Of a stretch of DNA of 64,000 bases, positions 1 through 64,000 are shown in pieces. How positions within the stretch are numbered: the first letter of the stretch is position 1; each line of letters begins with the position of its first letter. The stretch comes from Macrostomum hystrix (Eukaryota; Animalia; Platyhelminthes). Position numbers and translations under genes: made by a program. The notes beneath the pieces are model-generated. The model made no database searches. It was given only the letters and a program-made list of their open reading frames with translations, and was not told the origin of the DNA. The DNA is taken from NCBI GenBank assembly GCA_950097015.1, contig CATNEN010000005.1:5456001-5520000 (forward strand). The letters are read 5' to 3'.

Positions 1-340
1 CAATCACGTGTCTAACACATCAATCACGTGTCTAACACATAAATCACGTGTCTAACACATCAAGCACGTTGTTTAACACACCAATCACGTGTCTTACACA
101 TCAATCACGTGTCTAACACACCAATCACGTGTCTAACACATCAATCACGTGTCTAACACATAAATCACGTGTCTAACACATCAAGCACGTTGTTTAACAC
201 ACCAATCACGTGTCTTACACATCAATCACGTGTCTAACACATCAATCACTTGTCTAACACACCAATCACGTGTCTAACACATCAATCACGTTGGTCAACA
301 CATCCATTACGTGTCTAACACATTAATCACGTGCCTAAGA
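1..340. repeat. Tandem repeat, ~20-21 bp unit CAATCACGTGTCTAACACAT (runs off window start)
   Basis: About 16 visible copies with minor variants; each carries the CACGTG palindrome. Confidence 0.97.
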
Positions 341-713
341 CATCAGTAACTGTTTGACTAGTTTTTGTCTAAAACAAAATAGTTTAGAGCGTTACCATAG
401 TTACCAGATCTGTTTAAAGCGTCACATAGTTACTGGTGTTGTTTTAAGCGTCGCCATGGTAACAGAAATTATTTTGAACATAGGGCTTCAGAGTACGCAT
501 CTTAGCCTAATAGCAAAACAAACGACAAAGGTTTTTAGTTTTTTTAAGTAAGATAACTAATCAAACGAACAGTTGGAGCCTGTGTACTATTAGTGAAAGA
601 ATATATTTGTTCATTTCCTGTTAATAGCAATGACCTGGGATGAGAAAATGTAAATAGGGGCGCTTTAACATGCCAAAATGTTGAATATTAAAGGATTTAT
701 AAGTGACCTCCAG

Positions 714-1910
714 TCAAGTATTCATTAAATGAGTAATTGTCATTATTGAGCAGCAAATCAATAAACACCTCACTGAAGCAGTTAACATTTTGGAACCGTC
801 AACTGGTGCATCGTCACTTGTGGCACTCTTTGCTGGATTGTCAGTTAGAGATGGTTGCCACCGGGTCAGCGTGAGCTCTCTGATATTGCTAGTCGCTTCA
901 TTGTCGCTTGGAGGTGTTATAACACCACCTGCCGTTGTGGAACTGCCTGATTTGGTGGTTGCAGCTGTAGATGTTGCTGTAGCTGTAGGAGTTTCAAATG
1001 CAGCTTCTATTGAACACAAAGCCTGATTATGTAGAGGTAAAGTCTTCCTTTGAGTCGGAGTACATTTTGTTGTAGTTTCACCGATGAATATTTTCAAATT
1101 GCTGCAATACACTGGCTGCTCAAAGAGTTTGAGCAGCCAGACGCTGTCTCGCATCTGCTCGCGTATCGCTGCCCTGCCCAGCTGTTCAATGAGATCGTCC
1201 AGCGGCGATGTGAATGAAATCGTGTCCAATGCCGAGCTGCGGTTGCTAATGTAACCAGACGCTGGTCGATTACATGCGTCAACCAGATCTTGCGCGCATA
1301 AGCAGGTAAGAAACGTGGAGAATATGGTGCTATAAGTGGTAGCAAAGTCTGCTAGTCTGGCAACGCATTCTGAACCGCAGGTGCTTTCATAGCAGGGCAG
1401 GTTGAGCACAGCAGTCAGAGTCGATCGGCAGAAAAAGTCTCTGGCGCACAGAAGTCCAGCTAGCCAGCATTCCGAACGAACTTCGCCATCCAAAAAGCGC
1501 CGAAGCAGAACGTCAGTTTCTAAAAGGAGTTGAGCACACATTTGCTGCTTGCGTATGACCAACGTGGCCCAGACCATGTGCCGGCTATAGTTGCAATCTC
1601 TCAGCCTGACACCTGAGCTGGTGTTAAAAAACACCGAGAGCAGAATGGCGCACGATGAGTCGCAAGCGAGCTGGGATCTGTCGGCCCTCTCTAGGCCATA
1701 GTCAGCGGTTTCGTAGCAGTATGCGTACACTAGCCGTAGCAACGGACCACAGCTGTCATCGTACAGGCAGGCAATGGTCTCGTACAGGCAGTCGCCTTTT
1801 TCGTATTTAACAACGACTCGATCCTCTGCTGGTTGAGAAGACGCACTAAATGTACTGCTAATGACGAACACTAGCAGCAGTTTGAGTATGTGTTGAGCAT
1901 GAATTCGCAT
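714..1910 (-). CDS. GAS1-like (GDNF-receptor-alpha/GAS1 domain) secreted, probably GPI-anchored protein, 398 aa, intronless
   Basis: Single ORF with ATG at 1910. Hydrophobic N-terminal signal (LLLVFVISSTFS). Two Cys-rich repeats with GFRa/GAS1 spacing: CLYETIACLYDDSC...C...CDSSC...FNTSSGVRLRDC and CWLAGLLCARDFFC...C...CGSEC...TCLC...C. Then a Thr/Ser-rich stalk and a hydrophobic C-terminal tail typical of GPI signals. Confidence 0.8.
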   Translation of the reverse strand: MRIHAQHILKLLLVFVISSTFSASSQPAEDRVVVKYEKGDCLYETIACLYDDSCGPLLRLVYAYCYETADYGLERADRSQLACDSSCAILLSVFFNTSSGVRLRDCNYSRHMVWATLVIRKQQMCAQLLLETDVLLRRFLDGEVRSECWLAGLLCARDFFCRSTLTAVLNLPCYESTCGSECVARLADFATTYSTIFSTFLTCLCAQDLVDACNRPASGYISNRSSALDTISFTSPLDDLIEQLGRAAIREQMRDSVWLLKLFEQPVYCSNLKIFIGETTTKCTPTQRKTLPLHNQALCSIEAAFETPTATATSTAATTKSGSSTTAGGVITPPSDNEATSNIRELTLTRWQPSLTDNPAKSATSDDAPVDGSKMLTASVRCLLICCSIMTITHLMNT

Positions 1911-3952
1911 TTTCCACGGTGGCCTCTTGGTCTACAGTAGATTCTAACGCTTCTATAATCGATTGAGTTCGTGCACTTTTTAGCAATAAACTCTCCACCC
2001 CTTTCTGTCGTCTCTATTACTATTTAAGTTTTATCGGCGGGCCTCTTTATCTATTCACTATAGTGACTCAACTTGGGCGGGTGACATGTATTTCTGTTTA
2101 GGAACATGTCTCTACCAGCTCATGCATTGGTTGCTGGGTTAAATCGACGCAATTGTGAGTTGGTTGGCCCTCAACACTCGTGAGGAGGATACGGTGTATA
2201 TTTCTCCCTCTCTCTCACAGGCTCTGCAATGCAATTGGCTTGCAGCTCAAGAATTTTTCAGCATGAAAGCGTCTAAAAAACATTCCCGCCATCCACTTTC
2301 AGTGAAAGTGTTGGCTCGTAGCAATCGCAGGGGTGTCGCCAAGGGGGTGGGTGTTAAATGCATTCTGTAATTCTGGTTGGATCGACCACTCAATATAATA
2401 TTCTGTTGAGAATCAGCTCTGTCGCTATTGTGTCTCCATGCATTCAGTTCTGGGACTATAAAAGCATACGTTGAGGCCTAGGACGAGTGCGTGACAAATC
2501 GGAAATGCAGAACCTCCAGATCTCTAACCCCCCCGCTGTACGGAACAATCGATTTACCATCTCCAAATCTTCTGCGAAAATTTATGATAATGGCTTGCAC
2601 GTGTGAAATTGAATTGTCACTTTTCGCAGATGACTGGCATAAATGCGATAATGCCTAGGCGGGAACTGTCTGAACCACATATTAACTTTAATTTGGGTTT
2701 ACTAAATGTGCTCTGCATAGGGTTTAGTTTGAGCCTCAGAAAATCGATCGTTTGCATGTAAGTGCTTCATTTTTTAAATGCGTGGACGAAAATAAAATGC
2801 CTGTCACTTTTGAATAATTAAACATCCTCGCTTAAGCTCTGTTCTTCTCCTATACTCGTACTCAAAGTTGCACAAATTTTACATGTGCATATGCGTACAT
2901 ATAAAATTCCAATTTACTTTCGTTTGAAAAAATGAAGCGTTACTGACTGTCCGTCAAATATTTTCTAACCTTCAAGGAATGAGCTGCTGTGTACATAGTG
3001 TTGGAACGTATAGGGACTACGAAGAACTTAACGTGCATGGTTGACGCTTAAAATAAATATTAAAACCCGCTGAGTAAATGAACAACTTGTTAGGGCTAAG
3101 AAGATAAACAAAACTATAATTCTTGAGAGCTTCTCTTGTAGAGAATCTGACCAAGAGAATTAAAGCATATGCATTGAAAAGGACAGCGCTAGCTTAATTT
3201 TAAATTGCGCGCCCACTGGCCCAAACTAAAAAAAGAGCACACATAACCTTAAAATGAATTATTCTCAGTTTAGTTACCAGAACAATAGAATAAATAAATT
3301 AATAACTAAGACTAGAACAATTAATTGTGTTATTGATACATACACAAGTAAGAGTTTCTGTTATTTTACAAATTTTAACGTACTATACCTATTAATTGCA
3401 TAATAATTTGAACACATTTTCAACATCGAGATTATACTATTTAAGGTTGTGGTGCGTGGTATGGACTATTATCAGGTAAAGTGACCATTTTACTGCCCAT
3501 GATTGCTGATTTCATTGGCTTTAGTAATTCCATTGAAACTTAAAATAATTACAGTATAATAGAAAGGATATGGAAAAAAACATTTATAACGAAAAAGCTT
3601 TTACAACAAAAAAATAATTGACTGTAAACGTAGCATAAAAAAATCTCCTTTGATATTTTCTAAAACAAGACGAAAACATATTTCTAAAGAGAATATATAC
3701 AGTTTGTTTGGATGCACTGAGAAAACGTCAATAAGCATAAGCGCACATTTAAAATCTAGCTTAATAATATTTTTTAACACGACTGCGGCCTGCCCATTTC
3801 GACTAATCCTATAATCAGAATCCCAATAAACAGATAAACTGCCGCACTCGTGGAGTGCAACATAAATTTTCAGGCTTAAGCGGTAAACGCCTATATCAAA
3901 TTAGTCACTTTTCGAACTTGTTGCAGAAGTTTAGCATCACAGCGAGCAAGTA

Positions 3953-5845
3953 ATGAGAATGAATGTTCGCAATGTAGCCATTCTTGTTATAATTTTAACT
4001 TTTGTATTTGTTTACACCATCCACGTAAACTGGAAGCAGAAGAAAGAAATTGCTGCCTATTCTCATGAGACGGAAGTTTATGGAAAACACATTGATGAGT
4101 TAACAGCAAAACTGAATGGTAGGTGTTTATGATAATACTTAATGGACATTACATTATATAAACAAATATATTGCCAAGTATGCCAATTTTATTGTATCAA
4201 AGCGAATCTTAGTCTAGCTTGACAAAAATAATTTGTAAAATAACACTTAGAAAATATTTAAGATACAGAGAGACTACCTTAACTCTGAATTGATTATATT
4301 TAGAACAAAATAGCTAATACTAATAGACATTTCTTTTTTTCCATTTGGTACATTAAAGACTAAAACACTATAGTAGTAGATAATTTAAGATCAAAGGCAG
4401 CTAGATTATTTACCTTTAAATATAAAGTGAAATTGTGTGATCTTTTGCTAAGCATAATAAATGAAATACAAAAAAGTATATTTTAAGCTAGTAAGTGTTG
4501 GCCTAGTATATAGCTCGTAATCTTAAAAAAGATTTATTATCTCAAATTGTTAAAAAATTACAGAATGCTCTGAACGCAAGCAACAATGGGGTATCAAGTT
4601 TGAAAATGCTAAGGAGCAAGTGGCTAAATTGCAAACTGGTAAGTAAAAATATCATCATAATAAATGAAATCCCATTGCTGAATGAAATTATTTAAGTGCA
4701 TATTTTTTCTTGTATTTCCATTCCAATCAGAATTGAGTGACAGATTTCCAATAGAATCCTTTTAGAAAGGTATGACAGATGTCCTGTTAGAATGGAGTGA
4801 CAGATTTCCTGGTAGAATGGAGTGACAGATGTCCTGTTAGAATGAAGTGACAGATTTCCTGGTAGAATGGAGTGACAGATTTCCTGGTAGAATGGAGTGA
4901 CAGATTTTCTGTTATAATGAAGTGACAGATTTCCTGTTAGAATGGAGTGACGGATGTTGTGTTATAGTGGAGTGACAGATTTCCTGTTAGAATGAAGTGA
5001 CAGATGTCCTTTTAGAATGAAGTGACAGATTTCCTGTTAGAATGGAGTTGACAGATTTCCTGTTAAAATGGAGTGACAGATTTTGTGTTAGAATGGAGTG
5101 ACAGATTTCCTGTTAGAATGGAGTGACAGATGTCCTATTAGAATGCAGTGACATAGTTCCTCTTGGAGTGGAGTGACTCATTTAAGTGGTCCAATGTTTG
5201 CACCACCATCCCGCAGCGCTGAATGCGGCTCGCTCCCTTGCCAGCAAGTCTGCAGCCGAGTCGAGCGACAAAGCTCGTCAGTCAAGCGAGCGCCTGTCAG
5301 ACCTAGAAGGTCAGGTGAAACAGCTGACAGAGTTGCGCTCGGGCCTAGAACAGGAGGTTTCTAATTTGCGCAAGCAGCTACAAGAACGCCTGTCCAATGA
5401 CAGTGACGCACTGACACTGCTGCACAAACAGTTGGATAAAGCTCTAGCCAATGAGAAGATTCTGCTACAGCGTATCGACACTTTGGAATCTTTGACTAAG
5501 AGTCTGTCAGAGAAGACAACTAACACTGTCGATGCGACTACTCTAAACTCTTCTTCTACTAGCAGCAGTGCTAATCTGAACTCTACAACTAGTTTAGCAA
5601 CATCGTCATTGGCCAATTCTAGTAGTGCAGCGAATCCTACAAAGTCCACTAGCATTGCTGAAAAATCTGCTTCTTCCATCGCATCGGAAGAACTTGCTCA
5701 GGCAAAGATGGTACTGCGGCCGCCAAATAAGGATCATTTAAACAAATCGATTGATGACGCCAAACTACAGCAGGGTGACCATCCTGCTGCGGCTGCGGCT
5801 GCTCCAGGCGCAGCAGCTGAGGACGCTCCAGCTGCTGTCATGTAA
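3953..5845 (+). CDS. Type II membrane coiled-coil protein (GOLM1/CASC4/GOLIM4-like Golgi protein), 3 coding exons
   Basis: Exons 3953-4118, 4564-4638 and 5217-5845, joined by GT..AG introns in consistent phase 1. Translation: MRMNVRNVAILVIILTFVFVYTIHVNW (signal-anchor), a long heptad-rich segment, then a Ser/Thr-rich and Ala-rich tail. The family assignment rests on architecture only. Confidence 0.75.
4729..5178. repeat. Intronic minisatellite, 25 bp unit AGAATGGAGTGACAGATTTCCTGTT
   Basis: About 18 copies filling intron 2 of the coiled-coil gene, ending just before the acceptor at 5216. Confidence 0.96.
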
Positions 5846-6439
5846 TGTTGTAACAGAAATCTGATTGATTTATTCGTCTGTTTTTAGTCTAAGATAAAAA
5901 AAACTTTTTTTGTTTAGATATCTTTCTTTGTCTTGTCTTCTGTGCGTTCGTTTAAAGTTCCAAATTTGCCAAAAATAGCAAAACCAAAGAACAAAAAGAT
6001 CGATAATAAATCGCCTTAATAACTATCAGTATATTTGTTATGTTCGGGATGTTTCTAGAATAGTTTCTGTTTTAAGTTTCATCGTTCTTGATTTACATTG
6101 CTTTTGTCACACAATAAGCTTAAGCTTGTTTTACATGAAAAGCTATTTTTTTGTCTAGTTTATGACACTGGCCACACTTTTTTTAGACAATTTATATGCA
6201 ATCGGGTGAAAGTTTGTGGAATTTAGATACTGTACGTTTCTAAAGGTTTTTCTGTTTATTAAAAAGCGCGTAGATTATGATAGACACATGAAAAAAGCTG
6301 TTTCCTTGTCACTTTTTTCCTCTGGGTACGATGGCAATTTTATTGTTCACATTAGTCACGTGTGGGATAGCAACATTAGCGACGATAACAATGGTAGTTT
6401 TAGATTTATGTCCAGATATTACTATTTGCAGTCATTCTT

Positions 6440-6958
6440 CAATGACCGATCATTCTTCAATCCATTGTTCATTGACCCAGTTTTGTCACTGTTCAATCCA
6501 GTGGTCATTGGCCCAGTTTGGTCATTGTTCAATGCATTGGTAATTGACCCAGTTTGATAATTACTCTAAGCGTTGGTCATTGACCCAGTTTGATCACTGT
6601 TCAATGCATTGGTCATTGACCCAGTTTGGTCATTCTTCAATCCATTGGTCATTGGCCCAGTTTGGTCATTGCTCAACGCGTTGGTCATTGACCCAGTTTG
6701 GTCACTGTTCAATCCAGTGGTCATTGGCCCAGTTTGGTCATTGTTCAATGCATTGGTAATTGACCCAGTTTGATCATTACTCTAAGCGTTGATCATTGAC
6801 CCAGTTTGATCACTATTCAATGCATTGGTCATTGACCAAGTTTGGTCATTGTTCAATGCATTGGTAATTGACCCAGTTTGGTCATTACTCAAAGCGTTGG
6901 TCATTGACCCAGTTTGATCACTGTTCAATGCATTGGTCATTGACCCAGTTTGATCATA
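6440..6958. repeat. Minisatellite, 36 bp unit TGACCCAGTTTGGTCATTGTTCAATGCATTGGTCAT
   Basis: About 14 copies; explains the repetitive ORFs at 6216-6759. Confidence 0.96.
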
Positions 6959-7639
6959 CATTATTTCATTGTGATTTACCCATATTGGTCAATAGATAAG
7001 TTAGAAAATGGCTTCTTATTTGAACGTCGTCATATGTTACAAAATTGCTATTTCTTATATTATTAAGTGTTCAAATTTTTTAAGGTCAATTAACGAGCAT
7101 AAACTACTCGTAATAGTAAAATTGGCTGCTTTTTCTACACTTTTTAACTCGGGTGCATTTTCAATTGCTGCAGTAGTCTTTGTTACTATTTTGCTTCTAT
7201 TCTCTATGCCCAGGAGATTTGTTGTTTTCTCTGCGAGGTAGCAAGTTTGGTTGATTGTATCGTAAGACCAGTCGTTTAGTTTAATCTCGACTTTCTCTAT
7301 GCCATCCGCTATCACTTTTTTAAACGTTTAAGTTGTTGCATCCTACTTATGATTAGCATTGACACAGGCATTGAGTTTTGGTATATAGTGAAATAAAAAA
7401 AGATGAAAGTTTTATTTAAAAAATGTGCACAGTTTATACTGCAAATTAGATATTAGATTGCATGTACGTCATGCATTAAACTGACATCCTAAAGACCATG
7501 TGTTGCAATTTTTTGCTTCAGTTTTTAGACAGGCTTAATTATACTTATTAGTGCTTTAGTCTAGTGTAGAGAGTATGTAGCTCAGAGGCTATTAATAATA
7601 ATAATATTTCCAAGAGTACACCGAGGCAGTGCTGTCCCT

Positions 7640-7800
7640 TATGCACGCTCACACAGGTGTTACGTACCCTGTGCCCTGACTTTTTCATTGTCATTGCGGT
7701 TGGCCCTCATTGGCGTAAATTGCACAGCAAGTCCTCAAGCCTTCTTTCCGCGGCTGCGCCCCAAATAAATGTGGTCTCAGGGACCTTGGTGCGAGAGTAG
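7640..7800 (-). mobile_element. Dispersed repeat copy 1 (probable tRNA-derived SINE, diverged)
   Basis: Shares CACAGGTG..CCCTGACTTT..GGTTGGCCCTCA..GGCGTAAATTGCAC..AAGCCTTCT..CTCAGGGACCTTGGTGCGAGA with 8810-9020 and, as reverse complement, with 31665-31850. Confidence 0.65.
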
Positions 7801-8170
7801 ACGTCACAAAGCTTTGACCTAATCTGCTGACTTTGCATGGTAATTGCAGAGATTAAATCTGTGTAGCATAAACGCAATTAGATCGCACCGTCCCACTCTG
7901 AAGGAACACAATAATTTCTATTTTCCGCTGGCAAAAAGTTTTTTTTAGCTAAGATAAACACAATAGTTTCAATGTACAGAACAGAGGCTTAGATCAATGC
8001 GTGGCAGATATAAATCTAATGTTTTTGTGAACAGTTTTTGTATCGAGAAACAGTGCTGCCTTGCTGTGCGCAGTAACCAGAGATGGATATTAAAAGCACC
8101 AAGTTGGCACATAAGAATACCTTCTATCGTAGTCCTGCTATCCTAAGCTACAAAACTTTTGCAACTCGAC

Positions 8171-8704
8171 ATGCGGCTAAATAATAAGCAAGAAAATATT
8201 CTTAACAATACCAATAGTAAAATTAATCTAAGCAGGCTATTGCAACTGCTTAGCAACGCATCGTTGCTAATGACAACACCGGATTCTACAAAAAGAAACG
8301 CCAATTTCAAAGAATTACACAATAATAAACTAGATTTGGCATCGAATCCGGACCAATCTAACAGCGACCCAACACAATCGATGTTATCCGACCATCGAGG
8401 CGCCATGCTTTTCATTGTGGTCGTTGTGACAGTCTACGCCATGGCCATATTCTTCATGATCCTATCCCACGTTGGTCGTCGGGCAGGTAAGCACGAAATT
8501 GACAGAGAGACTGTCGCCTACCTGAGGCAGGCACCGCTAATTCGATTGGAAGATGAGCTGGAGAGAAGACGACGCAGTTGCTACCTGCTGTCTGCTAGTG
8601 GCATCGCTTCGGACCATAGAATACGGCAAACCGTTGACAAGCAGCAGCAAGAATGCGATGTTGCAGAAGACTTACGAGTACAATATACAGACTCTGATTT
8701 ATAA
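8171..8704 (+). CDS. Intronless single-pass membrane protein with KCNE/MinK-like topology
   Basis: First ATG at 8171, stop at 8702-8704. No cleavable signal; N-terminus with N-glycosylation sequons (NLS, NAS). One TM helix (AMLFIVVVVTVYAMAIFFMIL), followed by SHVGRRAGKHEIDRETVAYL. Confidence 0.7.
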   Translation: MRLNNKQENILNNTNSKINLSRLLQLLSNASLLMTTPDSTKRNANFKELHNNKLDLASNPDQSNSDPTQSMLSDHRGAMLFIVVVVTVYAMAIFFMILSHVGRRAGKHEIDRETVAYLRQAPLIRLEDELERRRRSCYLLSASGIASDHRIRQTVDKQQQECDVAEDLRVQYTDSDL

Positions 8705-8809
8705 ATAATTAATATTTGCAAGAGGGCTGCGGGCAATGGTGACAGCTAGTAGACCCGCAGTCAGCGAGAAGTCAATTCTGTCCATTTCGCTGACTCCTGA
8801 GCACACACG

Positions 8810-9020
8810 CACACAGATACTGTGCGCAGGCATACGCTCACACAGGTGTGTACATCTGCCCTGACTTTCTCATCGTCAGGCAGTGTACACTCTCACTGTG
8901 CCTTGGAGGTTGGCCCTCAAGGGCGTAATTTGCACGACAAGTCTCCAAGCCTTCTCTCCGCTGCTAAGCCCCAATCGAGCTCAGGGACCTTGGTGCGAGA
9001 CGAGTTATACCGCTCCCTCT
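8810..9020 (-). mobile_element. Dispersed repeat copy 2 (probable tRNA-derived SINE)
   Basis: Reverse complement reads GGGAGCGGT...TCTCGCACCAAGGTCCCTGAGCTCGATT (B-box-like), followed by a body nearly identical to 31700-31830. Confidence 0.7.
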
Positions 9021-10548
9021 ATAGACTCGGACACTTGACAATAATTATTCGGTAAAGTAAGGTGTTTTCTATTTATATAATTTTTACAGCTTAAATATGC
9101 AATCTAGATAATATAGATAATATTTCAACAATATAGATAATGCCAACAAAATTAGTAAAACTCTTTTTTGCGATTCCCAAGTCAAACTGATATTCACAAT
9201 AAAAATAAAATAAAATAAAGAGAAACATAAGCTGTGTTTGACTTTTAATAAATTTAGCAAAATTTAAAAGTTTATTATGAACGTTATATAAAAAAAGTTA
9301 AATTGTACTTGTGTATCGGTCGTGCACGATTAATAACGAAGGAATTTTACATTGAATTCCGTGTACAAAATATCTTTGGAATGTACGACTTAAACAAAAA
9401 ATATTTTTATTAATGCTGTTTTTTATGGTAATTAGAAAATAACTACACTAAGATCTACATATGTAATGTCAAAGGTCATGCAAAATACGACTCGTAGCAA
9501 AACAATGGGCTAAAAAATGAAATTCATTTAAGTAAAAGCCACAATTTTTTAGTTCTATTCATAAAAAATGTATAGATGATTTGATAAGCTTTAATTTAAA
9601 TTTCCGGAGTTTCTTAGAACAGTTTCCAACAAGTTACGTTGATTATTGGCACCAAAGTACAAAAAGGGTTTAAAAGTGTGAGGAAAAGACGGTAGAAAAA
9701 AACGAGATTTCTTTGTGAAAAAAATATACAAAAACTTAAGTTGTGACTTGAAACGTAAAAAAAGTTTTTAGTTAAATTTGCTTTTAAAAATGACAGGCAT
9801 TTCAGTTGTGCAAAAAATATCAGCAAGTAGCAGCTGTTTTGTTCTTTAGATCACAGCCAAAAAAAGTGAAAAAAAAACTATAAAAAGAAACAAGGCCACG
9901 AACTCAAAAATGTGACAAAACCAAAAATTACAGTTTTAAGAAAGTTTATTGACATTGTTAAAAAATGAAACAAGAAACACAAAATATTTTAGATTTTTTT
10001 CTGCTCAGCAGAAATGAAACGATGATGTTACACCAAATATAACTTAAATACAATTGCTAAAGTACAAAAAGTAAAAAGAAATATGGTCTACAAAGACCTG
10101 AAAAAAATGTCGGCAAGGCTTAATCAAGGATCTAGTTAATCAGACGTTTGCAGCAGGCTTTGATATAGACTGAAGGTCATGGCTGCATTGTTACTATTTA
10201 TAGAAATCAAAAGGGTTTCCCGTCGATTGTAGCCAACCTCAAGCCGAGCACGTGACTTATCGCAGCCAATCAAACCCTAGAGATTATTTTTTTGTATATA
10301 ATGTCGACTCTAGGTTGTAAGTATTAGTGCTGACCTTTATTTTGTAAATAAAAGTTAGTTTTTATTTAAATATTGAAAATAGCTGTACAATTTACTAACT
10401 GCCGCGTAACATTGTGTTATTTAGAAAAACCTAGTGCAGCTTACATTTCAGCAAACATTTAAATTAGACGGAAATATTATTAGATGACATTCGCCTCTTT
10501 AATAAAAATGAAATCCAGTTTTAATCATACTTAGAATCGATTTTTAAG

Positions 10549-10739
10549 GTAGGAATCCACCCTTTAGTCAGGGGAGGAATCCGCCCTTTAGTCAGGGGAG
10601 GAATCCGCCTTTCATTTAGAAAGTCAGGGGAGGAATCCGCCCTCTATTCATGTATTCAGGGGAGGAATCCGCCCTCTATTCAGGTAGTCAGGGGAGGAAT
10701 CCGCCCTTCATTCAGGTAGTCAGGGGAGGAATCCGCCCT
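10549..10739. repeat. Tandem repeat with core AGTCAGGGGAGGAATCCGCCC, 22-31 bp variable unit
   Basis: About 7 copies immediately downstream of the stop codon (10757) of the C2/SMP gene. Confidence 0.93.
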
Positions 10740-10756
10740 CAGCGATTGAACTGCCG

Positions 10757-13566
10757 TCAGATATTGGAACCAGCATCCTTAGCCGAGCCGGAGATGTTGG
10801 CACTGTTGCGAAATCCCGACTTCCTGCTGCCAGCACGACGCCTCAGCAGCGATCCAAAGCCGCCGCCGCCGCCGTCGCCTGAGGACTGCACGGATGACTT
10901 CGCAGTCTGCGGCAGTCGGGTTAGTCGCAGAGTCAAAGTGGCGCCAATTTCTGGCAGGGCAATGCCGACAGCCGGGCCGCCAGCTCTGGCCACCAAGTTG
11001 GCGACGCTGTGCGAGCTGACGTCGATGCTTTTGTGTCGATCGACGCTTTTCAACAATACGCTGAGCGTGGTGAGACTGTCTGACTGCAGGCGGAACGACT
11101 CGGTGGCGTCCAGGTGGAGACTGTCAGAGCCGGGCAGATCGTAGGAGCGAGTCTTGTAGAGATCGCGACCGCCGATGCCGCCTCGGCGACTCCTTCGGCG
11201 ATGGGAGTAAGGGGGCGGATGATCGGAGTAAGGGGGCGGATGATCGGAGTAAGGCGGCGGATGACTAGAGTAAAAGGGCGGATGACTAGAGTAAAGGAGC
11301 GGATGACTAGAGTAAGGGGGCGGATGACTTAAGTAAGGGGGCGGATGACTTAAGTAAACGATCGAATGACTAAAGAAAGGGGGGCGGATGACTGGAGTAA
11401 GGGGGCGGATGACTAGAGTAAGGGGGCGGATGACTAGAGTAAGAGGGCGGATGACTAGAGTAACGGGCGGATGACTTGAGTAAGGGAGCGGATGACTGGA
11501 GTAAGAGGGGGGCGGATGACTTGAACAGGGGGGCGGATAACTAGAGTAAGGGGGCGGATGACTAGAGTAGGGGGGCGTATTATAGGGGCGGATGACCGGA
11601 ATAGTAGGGAACAAGGGACAGTGGATAGCACATAAAAATGCGTCTCACGTGTCGCCTTTGATCTTGATGTACACCCGATCGCCTCTGGGCAGTCTGGAAA
11701 TGCCCGTCAGGCTGAGTAGGTCGCATTGGAAAAGTCCAGAGTTTGAGCTGTCAGCGTCAAGGCCGGAATCTGTTCAATCAAACAGTAAAATCGGTTTGAT
11801 TTTCCTTTAAAATGACCTTGAAATGCCGGATTAATCGACTCACCTCCGCTGATGACTTCCATGCTGCGAGTTTCACCACCAGCACCGCTGAGACTAGCAG
11901 AACTCGGAGGGCTCAGATGCGAAGATGGCTTTGAACTGACGAGCATTGAAGCGGTGCCGACTGAAGACGCTGGCGGCGACAGCTGCTGCAGATCTTCAGA
12001 GAAGGATCTTGAATGTTTTGTAAGGAAGGATTGGATAGCATTGTATATTGGATATTTGATTGAATTGGATAACAAGGAAGAGCCGTGTGTACATTTGGAG
12101 GGAGGTGGTCGGTCAGGGAAGGGCCGTGTGTACTTTAGGAGGGAGGTGGCTGACCAGGGAAGGGCCGTGTGTACTTTAGGAGGGTGGTGGTCGGTCAGGG
12201 GAGGGCCGTGTGTATTCTAGGAGGGAGGTGGTCGGTCAGGGAAGGGCCGTGTGTACATTAGGAGGGAGGTGGTCGGTCAGGGAAGGGCCGTGTGTACATT
12301 AGGAGGGAGGTGGTCGGTCAGGGAAGGGCCGTGTGTACTTTAGGAGGGAGGTGGTCGGTCAGGGAAGGAGTGAGGTGGCTGTAACAGGGTCTTATTATTC
12401 ATATTTAGCCTTTGTTGAATTTCAAGCCAAGGCAAAGTTTAGTTCTCTCAGAGTTATACACAACATGAACATGCACCATATAGGATCTTCTAATAACTGC
12501 AAGCAATAATTGAAATGAACAATAGTATTAAACAACAGTAAAAGCATAGATAATAGAGATGAGTAACAAATAAGCAATAGAGTATAAATATCAAAAGGCC
12601 AGGTTTGTATTAATGGTTTTGGTGTCGGCAGTGTCTGTGGCGACAGCGGCGGCAGCAGCAGGGAGGTGATCGTTGCTTGTCGTTCGTTGGTTTAACAATT
12701 TATTTTATTTTTTTAACTGTGCGCAAGATAAGGTAGGTGTCTTTCCTACGAGAATGTAACTATTCCAGTAATTTATGACTAGATAGATAGACAGACAGAG
12801 AGACAGACAGATAGACACACAGGACAGACAGACAGACAGACAGACAGACAGAGACAGACAGACAGACAGAGACAGACAGACAGACAGAGACAGACAGACA
12901 GACGGAGACAGACAGACAGACAAACAGGCGTACACAATTTTTAAAGTCCCTACCTTAAAAAGCTTCAAAAATGGTGAATTCGGTAATTGCTGAGTAAATT
13001 TGGTGAAAAAAACGAGCCGAGTGATTAATTTTATTAATGTAAAGTGAGAGGTGTGAAGTCAGTAAACCATGGAAAATAAAAGAAGTAAACTAGAATGAAA
13101 ATAAAGGAATTTTAAGCACAGCAATAAACAATGTGACAACAGAAATAATTTCTCTATAAGTTAAACTAATCTTTGCTGAACTGATCAGGCAAACTAAAAT
13201 CAATTTTTATAACTTTCCTAATTACGAGTTGATTTTCGATTAATTAAATGATTATTAATTTACACAGTTCTCCTGGGTCCGTTGGGTGCCAGTAAGCGAA
13301 GCAGGGACGTTGTCCGACGCCGTAGCTTCTTAGATCTAGTGTCAGTTCGACTGCCGCCTCTGTCGCCGCTAACAAGAATACTCAGATGCTGCTGCTGCTG
13401 CTGCTGCTGCTGAACATTCTCTTGGGCTTGACAATTTAAAATACTGTCGCTACTTTGACATTTCAGCTTATTGTAGGTACGATTTTGACCATTAATATTG
13501 ACTGTAGAATCTCTAGCAGTAATTCCGTTGACTAACCTTGACTGTGAGGGACTTGATGCAGACGAA

Positions 13567-13603
<37 letters not shown>

Positions 13604-16600
13604 TTGTTGCTGCTGATTCATCATCAATAGCAGGCGTCTGTGCAGCGTTGCTACCGGTGGAACGCCGACAACGCAGAACTAGGTGACCGCTTGTGACATT
13701 CTTGCCCGCTAATTTCAGCATGGATTCATCCTTCTGCGATAGCGATTCGGGGGTGAGATTTTGTGAGAGGGAGATGTGGCGGGGTGAGATTCAGCAGGTG
13801 AGATTTCCTAGGGGTGAGATTTCGTAAGCTGTAAGATTCGGTAAGCTGTGAGATTTGGTTGGGGGTGAGATTTGATGACGTTGAGATTTTTTAAGGGTCA
13901 GATTTAGTAGGAGTGAGATTTGGTAAGCGGTGAGATTTGGTAATGGGTGAGATTTGGTAAGGGGTGAGATTTGGTAATGGGTGAGATTTGGTAAGGGGTG
14001 AGATTTGGTAATGGGTGAGATTTGGTAAGGGGTGAGATTTGGTAAGGGGTGAGATTTGGTAAGGGGTGAGATTTGGTAGGGGTGAGATTTGGTAGGAGTG
14101 AGATTTGGTAAGAGGTGAGATTTGGTAAGGGGTGAGATTTGGTAAGGGGTGAGATTTGGTAAGGGGTGAGATTTGGTAAGGGGTGAAATTTGGTAAGAGG
14201 TGAGATTTGGTAAGGGGTGAGATTTGGTAATGGGTGAGATTTAGTAGGAGTGAGATTTGGTAGGATTGAGATTTGGTAGGAGTTAGAATTGGTAGGAGTG
14301 AGAATTGGTAGGGGTGAGATTTTGTAAGGGGTGAGATTTGGTAATGGGTGAGATTTAGTAGGAGTGAGATTTGGTAGGATTGAGATTTGGTAGGAGTTAG
14401 AATTGGTAGGAGTGAGAATTGGTAGGGGTGAGATTTTGTAAGGGGTGAGATTTGGTAGGGGTGAGATTTGGTAGGAGTGAGACTTGGTAAGAGGTGAGAT
14501 TTGGTAAGGGGTGAGATTTGGTAAGGGGTGAGATTTGGTAAGGGGTGAGATTTGGTAAGAGGTGAGATTTGGTAAGGGGTGAGATTTGGTAATGGGTGAG
14601 ATTTGGTAAGAGGTGAGATTTGGTAAAGGGTGAGATTTGGTAATGGGTGAGATTTGGTAAGGGGTGAGATTTGGTAAGGGGTGAGATTTGGTAAGGGGTG
14701 AGATTTGGTAAGGGGTGAGATTTGGTAAGGGGTGAGATTTGGTAGGGGTGAGATTTGGTAGGAGTGAGATTTGGTAAGGCGTGAGATTTGGTAAGGGGTG
14801 AGATTTGGTAAGGGGTGAGATTTGGTAAGGGGTGAGATTTGGTAATGGGTGAGATTTAGTAGGAGTGAGATTTGGTAGGATTGAGATTTGGTAGGAGTTA
14901 GAATTGGTAGGAGTGAGAATTGGTAGGGGTGAGATTTGGTAAGGGGTGAGATTTGGTAATGGGTGAGATTTTCTAAGGGGTGAGATTTGGTAGGAGTTAG
15001 AATTGGTAGGAGTGAGAATTGGTAGGGGTGAGATTTTGTAAGGGGTGAGATTTGGTAGGGGTGAGATTTTGTAGGAGTGAGATTTGGTTAGGGGTGAGAT
15101 TTGGTAAGGGGTGAGATTTGGTAAGGGGTGAGATTTGGTAAGGGGTGAGATTTGGTAATGGGTGAGATTTAGTAGGAGTGAGATTTGGTAGGAATGAGAT
15201 TTGGTAGGAGTTAGAATTGGTAGGAGTGAGAATTGGTAGGGGTGAGATTTGGTAAGGAGTGAGATTTGGTAGGAGTGAGAATTGGTAGGGGTGAGATTTG
15301 GGAAGGGGTGAGATTTAGTAAGGGGTGAGATTTGGTAATGGGTGAGATTTGGTAAGGGGTGAGATTTGGTAATGGGTGAGATTTGCTAAGGGGTGAGATT
15401 TGGTAGGAGTGAGATTTGGTAGGAGTGAGATTTGGTAATGGGTGAGATTTGCTAAGGGGTGAGATTTGGTAGGAGTGAGATTTGGTAGGAGTGAGAATTG
15501 GTAGGAGTGAGAATTGGTAGGGGTGAGATTTTGTAAGGGGTGAGATTTTGTAGGAGTGAGATTTGGTAAGGGGTGAGAATTGGCTAGGGGTGAGAATTGG
15601 CTAGGGGTGAGAATTGGCTAGGTGTGAGTTTCGGTAGGGGTGAGAATTGGCTAGGGGTGAGAATTGGCTAGGGGTGAGATTCGATAGGATAAGAGCCGAT
15701 AACGGTTCGTTGCTAAAATCTACTTATTCCGAATCTAAAAATTCCAAACCGCTCACCAGCATGCACATCTGCAGCAGGTTGTCTCGAGTTAAAGAAATCT
15801 CGCCCAAGAAGTCGTCCTTGCCCACTGGGTCCTTGTCGTAGGTGGCCTGAGCGATGCGATGTAAAAAACTTGCGTTTTTCGAAATACAGTCACGTACTAG
15901 GGTTGGTAGGGTGTAGTGACATAATAAGGGTTCCCAACTACTAGGATTCTAAAAATAACCACAGCTTAACCATAGTTGCCTAAATGGGATTCCCCACTAT
16001 TTTTTTAAAAATAGCAGCAAATGAACCAGCGTTCATTTAAAGGGATTTTCCGGCAACTATAGTCAGGAAAATTATTTTATTAAAATATGATAAAATAAGC
16101 ACTCAAAAAGAGTGATATGCCGAAAGCTTTATTCTAAAAATAGAAAAAAAACACTCGTAACAAGGGATTTCCCAAAAGCATCATTCTAAAAATAGCAACA
16201 GCTCAACCATCGTTGACTAAAAGGGATTGCCCAGCAACTAGTCTAAAAATAGCAAAAACTAACACTTACAAAGAGGGATTTCCCTACAGCTTTATTCTAT
16301 TATTAGCAACATAAAATCCTTACTTTCTAAAAATGGAAGCGCACTAACCTAGAGGAGAAAATATAAGCATTTCCGATTTACAAATCAATGCTTGATAGAC
16401 CAGTCAACCTTACCAATCTAAGAAGGTGTCCCTGATCAGGCAGCTGAATGTGAAACGACTCGCGCCAAACTGGATTTAGCGTCGATCGGCGCACCCGAGT
16501 CTTGTGCACCTGTCTGCCAGCCAGGGTGGCAACCACATACGGATCGCTTGTGCCATCTAAATCGGCTGCCATCAGAGAGCTGCCCGATATAATCGTCACC

Positions 16601-19600
16601 TCGACGTGGCTGGTTGGCGCAACTAAAAAATCCAAGAAACGCTTACATCCTACTCACTAAATAAGTAGTTTTTCTGATAGACAAAAATGGATATAAAAAT
16701 GTAATGCTTACTTTGTTGCGGCTGTCTCTGACGCAGAGGCGGAGGCGGCGCCGCTCCCAATTCCGCTTCGGATCCAATGGATACGGAAGGAATTTCGTCT
16801 GTGGAATTTAGCTGCTCTTTGATTGGCTGAACGATTGGCGTCAGTTGCGGATCGATCGTTTCGGCATCCTATTGATAATTTTTAAGCGGCTTATTAGACT
16901 TTGTTAAGAATGAACTACTTATTGTTTTAAGTAGTATAACGCAGCTTTTAATTACTAAATTAAACATGCAAAAAACACACCTCGAATACCTCCGACGTGG
17001 CCACTTCGTCGGCATCATTATCGCCAGCTTCGTTGTCGACAGTTGACGAAGGAAGTCGACAGGACAGAAGAATCTCCCCGGATTTTACTTTCGGCCCCTT
17101 TAACTGGTACCAGGCTTCTCCGAGCTATTATTTGAAGCATGATTAATTAATTGAAATCAATTGATACAGAACAGCGCTTTGTCACTGTAAACTTGAAAAT
17201 ACAAAAAATAAACTTTTTGTGTTTTATTTCAATTGATAAGTTTAAAAAAAATTTGGTCAGTTATAACAAAATATTTTATAAGCCAGAAATTAAGCCATGG
17301 GCCTACAAAAATTGCTGCTAAAATCTTGAGAATTTTGAAGGCTATTTTTTTAAGACCTGGGATGAAACAAAACTAAATTTTTAATAAATTTAAAAATATA
17401 AAACTTCGATAAAAACGGCAATATTCACTCATTCTTCATATTCAGCCAGCTTTCAAAAAACTTTTCGCAGTAAAACAAACAGAAATCCACAATTACTGTA
17501 ATTATGCAAAAAGCAGAAATGGCAAGCAGAGGGTCTGATATAGAAGGTCTATTCTATTTCCTGTCGCATGCTAAATAGATATGTACTTTTGGATAAAGTT
17601 GCTTTATTCATATAAAACCTTGCTTTTTTAAACTAGCATGCTAAAACAGTTCTCAAATTGCAATCACTGAGTAGCAGTATTCGCAATGGGACAATCGTGC
17701 GTTTCATCCTCTCCTTTAGAAGAATACGATGAAGCATTGTCATTGCCTGTTGTCTGGTCGACTAGCTGTTTGTGTTCCAAAGTTTGAGTAGTTTAATTGA
17801 ACAGGAAGTACTAGTTCGTTTTTTTCATTTATAAAGTCTTTGTAAGCATTGTTTAGCTCGTGAAACCATCCAGTGTGTTTTTTCTCTTAGATTTTTTACC
17901 CTCTGTCTACCCTAGAATCTAGTTCGTACATGCTATGTACCAAAAAATAATAAACTTATGTACTCTAGCTATGACTACAGTCATACCTACCTTCAAATCA
18001 CCCTAGATTCTACCTTTTATCTACCTTACATAATAACTTCTATCTACCCTAGATTCTACCTTCTATGTCCCCTAGATTCTACCTTTTATCTACCCTAGAT
18101 TTAACTTTCTACTTACCTTAGATTATACCTTCTATCTACCCTAGATTCTACCTTCTATGTCCCCTAGATTCTACCTTTTATCTACCCTAGATTCAACCTT
18201 CTATCTACCCTAGATTTAACTTTCTACTTACCTTAGATTATACCTTCTATCTACCCTAGATTCTACCCTATATCTACCCTAGATTCTACCTTCTATCAAA
18301 CCTAGTTTCTACCTCCTGTCTACCCAAGATTCAACCTTTTATCTACCTTAGATTATGCCTTCTATCTACCCTAGATTTAACTTCCTGTCTACTCTGGATT
18401 CAACCTTCAACCTTCTAGATTATACCTTATATCTACCCTAGATTTCTACCCTATATCTACCCTAGATTCTACCTTCTATGTCCCCTAGATTCTACCTTTT
18501 ATCTACCCTAGATTTAACTTTCTATCTACCTTAGATTATACCTTCTATCTACCCTAGATTCTACCCTATATCTACCCTACATTCTACCTTCTATCTAACC
18601 TAGATTCTACCTCCTGTCTACCCTAGATTCTTCCTGCTATTTACTCTTGACAATACCTTCTATTTACCTTCTATTTTATATTTTATCATTTCCTATTCCT
18701 TAGGCATTAACTTATTATCAACCCCAGACATTATTTTCAATCTACTCATATACTATACGCTCACATACTCCAGAGTCTCAGATCTCTTACGCACAGAAAG
18801 TAATCTATGGCGTATACAAATATTAAACAATATAGAACTTTTCAAGCAAACAGGTTAACAAATGTCGAGCAACTTACAGCCTCAGCACTGACGGGATCCA
18901 GAGAAACTTCACCCAAGTAGTCATTTTTTCCAACAGCGTCGAAATCCATAACGGTCTGCGTTTAATGAAGACATTAGGATAGCATTATTATGTTGCTAAA
19001 TTTTGTTTAAGTTTCTGTTACTAGCAATAACACCGGCAGAAGAAACCTTCATTAAATTTAGAAAACGGGTATTAAAGTGCAAATTAGTTGCCACTAAAAG
19101 TACAAAGGAAGTTAAAAAGTAAATCTAAAATAAAACTACTAAACGTCCAGTTAGATTTTAAAAGGTATGTTAGCTTTCGAAAAAAAGTCCTTCCGATTTC
19201 GTTATTAAATAAAAAAGAGGTTAAAACTTGAAGCACAATTAACCAGCTTAGAGTGCAAAAAACATTTTTGGTCTCAAATAAGGTCTGCTTTCAGAAGAGT
19301 CGTGAGCATTTATTATAGGTTTGCGTCCTTACAAACGTTACGGCGTGGTTGCTAGGCACTGGAATAGTAAATTCTTCATTCCACTGCGGTTCCAGACTGT
19401 TCTTTATAATGTTAGATTTGTACAGCAGTCTAGTGCCCAGGGTGACGCGGACAAACGGGTCACTCTTGCCGTTAAAGTCGGCTGCCATGAGCTTGCGACC
19501 GGCTACTAGGCGAAATGTCACCGGCCGGCCTTGCACAGACTGAGCGACGACAAGAAACAAATTTCAAATTTATCATAATTTTTACTCGTAAATTGAACGA

Positions 19601-22600
19601 GCGCAATAATTAGTATTTTCTACATCGTTTTGGTGATAAAGAAAGGTCTAACGAGTGCTATTTTAAGGCTTATTTAAGTTTCGTAATTGTGTTTTTATTT
19701 TCCGGATTTAATTGGGCTTTTCATGGTTGTTTTCCGGATTTAGTTGACGTTATCACACATTTTATTCGTGATTTTAATATATTTTTCCGGCTTTCTTAAT
19801 GTTTCTTATTTGCATTTGGTTTTTAGTTTTAGTTTTCAGTTTAAGTTACGTATTTGATATTAATAATATGCGAAATTATAAATAGGTTTTCAATTTGAAT
19901 TCGCTTTTATATTTCGTATTTTACGTTTTCTGGATTTTTATTATCAGAACTCGTATTTTCCGGGTTTGCTTGGCAAAAAATTGTTTTCAACAAAATATTT
20001 TGAGTAGTTCTAATTTTACTTGGAATTTTCTGTTAAAAATTCCTTATAATTTGATTTCAAAACTCACTTTGTCGACGCTAGGCGAATTCTTCAAACCAGA
20101 TGAAGTAGTAGCAGCAGCAGCAGACGAGGCTGAATTCTCAACGGCGTCTGTTATCATGCTGCACTCGAGTGACAGCTCGCCAGCTTGTTGACCTTTAGCG
20201 TCGGTCAGGGCATGCCAGACTGGATCATTCTGGTAGAAAGGTTGGATGAAGGGAGAATCTAGCTGCTAGTTGTAATGACAGGAAGATGGATAAAATGGCA
20301 TAGTATTAAAAGATAGGCGTAATTGTAGTGAATAATGAAAATATATGTAGTCTTCGCAGTGAGAGCCAGTCTTTACGGAACTCAACGAATCGATAACCGA
20401 AGACCGAAGAGATGAAAAGGAGGTGGTGAGGGAAGAGAGACGAGAAGCTAGCCAATCAGAGACGAGAGAGAGGAAAGAGAAGTGAAGCTTAGCTAATAAG
20501 TTAATCAGATAGAGCGAGAGAAGAGCGCGCGCATGTGTAAAAAACAGAAAGAAGAGAGAAATAATAATAGTAATAAATTGTTCATAAATACGAGGATAAC
20601 AAACTCACCGAAGTTGACAAGCAGGCGATAGACTCAAGGTTTAGTTCGACTGAGCCCAAAGTCTCATTCTTGCCGAATGAATTCTTAGACATGACAGACT
20701 AAAATGATTAAAAAACTATTTTAGCTGATTCATCGACTTTTAGTAGGCAACTAGCAACTGTAATGTTATTTTTAGTATGAAAATATTTTTTTACTTCTAG
20801 TAGGCAATAGTGTATATTGCTAGATCTTTTCGAACTTAAACTCACAAACAAAATCGGTTCCACTCCCAATGGAGCGCTGAATGTCTGTCCCCAGTAGGGT
20901 TGCAGCGACTTTTTTTCCATCCGGGTGCGAAATAACTCGGCACTCTTTGCTGATGTCGAAGCCAACGATATTACCTTGACGCAGGCTTCAACCGGCTTAC
21001 CGCCAACATTCAGATTTCTAGCCGAATGCACCGTGAAGCTGAATCCTCCACCGCCAGCGGAGGAGGTGGATTCCGCTCCGGCGGTTTCCAGCTTAGAGCG
21101 TTTTCCGCCCCCAACAGTAGTTCCAGGCAGGCCTTCAGAAACAATTTTGCAGCCCAGCTCGATTTGACCCGAGCGAACGCCTTTGCCAGTTAGGTTGAAC
21201 CAGCGAGTGCACGACTGCAGGAGAATTGTGACCCAATTAAAACATTTTGGTCATGTTAAACTACTGAAAGTAGACTAGATGTAAATTATTTTATTGCGTA
21301 ATTTATTTTTACAACTTACCGAGTCAGACAAAGTCCTGAGCTCTTCCAGCGTTAGGAGCAAATCGCCAAGGAAATCCTTCCCGATACGATCCTTGTCCCA
21401 CACTGCCTGTATGTCGAATTGGGTTGATAAAATAGAATTAGAAGAATGTTGAGCGCGCATGAAAAGCAAGGATATTATTCTGAATACACAATCCATACCA
21501 CTTTCAGCTGCTCGTGTTGCCAAGGACACCTGGTAGTCACCCACTCGTTCCATTTAGGTTCCAGTGTGGCCTTGCTAACTTTACTCTTGAACAGCAATTC
21601 GTCGCCGATTCGCAATTCCACAAACGGATCGCTGGTGCCGCCTCGGTCCATTGCCATGAGGTCTTTGCCGCCAACCAAATGAAACTCCATCACGCCTAGG
21701 CCTTTTAAATGTCGTTTACAAATTTTATGAATCTTCTATAACTACTATAGACAATACTTATTAGAGAATAATTAGAGAATAACTTTTTATAAGGATTTTA
21801 CCTTTGGCCAAGAATGTTCCGGCATTCATTGAGTAATTGTCATCGGTTGTCGACTCTTTTTTCATGCCCTAAATATCGAATGAATACAAAAAGTAAATGA
21901 TAATTTAGTTTTGTATATACCTTATGAAGCAGTTTTTTAGTTGTAATGAGTAATAATCCTTAAGAAACAAAGGAGTTAATGATTAGTTAGTTAATTAGTC
22001 AATGAGTGATTTATGTTTATTTATTCAATGGTCATTGAGTATTATTAAATTACCTGTGTTCATTCTTGTAAAGAACAGATTTTTTTGAATTAGTATAGCT
22101 TATCATAATATAGTTAACGCCTAGACATATTGTTTGAAGCCAGTAGTATGATGAACAAAAAAAACTGTACTGCAATATATACAACTGAAACAGCGCAACA
22201 GAAAGTAGAATTAAACAGTAAGTACTTTGAAAAAGCGCGCGCGGTAAAACAAATAATATTCAGGCAAAAACTTCTAGTATAAATAGAGACTATTTGAAAT
22301 TTTACCTCCTCAGACGAGACCTGAAAAAGATAGCATCGGGAATTCAATAAATTAAAAGCACGTAGATTGTAAAACGTTGCTTGCTAAATTAAAAAGTAAA
22401 CGATCCAATATTAAGGAAACGACTGTACCAATTAGATAAAATGTCTTCAAATGTTTCTAAGAATTGATTTAGTATATAGAAAAAACTTCTACCTTGAGAG
22501 TTAATAATTTTAAGAAAACTGTTTCCGTTTATATATTACTACTAGTTGTGCGAATCAATTTAGTAGTATAAATGGCGCAAAACACAATTAAATAAAATAT

Positions 22601-25600
22601 TCTAGCAACTTACCGACGCTCTATTGGTTGAAGCGTCAGCGCACTGCAGACTCATGAGCTCTTCGTCAGTTAGCTGGCCGCTATTGGCTTTGGCTATTTC
22701 TGTTTAAGGAGTACAGTTATTTTATTTAGTGTATTTTCTGTACACAGCATAGAGATAAAGTTGTAATAATGCAAAATGTATTTAAAGGAGGGCGGAAATG
22801 CTTCCTAAGATTTAGCAAATCAGATAACAGACAGGGGTAGAGTGTAGATTCCGACAAGATAGTTCAGCCAATCAGATAACAGACAGGGGAAGAGTGTAGA
22901 TTCCGAAAACATTTTTCAACCAATTAGATAACAGACAGGGGTAGAGTGTAGATTCCGAAAAGATTTTTCAACCAATTAGATAACAGACAGGGGTAGAGTG
23001 TAGATTCCGAAAACATTTTTCAACCAATCAGATAACAGACAGGGAAGAGTGTAGAATCCGAAAACATTTTTCACCAATTAGATAACAGACAGGGGTAGAG
23101 TGTAGATTCCGAAAAGATATTTCAGCCAATCATATAACGGAAAAGTAACTGCGAGTAAAATAATTTTTTTTGATAAGTGCTCCTAAAATGTTGGTATTTA
23201 AAGAAAAATGAACAAGACTAATATAAGAAAACATGCTTACCAGACTTTGCCACAGACTGCACAGGCCTGAAAACGATTGAAAATAGCAGATTGCCCATAT
23301 TAGTGTTGGATACTTGGCCGTGCTTAGCGACACTGTATCCTAGAGGCAGCTGATGAAACAGCAAGGCTGGCTTGTCCTAAAGAATAGCAGATAAAATGTT
23401 GTTTCAAAGAAGAAATAAAATAATCAAGCTTTGTTTTTAGCATACCTTTTGCAGCTGAACATGACAGGCACCCAAGAAATCGTCTCGCAGTGCGTTTCTA
23501 CCATCGTAATCGTAGAGAAAGAATGACACTGTGGTCTGAAATGGTTGTTAGTTGAGTACCTTGAAATAAAAAACGAGCTAAGCCAATCCGAGACAGCCTA
23601 GAGGGACGCAAAACTAGAGTCCATTCAATGGGCGCATTGAGACGCCAGCCAATCCGAAACAGACTTGAGGGAAGGAAAATTAGAGCGTGCATTCAATAAG
23701 GGTATACAGACGCCAGCCAATCCGAAACAGTCTAGAGAGAATGAAAGTTAGAGCGTACATTCAATAGGGTTATACAGACGCCAGCCAATCCGAAACAGCC
23801 TTGAGTGAAGGATAGAGGTGCAACAAACAGCTCACTCACCTTTGTGTAATCGGCCACGAAAGTGTGAAATTCGCAGTCAAACTTCGGATTCTTTGTCTGC
23901 TTGACATACTGCGTGCTGCCAACCTAAGATGTAAAAAATGCGTAGAAATCATTGAAAGAATATAACAAATATTAAATTAAAAATCTTACCTTTCGTCGAT
24001 TAGTAAACACAACGCAGTAGGGATCAGACTCGCCTGTTCGATCCATGCCAAGTAGATTGGATGCGCCGTGCACTTTTATGTACAGCGCACCAGAAACTGG
24101 AATTCGGATTTTTAGGCAAATATCATGCTTATAATGCACCGAAGAACACTATTGTTTAGATCAACGATCATTAGCTCTTAAAAATGATTTTTTAAAATAA
24201 ATTTATTATTCCATCCTACGCACTCTTCAGTGACGGAGATCATTATTCCCTTCGCAATGTCCTTAAGTGAGGTGGTAATTGTATCTTTACAACAATTTAT
24301 TGGGAAATAATGTGATTAGGCAGTTAGCATTCTGGTATCACGAGATGATAAAAACAAAATTATTAGATGAAAAAATACTGACTATACATACTACTATTGC
24401 ATATTAAAAAAGAGTAGTAAGTAGTGGATTGCGTTTTTTAAAATACTTTAATTTACCCATGACAGTTAATTAGAAGATAGTAATAACACACAAAGGAAAT
24501 ATTTTTGGCTTTAATCTTGCAATCAAAAAAATAATTGGTAATGCAATGACTAACGCAATTCGCTGATTCTGACATTCTGACTTGCAGAAATAGACAACAT
24601 TAAACAAAAACTAACAAAAGTTAAGCTTACGAATAGGTCGACCAGAGCCTGAAAACCAGTAATTAAAAATGATTTGTGCTGAAAACTAGCTACATATTAA
24701 GTAGTAAAGTTATATCTGTTTATCTATTTTTTCTTTTGGTTAACAGACACAATGAGACAAATTAAAATTCGAAGTTTAAACAAAGTAACTTACCTGCGTA
24801 CACCTGTGTTGGCTGCACTGTTTCCAACTGCAATTCGGGTAACTCTGTGTACTCCAGTTGGGCATTGAGGCGAGCAGAGTTTTGTACCTCGGTCACCTGC
24901 ACTCTGAAATATAATTCTTTATTATATTTTCAGAAAATCTTTTTGTTATAATATACAATTTATTAAGTGTCAGCTTACACTTTAGTAGACTTTAGCGGCT
25001 GATCCTTCAATAGCAAAACCCATTTGGCCACAGGCGCCACACCGCCTAGCAGACTTTTACTCTTCAGGTGAATGTGCAGCTGAGAATTTAGTGAGTTCTT
25101 TATTGTCTCTTTAAGATATGAAAATTCATCATAAATATTACGAATTAAAAAGCTCAACAACTGAAAAAGCACGTACCCAACACCCAACACTCCAATAAAA
25201 ACGCAGCCCACCACCCCCTAAATACACGCAGCCCACCACCCCCCTAAATACACGCAGCCCACCAGCCCTAAATACACGCAGCCCACCACCCCCTAAATAC
25301 ACGCAGCCCACCACCCCATAAATACACGCAGCCCACCACCCCCTAAATACACGCAGCCCACCACCCCCTAAATACACGCAGCCCACCACCCCCAAAAAAC
25401 ACGCAGCCCACCAGCCCCTAAATACACGCAGCCCACCACCCCCTAAATACACGCAGCCCACCACCCCATAAATACACGCAGCCCACCACCCCCTAAATAC
25501 ACGCAGCCCACCACCCCCTAAATACACGCAGCCCACCACCCCCAAAAAACACGCAGCCCACCACCCCTAAATACACGCAACCCACCACCCCCTAAATACA

Positions 25601-28450
25601 CGCAGCCCACCACCCCCTAAATACACGCAGCCCACCACCCCTAAATACACGCAGCCCACCACCCCTAAATACACGCAGCCCACCACCCCCTAAATACACG
25701 CAGCCCACCACCCCTAAATACACGCAGCCCACCACCCCCTAAATACACGCAGCCCACCACCCCCTAAATACACGCAGCCCACCACCCCTAAATACACGCA
25801 GCCCACCACCCCCTAAATACACGCAGCCCACCACCCCTAAATACACGCAGCCCACCACCCCCTAAATACACGCAGCCCACCACCCCTAAATACACGCAGC
25901 CCACCACCCCCTAAATACACGCAGCCCACCACCCCTAAATACACGCAGCCCACCACCCCTAAATACACGCACACCACCACCCCTAAATACACGCAGCCCA
26001 CCACCCTAAATACACGCAGCCCACCACCCCCAAAAAACACGCAGCCCACCACCCCCTAAATACACGCAGCCCACCACCCCTAAATACACGCAGCCCACCA
26101 CCCCTAAATACACATCCCAATCAACCGCCATAAAACTAATCACCAACCTCCTCCGCAGCCAGGTCTCGCACAAAGAATGAAGCGGCCTGCGTGCATGGCG
26201 ATCCACCAGGGAATTCCCTGGACACAAGCCGCTGGTCCTTGCCAAGGCTCATTGTGCAGATGCGCACACTACTAGACGCAGCCTCGGCCAATGGCTCCTC
26301 GCCGTCAGCTTGCACAACAGCTGGTGCTCCTCCGGCCGTGGACTTGGAGATGCGCAATGTCACCGTGATGACGCCACAGACCGGACGGTTGGCAGCGCCG
26401 GTGGCCGCTGATTTGGCGGCTTCGGCAGCATCGACTGCCAATGGTGCCATGGGATCCTGGGAGAAACAAGGAGCGCAAGGAACGATTTCTTAATGATCCG
26501 ATGAAGCTGCAACTCTAGAGTACTTCATTATCGTGAACCTCACCAGTGCAGAGTACAGCACCAGTTCACCGGGATCAACCATCGCCGTTGTCAGGGACTC
26601 TTCGACTGCCTGTTTCAGCCACTGCCTCAGCACTGGCACGAAGGCCACGTTGACGGCGCGAGTGATTCGCAAACTGAAATAAACGTCCGGCCGTTCGCTG
26701 AACGCGGCAGTGACGCGGGCGACGTGCGGAAATCTGGCAGTCAGATCCAGCTGAACGCACAGTTGCAATCGGCCACTGAGGCTCAACTGCCCGAAGCTGA
26801 CAGACGGCCCGACGCCTAGGCGACGTATCCTGGTGGCAAAGTCCATGCGAAACTGGTCACAGTGCAACTCCAGCTGGCACTCCAGCACCAGGCGGTACTG
26901 AGAGGCGCGGTACACCTCTTGAGGCGGGCGGCCCGCGTTGCCCCAGGTAGCGGCGATCTGGGGATGTGGGAGAAATGAAGAAACTATATCCAAAGTGATG
27001 TCAATCCCATCCTGGAAGAGACACTGAATCCCATCCTGGAAGAGACACTGAATCCCATCCTAGAAGAGATACTGTATCCCATCCTAGAAGGAACGCCTTA
27101 TCCATCATACTAGATTCCCTAGCAACCAAATCGCTCCCGAAAGCAAAAGCCTCACTAACCAGGCTCTGATCAGCTTCAGTAGCTTCAAACGCCCTGAGCT
27201 GCCGCACAATGGGCGTGTCCTCTCCCAAGCTGAACCTATCCAAGCTGACACTCTGCAGAAAAGCCGGTCGCCTCTGCTCTAGCTGATAATCCAGTGCTCG
27301 TTTGACAGCCGATTGTATCGACTCGGCTGAGAAGGCCCACCAGCGATTAACGAGAAAGTTGAGCCACTCAGCGGACTCAGCGCCAGTCATGGCGCGCCTA
27401 CGAGTGGCCAGCAGTGCGGCGCGTTGAACGGCCGACCGGGTCAGACGGGAGACCCGGACTCGCCACAGGTGAAACAGAACCGCTAGTAGGACAGTCGGCC
27501 ATGCGCCTGGCGGGAAGATAAGCAACAATTATAATATTAGGCGAGCATAGCTTGTGGCTTGAGCTCTGGTTATGAGATGAGACACAATAGTAGACTTGGC
27601 AAAGAAAGGAGACAGGAGAGATTAGACAGTAGAGAGGATAAGAAAAGAGGAGACGAGAGAGATAAGACAAGAGGAGACGGGAGAGACAAGAAAAGAGGAG
27701 ACGGGAGAGACAAGAAAAGAGGAGACGGGAAAGACAAGAAAAGAGGAGACGAGAGAGATAAGACAAGAGGAGACGAGAGAAATAAGACAAGAGGAGACGA
27801 GAGAGATAAGACAAGAGGAGACGAGAGAGATAAGAAAAGAGTACACGAGAGAGATAAGAAAAGAGGAGACGAGAGAGATAAGACAAGAGGAGACGAGAGA
27901 GATAAGACAAGAGGAGACGAGAGAGATAAGACAAGAGGAGACGAGAGAGATAAGACAAGAGGAGACGAGAGAGATAAGAAAAGAGGAGACGAGAGAGATA
28001 AGACAAGAGGAGACGAGAGAGATAAGACGAGATGAGACGAGAGAGATAAGACAAGAGGAGACGAGAGAGATAAGACAAGAGGGGACGGGAGAGATAAGAA
28101 AAGAGGAGACGAGAGAGATAAGAAAAGAGGAGACGAGAGAGGGGAGAGAGAGATAAATGAGAGAGTAGAACAGCTAAGATAAGAGAATCAAAAGACAGGA
28201 GAGGGAGGGAGAGACTAGATAGGGGTAGATTAGAGTTAAAGGATAAAGAGAGGGTAAAAAAAGTAAATTAGAACTCAGTCAGCCAGATCGAATCAATTAT
28301 CTGAGCCTTCCTCTCACCGCTAAATCCCAAGCAGCCAAGCGCGTAAGCGATCAGTACACAGCCGGCCACAACCAAGTATAGCAGGATCATCTGCAGCTGC
28401 TGATTGGACGCGTGGTCTCCGAGGATTTCTTGCTCCCATGGAGACGGCAT
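10757..28450 (-). CDS. Extended-synaptotagmin/tricalbin-like ER-PM tether: N-terminal membrane anchor + SMP domain + seven C2 domains, ~1673 aa, 29 coding exons
   Basis: Phase-consistent GT-AG exons: 28450-28318, 27506-27160, 26957-26544, 26456-26148, 25079-24979, 24903-24794, 24648-24631, 24096-23990, 23923-23840, 23535-23446, 23376-23241, 22699-22614, 22320-22306, 21868-21802, 21701-21499, 21406-21320, 21214-20846, 20698-20609, 20229-20068, 19539-19333, 18955-18878, 17124-16990, 16868-16712, 16622-16414, 15846-15757, 13733-13264, 12007-11817, 11769-11649, 11192-10757 (sum 5022 nt). SMP signature ESAEWLNFLVNRWW...FSLGEDTP. C2 motifs such as DRTGESDPY..YDYD..DDFLG and DRGGTSDPFV..WDKD..KDFLG. 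Confidence 0.88.
11203..11595. repeat. Intronic minisatellite, ~21 bp unit GGGGGCGGATGACTAGAGTAA
   Basis: About 18 copies filling the last intron of the C2/SMP gene; produces the spurious Pro/Ser/His repeat in ORF 10757..11614. Confidence 0.95.
12083..12368. repeat. Intronic minisatellite, ~41 bp unit GGAGGGAGGTGGTCGGTCAGGGAAGGGCCGTGTGTACATTA
   Basis: About 7 copies. Confidence 0.95.
12780..12922. repeat. (AGAC)n microsatellite
   Basis: Direct reading, interrupted by AGAG. Confidence 0.97.
13752..15682. repeat. Intronic minisatellite, 16-17 bp unit GGTGAGATTTGGTAAGG
   Basis: Over 100 copies filling almost the whole intron between exons at 15757 and 13733; the plus strand is nearly C-free. 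Confidence 0.98.
17895..18680. repeat. Intronic minisatellite, ~23 bp unit ACCCTAGATTCTACCTTCTATCT
   Basis: About 30 moderately diverged copies. Confidence 0.95.
22818..23130. repeat. Intronic tandem repeat, 52 bp unit
   Basis: Six copies of AATCAGATAACAGACAGGGGTAGAGTGTAGATTCCGAAAACATTTTTCAACC (first two start at 22818 and 22870). Confidence 0.95.
23575..23805. repeat. Intronic tandem repeat, 66-68 bp unit with conserved core GCCAATCCGAAACAG
   Basis: Core at 23582, 23648, 23716 and 23784; the intervening segments are homologous to each other. Confidence 0.9.
25195..26115. repeat. Intronic minisatellite, 24-25 bp unit AAATACACGCAGCCCACCACCCCCT
   Basis: About 37 copies starting ~30 nt after the donor at 26147. 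Confidence 0.98.
27003..27095. repeat. Short intronic tandem repeat, 24 bp unit AATCCCATCCTGGAAGAGACACTG
   Basis: About 4 copies; gives the GWDSVSLP tail of ORF 27001..27528. Confidence 0.9.
27640..28135. repeat. Intronic purine-rich minisatellite, 24 bp unit GAGAGATAAGACAAGAGGAGACGA
   Basis: About 20 copies; source of ORFs 27398..28078 and 27559..28035. Confidence 0.96.
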
Positions 28451-28729
28451 CGCGACTAAATATCTAATGCTTTATAAAATCTCTAAGTCGATTTAAAAAA
28501 TCTGTCGATCAGATGGCGACAGCAGCGGATTTTCCGCCGGTCACTCTAGAGTGGCGGCTGGAAATATTTAAACAAGAAAACAGCTTTGATTAACTAGCTT
28601 TTCTAGCTAAAATTTTTGATAACTTATAAAATTAAAATAATGAGAATTAAAGGTGCAATTTAAGAACAATGAGACATTTATAAGGATTTAGATTTATAAG
28701 TGTAAAGACTTTGCATGTGTGAGATCTGG

Positions 28730-29305
28730 ATGTTAAATGGGTGAGATTTATAAGGGGTGAGTTTATATGGGTGAGATTTGTAAGGGTGAGATTCATAAGG
28801 GTGAGATTTAGGAGTGGTAAGATTATGTAGGGTGAGAATTAGGAGTGGTAAGATTATGTAGGGTGAGATTTAGGAGTGGTAAGATTATGTAGGGTGAGAT
28901 TTAGGAGTGGTAAGATTATGTAGGGTGAGATTTAGGAGTGGTAAGATTATGTATGGTGAGATTTAGGAGTGGTAAGATTATGTAGGGTGAGATTTAGGAG
29001 TGGTAAGATTATGTAGGGTGAGATTTAGGAGTAGTAAGATTATGTAGGGTGAGATTTAGGAGTGGTAAGATTATGTAGGGTGAGATTTAGGAGTGGTAAG
29101 ATTATGTAGGGTGAGATTTAGGAGTGGTAAGATTATGTAGGGTGAGATTTAGGAGTGGTAAGATTTTGTAGGGTGAGATTTAGGAGTAGTAAGATTATGT
29201 AGGGTGAGATTTAGGAGTGGTAAGATTATGTAGGGTGAGATTTAGGAGTGGTAAGATTATGTAGGGTGAGATTTAGGAGTGGTAAGATTATGTAGGGTGA
29301 GATTT
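28730..29305. repeat. Minisatellite, 31 bp unit GGGTGAGATTTAGGAGTGGTAAGATTATGTA
   Basis: About 16 near-identical copies plus a degenerate left flank, between the ATG exon and a putative non-coding exon near 29400. Confidence 0.97.
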
Positions 29306-30279
29306 AGAAGGAGCTAGTTATTTTAGAATATTCTGTGTAAAAAAATCTAAAAAGTAACAAATTAATTCTGATTAAAGTTTTCCTAACTGCCTAACTTACC
29401 AGAAAACGAAAATTTCTTCTTCTTTTCTGGCTCACTGCTTTAAAAGCCGAAGTTGAGCCTCACTAACTCTTGGTGACCATACATAAAGCCTAATAAATGT
29501 ACACCAGTTCTAACTAGCTGCAGCAAACAAAAAACTGCCTGCACTGAGAACAGGAGTAAAATTTGTGGGTGTTTTACAGTTTATTTGCAAAACAAATGAA
29601 TGAATGAATGAATATATAATAAGAATTTTACTTCTAGAAAAGAAATGAGCATTTTTGCCCGGTAATAGGTAAGCAGCGGAAGAATTTTGTTTTTCTAAAA
29701 CTACGACGAAACCATTTATTCTTCTGAATAAGTTGTAGAAGGTAATCTTGCTTTTTTACGTACACGGTCAGCGTACAAATGTTTTTTTTGTCTATCACAT
29801 TTTTTATCACACGGCTTTCTTTCCTATCTCGTACAATCTTAGGAAAGATTCCATGAAAATATAAAAAACTCTACACATTTACTTTTTAAGCTACTCAAAG
29901 TAAAAATGTGAAAATTTCAAATGCTAAATTTAAAAACGTTTTTGGCTTTTTGCGTAGATAATGGTACAATGTCGAATATTTTTACAGAAATAAATAAGAA
30001 AACGAGATTTGAAACCCAAAAAAAACAGATTTTTAGCAATTTTATTTTAAAATTTTAATATTGTTACTAAATTAGTAATCACATTTCAAAAAACGTTAAA
30101 TTAAGTTCTGATAAAATAACTTTGAGGTTACTGAAGTATTGGCACAAAACTATTCGAAGAAAAAATTAATGGAATCATTAAACAGCGAGCCATCTAGCCG
30201 CTTGAAAAGTATACGATTCTAAATTTTGTCGATATTTTAATTTTATATGTACAAAACAAAAACCAAGCTCCTTATTTTT

Positions 30280-30470
30280 AGCTCTGCTCTCCTGTCTGTT
30301 CTCTCCCGTGTCTCATTTCTCCCAGGTCTCATCTCTCTCGTGTGTCATCTCTCCCGTGTCTCATCTCTCCCATGTCTCGTCTCTCCCATGTCTCATCTCT
30401 TCTCTGTATCAGCTCTACCGTGTCTCATCTCTGCGTGTCTCATCACGCCCGTGTCTCATCTCACCTTAAT
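30280..30470. repeat. Degenerate pyrimidine-rich repeat (GTGTCTCATCTCTC-like)
   Basis: Repeated TCTCATCTC/CGTGTC motifs. Confidence 0.8.
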
Positions 30471-30649
30471 CTCTTCTCTTCGCTGTTTCATTTTGGGAAC
30501 TCACTATTTGGCTTGACCATTACATCAGCCGAGGTACAGTTACCAAACCCGGAACAATAAGTTCTAAAATTGAACTCGAATGAGTATAGGAAGACAAAGA
30601 TGTCTCAGACAAACTGAGCACCTGACTTAATAGCGCCAAAGCTTCCAAC

Positions 30650-32436
30650 TCAAAGCTTCGCAGCAGCGGCAGCAGAGCCGCCAAGTCTTCTATACAATGC
30701 CACTGAGCAGCTTGAGCCCAATCCGAAATTGTGCTGCAAGGCCCACATATCCTCATCAACCAGAGGTACCTGCCGACCATTGGCCACGCCACGGTGCTGC
30801 CAAACAATTTCGGCGCATTGGGCCACGCCGCTAGCACCGATCGGGTGACCTTTGGACATCAAACCGCCTGAGGGATTGATTACCTGCTGCCGTCCGGTCA
30901 CAAAAACAGCTCCTTCGCCGCTAGTTGGCGCCCATCGGCCAGCCTTGAAGTACTCGGGTCCACGGCCAGTATCGGCTAGATCCAGAGCTTCATAGAGCAT
31001 CAACTCGTTGCTAGCGAAACAGTCGTGCAGCTCCACAATGCGCAGCTGGGTCCTGGGATCGAGTCGCTGTCTATGGTAGATCCTACTAGAAGCAACGCGA
31101 GCTTGAGTTAAGCCGCATAGACTAGAGAAGCCGCCGCCTTTGACATTGCTCCCGTGCTCAAAGGTGTCAGAAAAATCGCTGACAATTTCCTGATCGACTA
31201 GTTCGGTCACTGGCAGTCTTCTCCCAGACCACCAAGCTGCTGTCGCCATGACAACGCAAGCGGCGCCAGTAGCTACGGGAGCGCAAAAACTAACCCGAAT
31301 TGGCGGACAGAGCATGGGAGCTTTGAGCAGCTGGTCTGGCGACTGCGGCTTGACCCGGCTGAGCATAGCTCTGGGATTCTGCGAGCCGTGCGTGCGCGCC
31401 TTGTAAGCCACTGAAGCCAGCAGCTGCTCTGACATCATGGCCGGCTGATTGGCAGCGTCGCGATATTCAGCAGCCGCGCCCGCAAACATTCGAATCTGTG
31501 CGATAGATTTTTTGTTTAAATGCTTAGGTATTTTTGTATTTTGAGACGCGAAGCTTGTAATGACCTTGGTTAGAGCTGGTCTGATCTAGAGGTCAGGAGT
31601 TCGAGTCTCTGTTCAAGGGAAACAAGGGGTTGTATACTATAGACACTTGAATGGAGATCGGAGGGAGTGAGTGGCACGGTGGTTAACGCGGCGAAGCGAC
31701 ATTCATTTGGGGCTTAGCAGCGGAGAGAAGGCTTGGAGGCTTGTCGTGCAATTTACGCCCTTGAGGGCCAACCTCCAAGGCACAGTGCGAGTGCACAGTT
31801 CCTGACGATGAGAAAGTCAGAGCGGATTTACAGACCTGTTAAATGTGCAGAATTGCCTCCTCGCTGGCTGCGTGTCTAGTGTCACCAATTTATGCGCCAT
31901 GGCTTGCATCCTGGATAATCGCATAGATTGTGACTCTCACTTACAACATCGCTTGTCCACTGAGACATTCCAGACGTGCAGAGGTCGCGACTGCCTCCCA
32001 GTTGACTAACCCGATCGCAGTGCCGACCAACCGGGTCCGGCCTTTCAGGATATCCTCGACTGAGACCACCGCGCTCCATCTGTTCAAATCCCAGGACTAG
32101 AACCGGACCGCAATTTGTTCCCAGTGTGCCAGACAACAGCAAAGATCGGGCTAAAGCGATGGCCGAACTGCCAGACGAGCAGTTGTTGTTCACATTGTAG
32201 ACTGGAGCACCAGTTAGGCCCAGTCTGTAGACAGCACGCTGACCTGCAGCCGGATCTCCGTAACAATAACTAGCCACCACAGCCGACACATCGGTGTAGC
32301 TGATGCCGGCGTCCTGAAGAGCTTCGGCAGCAGCCGCGGCAGCCAGTTGATCGTAGTCGAAGCCCGGACTATCGGCTGCTGGTTGAGGCCGGCTAAATTG
32401 AGTCATGCCGGCGCCGACTATGAGAATGCGAGACAT
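30650..32436 (-). CDS. SCP2: SCP2/SCPx-type peroxisomal thiolase (thiolase domain only), ~445 aa, 2 exons
   Basis: Exons 32436-31945 and 31495-30650 (phase 0, GTAAGT..CACAG). Motifs: VGAGMT; NVNNNCSSGSSA (catalytic Cys); LGFEQM; VELHDCF; INPSGGLMSKGHPIGASG; LQHNFGLG. C-terminal AKL peroxisomal targeting signal. Confidence 0.92.
31565..31615 (+). pseudogene. Degenerate tRNA-like fragment / SINE head
   Basis: TTGGTTAGAGC...AGGTCAGGAGTTCGAGTCTC resembles tRNA D-arm and T-arm (A/B boxes); no complete acceptor stem is evident. Confidence 0.35.
31665..31850 (+). mobile_element. Dispersed repeat copy 3 (probable tRNA-derived SINE) inside the thiolase intron
   Basis: A-box-like GTGGCACGGTGGTTAAC, then TTGGGGCTTAGCAGCGGAGAGAAGGCTTGGA..TTGTCGTGCAA.TTACGCCCTTGAGGGCCAACCTCCAAGGCACAGTG, which is the reverse complement of 8880-8975. 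Confidence 0.75.
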
Positions 32437-32589
32437 GGCTGCGATTCGAGGGCGCTAGCGGTTGTGGGGCTGCAACAGAGGAGCGAAGCCTTTTCGGAAC
32501 TCACACTAACATTATTGAGATTATTAGCACTTGCTATTCAATAACAGAATATTGCTATGAGATTCGAATGATAAAGAATTGGGAATTTG

Positions 32590-35500
32590 TAGAATATTAT
32601 ATAGAGATTTGTTAGATATCTAATAGATATTCGTTGGATATTGGATAGAGATTTGTTAGATATCTAATAGATATTCGTTGGATATTGGATCGAGATTTGT
32701 TAGATATTGGATAGAGATTCGTTGGATATTGGATAGAGATTCGTTGAATATTGGATAGAGATTTGTTGGATATTGGATAGAGATTTGTTGGATATTGGAT
32801 AGAGATTTGTTGGATATTGGATAGAGATTCTTTGGATATTGGATAGAGATTCTTTGAATATTGGATAGAGATTCTTTGAATATTGGATAGAGATTCGTTG
32901 GATATTGGATAGAGATTTGTTGGATATTGGATAGAGATTTGTTGGATATTGGATAGAGATTTGTTGGATATTGGATAGAGATTATTTGGATATTGGATAG
33001 AGATTCGTTGAATATTGGATAGAGATTCTTTGAATATTGGATAGAGATTCGTTGGATATTGGATAGAGATTCGTTGGATATTGGATAGAGATTCGTTGGA
33101 TATTGGATAGAGATTTGTTGGATATTGGATAGAGATTCTTTGGATATTGGATAGAGATTCTTTGAATATTGGATAGAGATTCTTTGAATATTGGATAGAG
33201 ATTCGTTGGATATTGGATAGAGATTCTTTGAATATTGGATAGAGATTCGTTGGATATTGGATAGAGATTCGTTGGATATTGGATAGAGATTCTTTGGATA
33301 TTGGATAGAGATTCTTTGGATATTGGATAGAGATTCTTTGGATATTGGAAAGAGATTCGTTGGATATTGGATAGAGATTCGTTGGATATTGGATAGAGAT
33401 TCGTTGGATATTGGATAGAGATTCGTTGGATATTAGATAGAGATTCTTTGGATATTAGATAGAGATTCGTTGGATATTAGATAGAGATTCTTTGGATATT
33501 AGATAAAGATTCGTTGGACATTGGATAGAGATTCTTTGGATATTGGATAGAGATTCGTTGGATATTGGATAGGGATTCGTTGGATATTGGATCGGGATTC
33601 GTTGTATATTGGATCGAGATTCGTTGGATATTGGATCGAGATTCGTTGTATATTGGATCGAGATTCGTTGTATATTGGATAGGGATTCGTTAGATATTGG
33701 ATCGAGATTCGTTGTATATTGGATCGAGATTCGTTGTATATTGGATCGAGATTCGTTGGATATTGGATCGAGATTCGTTGGATATTGGATAGAGATTCTT
33801 TGGATATTGGATAGAGATTCTTTGAATATTGGATAGAGATTCGTTGGATATTGGATAGAGATTCGTTGGATATTGGATAGAGATTCTTTGGATATTGGAT
33901 AGAGATTCTTTGGATATTGGATAGAGATTCTTTAGATATTGAATAGAGATTCTTTGGATATTGGAAAGAGATTCGTTGGATATTGGATAGAGATTCTTTG
34001 GATATTGGATAGAGATTCGTTGGATATTGGATAGAGATTCATTGGATATTAGATAGAGATTCTTTGGATATTAGATAGAGATTCGTTGGATATTAGATAG
34101 AGATTCTTTGGATATTAGATAAAAGTTTCGTTGGATATTGGATAGAGATTCTTTGGATATTGGATAGAGATTCTTTGGATATTAGATAGAGATTCGTTGG
34201 ATATTGGATAGGGATTCGTTGGATATTGGATCGGGATTCGTTGTATATTGGATCGAGATTCGTTGGATATTGGATAGAGATTCGTTGGATATTGGATCGA
34301 GATTCGTTGGATATTGGATCGAGATTCGTTGTATATTGGATCGAGATTCGTTGGATATTGGATAGGGATTCGTTGGATATTGGATAGAGATTCGTTGGAT
34401 ATTGGATAGAGATTCGTTGGATATTGGATAGGGATTCGTTAGATATTGGATCGAGATTCGTTGTATATTGGATCGAGATTCGTTGTATATTGGATCGAGA
34501 TTCGTTGGATATTGGATAGGGATTCGTTAGATATTGGATCGAGATTCGTTGTATATTGGATCGAGATTCGTTGTATATTGGATCGAGATTCGTTGGATAT
34601 TGGATCGAGATTCGTTGGATATTGGATAGAGATTCGTTGGATATTGGATAGAGATTCGTTGGATATTGGATAGAGATTCGTTAGATATTGGATCGAGATT
34701 CGTTAGATATTGGATCGAGATTCGTTGGATATTGGATAGGGATTCGTTAGATATTGGATCGAGATTCGTTGGATATTGGATAGAGATTCGTTAGATATTG
34801 GATCGAGATTCGTTGGATATTGGATCGAGATTCGTTGGATATTGGATAGAGATTCGTTGGATATTGGATAGAGATTCGTTGGATATTGGATAGAGATTCG
34901 TTAGATATTGGATCGAGATTCGTTAGATATTGGATCGAGATTCGTTGGATATTGGATCGAGATTCGTTGGATATTGGATAGAGATTCGTTGGATATTGGA
35001 TCGAGATTCGTTGGATATTGGATAGAGATTCGTTGGATATTGGATAGAGATTCGTTGGATATTGGATAGAGATTCGTTAGATATTGGATCGAGATTCGTT
35101 GGATATTGGATCGAGATTCGTTGGATATTGGATAGGGATTCGTTGTATATTGGATCGAGATTCGTTGTATATTGGATCGAGATTCGTTGGATATTGGATA
35201 GGGATTCGTTAGATATTGGATCGAGATTCGTTGTATATTGGATCGAGATTCGTTGTATATTGGATCGAGATTCGTTGGATATTGGATAGGGATTCGTTGT
35301 ATATTGGATCGAGATTCGTTGTATATTGGATCGAGATTCGTTGTATATTGGATCGAGATTCGTTGGATATTGGATAGGGATTCGTTTGATATTGGATCGA
35401 GATTCGTTAGATATTGGATCGAGATTCGTTGTATATTGGATCGAGATTCGTTGGATATTGGATAGGGATTTGTTTGATATTGGATCTAGATTCGTTGTAT

Positions 35501-35988
35501 ATTGGATCGAGATTCGTTGGATATTGGATCGAGATTCGTTGGATATTGGATCGAGATTCGTTGGATATTGGATAGAGATTCGTTGGATATTGGATAGAGA
35601 TTCGTTGGATATTGGATAGGGATTCGTTGGATATTGGATCGAGATTCGTTAGATATTGGATCGAGATTCGTTGGATATTGGATAGGGATTCGTTAGATAT
35701 TGGATCGAGATTCGTTGGATATTGGATAGAGATTCGTTAGATATTGGATCGAGATTCGTTGGATATTGGATCGAGATTCGTTGGATATTGGATAGAGATT
35801 CGTTGGATATTGGATAGAGATTCGTTGGATATTGGATAGAGATTCGTTAGATATTGGATCGAGATTCGTTAGATATTGGATCGAGATTCGTTGGATATTG
35901 GATAGAGATTCGTTGGATATTGGAAAGAGATTTGTTGGATATTGGATAGAGATTCGTTGGATATTGGAAAGAGATTTGTTGGATATTG
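32590..35988. repeat. Large intergenic satellite, 22 bp unit GATATTGGATAGAGATTCGTTG
   Basis: About 150 copies between the thiolase 5' end and the NlpC/P60 gene 3' end; all ORFs at 33609-35619 are artefacts of it. Confidence 0.99.
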
Positions 35989-36335
35989 AATATTTTGTTT
36001 TGTTTTAATTTTGTTTTTGTTTTTGTTTTACTAACTTTAAATAATCGTATTAAAATAAACAAAACTTTAAAGACAAGACTTCATTCAGTATCGGACGGAT
36101 GACAAAAGTGTATTAGTTTCTTCAGCGTAAAAGAATTAAAATTATCCTAAAACTTTAATAATAGGAAGTCTCCTCTAGAAGTGCATCGGATAAAGAAGGA
36201 ATGCAGAAAGAAAATAAAGAAAAACTCGACCAACTCTACTCATTAGTAGAATATATATGTTTATGCAAGAGAAAAATATCACGAGAAATTCACAAAAATT
36301 CACAACTGCTTCTTTAGCCACTTAGCCAAAGAAGT

Positions 36336-39300
36336 TCACATCTCGGGAAGACAGCGCGGGCCTGGTAAAGCAGAGCTTGAGCAATTCTGTGAATCCTCTT
36401 CAGCAACAGCAAACAGGTGTTGTTGCTGCTGCTGCTGCTTGTCATGAATATCCGCTTTCTCAACATTTTCAATCGACTCTGTTCTACAGGACTCAGATTT
36501 AGCCTCCGCATCCTTATCTCTCTGTTTCTTCTTGTGCTTCCTTTTCTTTTTGCGATGTTTCTTTCGCCTGGCACGATGCTGCTGCGAATCGTCAGGCTTG
36601 CTGCTGCTGCTGCTGCTATTGCTGCCAGTGGCGGCGGTAAAGATGCTGTACTTGTTGCTGCGAGCGGTGCTCGAATGCCGCTTCCACGGGTGGTCCGAAC
36701 AGAAGCTGCGAATATTATAGTTTGTGACTAATATTGATTAGAATTTTTATAAACGTCTTTTGCGATTACCTACTCATCTACGAGTACCTACTAACAGTAG
36801 ATGAAGTGGAAGATAGAAAAAACTCACAGTATCTAGATTCAACTCACAGTATCTAGATTCAACTCACAGTATCTAGATTCAACTCACAGTATCTAGATTC
36901 AACTCACAGTATCTAGATTCAACTCACAGTATCTAGATTCAACTCACAGTATCTAGATTCAACTCACAGGTTGCTAGATTCAACTCACAGTATCTAGATT
37001 CAACTCACAGTATCTAGATTCAACTCACAGGTTGCTAGATTCAACTCACAGTATCTAGATTCAACTCACAGTATCTAGATTCAACTCACAGTATCTAGAT
37101 TCAACTCACAGTATCTAGATTCAACTCACAGTATCTAGATTCAACTCACAGTATCTAGATTCAACTCACAGTATCTAGATTCAACTCACAGTATCTAGAT
37201 TCAACTCACAGTATCTAGATTCAACTCACAGTATCTAGATTCAACTCACAGTATCTAGATTCAACTCACAGTATCTAGATTCAACTCACAGTATCTAGAT
37301 TCAACTCACAGTATCTAGATTCAACTCACAGTATCTAGATTCAACTCACAGTATCTAGATTCAACTCACAGTATCTAGATTCAACTCACAGTATCTAGAT
37401 TCAACTCACAGTATCTAGAATCAACTCACAGTATCTAGATTCAACTCACAGTATCTAGATTCAACTCACAGTATCTAGATTCAACTCACAGTATCTAGAT
37501 TCAACTCACAGTATCTAGATTCAACTCACAGTATCTAGATTCAACTCACAGTATCTAGATTCAACTCACAGTATCTAGATTCAACTCACAGTATCTAGAA
37601 TCAACTCACAGTATCTAGATTCAACCCACAGGTTGCTAGATTCAACCCACAGGTTGCTAGATTCAACCCACAGGTTGCTAGATTCAACTCACAGTATCTA
37701 GATTCAATTCACAGTATCTAGATTCAACTCACAGTATCTAGATTCAACTCACAGTATCTAGAATCAACTCACAGTATCTAGATTCAACCCACAGGTTGCT
37801 AGTTGCTAGTTGAGTTTAGCGGTTTCACAAAGGATGAAGATTATAAATGACAATTGAACTCTAATTGCAATGTCTTTTAACATCATTTTTAACATTGTCC
37901 CCTTTTCCATGAACCCGCTAAACCCCTTAAGTCACGACTTGCTGGTTCAACCGAGTTAAAAATAGTTTAAGTCGGGAAATAAAACTTTTTTCTAGCAAAT
38001 CTTGAAGCACGCAATGTCTTGGTTGACTCAAAGCATACGAGCTACATATAACAGCTAAGTACTCTTTTGAGTGTTAAGCATAGGCAATTAAATCGAATTA
38101 CAAATCAGAGTGTGTTAAGGAACCCATGAGCATGATTTGGACATTTTAAATAAAAACTAGAATAAAATACTTCGGGCGAGCTAATTGGAGTGTCACTTGA
38201 CTTGACTAAATCTCTCTGCACTGAGTTAGAAAATTATAAAGTTAAGAGAAGGCAAAAATGTATGATACTGAATTATTTAAACAGACAGGACTTCTGATAA
38301 GACCAAGATCATCAAGAGGCTAGATCTAGATCAACACGAGACTAGATCTAGATTATCAACAGATTAGATCTAGATCATCAAGAGGCTAGATCTAGATCAA
38401 CAAGAGACTAGATCTAGATTATCAACAGATTAGATCTAGAAAACCAAGAGACTAGATCTAGATCATCAAGAGACTAGATCTAGATCATCAAGAGACTAGA
38501 ACTAAATCAAAAAGAGACTAGATCTAAATCATGCAAAAGACTAGAACTAAATCAACAAGAGACTAGATCTAGATTATCAAGAGACTAGATCTAGATTATT
38601 AAGACACTAGATCTAGATAATCTAGGGTCTAGATGTAGATCAACAAGAGACTAGATCTAAATCATCAAGAGACTAGTTCTAGATCATCAAAAGACTAGAT
38701 CTAGATTATCAACATATTAGATCTAGAAAACCAAGAGACTAGATCTAGATCATCAAGAGACTAGATCTAGATCATGCAAAAGACTAGAACTAAATCAACA
38801 AGATAATCTAGATCTAGATTATCAAGTGACTAGATCTAGATTATTAAGACACTAGATCTAGATAATCTAGGGTCTAGATGTAGATCAACAAGAGACTAGA
38901 TCTAAATCATCAAGAGACTAGTTCTAGATCATCAAGAGACTAGATCTAGATCATCTAGGGACTAGATCTAGATTATCAACAGATTAGATCTAGATTATCA
39001 AGAGACTAGATCTAGATCAACAAGAGACTAGATCTAGATCATGAAGAGATTATTTCACTGAAGAATCACAAAGAAACTAGATTATCAGGGATACAAACTC
39101 AGATAGTTAAGTAACAAGGGTAAAACTTTTCAAACCATCGTTAAAATTTATCAGCCGAGAATGACAAACACATCTCTCTGTACCACTCTCTACTCCCTTA
39201 ATTTAGCAGGTAAATGTGTAGTTTTTTGCTAGTTAAAATAAAATTGCCTTGCAACTAGCCATTAGCCAACGAAAATTATTCTTCTGGTAGATCTAGAGGC

Positions 39301-42300
39301 ATGTGATTCTAATAGCTCGTAGAACTGGACACAAAACATTTTATAAACAGATGATTAATGAGCCACTTGTTATCAGCTCAGCCCACTCAAAACAGGATAA
39401 AATTTTAGCAGGAATCCTTAAAAAAACTGGAAAACATTGCTGAAAATAGGACTAGATAAAATATTGGTTTTCCAATGTCTACACACTGTAGACTTAAGTA
39501 GATCAATGTATACTCGTTAGATCATCCAAATTGATTAATTAAAATCGAACAGGTGTCAATCATGTCATACATTTTTGTAGAAAAAATTATATCGTAATGT
39601 TAATTGTTTGCACAAGCCTACATAACATACAAATCCTTACTTACACCTGCCATATAGTCACAGCTTTCATATGCATTTAACTTATGCTATATCTAACAGC
39701 TTTCTTTCATATCAAATCCTTATCGAATCTAACACCTACAATATCTAACACCTAAAAAATATAACACCTAAAATGACTGACACCTAGAATATCTAACACC
39801 TAGAAAAAATAACACCAAGAATATCTAACACCTAGAATATCTAACACCTACAATAACTGAATCTACAATATCTAACACCTAGATTATCTAAAAACCTACA
39901 ATATCTAACACCTACAATATCTAACACCTACAATATCTAACACCTAAAATAACTGACACCTAGAATATCTAACACCTACAATATCTAACGCCTACAATAT
40001 CTAACGCCTAAAATATCTAACACCTAGAATATCCAACACGTTCCATATCTGACACCTACAATATCTAACACCTTCCATATCTGACACCTACAATATCTAA
40101 CACCTTCCATATCTGACACCTACAATATCTAACACCTTCCATATCTGACACCTACAATATCTAACACCTTCCATATCTGACACCTACAATATCTAACACC
40201 TCTGACACACCTATCAGACGTAAATTTTCAATCTTATCTAACCTATATAAAGAATTTGTGTCATGTCATCTCACCTCTTGCAGATTCCTTGAAGCCAGGT
40301 GTCAATAGAACAGAAATGATGCACCTGCGAGTGATAGCTGGTTGAAACAAATCTGTAGGAGTCAAATATTTGCACTTTGCCCTTCTGCCAGCGGGCGCCA
40401 ATCGTTTTCGGGCCATCGCCGAGCCACACCTCCACGTGCACCATGTTGTGCTTCTGCTTCTTGGCTGCCAAATGCAATTTCAATACAATATGAATTGCTC
40501 TGCTTTTCTGTTATTCCGAATCTACTAACAAAACTACCACACAGTCTACTCCGAAGCTTACTTCTAAATATATCCCTCATTCTACTCCTAAACTATCAGT
40601 ATACTCCGAAATCTACCCTGCCGTTTACTTCAAAATCTACACTGCCGTTTACTTCAAAATCTACACTGCCGTTTACTCCTAATCGACCCATCGACTCCTA
40701 AAGCCTAAAAGCCTCTACCCGGAAGCCTACTCCTAAATTTACCCTGAAGCCTACTCCTAAATTTAACCTGAAGCCTACTCCTAAATTTACCCTGAAGCCT
40801 ACTCCTAAATTTACCCTGAAGCCTACTCCTAAATTTAACCTGAAGCCTACTCCTAAATTTACCCTGAAGCCTACTCCTAAATTTACCCTGAAGCCTACTC
40901 CTAAATTTACCCTGAAGCCTACTCCTAAATCTACCCTGAAGCCTACTCCTAAATCTACCCTGAAGCCTACTCCTAAATTTACCCTGAAGCCTACTCCTAA
41001 ATTTACCCTGAAGCCTACTCCTAAATCTACCCTGAAGCCTACTCCTAAATTTACCCTGAAGCCTACTCCTAAATTTACCCTGAAGCCAACTCCTAAATTT
41101 ACCCTGAAGCCTACTCCTAAATTTACCCTGAAGCCAACTCCTAAATTTACCCTGAAGCCTACTCCTAAATTTTACCTGAAGCCTACTCCTAAATTTACCC
41201 TGAAGCCTACTCCTAAATTTACCCTGAAGCCTACTCCTAAATTTACCCTGAAGCCTACTCCTAAATTTACCCTGAAGCCTACTCCTAAATTTACCCTGAA
41301 GCCTACTCCTAAATTTACCCTGAAGCCTACTCCTAAATTTACCCTGAAGCCTACTCCTAAATCTACCCTGAAGCCTACTCCTAAATTTACCCTGAAGCCT
41401 ACTCCTAAATCTACCCTGAAGCCTACTCCTAAATCTAACCTGAAGCCTACTCCTAAATTTAACCTGAAGCCTACTCCTAAATCTACCCTGAAGCCTACTC
41501 CTAAATCTAACCTCACAGTCTACTCCTAAATCTAACCCCACAGTCTACTCCTGTGAAGTTAAGACTCTACCCCACAGTCTACTCCTAAATCTACTATCTG
41601 TATATCTTAAATTGTGTATTGTCTCATAGCAACCCACCAGTATCCGAGTAGTAGATAGCCTCGATGAACACAAGATCACCCGGCTGCATCTGATCTTCGG
41701 CAATCCTAATCGGCAGAGTGTCGAACATGTACGCCTGATTCCAGGGACCAATTTTGAAGCCGAAATCTTTGCGCAGATCGTACAGTACTCGGCGAACTAG
41801 CCCGCAACAGTCGAGAAATAGAGGCGAGTTGTACTCCGGATCTGTGGATTGTTTGGTGCGGGCGGTAAGAAATCTCAGAAATTTGGAAATTTTAAAAGTT
41901 TCGGAGAAAACAAAGATTCAGAAATCTAAAAGTTTCCGAGAAAACAAAGATTCAGAAATCTAAAAGTTTCCGAGAAAACAAAGATTCAGAAATCTAAAAG
42001 TTTCCTGAGAAAACAAAGATTCAGAAATCTAAAAGTTTCGGAGAAAACAAAGATTCAGAAATCTAAAAGTTTCGGAGAAACCAAAGATTCAGAAATCTAA
42101 AAGTTTCGGAGAAAACAATGATTCAGAAATGTAAAAGTTACCGAGAAAACAAAGATTAGAAATCTAAAAGTTTCCGAGAAAACAAAGATTTAGAAATCTA
42201 AAAGTTTCGGAGAAACCAAAGATTCAGAAATCTAAAAGTTTCGGAGAAAACAATGATTCAGAAATGTAAAAGTTATGGAGAAAACAAAGATTAGAAATCT

Positions 42301-45300
42301 AAAAGTTTCCGAGAAAACAAAGATTTAGAAATCTAAAAGTTTCCGAGAAAACAAAGATTCAGAAATCTAAAAGTTTCCGAGAAAACAAAGATTCAGAAAT
42401 CTAAAAGTTTCGGAGAAAACAAAGATTCAGAAATCTAAAAGTTTCAGAGAAAACAAAGATTCAGAAATCTAAAATTTTCGGAGAAAACAATGATTCAGAA
42501 ATCTAAAAGTTTCGGAGAAAACAAAGATTCAGAAATCTACAATTTTCGGAGAAAACAATGATTCAGAAATCTAAAAGTTTCGGAGAAAACAAAGATTCAG
42601 AAATCTAAAAGTTTCTGAAAAATCTAACACTCGGAAATCTAAGTGTCGGAAAAAGGCAGATTTCGAAATTCACAAGTTTAGGAAATCTCATTGTCTAGGA
42701 AATCTCAAATTTTAGGAAATCTCAAAGATTAGGAAATCTAAAAATTTCCGTTTTTTTAAGGTTACAATTTTTTCTAAGTTTTGGAAATCTCAAAGTTTAG
42801 GGAATGTGAAAGATTTTGAAATCTACAAGTTTAGGGAATCTCAAAGTTAAGGAAATCTGAAGGATTCTGAAATCTACAACTTCAGGGAATCTCAGAGTTT
42901 AGGGAATCTGAAAGATTTTGAAATCTACAAGTTTGGGGAATCTCAAAGTTCCGGAAGTACCAAAGACTAAGAAATCGAAGGCAAAGATTTAGAAATCACA
43001 AAAGTTTGATCAATGATGCTCGGAAATTCTCAAGGTCAAGCACCCGAGTTTGAGCTTGCTCAGGTTTTGGAAAATTTTCTAACCTAGGAAAATTGGAACA
43101 GCCACAGAAATTTTAGCTGGAAAAAAATTCTCTAAGCTTTCAAATCCTGTAAGAGAGTTCTTGGGACGAAAAACCGATATATTAATTTTCTGGCCTCCCC
43201 ATATTATGGAAAAATTGGCACAACTCCCAAAATACGTAGACAATGAGAACAAAAGTGAAGAACTGTACCTGAATTCTACCTGAAGCAGCTGTTGCCAAAT
43301 GGCCAAATTGGCAAACGACACAAATTTACTAAAGTTTTAAAGACATTTAAGTAAAACTTTTCTATAGTAATCTACCGGCGAAGTTAAATTTCAAGGTTAC
43401 AGTGCATGCAAGCTTTTGTAAATCTATTCTGATTGAATTTTGCCAGTCGTAAAACAATAATAGTTTTATAGGTATGGAACGAATTGATAAATAAATACAT
43501 TATAGGAAATTATACTAGGCTACTTTCGTTTCATAGAAAGAGGAAAGCGAAATTTATTTAGAAATAGGGCAGTAGGAAAAGAGAAGATTGGTGGTAAGAA
43601 TATGGAGAGAATGGATGAAAGAGGAAAAATAGGGAAGAGGGTAGATGGAAGAGAGAGGTGAAGAATGAAGAGAGAGGCGAGAGGGGAGAGGGAAAGACAG
43701 GAAGAAGAGGGAAGAGAGAGAGGCGAAAGGGAAGGGTGAGAGGGGATAGGGGAAGATAGAGGAGAAGAATGAAGAGAGAGAGAGAAGAATAATGAAGAGA
43801 AAGAGGAGAAGAGGGAAGAGAGAGAGGCGAAAGGGAAGGGAGAGAGGGGATAGGGGAAGATAGAGGAGAAGAATGAAGAGAGAGAGAAGAATAATGAAGA
43901 GAGAGAGGAGAAGAATGAAGAGAGAGAGGAGAATATGGAACAGAGAGAGGAGAAGAGGGAATAGAGAGATGAGAAGAGGGAAGAGAGAGGAGAAGAGGGA
44001 AGAGAGAGGAGAAGAATGAAGAGAGAGAGGAGAAGAATCAAGAGAGAGGAGAAGAATGAAGAGAGAGAGGAGAAGAATGAAGAGAGAGAGAATAATGAAG
44101 AGATAGAGAAGAATGAAGAGAGAGAGGAGAAGAATGAAGAGAAAGAGGAGAAGAGGGAAGAGAGAGAGAAGAAGAGGGAAGAGACAGGAGAAGAGGGAAG
44201 AGAGAGAGGAGAGGAGGGAAGAGAGAGAAGAGGGAAGAGAGAGAGGAGAAGAGGGAAGAGAGAGAAGAGGGAAGAGAGAGATAGAGGAGAAGAGGGAAGA
44301 GAGAGAGGAGAAGAGGGAAGAGAGAGAAGAGGGAAGAGAGAGAGGAGAAGAGGGAAGAGAGAGAAGAGGGAAGAGAGAGAAGAGGGAAGAGAGAGAGGAG
44401 AAGAGGGAAGAGAGAAAAGAGGGAAGAGAGAGAGGAGAAGAGGGAAGAGAGAGAAGAGGGAAGAGAGAGAGGAGAAGAGGGAAGAGAGAGAAGAGGGAAG
44501 AGAGAGAGGAGAAGAGGGAAGAGAGAGAAGAGGGAAGAGAGAGAGGAGAAGAGGGAAGAGAGAGAAGAGGGAAGAGAGAGAGGAGAGGAGGGAAGAGAGG
44601 AGAAGAGGGAAGAGAGAGAGAGGAGAAGAGAGAAGAGGAGGGTAGAGAGAAGAGATATATTACACATACAACTAGAGCAGTTTATTTGCAATCGGTATGA
44701 AATTTCATTCTAGTCAAAATCACTATAAGCAAAGACCTGTCTGTTTCTTTGCTCACTCAATCCTTTGACGTTTGTTCCCTATTGAAAATTTTTGCGCCCA
44801 GAGATTGTTGAAGTTCTTGCGCAAGTCTCACTTCAATGTGCCAGCTCAGTCATCAATGAGTATGTGTGAGTAGCACTTGAGTCAGCCATGGAATAAGTGG
44901 CTAAGTGACTGCATCAAGATGGAAGACTGCGCATAGAAAACAGCCCAGTTTACTCAATACGGTTGAAGTGTAAGAGTATGAGAGATGATTTGCAATTTTC
45001 TGTAGCGTTAAGTCAAGCTAATACCATTCAGTGTGCTAATACTATACCGAAGCCTAGGTAATGCTGGTACCTGAAGAATATGATCAATATTTGTTTTAGC
45101 CACTAAGCATATCTTACAGACTCTTTTGATTCTCAAGGCCTACACCATAATAGCTTTGGTTGCCTACTTCTCACTCTACCCTTCCTACTCTACCCATTCT
45201 TGTCTACTTCTCACTCTACCCTTCCTACTCTACCCATTCTTGTCTACTTCTCACTCTACCCTCCCTACTCTACCCATTCTTGTCTACTTCTCACTCTACC

Positions 45301-48300
45301 CTCCCTACTCTACCCATTCTTGCCTACTTCTCACTCTACCCTTCCTACTCTACCCATTCTTGTCTACTTCTCACTCTACCCTCCCTACTCTACCCATTCT
45401 TGTCTACTTCTCACTCTACCCTCCCTACTCTACCCATTCTTGTCTACTTCTCACTCTACCCTCCCTACTCTACCCATTCTTGTCTACTTCTCACTCTACC
45501 CTCCCTACTCTACCCATTCTTGCCTACTTCTCACTCTACCCTTCCTACTCTACCCATTCTTGTCTACTTCTCACTCTACCCTTCCTACTCTACCCATTCT
45601 TGTCTACTTCTCACTCTACCCTCCCTACTCTACCCATTCTTGTCTACTTCTCACTCTACCCTCCCTACTCTACCCATTCTTGTCTACTTCTCACTCTACC
45701 CTCCCTACTCTACCTATTCTTGTCTACTTCTCACTCTACCCTTCCTAATCTACCCATTCTTGTCTACTTCTCACTCTACCCTTCCTACTCTACCCATTCT
45801 TGTCTACTTCTCACTCTACCCTTCCTACTCTACCCATTCTTGTCTACTTCTCACTCTACCCTTCCTACTCTACCCATTCTTGTCTACTTCTCACTCTACC
45901 CTCCCTACTCTACCCATTCTTGTCTACTTCTCACTCTACCCTCCCTACTCTACCCATTCTTGTCTACTTCTCACTCTACCCTTCCTACTCTACCCATTCT
46001 TGTCTACTTCTCACTCTACCCTCCCTACTCTACCCATTCTTGCCTAATTCTCACTCTACCCTTCCTTCTCTACCCATTCTTGTCTACTTCTCACTCTACC
46101 CTCCCTACTCTACCCATTCTTGTCTACTTCTCACTCTACCCTCCCTACTCTACCCATTCTTGCCTACTTCTCACTCTACCCTTCCTACTCTACCCATTCT
46201 TGTCTACTTCTCACTCTACCCTTCCTACTCTACCCATTCTTGTCTACTTCTCACTCTACCCTCCCTACTCTACCCATTCTTGTCTACTTCTCACTCTACC
46301 CTCCCTACTCTACCCATTCTTGTCTACTTCTCACTCTACCCTCCCTACTCTACCTATTCTTGTCTACTTCTCACTCTACCCTTCCTAATCTACCCATTCT
46401 TGTCTACTTCTCACTCTACCCTTCCTACTCTACCCATTCTTGTCTACTTCTCACTCTACCCTTCCTACTCTACCCATTCTTGTCTACTTCTCACTCTACC
46501 CTTCCTACTCTACCCATTCTTGTCTACTTCTCACTCTACCCTCCCTACTCTACCCATTCTTGTCTACTTCTCACTCTACCCTCCCTACTCTACCCATTCT
46601 TGTCTACTTCTCACTCTACCCTTCCTACTCTACCCATTCTTGTCTACTTCTCACTCTACCCTCCCTACTCTACCCATTCTTGCCTAATTCTCACTCTACC
46701 CTTCCTTCTCTACCCATTCTTGCCTACTTCTCACTCTACCCTTCCTTCTCTACCCATTCTTGTCTACTTCTCACTCTACCCTAATCTACCAATTTTAGTC
46801 TGTTTCTCACTGTACCCTACTCTAAAGATTCTTGTCTAATTCTCACTCTACCCTTCCTTCTCTACCCATTCTTGTCTAATTCTCACTCTACCCTCCCTAC
46901 TCTACCCATTCTTGCCTACTTCTCACTCTACCCTTCCTACTCTTCCCATTCTTGTCTACTTCTCACTCTACCTTTTAATCTTTACCTGAACCTAAAGTCG
47001 AAAGGTGCCTACTCTATTGTCTAGTCCATCTGCTGATATTCCATACTTAGACGCACTCTACAATCGATTAATAACCAGCGTGTGATGACAGACAATGAGT
47101 AAACTAACAATAGAAGAGACAATAGTAGAAAGCAATTTTCGTGCTTAATTTGTTCTAATAATAAAACTATTACATGTTAGCAAGGTGGCCTTCCCTTCTA
47201 TCGCATATGCTGTTGAAGAAAGGAAGAAATGTTTTTTCATAATGCAGTTCCATTGATTTACAGTCACAGAGAACAGAACAAAAATATTAATTATAAACTA
47301 AACTGGAATCTTCATTAACTGGAATCTTCCGAAACTAGAATCTTGCTTAACTGGAATCTTCCTAAACTGGAATCTTCCAAACCTGGAATTTTCCTTAAAT
47401 GGAATCTTCCGAAACTGGAATCCTCCTAAACTGGAATTTTCCTCAATTGGAATCGTCCTAAACTGGAATCTTGCTTAACTGAAATCTTCCTAAACTCTAG
47501 AATCTTCCTAAAATGGAATCCTCCGAAACAGGAATCTTGCTAAACTGGAATCTTCCGAAACTAGAATCTTGCTTAACTGGAATCTTCCTAAACTGGAATC
47601 TTCCTAAAATGAAATCTTCCTAAACTGGAATTTTACTAAACTAGAATCTTCTTCAACTCGATCTTCCTAAACTGAAATCCTCCGAAACTGGAATTTTCCT
47701 TAATTGGAATCGTCCTAAAATGGAATCTTCCTAAATGGAATCCTCCGAAACAGAAATCTTGCAAAACTGGAATCTTCCGAAACTAGAGTCTTATTTTACT
47801 GGAATCTTCCTAAACTGGAATCTTCCAAAAATGGAATCTTCCGAAACTAAAATCTTTTCTTAACAAGACTCTTCCTAAAATGGAATCCTCTGAAACAGGA
47901 ATCTTACTAAACTGGAATTTTCCTTAAATGGAATCGTCCAAAACTTGAATATTGCTTAACTGGAATCTTCCTAAAATTGAATCTTCGAAACTGGAATCTT
48001 GCTAAACTAGACTCTTCCTAAAATGGAATCCTCTGAAACAGGAATCTTCCTAAACTGGAACTTTCCTTAAATGGAATTTTCCTAAACTGGAATCTTCCGA
48101 AACTATAATCTTCCTAAACTGGAATATTCCGAAACTAGAATCTTCCTAAACTGGAATCTTCCGAAACTAGAATCTTCCTAAACTGGAATCTTCCAAAACT
48201 AGAATCTTCCTAAACTAGAATCTTCCTAAACGAAAATCTTCCTAAACTGGAATCTTCGGAAACAGGAATTTTCCGAAACTGGAATCCTCCGAAACTGGAA

Positions 48301-51300
48301 TCCTCCTAAACTGGAATTTTCCTCAGTTGGAATCTTCCTAAACTGGAATTTTCCTCAGTTGGAATCTTCCGAAACTGGAATCTTGCTAAACTGGAATCTT
48401 CCGAAACTAGAATCTTGGTTAACTGGAATATTTCTAAACTGGAATCTTCCTAAAATGAAATCTTCCAAAACTGGAATTTTCCTAAACTAGAATCTTCTTC
48501 AACTCGATCTTCCTAAACTGGAATCCTCCGAAACTGGAATCCTCTGAAACTGGAATCCTCCGAAACTGGAATCCTCCGAAACTGGAATTTTCCTTAATTG
48601 GAATCGTCCTAAAATGGAATCTTCCTAAAATGGAATCCTCCGAAACTGGAATCCTCCGAAACTGGAATTTTTCTTAATTGGAATCGTCCTTAAATGGAAT
48701 CTTCCTAAAATGGAATCCTCCGAAACAGAAATCTTGCAAAACTGGAATCTTCCGAAACTAGAGTCTTATTTTACTGGAATCTTCCTAAACTGGAATCTTC
48801 CTAAAATGGAATCCTCCGAAACATATTTCTTGCAAAACTGGAATCTTCCGAAACTAGAATCTTACTTAACTGGAATCTTTCTAAACTGGAATCTTCCTAA
48901 AATGGAATCTTCCGAAACTAAAATCTTTCTTAACAAGACTCTTCCTAAAATGGAATCCTCTGAAACAGGAATCTTACTAAACTGGAATTTTCCTTAAATG
49001 GAATCGTCCAAAACTGGAATCTTCCGAAACTAGAATCTTCCTAAACTGGAATCTTCCAAAACTAGAATCTTCCTAAACTAGAATCTTCCTAAACGAAAAT
49101 CTTCCTAAACTGGAATCTTCCGAAACAGGAATTTTCCTAAACTGGAATCCTCCGAAACAGGAATCGTCCTAAACTGGAATCTTCCGAAACTAGAATCTTC
49201 CGAAACTAGAATCTTCCTAAACTGGAATCTTCCAAAACTAGAATCTTCCTAAACTAGAATCTTCCTAAACGAAAATCTTCCTAAACTGGAATCTTCCGAA
49301 ACAGGAATTTTCCTAAACTGGAATCCTCCGAAACAGGAATCGTCCTAAACTGGAATCTTCCGAAACTAGAATCTTCCGAAACTAGAATCTTCCTAAACTG
49401 GAATCTTCCAAAACTAGAATCTTCCTAAACTAGAATCTTCCTAAACGAAAATCTTCCTAAACTGGAATCTTCCGAAACAGGAATTTTCCTAAACTGGAAT
49501 CCTCCGAAACTGGAATCGTCCTAAACTGGAATATTGCTTAATTTAGCTGGAGTCTTCTTAAACAAGAATGTTTTTAAAACTGCATCTTTTTAAACAAGTA
49601 GGCAAGAATTTTCTAAAACCGTTAAACCAAAAACACAGGGAATTCACTAAATGTTTCAGCTAGGAAGCTGAAACGACACTTAATTAATAAAGAAGACGGA
49701 CATAAAAAAGTACTGGACAGACAAACTAAGAAACATTCTAGATATGCCGCATAGACCATGGAAATTCAATAAGACACCAGTGCGAAATCCACTTCAAAAG
49801 AGTGCCAAGGTTCCACTCTCCCCCCCTCTCTCTCCTGCATTTTTCCAACGTTTTTGGTCTGTTCTCAGAGCAAACGCGGATCCCCCATCAAAGCGATGCA
49901 ATATTCAATCAATAATTTAGGCTCAATCATTGTGCAAGCCTAGCCAAAGAGGATCCACTGGGTATTTGGTGGAGAGAGAGAGAGAGTAGATGAATGCAGC
50001 GGAGACAGGACAATGGCATTGCTCTAAACTGGTTTAGTTAGGCGCATTTTTTCCTAGAACAATGGCCTACTCAGACTCAACAACCCGCCTCCTCATACAT
50101 GTCAGAGTTTTCATCAGCTAGAGACCATCATCATTCAGTAAAAAAAATGTTCCCCTACCTCTGCAGAACAAAATTCACTCCCAAAACAGTTGAGCCCAAC
50201 TCATGCGACTGACTCCGACAACTAGTAACAGATTCTGCCTGAAACAGCGGCGTTTTTGTTAGCTAGTTAGCTGAAAACAGAAAGAATGAAACTATGACAG
50301 AAAAATAGAAATTTTCTTTTTTTTGCGATATCCTCATCAATCCTCATCAATTGTTGGCCAAGCGTAAAAAATGAATTATTTTAGACAACTTTAAGAATAA
50401 AAAAACTCTGAAGAATTCAATAAAAAACTGCAGAATTAAGAAAAAACCGAACAGTTCAGAAAACATGACGATATTTAGGAAATCATGAAGAATTAAGAAA
50501 ACCTGAATAATTAAGAAAACCTGAACAATTCAGAAAACCTGAAGAATTCAGAAAACCTGAAGAATTCAGAAAACCTGAAGAGTTAAGAAAACCTCAAGAT
50601 ATTCAGAAAACCTGAAGAATTAAGAAAACCTGAAGAATTAAGAAAACCTCTAGAATTAAGAAAAACCTGAAGAATTCAGAAAACCTGAAGAATTCAGAAA
50701 ACCTGAAGAGTTAAGAAAACCTCAAGATATTCAGAAAACCTGAAGAATTAAGAAAACATGAAGAATTAAGAAAACCTGAAGAATTAAGAAAACCTGAAGA
50801 ATTAAGAAAACCTGAAGAATTCAGAAAACCTGAAGAATTCAGAAAACCTGAAGAATTCAGAAAACCTGAAGAGTTAAGAAAACCTCAAGATATTCAGAAA
50901 ACCTGAAGAATTAAGAAAACCTGAAGAATTAAGAAAACCTGAACAATTAAGAAAACCTGAATAATTAAGAAAACCTGAAGAATTAAGAAAACCTGAAGAA
51001 TTCAGAAAACCTGAAGAGTTAAGAAAACCTCAAGATATTCAGAAAACCTGAAGAATTAAGAAAACCTGAAGAATTAAGAAAACCTGAAGAATTAAGAAAA
51101 CCTCTAGAATTAAGAAAAACCTGAAGAATTCAGAAAACCTGAAGAATTCAGAAAACCTGAAGAGTTAAGAAAACCTCAAGATATTCAGAAAACCTGAAGA
51201 ATTAAGAAAACATGAAGAATTAAGAAAACCTGAAGAATTAAGAAAACCTGAAGAATTCAGAAAACCTGAAGAATTCAGAAAACCTGAAGAATTCAGAAAA

Positions 51301-54300
51301 CCTGAAGAGTTAAGAAAACCTCAAGATATTCAGAAAACCTGAAGAATTAAGAAAACCTGAAGAATTAAGAAAACCTGAACAATTAAGAAAACCTGAATAA
51401 TTAAGAAAACCTGAAGAATTAAGAAAACCTGAAGAATTCAGAAAACCTGAAGAGTTAAGAAAACCTCAAGATATTCAGAAAACCTGAAGAATTAAGAAAA
51501 CCTGAAGAATTAAGAAAACCTGAATAATTAAGAAAACCTGAAGAATTAAGAAAACCTGAAGAATTCAGAAAACCTGAAGAGTTAAGAAAACCTCAAGATA
51601 TTCAGAAAACCTGAAGAATTAAGAAAACCTGAAGAATTAAGAAAACCTGAAGAATTAAGAAAACCTGAAGATATTCAGAAAACCTCCTGAAGAATTAAGA
51701 AAACCTGAAGAATTCAGAAAACCTGAAGAGTTAAGAAAACCTCAAGATATTCAGAAAACCTGAAGAATTAAGAAAACCTGAAGAATTAAGAAAACCTGAA
51801 GAATTAAGAAAACCTGAAGAATTAAGAAAACCTGAAGAATTCAGAAAACCTGAAGAGTTAAGAAAACCTCAAGATATTCAGAAAACCTGAAGAATTAAGA
51901 AAACCTGAAGAATTAAGAAAACCTGAAGAATTCAGAAAACCTGAAGAATTCGGAAAACCTGAATAATTCAGAAAACCTGAATAATTCAGAAAACCTGAAG
52001 AATTCAGAAAACCTGAAGAATTCAGAAAACCTGAAGAGTTAAGAAAACCTCAAGATATTCAGAAAACCTGAAGAATTCAGAAAACCTGAAGAGTTAAGAA
52101 AACCTCAAGATATTCAGAAAACCTGAAGAATTAAGAAAACCTGAAGAATTAAGAAAACCTGAATAATTAAGAAAACCTGAAGAATTCAGAAAACCTGAAG
52201 AATTCAGAAAACCTGAAGAATTAAGAAAACCTGAAGAATTCAGAAAACCTGAAGAATTCAGAAAACCTGAAGAGTTAAGAAAACCTCAAGATATTCAGAA
52301 AACCTGAAGAATTAAGAAAACCTGAAGAATTAAGAAAACCTAAAGAATTCGGAAAACCTGAAGAATTAAGAAAACCTGAAGAATTCAGAAAACCTGAAGA
52401 ATTCAGAAAACCTGAAGAGTTAAGAAAACCTCAAGATATTCAGAAAACCTGAAGAATTAAGAAAACCTGAAGAATTAAGAAAACCTGAATAATTAAGAAA
52501 ACCTGAAGAATTCAGAAAACCTGAAGAATTCAGAAAACCTGAAGAATTCAGAAAACCTGAAGAATTAAGAAAACCTGAAGAATTCAGAAAACCTGAAGAA
52601 TTCAGAAAACCTGAAGAGTTAAGAAAACCTCAAGATATTCAGAAAACCTGAAGAATTAAGAAAACCTGAAGAATTAAGAAAACCTAAAGAAGTAAGAAAA
52701 CCTGAACAGTTAAAAAAACCTGAAGAATTCAGAAAACCTGAAGAATTCGGAAAACCTGAATAATTCAGAAAACCTGAATAATTCAGAAAACCTGAAGAAT
52801 TCAGAAAGCCTGAATAATTCAGAAAACCTGAACAATTAAGAAAACCTGAATAATTAAGAAAACCTGAACAATTAAGAAAACCTGAATAATTAAGAAAACC
52901 TGAAGAATTCAGAAAGCCTGAAGAATTCAGAAAACCTGAATAATTCAGAAAACCTGAAGAATTCAGAAAACGAAAGCTTGCACTCACCAGCCTCAGTCCA
53001 ATATTTTCGTTTGTAAGGCACCCCGAAATAGTGCCGACATCTGTCTAGAAATTTCATCCTTAGCGACCAGAGTCGATCAGGATCCACGGAGCGAGACAAC
53101 TGCTGGCGCTTGGCTGCACGCTTTTCCCGCTTCAGATCTCTCTGTTTTAACAAAAAAAGTGGTTTTTGAGAACTGAAAGAATAACAACTCTCAAAACAGA
53201 ACTTTCTGTATAGCTACATACATTACCTGTTAGACAGAACTCCCATAACCTGTTAGACAGAACTCTCCTAACCTGTTAGACAGAACTCTCCTAACCTGTT
53301 AGACAGAACTCTCCTAACCTGTTAGACAGAACTCCCCTAATCTGTTAGACAGAACTCTCCTAACCTGTTAGACAGAACTCCCATAACTTGTTAGACAGAA
53401 CTCCCATAACCTGTTAGACAGAACTCCCATAACCTGTTAGACAGAACTCCCATAACCTGTTAGACAGAACTCCCATAACCTGTTAGACAGAACTCCCATA
53501 ACCTGTTAGACAGAACTCCCCTAATCTGTTAGACAGAACTCCCATAACCTGTTAGACAGAACTCTTCTAACCTGTTAGACAGAACTCTTCTAACCTGTTA
53601 GACAGAACTCTCCTAACCTGTTAGACAGAACTCTCCTAACCTGTTAGACAGAAACTCTTCTAACCTGTTAGACAGAACTCTCCTAAACTGTTTGACAGAA
53701 CTCTTCTAACCTGTTAGATAGAACTCTGCTAAACCTGTTAGACAGAACTCTTCTAACCTGTTAGACAGAACTCTCCTAACCTGTTAGACAGAAACTCTTC
53801 TAACCTGTTAGACAGAACTCTCCTAACCTCTGAGACAGAACTCTGCTAAACCTGTTAGACAGAACTCTCCTAACATGTTAGACAGAACTCTGCTAAACCT
53901 GTTAGACAGAACTCTCCTAACATGTTAGACAGAACTCTTCTAATCTAACCTGTTAGACAGAACTCTCCTAACCTGTTTGACAGAACTCTCCTAACCTGTT
54001 AGACAGAACTCTGCTAAACCTGTTAGACAGAACTCTTCTAACCTGTTAGACAGAACTCTTCTAACCTGTTAGACAGAACTCTCCTAACATGTTAGACAGA
54101 ACTCTGCTAAACCTGTTAGACAGAACTCTGCTAAACCTGTTAGACAGAACTCTTCTAACCTGTTAGACAGAACTCTTCTAACCTGTTAGATGTGATCCTA
54201 TACTTATTACACGAAAGGATATTTTACAAAAGAACAATAAAATGTCCAACGTTGCTTTGAAAAAAATAAAACAAAGACAATTATTTTTCAGATCAAACCA

Positions 54301-57300
54301 AGTGTAAGCTAGAAAAATTTAAATTAACAAAAACTCTACCATGGCGTCATTGAAACCGGTTGTTATCCACGTATTAGTGTCGATTTTCTAATAGTATGCT
54401 TAGGGAGCCATTTTGTTACATTTGAGCACTCCTTTACACACGAGTAAACTAATGGAAACAAAAAACATACTTCAAGGCTTACTAACAAAGCATTCTACTA
54501 CTACTCGTATTTGCTCCTATTTTTATATTCAACTAAACCCTACACTTAGTTTGTATTGATTGAAATTACCAATTTAATCATAAGCTATTGCGTTTGTGTG
54601 TGTGCGTGTCTAATAAAGCGAAAATGTATACGATCTGTCATACCATATTGTATTGTCTTTTGAATATAGCGTTGTTTACTAACACTCTGTTCAATGGCTG
54701 TTCAATGCTATTTTTCTAAGCTAGATGACAATTATAGATACGTTTATTATTATTATCATGGAGCAAATCTAACGATGCTTACGTAATTTTATTTATGACA
54801 TCTTTTAGGTTTGACGCAACCAGCATACATGATGGCTAGAAATTAACTATTTGCGGGTCGACATCACAGTGGGTGAGACTGAGTCAGGGTGGGTGAGGTG
54901 AGACGGAGGGAGGGTGAGACAGAGGGGTGAGACAGAGGGGTGAGACAGAGGATGAGACAGAGGGTGAGACAGAGGGTGAGACTGAGTCAGGGTGAGAATG
55001 AGTCAGGGTGAGACTGAGTCAGTGTGAGAGTGAGGGTGGGTGAGACAGAGGGTGGGTGAGACAGAGGTAGGGTGAGACAGAGGGAGGGTGAGACAGAGGG
55101 AGGGTGAGACAGAGGTAGGGTGAGACAGAGGGAGGGTGAGACAGAGGGAGGGTGAGACAGAGGGAGGGTGAGACAGAGGGGTGAGACTGAGGGAGAGGTG
55201 AGACAGGGGCGAGACGGAGGGAGTGTGAGACAGAGGGGTGAGACTGAGGGAGAGGTGAGACAGGGGCGAGACGGAGGGAGTGTGAGACAGAGGGGTGAGA
55301 CTGAGGGAGAGGTGAGACAGGGGTGGGACGGAGGGAGTGTGAGACAGAGGGGTGAGACTGAGGATGAGACAGAGGGTGAGACAGAGGGTGAGACTGAGTC
55401 AGGGTGAGAATGAGTCAGGGTGAGACTGAGTCAGTGTGAGAGTGAGGGTGGGTGAGACAGAGGGTGGGTGAGACAGAGGTAGGGTGAGACAGAGGGAGGG
55501 TGAGACAGAGGGAGGGTGAGACAGAGGTAGGGTGAGACAGAGGGAGGGTGAGACAGAGGGAGGGTGAGACAGAGGGGTGAGACTGAGGGAGAGGTGAGAC
55601 AGGGGCGAGACGGAGGGAGTGTGAGACAGAGGGGTGAGACTGAGGGAGAGGTGAGACAGGGGCGAGACGGAGGGAGTGTGAGACAGAGGGGTGAGACTGA
55701 GGGAGAGGTGAGACAGGGGTGGGACGGAGGGAGTGTGAGACAGAGGGGTGAGACAGAGGGTGAGACAGAGGGGTGAGACAGAGGGTGAGACAGAGGGGTG
55801 AGACAGAGGGTGAGACAGAGGGTGAGACAGAGGGGGTGAGACGGAGGGTGAGACAGAGGGTGAGACAAAGGGGTGAGACTGAGGGTGCGTAGAAAGAAAC
55901 GATGTGAGAATGAACATAAAGGATGAGGATGAGTGATGAAATGAGAACTAACTTTATGAAATAAGAACAACAAGGAAGTCTATTATAGAAGAAAAAGCAT
56001 GACTGGGGATTTTAAAGAAGCCACCTAAGAAAAATCGATAAAATCTGGGAAAAAATGGTAGGCATGAATAAAATAGAACTGCTGCAGTGAGAAATGCTGT
56101 GAGGGTAGATTGGCCTGTTTCTAAGAAAAGAGAGAGCTATGTAGCTCCGGTTACAAAATCTGTGTTGAGTAAAAGTCTAGCTTCTCTCTTATATTATTTT
56201 CTACAGAACTAGAAGAAACTCTTAAACGTATGACTAAGTATTGAATGGGCTGTAGACCAGGTCGCGAAAAAAACACAATAGGGGGAACGACTCCTGGTGC
56301 TGTAAGAATTTCCCAGCTCAACACGGCCCGGTCCTACTCAAGCCTGACTAGTCTGCCGAGGAAAAAACAATTGATTTTCACTCTCTTTAACACCAAATGG
56401 CTTACTGAGTCTCTAGTTTTGCATAATAGAAAAACTCCAAACCCTGGATTACTCAACTCCGCGAGAAATTTCTTTTAAAAGAGGGCTTAATCAACAGCTA
56501 AAAAGCTCCATCTAGAAAATAATAAATAATAATCAGACGGACAGACAATTCAAACTACCCAACTCAATTAGGTGTTTAGGCATTCATAAAGGATATTAAC
56601 TTTCAACTATAGCATCAATTTTTGTTGCTTTGTAGGTTAATGCAATACCAAAAGTCAAGCGGCTATGCAGTATGGATCGGTTTTATTTAATAGCTTTGTG
56701 TGCATCTCATCTGACCATGTATTGATCAGTTGCACATTGAATTTGATGTGTTGTGTACATATAACACACGTGGTACACAGGAGATTTAGTGGGGCCGGTA
56801 TTAGCTGCTGCGAAATCCTCTACTAGACATCATTACCTGACAGTATTAGATATTGTAGACAGAGCTATTGAAACACTCTCTCCAATATTGTCAGGCAAGA
56901 CGTCATAGGTTTGTTTTGTCATCAGAAACAAATTAGAGGATATATTAAAAGTGTCTTGAATTCGGAATAACAAAGTGAATTGCTTGAACAATTCTTACTT
57001 ACTTTAATTTTGATTTTGTAATGAGAAATTTTGTTAGGCTTATTGAGACCGAAGACTCAGCGACGGGAGAGACAGAGAGAAGGTGAGACAGACTGTGAGT
57101 GATGACAATTTATAAACACGACAATTCTTGCTTCGTGTTCGGAAGCCAAAAAACTATTGCCAACCACCCCACGGGGAGCATATGTGGGGTGGTTGCTAGC
57201 CAATGGTGCGACAGCTGGGCAGAGGAATTAGACAGGGCATTGTCAGACAATAGGGGGAGGTTACATTTTGGGACTTGGTATTTTTAATTGTACACTTACA

Positions 57301-60300
57301 ATTTCATCGCAGAGAATTGAGTCAGCAACCAATGCCTAAGCGACTCACTCCCACCCATAGATTATCTAGAAAGCATCTTGTGCATTCAACTCAACCAACT
57401 CAAGTGGAGAATATCTAGATTTAGAATGGAATAATTATGTGTTGCTTCTTTTTATATTATTTTTTTCTCCACGGCACCGTGTGTCTGTCTCTCTCGTTTG
57501 AATCTTTGTCTGACGATAAATAAGATTATATAAAAATATATCAAGCTGTGTTCTCGTTAGGTGTCGGTAACCAAGGCAACCGTTAAGACAATCGTTGTAA
57601 ATTGTAGAAAGGAGTGAAAAAAAGAGATTCTGTAATAATAGCTATTAATACTGAGTGTAACCCCAAACTATTTTTGTCTGGAACACTAGCTAATTTAAAG
57701 TCTTTTTCACTATTTTATTAGATGAGAGAGTGAGGTGAAAACGTCACGATTATTTGGTCACAATTGCACAGCAGACACGCACACACAGATTGCTCCAAGC
57801 AATAAACTTACCTATGTGGGCGGTTGGTTCATATTTCAATTCCAAACGATAGATTGACAAGATGATGACAATGGAAGAAAAAAATTAGCTAAAGCTAGCT
57901 AGCTGTGTGAAAACTTTGTGCTTTATTTCGCTTGAAGTTAAAGATTAAGTTAATAAGAAATAAAATGCTTCATTTTATTGTAGAGTTTAGAACACACTGA
58001 TTAAAATGAGTCATTAATTATGGGTCAGATGGTTCGCTTGTGGGTCAGGGGGTTCAAGTATGGGTGAAGGGATTTCATTATGAATCAGGGATTTGATTAT
58101 GGGTCAGGGATTTGATTATGGGTCAGGGGATTTGATTATTGGTCAGGGGATTCAATTGTGGGTCAGGGGATTCAATTGTGGGTCAGGGGATTCAATTGTG
58201 TGTCAGGGGATTCAATTGTGGGTCAGGGGATTCAATTGTGGTTCAGGGGATTCAATTGTGGGTCAGGGATTTGATTATGGGTCAGGGGATTTGATTATTG
58301 GTCAGGGGATTCAATTGTGGGTCAGGGCATTCAATTGTGGGTCAGGGGATTCAATTGTGGGTTAGGGGATTCAATTGTGGGTCAGGGGATTTAATTGTGG
58401 GTCAGGGGATTCAATTGTGGGTTAGGGGATTCAATTGTGGGTCAGGGGATTTAATTGTGGGTCAGGGGATTCAATTGTTGGTCAGGGGATTCAATTGTGG
58501 GTCAGGGGATTCAATTGTGGGTCAGAAGATTCAATTGTGTGTCAGGGGATTCAATTGTGGTTCAGGGGATTCAATTGTGGGTCAGGGGATTCAATTGTTG
58601 GTCAGGGGATTTAATTGTGGGTCAGGGGATTCAATTGTGGGTCAGGGGATTCAATTGTGGGTCAGGGGATTTGATTATTGGTCAGGGGATTCAATTGTGG
58701 GTCAGGGGATTCAATTGTGGGTCAGGGGATTCAATTGTGGGTCAGGGGATTCAATTGTGGGTCAGGGGATTCAATTGTGGGTCAGGGGATTCAATTGTGG
58801 GTCAGGGGATTCAATTGTGGGTCAGGGGATTCAATTGTTGGTCAGGGGATTCAATTGTGGGTCAGGGGATTCAATTGTGGGTCAGGGGATTCAATTGTGG
58901 GTCAGGGGATTCAATTGTGGGTCAGGGGATTTGATTATTGGTCAGGGGATTCAATTGTGGGTCAGGGAATTTCGTCATTTTGTTACTCGATAACTTGGAT
59001 CAAGGAATAAAAAAGCATCTAAAGCCACTTTAATCAGACAATGTTATACGAGTTTAAACACAGTCTTCGAATATTTTGTTTCGGGAAAGTGAGATAAAAC
59101 ACTGACAATTTTCTACTCTAAAAAGTGCACTTCTTTAATCAGGCTAGTGCAAATTTTTCGATTCTGTGAAATAACTCACGACTTAAATTCCTCCTACACT
59201 ACTACCAACGCTAAAATGAGTAAACACGGACGCAAAGGTATGTTCTTTTTGTGTATGAAAATAAATTCACTCTTCATCAAGAATACTGTAAGATGAAGAA
59301 TGACCTTAAATGCTAGATTATAGGTTGCTAAATCTGTGGAATGCGTTCACAATATGACCGAGGTAAGAATATGCCTTAAACAAGAATATGACCTAGACAA
59401 GAATATGACCTAGATAAGAATATGACATAGATAAGAGTATGACATACCGGGTGGCGGTACCACCCGGTAGATAAGAGTATGACATTGATAAGAGTATGAC
59501 ATAGATAAGAGTATGACATAGATAAGAATATGACCTAGATAAGAATATGACGTAGACAAGAATATGACGTAGACAAGAATATGATCTAGACAAGAATATG
59601 ACCAAGATAAGAAAATGACCAAGATAAGAAAATGACCTAGATAAGAATGTGACCTAGATAAGAATGTGACCTAGATAAGAATATGACGTAGATAAGAATA
59701 TGATCTAGATGACAATATGACATAGATAAGAGTATGACATAGATAAGAGTATGACATAGATAAGAGTATGACATAGATAAGAGTATGACATAGATAAGAG
59801 TATGACATAGATAAGAGTATGACATAGATAAGAGTATGACATAGATAAGAGTATGACATAGATAAGAGTATGACATAGATAAGAGTATGACATAGATAAG
59901 AGTATGACATAGATAAGAGTATGACATAGATAAGAGTATGACATAGATAAGAGTATGACATAGATAAGAGTATGACATAGATAAGAGTATGACATAGATA
60001 AGAATATAAAGGGAAGCAAGACCCTATCACATACCTTCTTCCTGCGCAGGTAAGTTTGAAACGATTTCTGCAGTGCAGACTTTGTCGACCCAGTCGATGA
60101 TGCAGTCATGCTGGAGGCAGACTCTGCAATCGCTGGCTGGCCATCGAGAGAAAACTTTGGCCCATCGCCAAAGTCAATGAAAAATGCAGCAGCATTGCTG
60201 TCGCCACCTGTTGAACCTGATGCTACTGTAGACAAATCCTCCTCATTGTCAGTTGTTGACGATGACGAAGAAATTGACTCGCTGTCATTAATTTCATCAA

Positions 60301-60472
60301 TTTCGCTATCCTCATTTCCAGATGCCGCTTCGCCAGTGCAATCTTGCTTGTCATCCTCCTGCTCGGTAACCTCTTCTTCGCTAAGGCCGTCAATGTCATC
60401 TTTAATGGCATGTTGCGCTGTTTCCGAATAAATAGTGGAGACCTTTGGGGGCAATGGCATTTTGATGGACAT
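36336..60472 (-). CDS. NlpC/P60-family (papain-like) cysteine hydrolase with acidic N-terminus and basic C-terminus, ~451 aa, 5 coding exons
   Basis: Exons 60472-60035, 53141-52988, 41841-41638, 40464-40275 and 36705-36336 join in phase (0,1,1,2; sum 1356 nt). Joined core: [13 protein letters not shown]...[14 protein letters not shown]...QPGDLVFIE...[21 protein letters not shown]...[15 protein letters not shown]. The frame stays open up to an acceptor at 60520, so a further 5' coding exon is possible. Confidence 0.85.
36821..37808. repeat. Intronic minisatellite, 20 bp unit AACTCACAGTATCTAGATTC
   Basis: About 49 highly homogeneous copies, with occasional GGTTGCTAGA variants. Confidence 0.99.
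38300..39050. repeat. Intronic minisatellite, ~22 bp unit AAGAGACTAGATCTAGATCATC
   Basis: About 33 diverged copies carrying the palindrome CTAGATCTAG. Confidence 0.95.
39725..40210. repeat. Intronic minisatellite, 16 bp unit TATCTAACACCTACAA (32 bp dimer at right end)
   Basis: About 30 copies ending ~60 nt from the donor at 40274. Confidence 0.95.
40605..41595. repeat. Intronic minisatellite, 24 bp unit TACTCCTAAATTTACCCTGAAGCC
   Basis: About 40 copies filling the intron between exons at 41638 and 40464. Confidence 0.98.
41872..42622. repeat. Intronic minisatellite, 34 bp unit GAAATCTAAAAGTTTCGGAGAAAACAAAGATTCA
   Basis: About 22 copies abutting the acceptor at 41842; followed by a degenerate related tract to ~43000. 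Confidence 0.96.
43590..44655. repeat. Polypurine (GA-rich) low-complexity/tandem tract
   Basis: AGAGGGAAGAGAGAGAGGAGA-type units; source of the E/R-rich and L/S-rich ORFs. Confidence 0.95.
45160..46975. repeat. Intronic minisatellite, 40 bp unit CTACTTCTCACTCTACCCTTCCTACTCTACCCATTCTTGT
   Basis: About 45 copies; rare variants recur at a 640 bp offset. Confidence 0.99.
47300..49535. repeat. Intronic minisatellite, 16 bp unit CTGGAATCTTCCTAAA
   Basis: About 140 diverged copies; a 176 bp higher-order block occurs three times at 49091, 49267 and 49443. Confidence 0.97.
50425..52972. repeat. Intronic minisatellite, 18 bp unit AGAAAACCTGAAGAATT(A/C)
   Basis: About 140 copies starting ~15 nt after the donor GTGAGT at 52987, with a periodic GAGTTAAG..CTCAAGATATTC variant. 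Confidence 0.98.
53225..54190. repeat. Intronic minisatellite, 23 bp unit CCTGTTAGACAGAACTCTCCTAA
   Basis: About 42 copies. Confidence 0.97.
54870..55885. repeat. Composite G-rich repeat (GGTGAGACAGAGG) with an internal ~412 bp duplication
   Basis: The marker GAGAATGAGTCAG occurs at 54994 and 55406 with matching flanks. Confidence 0.93.
58040..58968. repeat. Intronic minisatellite, 20 bp unit GGTCAGGGGATTCAATTGTG
   Basis: About 46 copies. Confidence 0.98.
59352..60008. repeat. Intronic minisatellite, 17 bp unit GACATAGATAAGAGTAT
   Basis: About 38 copies starting ~25 nt after the donor GTATGT at 60034. Confidence 0.98.
59445..59469. mobile_element. 21 bp palindromic insertion with TA target-site duplication (Tc1/mariner-type micro-MITE or remnant)
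   Basis: The unit GACATA|GATAAG is interrupted as GACA-TA-CCGGGTGG-CGGTA-CCACCCGG-TA-GATAAG: 8 bp perfect inverted repeats and a duplicated TA. Confidence 0.6.
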
Positions 60473-63323
60473 TGGTGGGCACCTCCTGATGGTCTTCAGT
60501 GGGCTTAAAGTTGTGCATGCTGAAATTGAAGCTACCTTTTTTATTTAATCTCCAACTGAAAATCAAAAGCTCCTAATAACCCAAGTTAAATGCAATACTG
60601 TCTGAAGAAAAATGTCTGTTTGCATCAAATATTTGAGATTGATTAAAAAGTCATAAGTCTAATGAAACTAAAAGAGTCAATATACAAATCAGACACAAAA
60701 ATTAATAAAAATATGTATATTAAACTGGCTAGCTAATTATCACAGGAGTGTTTTACACAAGTTGAACAACTCTAAACAGCACTAAACTAAGGGGTGAAAA
60801 GTTTGTGGCATGACAAAATTGACTATTATATTTGGCTATATCAATTTTATTATAATATATATGAGTAAAACTTTTTTGGGTGTATGGATAGGTTGATAAG
60901 GAAATAAAAAACAATTGTTCCTTTTATAAGACTATCTAATAAAACATATGGTAGTCATTTTTCAGATTTTTGAAAAAAAAATAATACAAAAAATATGTAT
61001 TGATATTAAGCTATCCTGTATCAATGTTAAGGAACTTAAGCTATCTATCTGGTAATAAAATATTGATTTTAATGATTCATTCTGACATATAACTAATAGA
61101 CTATCTGCACAGATTATAAGAATTATTAGATGCTTCTGAATTTTAAGGAGCCTAATAAAAAACAAAATTTTAAACATTTTACATAGAAAGGCAAGAATCA
61201 ACATTTAACGACGCATTTCGCACAACAGTGTGCATCTTCAGGTTTATGTTAAACAAATGTAGCAAGTAGAGGAGTGAATTAATATGAGATTTTTGGGTGT
61301 AAATTTAATCAATAATTTTATATGTTCAGTACATATTTGATAGTGTGTAAGTCAAGAGGCAAAGTCCAGGGATGGATTGTTAGCATTGCAGCCAACAGTA
61401 CAGAATGTACAGCCAGTGCCCCCTCCCTCAGAACACACGGAGAACATGGCCCACGCCACTGTGTTGGAGTTGAGTGTTGAGGTTGGGGGAATGCGCTTTT
61501 ATGTACAACACTTCTACGCAATATGATTTGAAAATAGCTTATGTGCAATAGTTGCAAAAAACTTCTGCAAGAGATATAAAATACAATGCAGGTATTTAAA
61601 AAAGCTTTTTAAGTATAATGGGCTCGGTTAGTGTTCTAATACTGTGTGTGGTTGGTTGTGTCATCTATCACAATCATCAGATATCATAATATAAAAATAC
61701 AATTTTTAATGTCATTTAGTTCTAATTTCGCAAAAGATAGAAAGCGAATTAGCAAAGTTAAACATTTTATTATAAGATGGAAATATTTTTGTTAGACTGC
61801 TCATTGTTACACAGTTAAAATAAAGTTCCCAGCAGCAACTAGTTTCCCAATCCAAGTTAACCAGTTTACACTTTAGACCGGCACATAAAAATAAAAAAGT
61901 TCATATCATTAGAATTTATCATTCGCTTTTAAAAGAGATATTTTCAATGCATCGTATACATGCACTTAAACTACACAACCATCTCTATTGTGATGCCCTT
62001 TGCACTTGGTTATTTGTCAAATTGCGAAAAAGAACTTTACACGGTCAAATCAAAAAATTGTTTGGTTATTAATGGTTTAAACAAAAAAGTTTACTGATAA
62101 ACTGGTTAAAATGAATTTGAATAGCATATACTGCTCTTAAATAGTGTCTGCAAAATGTAGCTTATACGACTATATGGAATGGAATAAATAAAAATTTTAT
62201 TGGACTCAACTATTTATTTAGATGCGATTTTCACTTTCAGCTGAGAACCATATACTAACGTCAACTGGATACAGTAGACCTATCAAAATTATTCTTAAAT
62301 GACTACGACGCTGTCGACTAACGATGCAATATAATTAGTCGTTTTATTAGACATTAATTCGTGGCGTAATATGCATAATTCGGGGAATTATCTCCATACG
62401 TGCACTTGGTAGAGGATACTTAATTTGCAAGTTCGTACCTATTTTCTTACCTTCGTCCAAAATTAATGAAAAGAGGATTTGTAATAGTTTTTATGCGGTC
62501 ACACGAAGATTAGACCAAGTTTAAACTGTTTTTCTCTTCAGTTGAAAAATCGTGATTTATATACTTATTTTAAGACTATGAGTCCACGAGTAGGTAGAGT
62601 GGAAAAAAGTAATGAGCAACAGACGCCAAGCATTTGGTCTTGCAACCTAGCATAGTAGAACAAGGGGGGAGACAAACGTCAAATAAAAACAGAAAGGTCG
62701 CAAAATAAGCTTTCGGACGTCTGTTTAGTTGAGCTAAAACTATGTGAGAGGACTTCAGCTTGTCTAACAAATAAGACAGCTAGTAGACTACTTCTATTGT
62801 GGTCCAGGTATACATGTCTTTTTATTCAATAAGAACGGAAGAGATCCTACTGATGTATGACAAACATAGTATCCGTGCAGGTGCTTAATTATTTCCAGAG
62901 ATCAGGTGAAACGCTCTCGTGTATTTAACTTGATATTGGAGAAAAATCTGAATGGGATTTCTTTTGATAGAATGTTGAGATAGTAAAAAATGACTATTGG
63001 ATTAAGGCATACGAAGAAAATTAAAAAAATCATCTCAGATGACTTGTGGATTTTAACGTGCCAAAATTTCTAACCTACATAGGCAGTAAATCGAGCAACC
63101 TGAAAATACACCTGGAACATCTAAAACGATAGACGTGCACTTTGATTTGTTATCTACCAACACATACTTTGTTGGTTACTTAACTACAATAAAATTCGGC
63201 CTCAGAATCATTCTTAGAGTAGCTTGAGGTTAAGAGTGGCTTGATGGTTAAGAGTCGCTTGATGGTTAAGAGTCGCTTGATTCCTGTCGTACATTCTGTC
63301 AGGTAAAGATCGACTGCTCAATC

Positions 63324-63772
63324 CTAGTAAACCAGCATCTCGGCCTCCTTCAGCGAATAGTAGGGTCCGTATGGCTTCATCCAGTTGATTCCAAGAGCGT
63401 AGCCTGTGCTAACAGCACCTGGCCAGCTGTGGTACTGGCCATTCAGGTGAACGGCAAAGCAGCTATTGAACCACCAAGCTCCTTTGAACCAATCGGCACA
63501 GTTGGTATGTGATTTATCGTTGTCTTTATCTATTGTGCTAAACGGTTGGCCGTTTGTGATGACAATGTCGAGTCCGTCCCATGGTGTAGTGAACGAATCG
63601 CCGATTCCGTAACTGCCAGAGAAGCCGGACACGCTTAATTGAAATAGTTTATCTGGAGAGTCAACAGAAAAGCTGGAGTACATAGCCCAGCTCTGGCTAT
63701 TGTTCCACGATTTCATCAGGATCAGAAGCTTTCTGGGCTTCGGATTGGTCAGATCATAGAGACTGTTTAGGC
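63324..63772 (-). CDS. Last exon of a fibrinogen-related domain (FReD; ficolin/angiopoietin/tenascin-like) protein; upstream exons lie outside the window
   Basis: Acceptor TTGCAG at 63773, phase 1, giving GLNSLYDLT..; NGQPFSTIDKDND..NCA..FKGAWWFNSC..LNGQY..GINW..YYSLKEAEM; stop TAG at 63324. Confidence 0.93.
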
Positions 63773-64000
63773 CTGCAATGTAAATTTAAACAAAAATGAT
63801 GGATTATAATTAATGTTTCGTTTCTCAATTTTCTTGCGAACCGTGGTTACTATTTTAATTTCACTTGTGCGTGATCAGGTTATGGTAACGCATAAACCAT
63901 TGTTCAGCTGGTTTAGATGATTAAAAGTAGAACTATACCAATGGGGTGGAAATTCCCCGTGACAATTGTTTGTGCTGCACCCGAACGGAGCAACGCAAGC

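What the first reader, a model, noticed from the sequence alone, without database searches (positions are those of the whole stretch)
36336..60472. Intron-containing animal NlpC/P60 cysteine hydrolase hidden across 24 kb of satellite-filled introns
The ORF track never shows this protein whole. Joining five exons by splice phase gives a continuous domain with the NlpC/P60 landmarks in bacterial (non-permuted) order: YFGVPY, DCCGLV (cf. DCSGLV, catalytic Cys), PGDLVF, and HVEVWLGDG (catalytic His). The usual third triad residue about 12 positions after the His is replaced by Gly (KTIGA), and a conserved-looking C..SFC..HPW tail follows. There is no signal peptide, and the domain is flanked by an Asp/Glu-rich N-terminus and a [13 protein letters not shown] basic tract, so it looks intracellular or nuclear. 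That argues against the peptidoglycan-hydrolase role known for bacterial and Trichomonas NlpC/P60s. The well-known animal members (LRAT/HRASLS) are circularly permuted, which this one is not. Its substrate is therefore open; a protein-side-chain amidase/deacylase (e.g. for tubulin polyglutamylation or glycylation) is one speculative idea.
Basis: partly seen in the sequence, partly recalled or inferred. Interest (0 to 1): 0.85.

Follow-up and report, generated by a model that had tools for sequence, protein, structure and literature searches.

The report
Stand-alone TTLL10-type NlpC/P60 amidase gene
A real, spliced flatworm gene encodes a cysteine amidase whose relatives in most other animals form the front end of TTLL10, the enzyme that builds glycine chains on tubulin, which makes it a testable candidate for the still-unidentified enzyme that removes those chains.

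Summary
Five minus-strand exons (60472-36336) join through canonical GT-AG sites into a 451-aa protein. A 1,511-nt contig from a public run carries the exon 3-4 and 4-5 junctions. The annotated Macrostomum lignano orthologue has the same five exons and the same neighbouring genes.

The core is a non-permuted NlpC/P60 domain. An AlphaFold model of a homologue has pLDDT 95.6 and matches about 40 NlpC/P60 structures at Z 11-13. Cys209 and His275 are invariant in 133 of 133 relatives. The canonical third triad position is Gly or Ala.

The new result concerns where else this domain occurs. In sponges, cnidarians, echinoderms, molluscs, annelids and several vertebrates (sturgeons, bichir, coelacanth, turtles, squamates), it is the N-terminal domain of the polyglycylase TTLL10. 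It lies N-terminal of the TTL domain in 89 of 89 fusions. In this flatworm, as in amphioxus and rotifers, it stands alone.

No paper in the library links TTLL with NlpC, and reviews up to 2026 say no deglycylase is known. My best reading is a cytosolic amidase that acts on TTLL10's products and trims or removes glycine (or glutamate) side chains. That function is inferred, not shown. This scan had not noted the gene before on other DNA.

The parts
60035..60472 (-). Exon 1: ATG at 60472-60470, aa 1-146. Asp/Glu/Ser-rich N-terminal region (net charge -18) with no hydrophobic signal-like stretch. Donor is AAG|GTATGT.
   Evidence: aligns to M. lignano P0178 residues 30-136
53142..60034 (-). Intron 1 (6,893 bp), largely minisatellite arrays with periods of 16, 17, 20 and 23 bp and larger
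52988..53141 (-). Exon 2: basic helical segment ([15 protein letters not shown]) and the YFGVPY motif (53030-53013). Acceptor is CAG|AGA (phase 0); donor is GCTG|GTGAGT (phase 1).
   Evidence: tblastn with five fused homologues finds it
41842..52987 (-). Intron 2 (11,146 bp). Its arrays include an 18-bp unit (50393-52971), a 16-bp unit (47298-49532) and a 40-bp unit (45160-46972). The 40-bp array is about 70% identical to arrays in the same intron of M. lignano.
41638..41841 (-). Exon 3: LDCCG with the predicted nucleophile Cys209 (codon 41809-41807), invariant WNQAY, and PGDLVF
   Evidence: PF00877 E 2.2e-4 for this exon alone; Cys aligned to the DCSG cysteine of 3npf and 3pvq; 133/133 conserved; the 3' end of this exon forms the loose end of the spliced contig
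40465..41637 (-). Intron 3 (1,173 bp), mostly a 24-bp array (40716-41531)
40275..40464 (-). Exon 4: HVEVWLG with the predicted catalytic His275 (codon 40438-40436) and invariant Glu277; TIGAR with Gly288 at the canonical third-residue position and invariant Arg290
   Evidence: covered end to end with no mismatch by a 1,511-nt spliced contig
36706..40274 (-). Intron 4 (3,569 bp) with arrays of 20-, 22- and 16-bp units
36336..36705 (-). Exon 5: end of the family-specific C-terminal extension (C-x3-C-x2-H-x-W, aa 327-336), then a low-complexity tail with the basic tract [13 protein letters not shown] (36563-36525). Stop codon TGA at 36338-36336.
   Evidence: the start of this exon forms the other loose end of the spliced contig; the basic tract is also present in M. 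lignano P0178

Best explanation
Shown:
- This is a real, expressed five-exon gene of a Macrostomum-type flatworm.
- It encodes a 451-aa protein without a signal peptide. An acidic N-terminus and a basic, low-complexity C-terminus flank its core (about aa 150-340).
- The core is a non-permuted NlpC/P60 papain-like domain with an invariant Cys209/His275 pair.
- The domain belongs to an old eukaryotic family that follows organismal phylogeny. In most lineages that family forms the N-terminal domain of the tubulin polyglycylase TTLL10. Here, as in amphioxus, rotifers, choanoflagellates and some ciliates, it is a separate protein.

Inferred:
- The strictly conserved catalytic pair indicates an active thiol amidase.
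- The recurrent fixed-order fusion to TTLL10 suggests that it works on TTLL10's products, meaning glycine side chains attached to the gamma-carboxyl of glutamates in tubulin C-terminal tails (and possibly other TTLL10 substrates).
- The closest solved relatives are gamma-D-glutamyl-L-diamino-acid endopeptidases, which cut an amide at a glutamate gamma-carboxyl. That is the same chemistry as the glycylation branch point.
- The most likely mechanism is therefore attack by Cys209 on a Glu(gamma)-Gly or Gly-Gly amide, giving an acyl-enzyme that water then resolves. The protein would act as an eraser or editor of glycylation.
- The basic helix before the domain and the [13 protein letters not shown] tract may hold it on acidic tubulin tails.
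For: Gene model:
- Canonical splice sites and one open frame.
- A spliced contig confirms junctions 3-4 and 4-5.
- End-to-end alignment to the M. lignano orthologue, with the same exons and synteny.

Fold and family:
- PF00877 matches 75 of 81 family members, best E 1.3e-8.
- A family profile hits only NlpC/P60 chains in the PDB. The best are gamma-D-Glu-L-diamino-acid endopeptidase-type DPP VI entries 3npf and 3pvq, E 2.7e-6 and 9e-6, with Cys and His in register.
- An AF2 model of the Branchiostoma homologue has pLDDT 95.6. All top 50 Foldseek hits are NlpC/P60. VIA-align gives Z 13.3-11 over 110-135 residues.

Active site: Cys209, His275, Glu277, Asn232, Gln233 and Tyr235 are 133/133 conserved, and Arg290 is 132/133. 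The window protein carries the family residue at all 46 columns that are at least 90% conserved.

Link to TTLL10:
- 16 of 25 long homologues have a TTL domain.
- 89 of 278 domain-bearing proteins have TTL, and the NlpC/P60 domain is N-terminal in all 89.
- Source names for the fused proteins include 'protein polyglycylase TTLL10(-like)' in sponges, cnidarians, echinoderms, Lingula and molluscs.
- The TTL part of the Asterias fusion is about 45-55% identical to vertebrate TTLL10, E 1e-135 to 1e-145.
- The TTLL10 of sturgeons, bichir, coelacanth, turtles and squamates still carries the domain with the catalytic residues intact.
- Fused and stand-alone forms are interspersed in the domain tree. 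The window gene sits with M. lignano inside a supported metazoan clade.

Open niche:
[quoted passage not shown] PMC11244163 and PMC13425397 say the same.
- Frog TTLL10 residues 105-570, which lack the domain, are an active polyglycylase. The domain is therefore not needed for ligation, which fits an opposing or editing role.
Against: - There is no biochemical, localisation or genetic evidence for any member.
- A fusion shows functional coupling, not the direction of the reaction.
- The canonical third triad residue is absent (Gly/Ala in 132/133), so the chemistry may differ from classical P60 hydrolases.
- Mammals, birds, frogs and teleosts appear to lack the domain. Mouse TTLL10 is known to be an active polyglycylase, so removal of glycines cannot depend on this domain everywhere.
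- The TTL class of the protist fusions is not resolved: identity to vertebrate TTLL10 is 25-37%, and the PDB comparison does not discriminate.
- The core of the window protein is nearly neutral (pI 7.8), so the charge argument rests on the flanking segments.
- I could not read model coordinates, so the Cys-His distance was not measured.
Confidence: 0.45

Rival explanations
1. The domain is coupled to TTLL10 but acts on glutamate rather than glycine. It would be a gamma-linked (branch-point) deglutamylase, or another tubulin-tail peptidase, that clears or prepares sites shared by glutamylation and glycylation.
For: The fusion evidence is the same as for the main reading. The closest solved relatives cut gamma-glutamyl amides. 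TTLL10 activity responds to tubulin glutamylation (title and text of 10.1101/2024.03.31.587457).
Against: Deglutamylases of the CCP and TMCP families already cover chain and branch-point removal (PMC11244163; PMC13425397). The fusion partner is the glycine elongase, not a glutamylase.
Confidence: 0.2
2. It acts on non-tubulin TTLL10 substrates or other nuclear or cytosolic proteins, for example removing glycyl or glutamyl modifications from acidic histone-chaperone-type proteins. In this reading the basic tract serves as a nuclear localisation signal.
For: [13 protein letters not shown] (aa 377-389) resembles a classical NLS, and a similar tract is kept in M. lignano and rotifer orthologues. 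From my own knowledge, not checked here: TTLL10 was reported to glycylate NAP1.
Against: The named members come from organisms with cilia or flagella, which points to axonemal biology. Basic tracts also bind tubulin tails. There is no localisation data.
Confidence: 0.12
3. It is a non-hydrolytic module: a transferase (an acyl-enzyme that passes glycyl or peptidyl groups on, as LRAT-type members do with acyl groups) or a tail-binding regulatory domain of TTLL10.
For: The canonical third triad residue is missing, and a family-specific invariant set (Glu277, Arg290, Asn232, Gln233) surrounds the dyad. Other branches of the NlpC/P60 superfamily are acyltransferases (established knowledge).
Against: Cys209 and His275 are invariant in 133/133 members across about a billion years of divergence, which argues for catalysis rather than mere binding. 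The domain persists as an independent protein in many lineages. Ligation works without it.
Confidence: 0.12
4. It is a peptidoglycan hydrolase of bacterial origin used against bacteria, as in Trichomonas NlpC, tick Dae or mite enzymes.
For: All the best structural and profile matches are bacterial cell-wall endopeptidases and Trichomonas NlpC.
Against: There is no signal peptide and no SH3b or LysM targeting domain. The gene has four spliceosomal introns that are conserved between species. The family is eukaryote-wide and tracks organismal phylogeny. It is fused to a cytosolic ATP-grasp ligase. The third triad residue is lost.
Confidence: 0.03

Closest known systems
N-terminal domain of TTLL10 / 'protein polyglycylase TTLL10-like' proteins of invertebrates and non-teleost fishes and reptiles (for example Asterias rubens P0162, Strongylocentrotus P0260, Latimeria P0275, Paroedura P0327)
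   Same: It belongs to the same domain family. Identity to the window protein is 50-70% over about 200 residues, the invariant residues are the same, and the window gene nests among these proteins in the domain tree.
   Different: The window protein has no TTL ATP-grasp domain. It carries an acidic N-terminus and a basic tail instead. The domain in these proteins is annotated only automatically, and I found no study of it.
Bacterial gamma-D-glutamyl-L-diamino-acid endopeptidases of the NlpC/P60 family (YkfC/DPP VI type: PDB 3npf, 3pvq, 4r0k, 3h41)
   Same: It shares the non-permuted papain-like fold, the Y-x-G-x-P-Y, D-C-x-G-L-V, G-D-L-V-F and H-V-x-I motifs in the same order, and the Cys and His in register.
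   Different: It has no SH3b domains and no signal peptide. The third triad His is replaced by Gly. It has an extra N-terminal helical pair and a Cys/His-rich C-terminal extension. It is a eukaryotic cytosolic protein.
Trichomonas vaginalis NlpC A1/A2 (PDB 6bim, 6biq)
   Same: These are eukaryotic NlpC/P60 proteins and the top structural match (Z 13.3 and 13.1).
   Different: By published knowledge, they are recent bacterial acquisitions that are secreted or surface-bound and degrade peptidoglycan. The family here is ancient, has introns, and is linked to TTLL10.
LRAT / PLAAT (HRASLS) / LRATD proteins, the familiar animal NlpC/P60 members
   Same: They belong to the same superfamily and use a Cys-His based thiol acyl-enzyme chemistry.
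   Different: In those proteins the order is circularly permuted (His before Cys), they are membrane-anchored, and they act on lipids. Here Cys209 precedes His275 and there is no transmembrane segment.
Tubulin-code erasers: CCP1-6 and TMCP deglutamylases, and vasohibin/SVBP detyrosinase
   Same: The proposed role is analogous: removing an amino-acid modification from tubulin tails. Vasohibin is also a papain-like thiol peptidase.
   Different: There is no homology to CCPs, which are M14 metallo-carboxypeptidases. Vasohibin belongs to the transglutaminase-like branch. None of these enzymes removes glycines.

Membership tests
NlpC/P60 superfamily, P60-like (non-permuted) branch | Papain-like alpha+beta fold with the nucleophile at the start of a helix and the His on a following beta-strand | tested here: met
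   The AF2 model of homologue P0021:56-262 has pLDDT 95.6. The top 50 Foldseek hits are all NlpC/P60. VIA-align gives Z 13.3-11 with 110-135 residues aligned. The model is of a homologue 64% identical to the window protein, not of the window protein itself.
NlpC/P60 superfamily, P60-like (non-permuted) branch | Match to Pfam PF00877 at or above its gathering score (23 bits) | tested here: inconclusive
   Exon 3 alone scores 21.6 bits, E 2.2e-4. The tools would not accept the spliced protein by reference, so it was not scanned whole. 75 of 81 relatives match at E <= 0.01, best 1.3e-8. Some exceed 23 bits (P0045 scores 27.3), but most fall just below.
NlpC/P60 superfamily, P60-like (non-permuted) branch | Catalytic Cys in a D-C-x-G motif and catalytic His in an H-V-x-I/V motif, in the order Cys then His | tested here: met
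   Cys209 in LDCCG and His275 in HVEVW align to the DCSG and HVGIYLG motifs of 3npf and 3pvq. Both are 133/133 conserved.
NlpC/P60 superfamily, P60-like (non-permuted) branch | Third polar triad residue (usually His; Glu, Gln or Asn in some) on the strand after the His, about 12 residues downstream | tested here: not met
   That position is Gly288 in the window protein, and Gly (123) or Ala (9) in 132/133 relatives. Invariant Glu277 or another residue may substitute.
Peptidoglycan-hydrolase NlpC/P60 enzymes (functional class) | Secretion signal and/or cell-wall targeting modules (SH3b, LysM, and similar) | tested here: not met
   The exon pieces have no Pfam domain other than NLPC_P60. The N-terminus is acidic with no hydrophobic stretch. 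No signal-peptide predictor was run.
TTLL10 (polyglycylase) family | TTL-type ATP-grasp ligase domain (PF03133) | tested here: not met
   tblastn with five fused homologues against the whole 64-kb window finds only the NlpC/P60 exons. The gene ends at 36336 and the next gene is a thiolase. The window protein is homologous to TTLL10's accessory N-domain, not to TTLL10 itself.
LRAT / PLAAT family | Circularly permuted order (His before Cys) and a C-terminal membrane anchor | tested here: not met
   Cys209 precedes His275, and the C-terminus is hydrophilic and basic.

The most novel reading that the evidence does not exclude
This family is the missing eraser of tubulin glycylation. In this reading, ancestral TTLL10 was a writer-eraser fusion: an NlpC/P60 deglycylase joined to an ATP-grasp polyglycylase. 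Lineages such as flatworms, amphioxus and rotifers split it into two genes, and mammals, birds, frogs and teleosts lost the eraser half.
Probability: 0.3. Interest if true: 0.95.

Novelty: new variant of a known kind. Interest (0 to 1): 0.78.

Why it matters
Glycylation is the one major tubulin-tail modification with no known removing enzyme. Papers from 2024 to 2026 still say so. A thiol amidase with an invariant Cys-His pair that evolution has repeatedly fused to and split from the glycine-chain elongase TTLL10 is a concrete candidate. It can be expressed and tested with assays that already exist, such as TTLL8/TTLL10-glycylated microtubules read out by LC-MS.

The TTLL10 enzymes studied so far (human, mouse, frog) lack this domain, which may explain why the link is absent from the literature searched. 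Even if the substrate proves to be something else, the family is a distinct, ancient, intracellular eukaryotic branch of NlpC/P60 with a non-canonical active site.

Tried and rejected
Following the tool's advice I laid only the repeat-free stretch 40202-40715. Reads therefore did not test junctions 1-2 and 2-3.
- The look-up of sequencing runs returned a single run whose kind is not on record. The spliced contig shows that the joined form exists, but it gives no tissue or expression level.
- phmmer of single exons against PDB sequences was too weak to be useful. The family profile was needed.
- I tried to confirm the third-residue register by sequence against the PDB. Nothing was found.
- Model coordinates are not exposed, so Cys-His geometry and the role of Glu277 could not be measured.
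- The TTL class of protist fusions could not be settled. The PDB has no TTLL10, and the scores against TTLL3, TTLL6 and TTL are similar. Identity to vertebrate TTLL10 is 25-37%.
- The look-up of encoding contigs for Branchiostoma P0158 (meant to test adjacency to its TTLL10 gene) found nothing on record. For P0010 no DNA was served.
- Anantharaman & Aravind 2003 (PMC151301) is not held, so I could not check whether it mentions this eukaryotic group.
- The peptidoglycan-hydrolase, horizontal-transfer and LRAT-like readings were considered and rejected, as set out under rival explanations.
- The spliced protein was used only inside scripts. Tools that take references received exon pieces or homologues.
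Full report
**1. The observation**

Reading the minus strand around them gives five exons: 60472-60035, 53141-52988, 41841-41638, 40464-40275 and 36705-36336. All four introns start with GT and end with AG. The phases are 0, 1, 1 and 2.

The introns are 6,893, 11,146, 1,173 and 3,569 bp long. About 67% of them is made of at least 14 different tandem arrays. That is why the ORF list shows only exon fragments and long spurious repeat ORFs.

**2. Is the gene real?**

Three independent lines say yes.

- *Homologue alignment.* The spliced protein aligns over residues 130-354, without breaks at exon junctions, to full-length homologues at 50-66% identity with E values down to 1e-99. It also aligns end to end with an annotated Macrostomum lignano protein, P0178, at 61% overall, 86% in the domain and E 1e-179. 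That alignment includes the acidic N-terminus, the 1-2 junction (…YLRRKK|RDLKRE…) and the basic C-terminal tract.
- *Conserved structure and neighbours.* The M. lignano gene spans 21 kb and has the same five exons. Its introns are likewise full of minisatellites. It is followed by a thiolase gene and an SMP/C2 gene, the same neighbours as in the window. The window therefore comes from a Macrostomum-type flatworm. Exon DNA identity to M. lignano is 72-87%.
- *A spliced contig.* One public run holds a 1,511-nt contig that covers exactly 40275-40465 with no mismatch. Its overhangs are the first 30 bases of exon 5 on one side and the last 30 bases of exon 3 on the other. That confirms junctions 3-4 and 4-5. 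If the contig is in the sense orientation, exon 4 at contig positions 867-1057 fits a roughly 70-nt 5' UTR plus the 796 nt of exons 1-3. This is an inference.

**3. What the protein is**

*Sequence and profile matches.* Exon 3 alone matches Pfam NLPC_P60 at E 2.2e-4 and 21.6 bits, against a cut-off of 23. A phmmer search with exon 3 against 1.84 billion cluster representatives found 303 with E < 1e-10. Of 81 non-redundant domain sequences, 75 match PF00877, with a best E of 1.3e-8. A profile of the family finds only NlpC/P60 chains among PDB sequences. The best are the DPP VI / gamma-D-glutamyl-L-diamino-acid endopeptidase type (3npf at 2.7e-6, 3pvq at 9e-6), with Y-x-G-x-P-Y, D-C-x-G, G-D-L-V-F and the His strand in register.

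*Structure.* An AlphaFold2 model of the Branchiostoma homologue, built with the 81-sequence alignment, has mean pLDDT 95.6 and pTM 0.87. Its top 50 Foldseek matches are all NlpC/P60 domains. VIA-align gives Z 13.3-11 over 110-135 residues for about 40 of them.

*Active site.* The order is Cys then His, so the domain is not permuted. Across 133 full-length domains:
- Cys209, His275, Glu277, Asn232, Gln233 and Tyr235 are invariant.
- Arg290 is present in 132.
- The position where classical P60 enzymes carry the third triad residue is Gly (123) or Ala (9).

The window protein carries the family residue at all 46 columns that are at least 90% conserved.

*Other features.* A family-specific C-terminal extension carries H271/C327/C331/H334. 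A few members swap Cys and His at these positions, which hints at a structural zinc site, but this is untested. There is no hydrophobic N-terminal stretch and no other Pfam domain.

**4. The unexpected context**

*The fusion.* Long homologues carry a C-terminal tubulin-tyrosine-ligase-like domain (PF03133): 16 of 25 in a first set.

*Which ligase it is.* Source names for the fused proteins include 'protein polyglycylase TTLL10(-like)' in sponges (Oscarella, Dysidea), cnidarians (Hydractinia, Clytia), echinoderms, Lingula and molluscs. The ligase half of the Asterias protein is about 45-55% identical to vertebrate TTLL10, with E between 1e-135 and 1e-145, and every named hit is a TTLL10. For the Owenia fusion, the nearest solved structure is the glycylase TTLL3.

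*Distribution among vertebrates.* Of the 115 new TTLL10-type proteins from that search, 27 have the NlpC/P60 domain. They include sturgeons, bichir, coelacanth, turtles and squamates, and the catalytic residues are intact in all seven long TTL-fused members checked, including a turtle, a gecko and a rattlesnake. It is not seen in the frog, teleost, bird and mammal entries.

*Stand-alone forms.* These occur in Macrostomum, Branchiostoma, rotifers, choanoflagellates, heterotrich ciliates, Fabomonas and many protist transcriptomes. In a maximum-likelihood tree of the domain:
- The window gene is sister to M. lignano (SH-aLRT 96).
- That pair lies inside a metazoan clade (SH-aLRT 95).
- Fused and stand-alone forms are interspersed, and well-supported branches force at least five changes of architecture.

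This pattern points to old vertical inheritance with repeated fission or fusion, not a recent bacterial acquisition. The window itself has no TTL domain.

**5. Mechanism**

*Shown.* The protein has the NlpC/P60 fold with a strictly conserved Cys/His pair, and its family is evolutionarily coupled to TTLL10.

*Inferred.* It is an active thiol amidase that works on what TTLL10 makes, namely glycine chains attached through the gamma-carboxyl of tail glutamates. The nearest solved relatives hydrolyse an amide at a glutamate gamma-carboxyl, which is the same bond type as the glycylation branch point. Frog TTLL10 residues 105-570 lack this domain and are a fully active polyglycylase, so the domain is not part of the ligase reaction. 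That fits an opposing or editing activity.

*State of the field.* Current literature says that no enzyme processing glycine chains or branches is known. No paper in the 8.4-million-paper library contains both TTLL (or tubulin tyrosine ligase, TTLL10 or polyglycylase) and NlpC or papain-like.

*Confidence.* I put about 0.45 on 'hydrolase acting on glycyl (or closely related) side chains made by the TTLL3/8/10 system', and about 0.3 on the strict 'it is the deglycylase' reading.

**6. Rivals**

- A deglutamylase or other tail peptidase: 0.2.
- Non-tubulin or nuclear substrates, given the NLS-like [13 protein letters not shown]: 0.12.
- A transferase or regulatory module, given the missing third residue: 0.12.
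- A peptidoglycan hydrolase: 0.03. Against this reading: introns conserved between species, no signal peptide or targeting domains, eukaryote-wide vertical distribution, and fusion to a cytosolic ligase.

**7. Weaknesses**

- There is no experimental evidence for any member of the family.
- Model coordinates could not be inspected.
- The ligase class of the protist fusions is unresolved.
- Statements about absence in mammals, birds, frogs, teleosts, arthropods and nematodes rest on hit lists, not on exhaustive genome searches.
- The charge argument is weak. The median domain pI is 9.05, but the window core is 7.8.

**8. Verdict**

The gene is not an orphan. It is the stand-alone form of a conserved, uncharacterised domain that databases label only 'NlpC/P60 domain-containing' or bury inside 'TTLL10-like' entries. 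It is a new variant of a known kind. The interest is high because it makes a long-standing open question, what removes tubulin glycylation, directly testable.

Noticed in passing
window 10757-36336 compared with L001 (M. lignano NIVC01000188.1): Gene order is conserved with Macrostomum lignano: the NlpC/P60 gene, then a thiolase (window 32436-30650, minus strand), then an SMP/C2-domain gene (window about 28450-10757). Exon DNA is 72-87% identical, so the window comes from a related species or an old duplicate rather than the same sequence.
   Followed up: partly
window 45160-46972; L001 19829-20666 and 22682-23731: A 40-bp minisatellite in intron 2 is about 67-71% identical to 43- and 44-bp arrays in the corresponding intron of M. 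lignano. The other arrays in the two genes have different units. Either this array predates the split or it belongs to a dispersed repeat family.
   Followed up: partly
window 36706-60034: About 67% of the intron sequence is tandem arrays in at least 14 blocks (units of 16-40 bp, with higher-order periods up to about 400 bp). They generate long spurious ORFs, for example 45126-46388 (420 aa) and 40705-41541 (278 aa). The exon 1 ORF also reads on into an intron array down to 59705.
   Followed up: yes
spliced protein aa 271, 327, 331, 334 (window codons in exons 4 and 5): The family-specific C-terminal extension (SIDTWLxGxCxSxCxxHxW), together with His271, forms a conserved H/C/C/H set. A few relatives swap Cys and His at these positions. 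This may be a structural zinc site that staples the extension to the core.
   Followed up: partly
homologues P0262-P0264, P0267, P0293 and P0158 (Branchiostoma): In Branchiostoma lanceolatum, the stand-alone NlpC/P60 protein and a TTLL10-like protein are both reported from a contig of the same length (20,566,309 bp). They may be neighbouring genes or one split gene model. The look-up found no record, so this remains open.
   Followed up: partly
same genome, another piece (earlier finding s1-366075): An earlier first-stage note reports a TTLL-like protein lacking the ATP-grasp metal ligands elsewhere in this genome. If that is the TTLL10 orthologue, the writer half may be degenerate here while the NlpC/P60 half is conserved. 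I did not check this.
   Followed up: no
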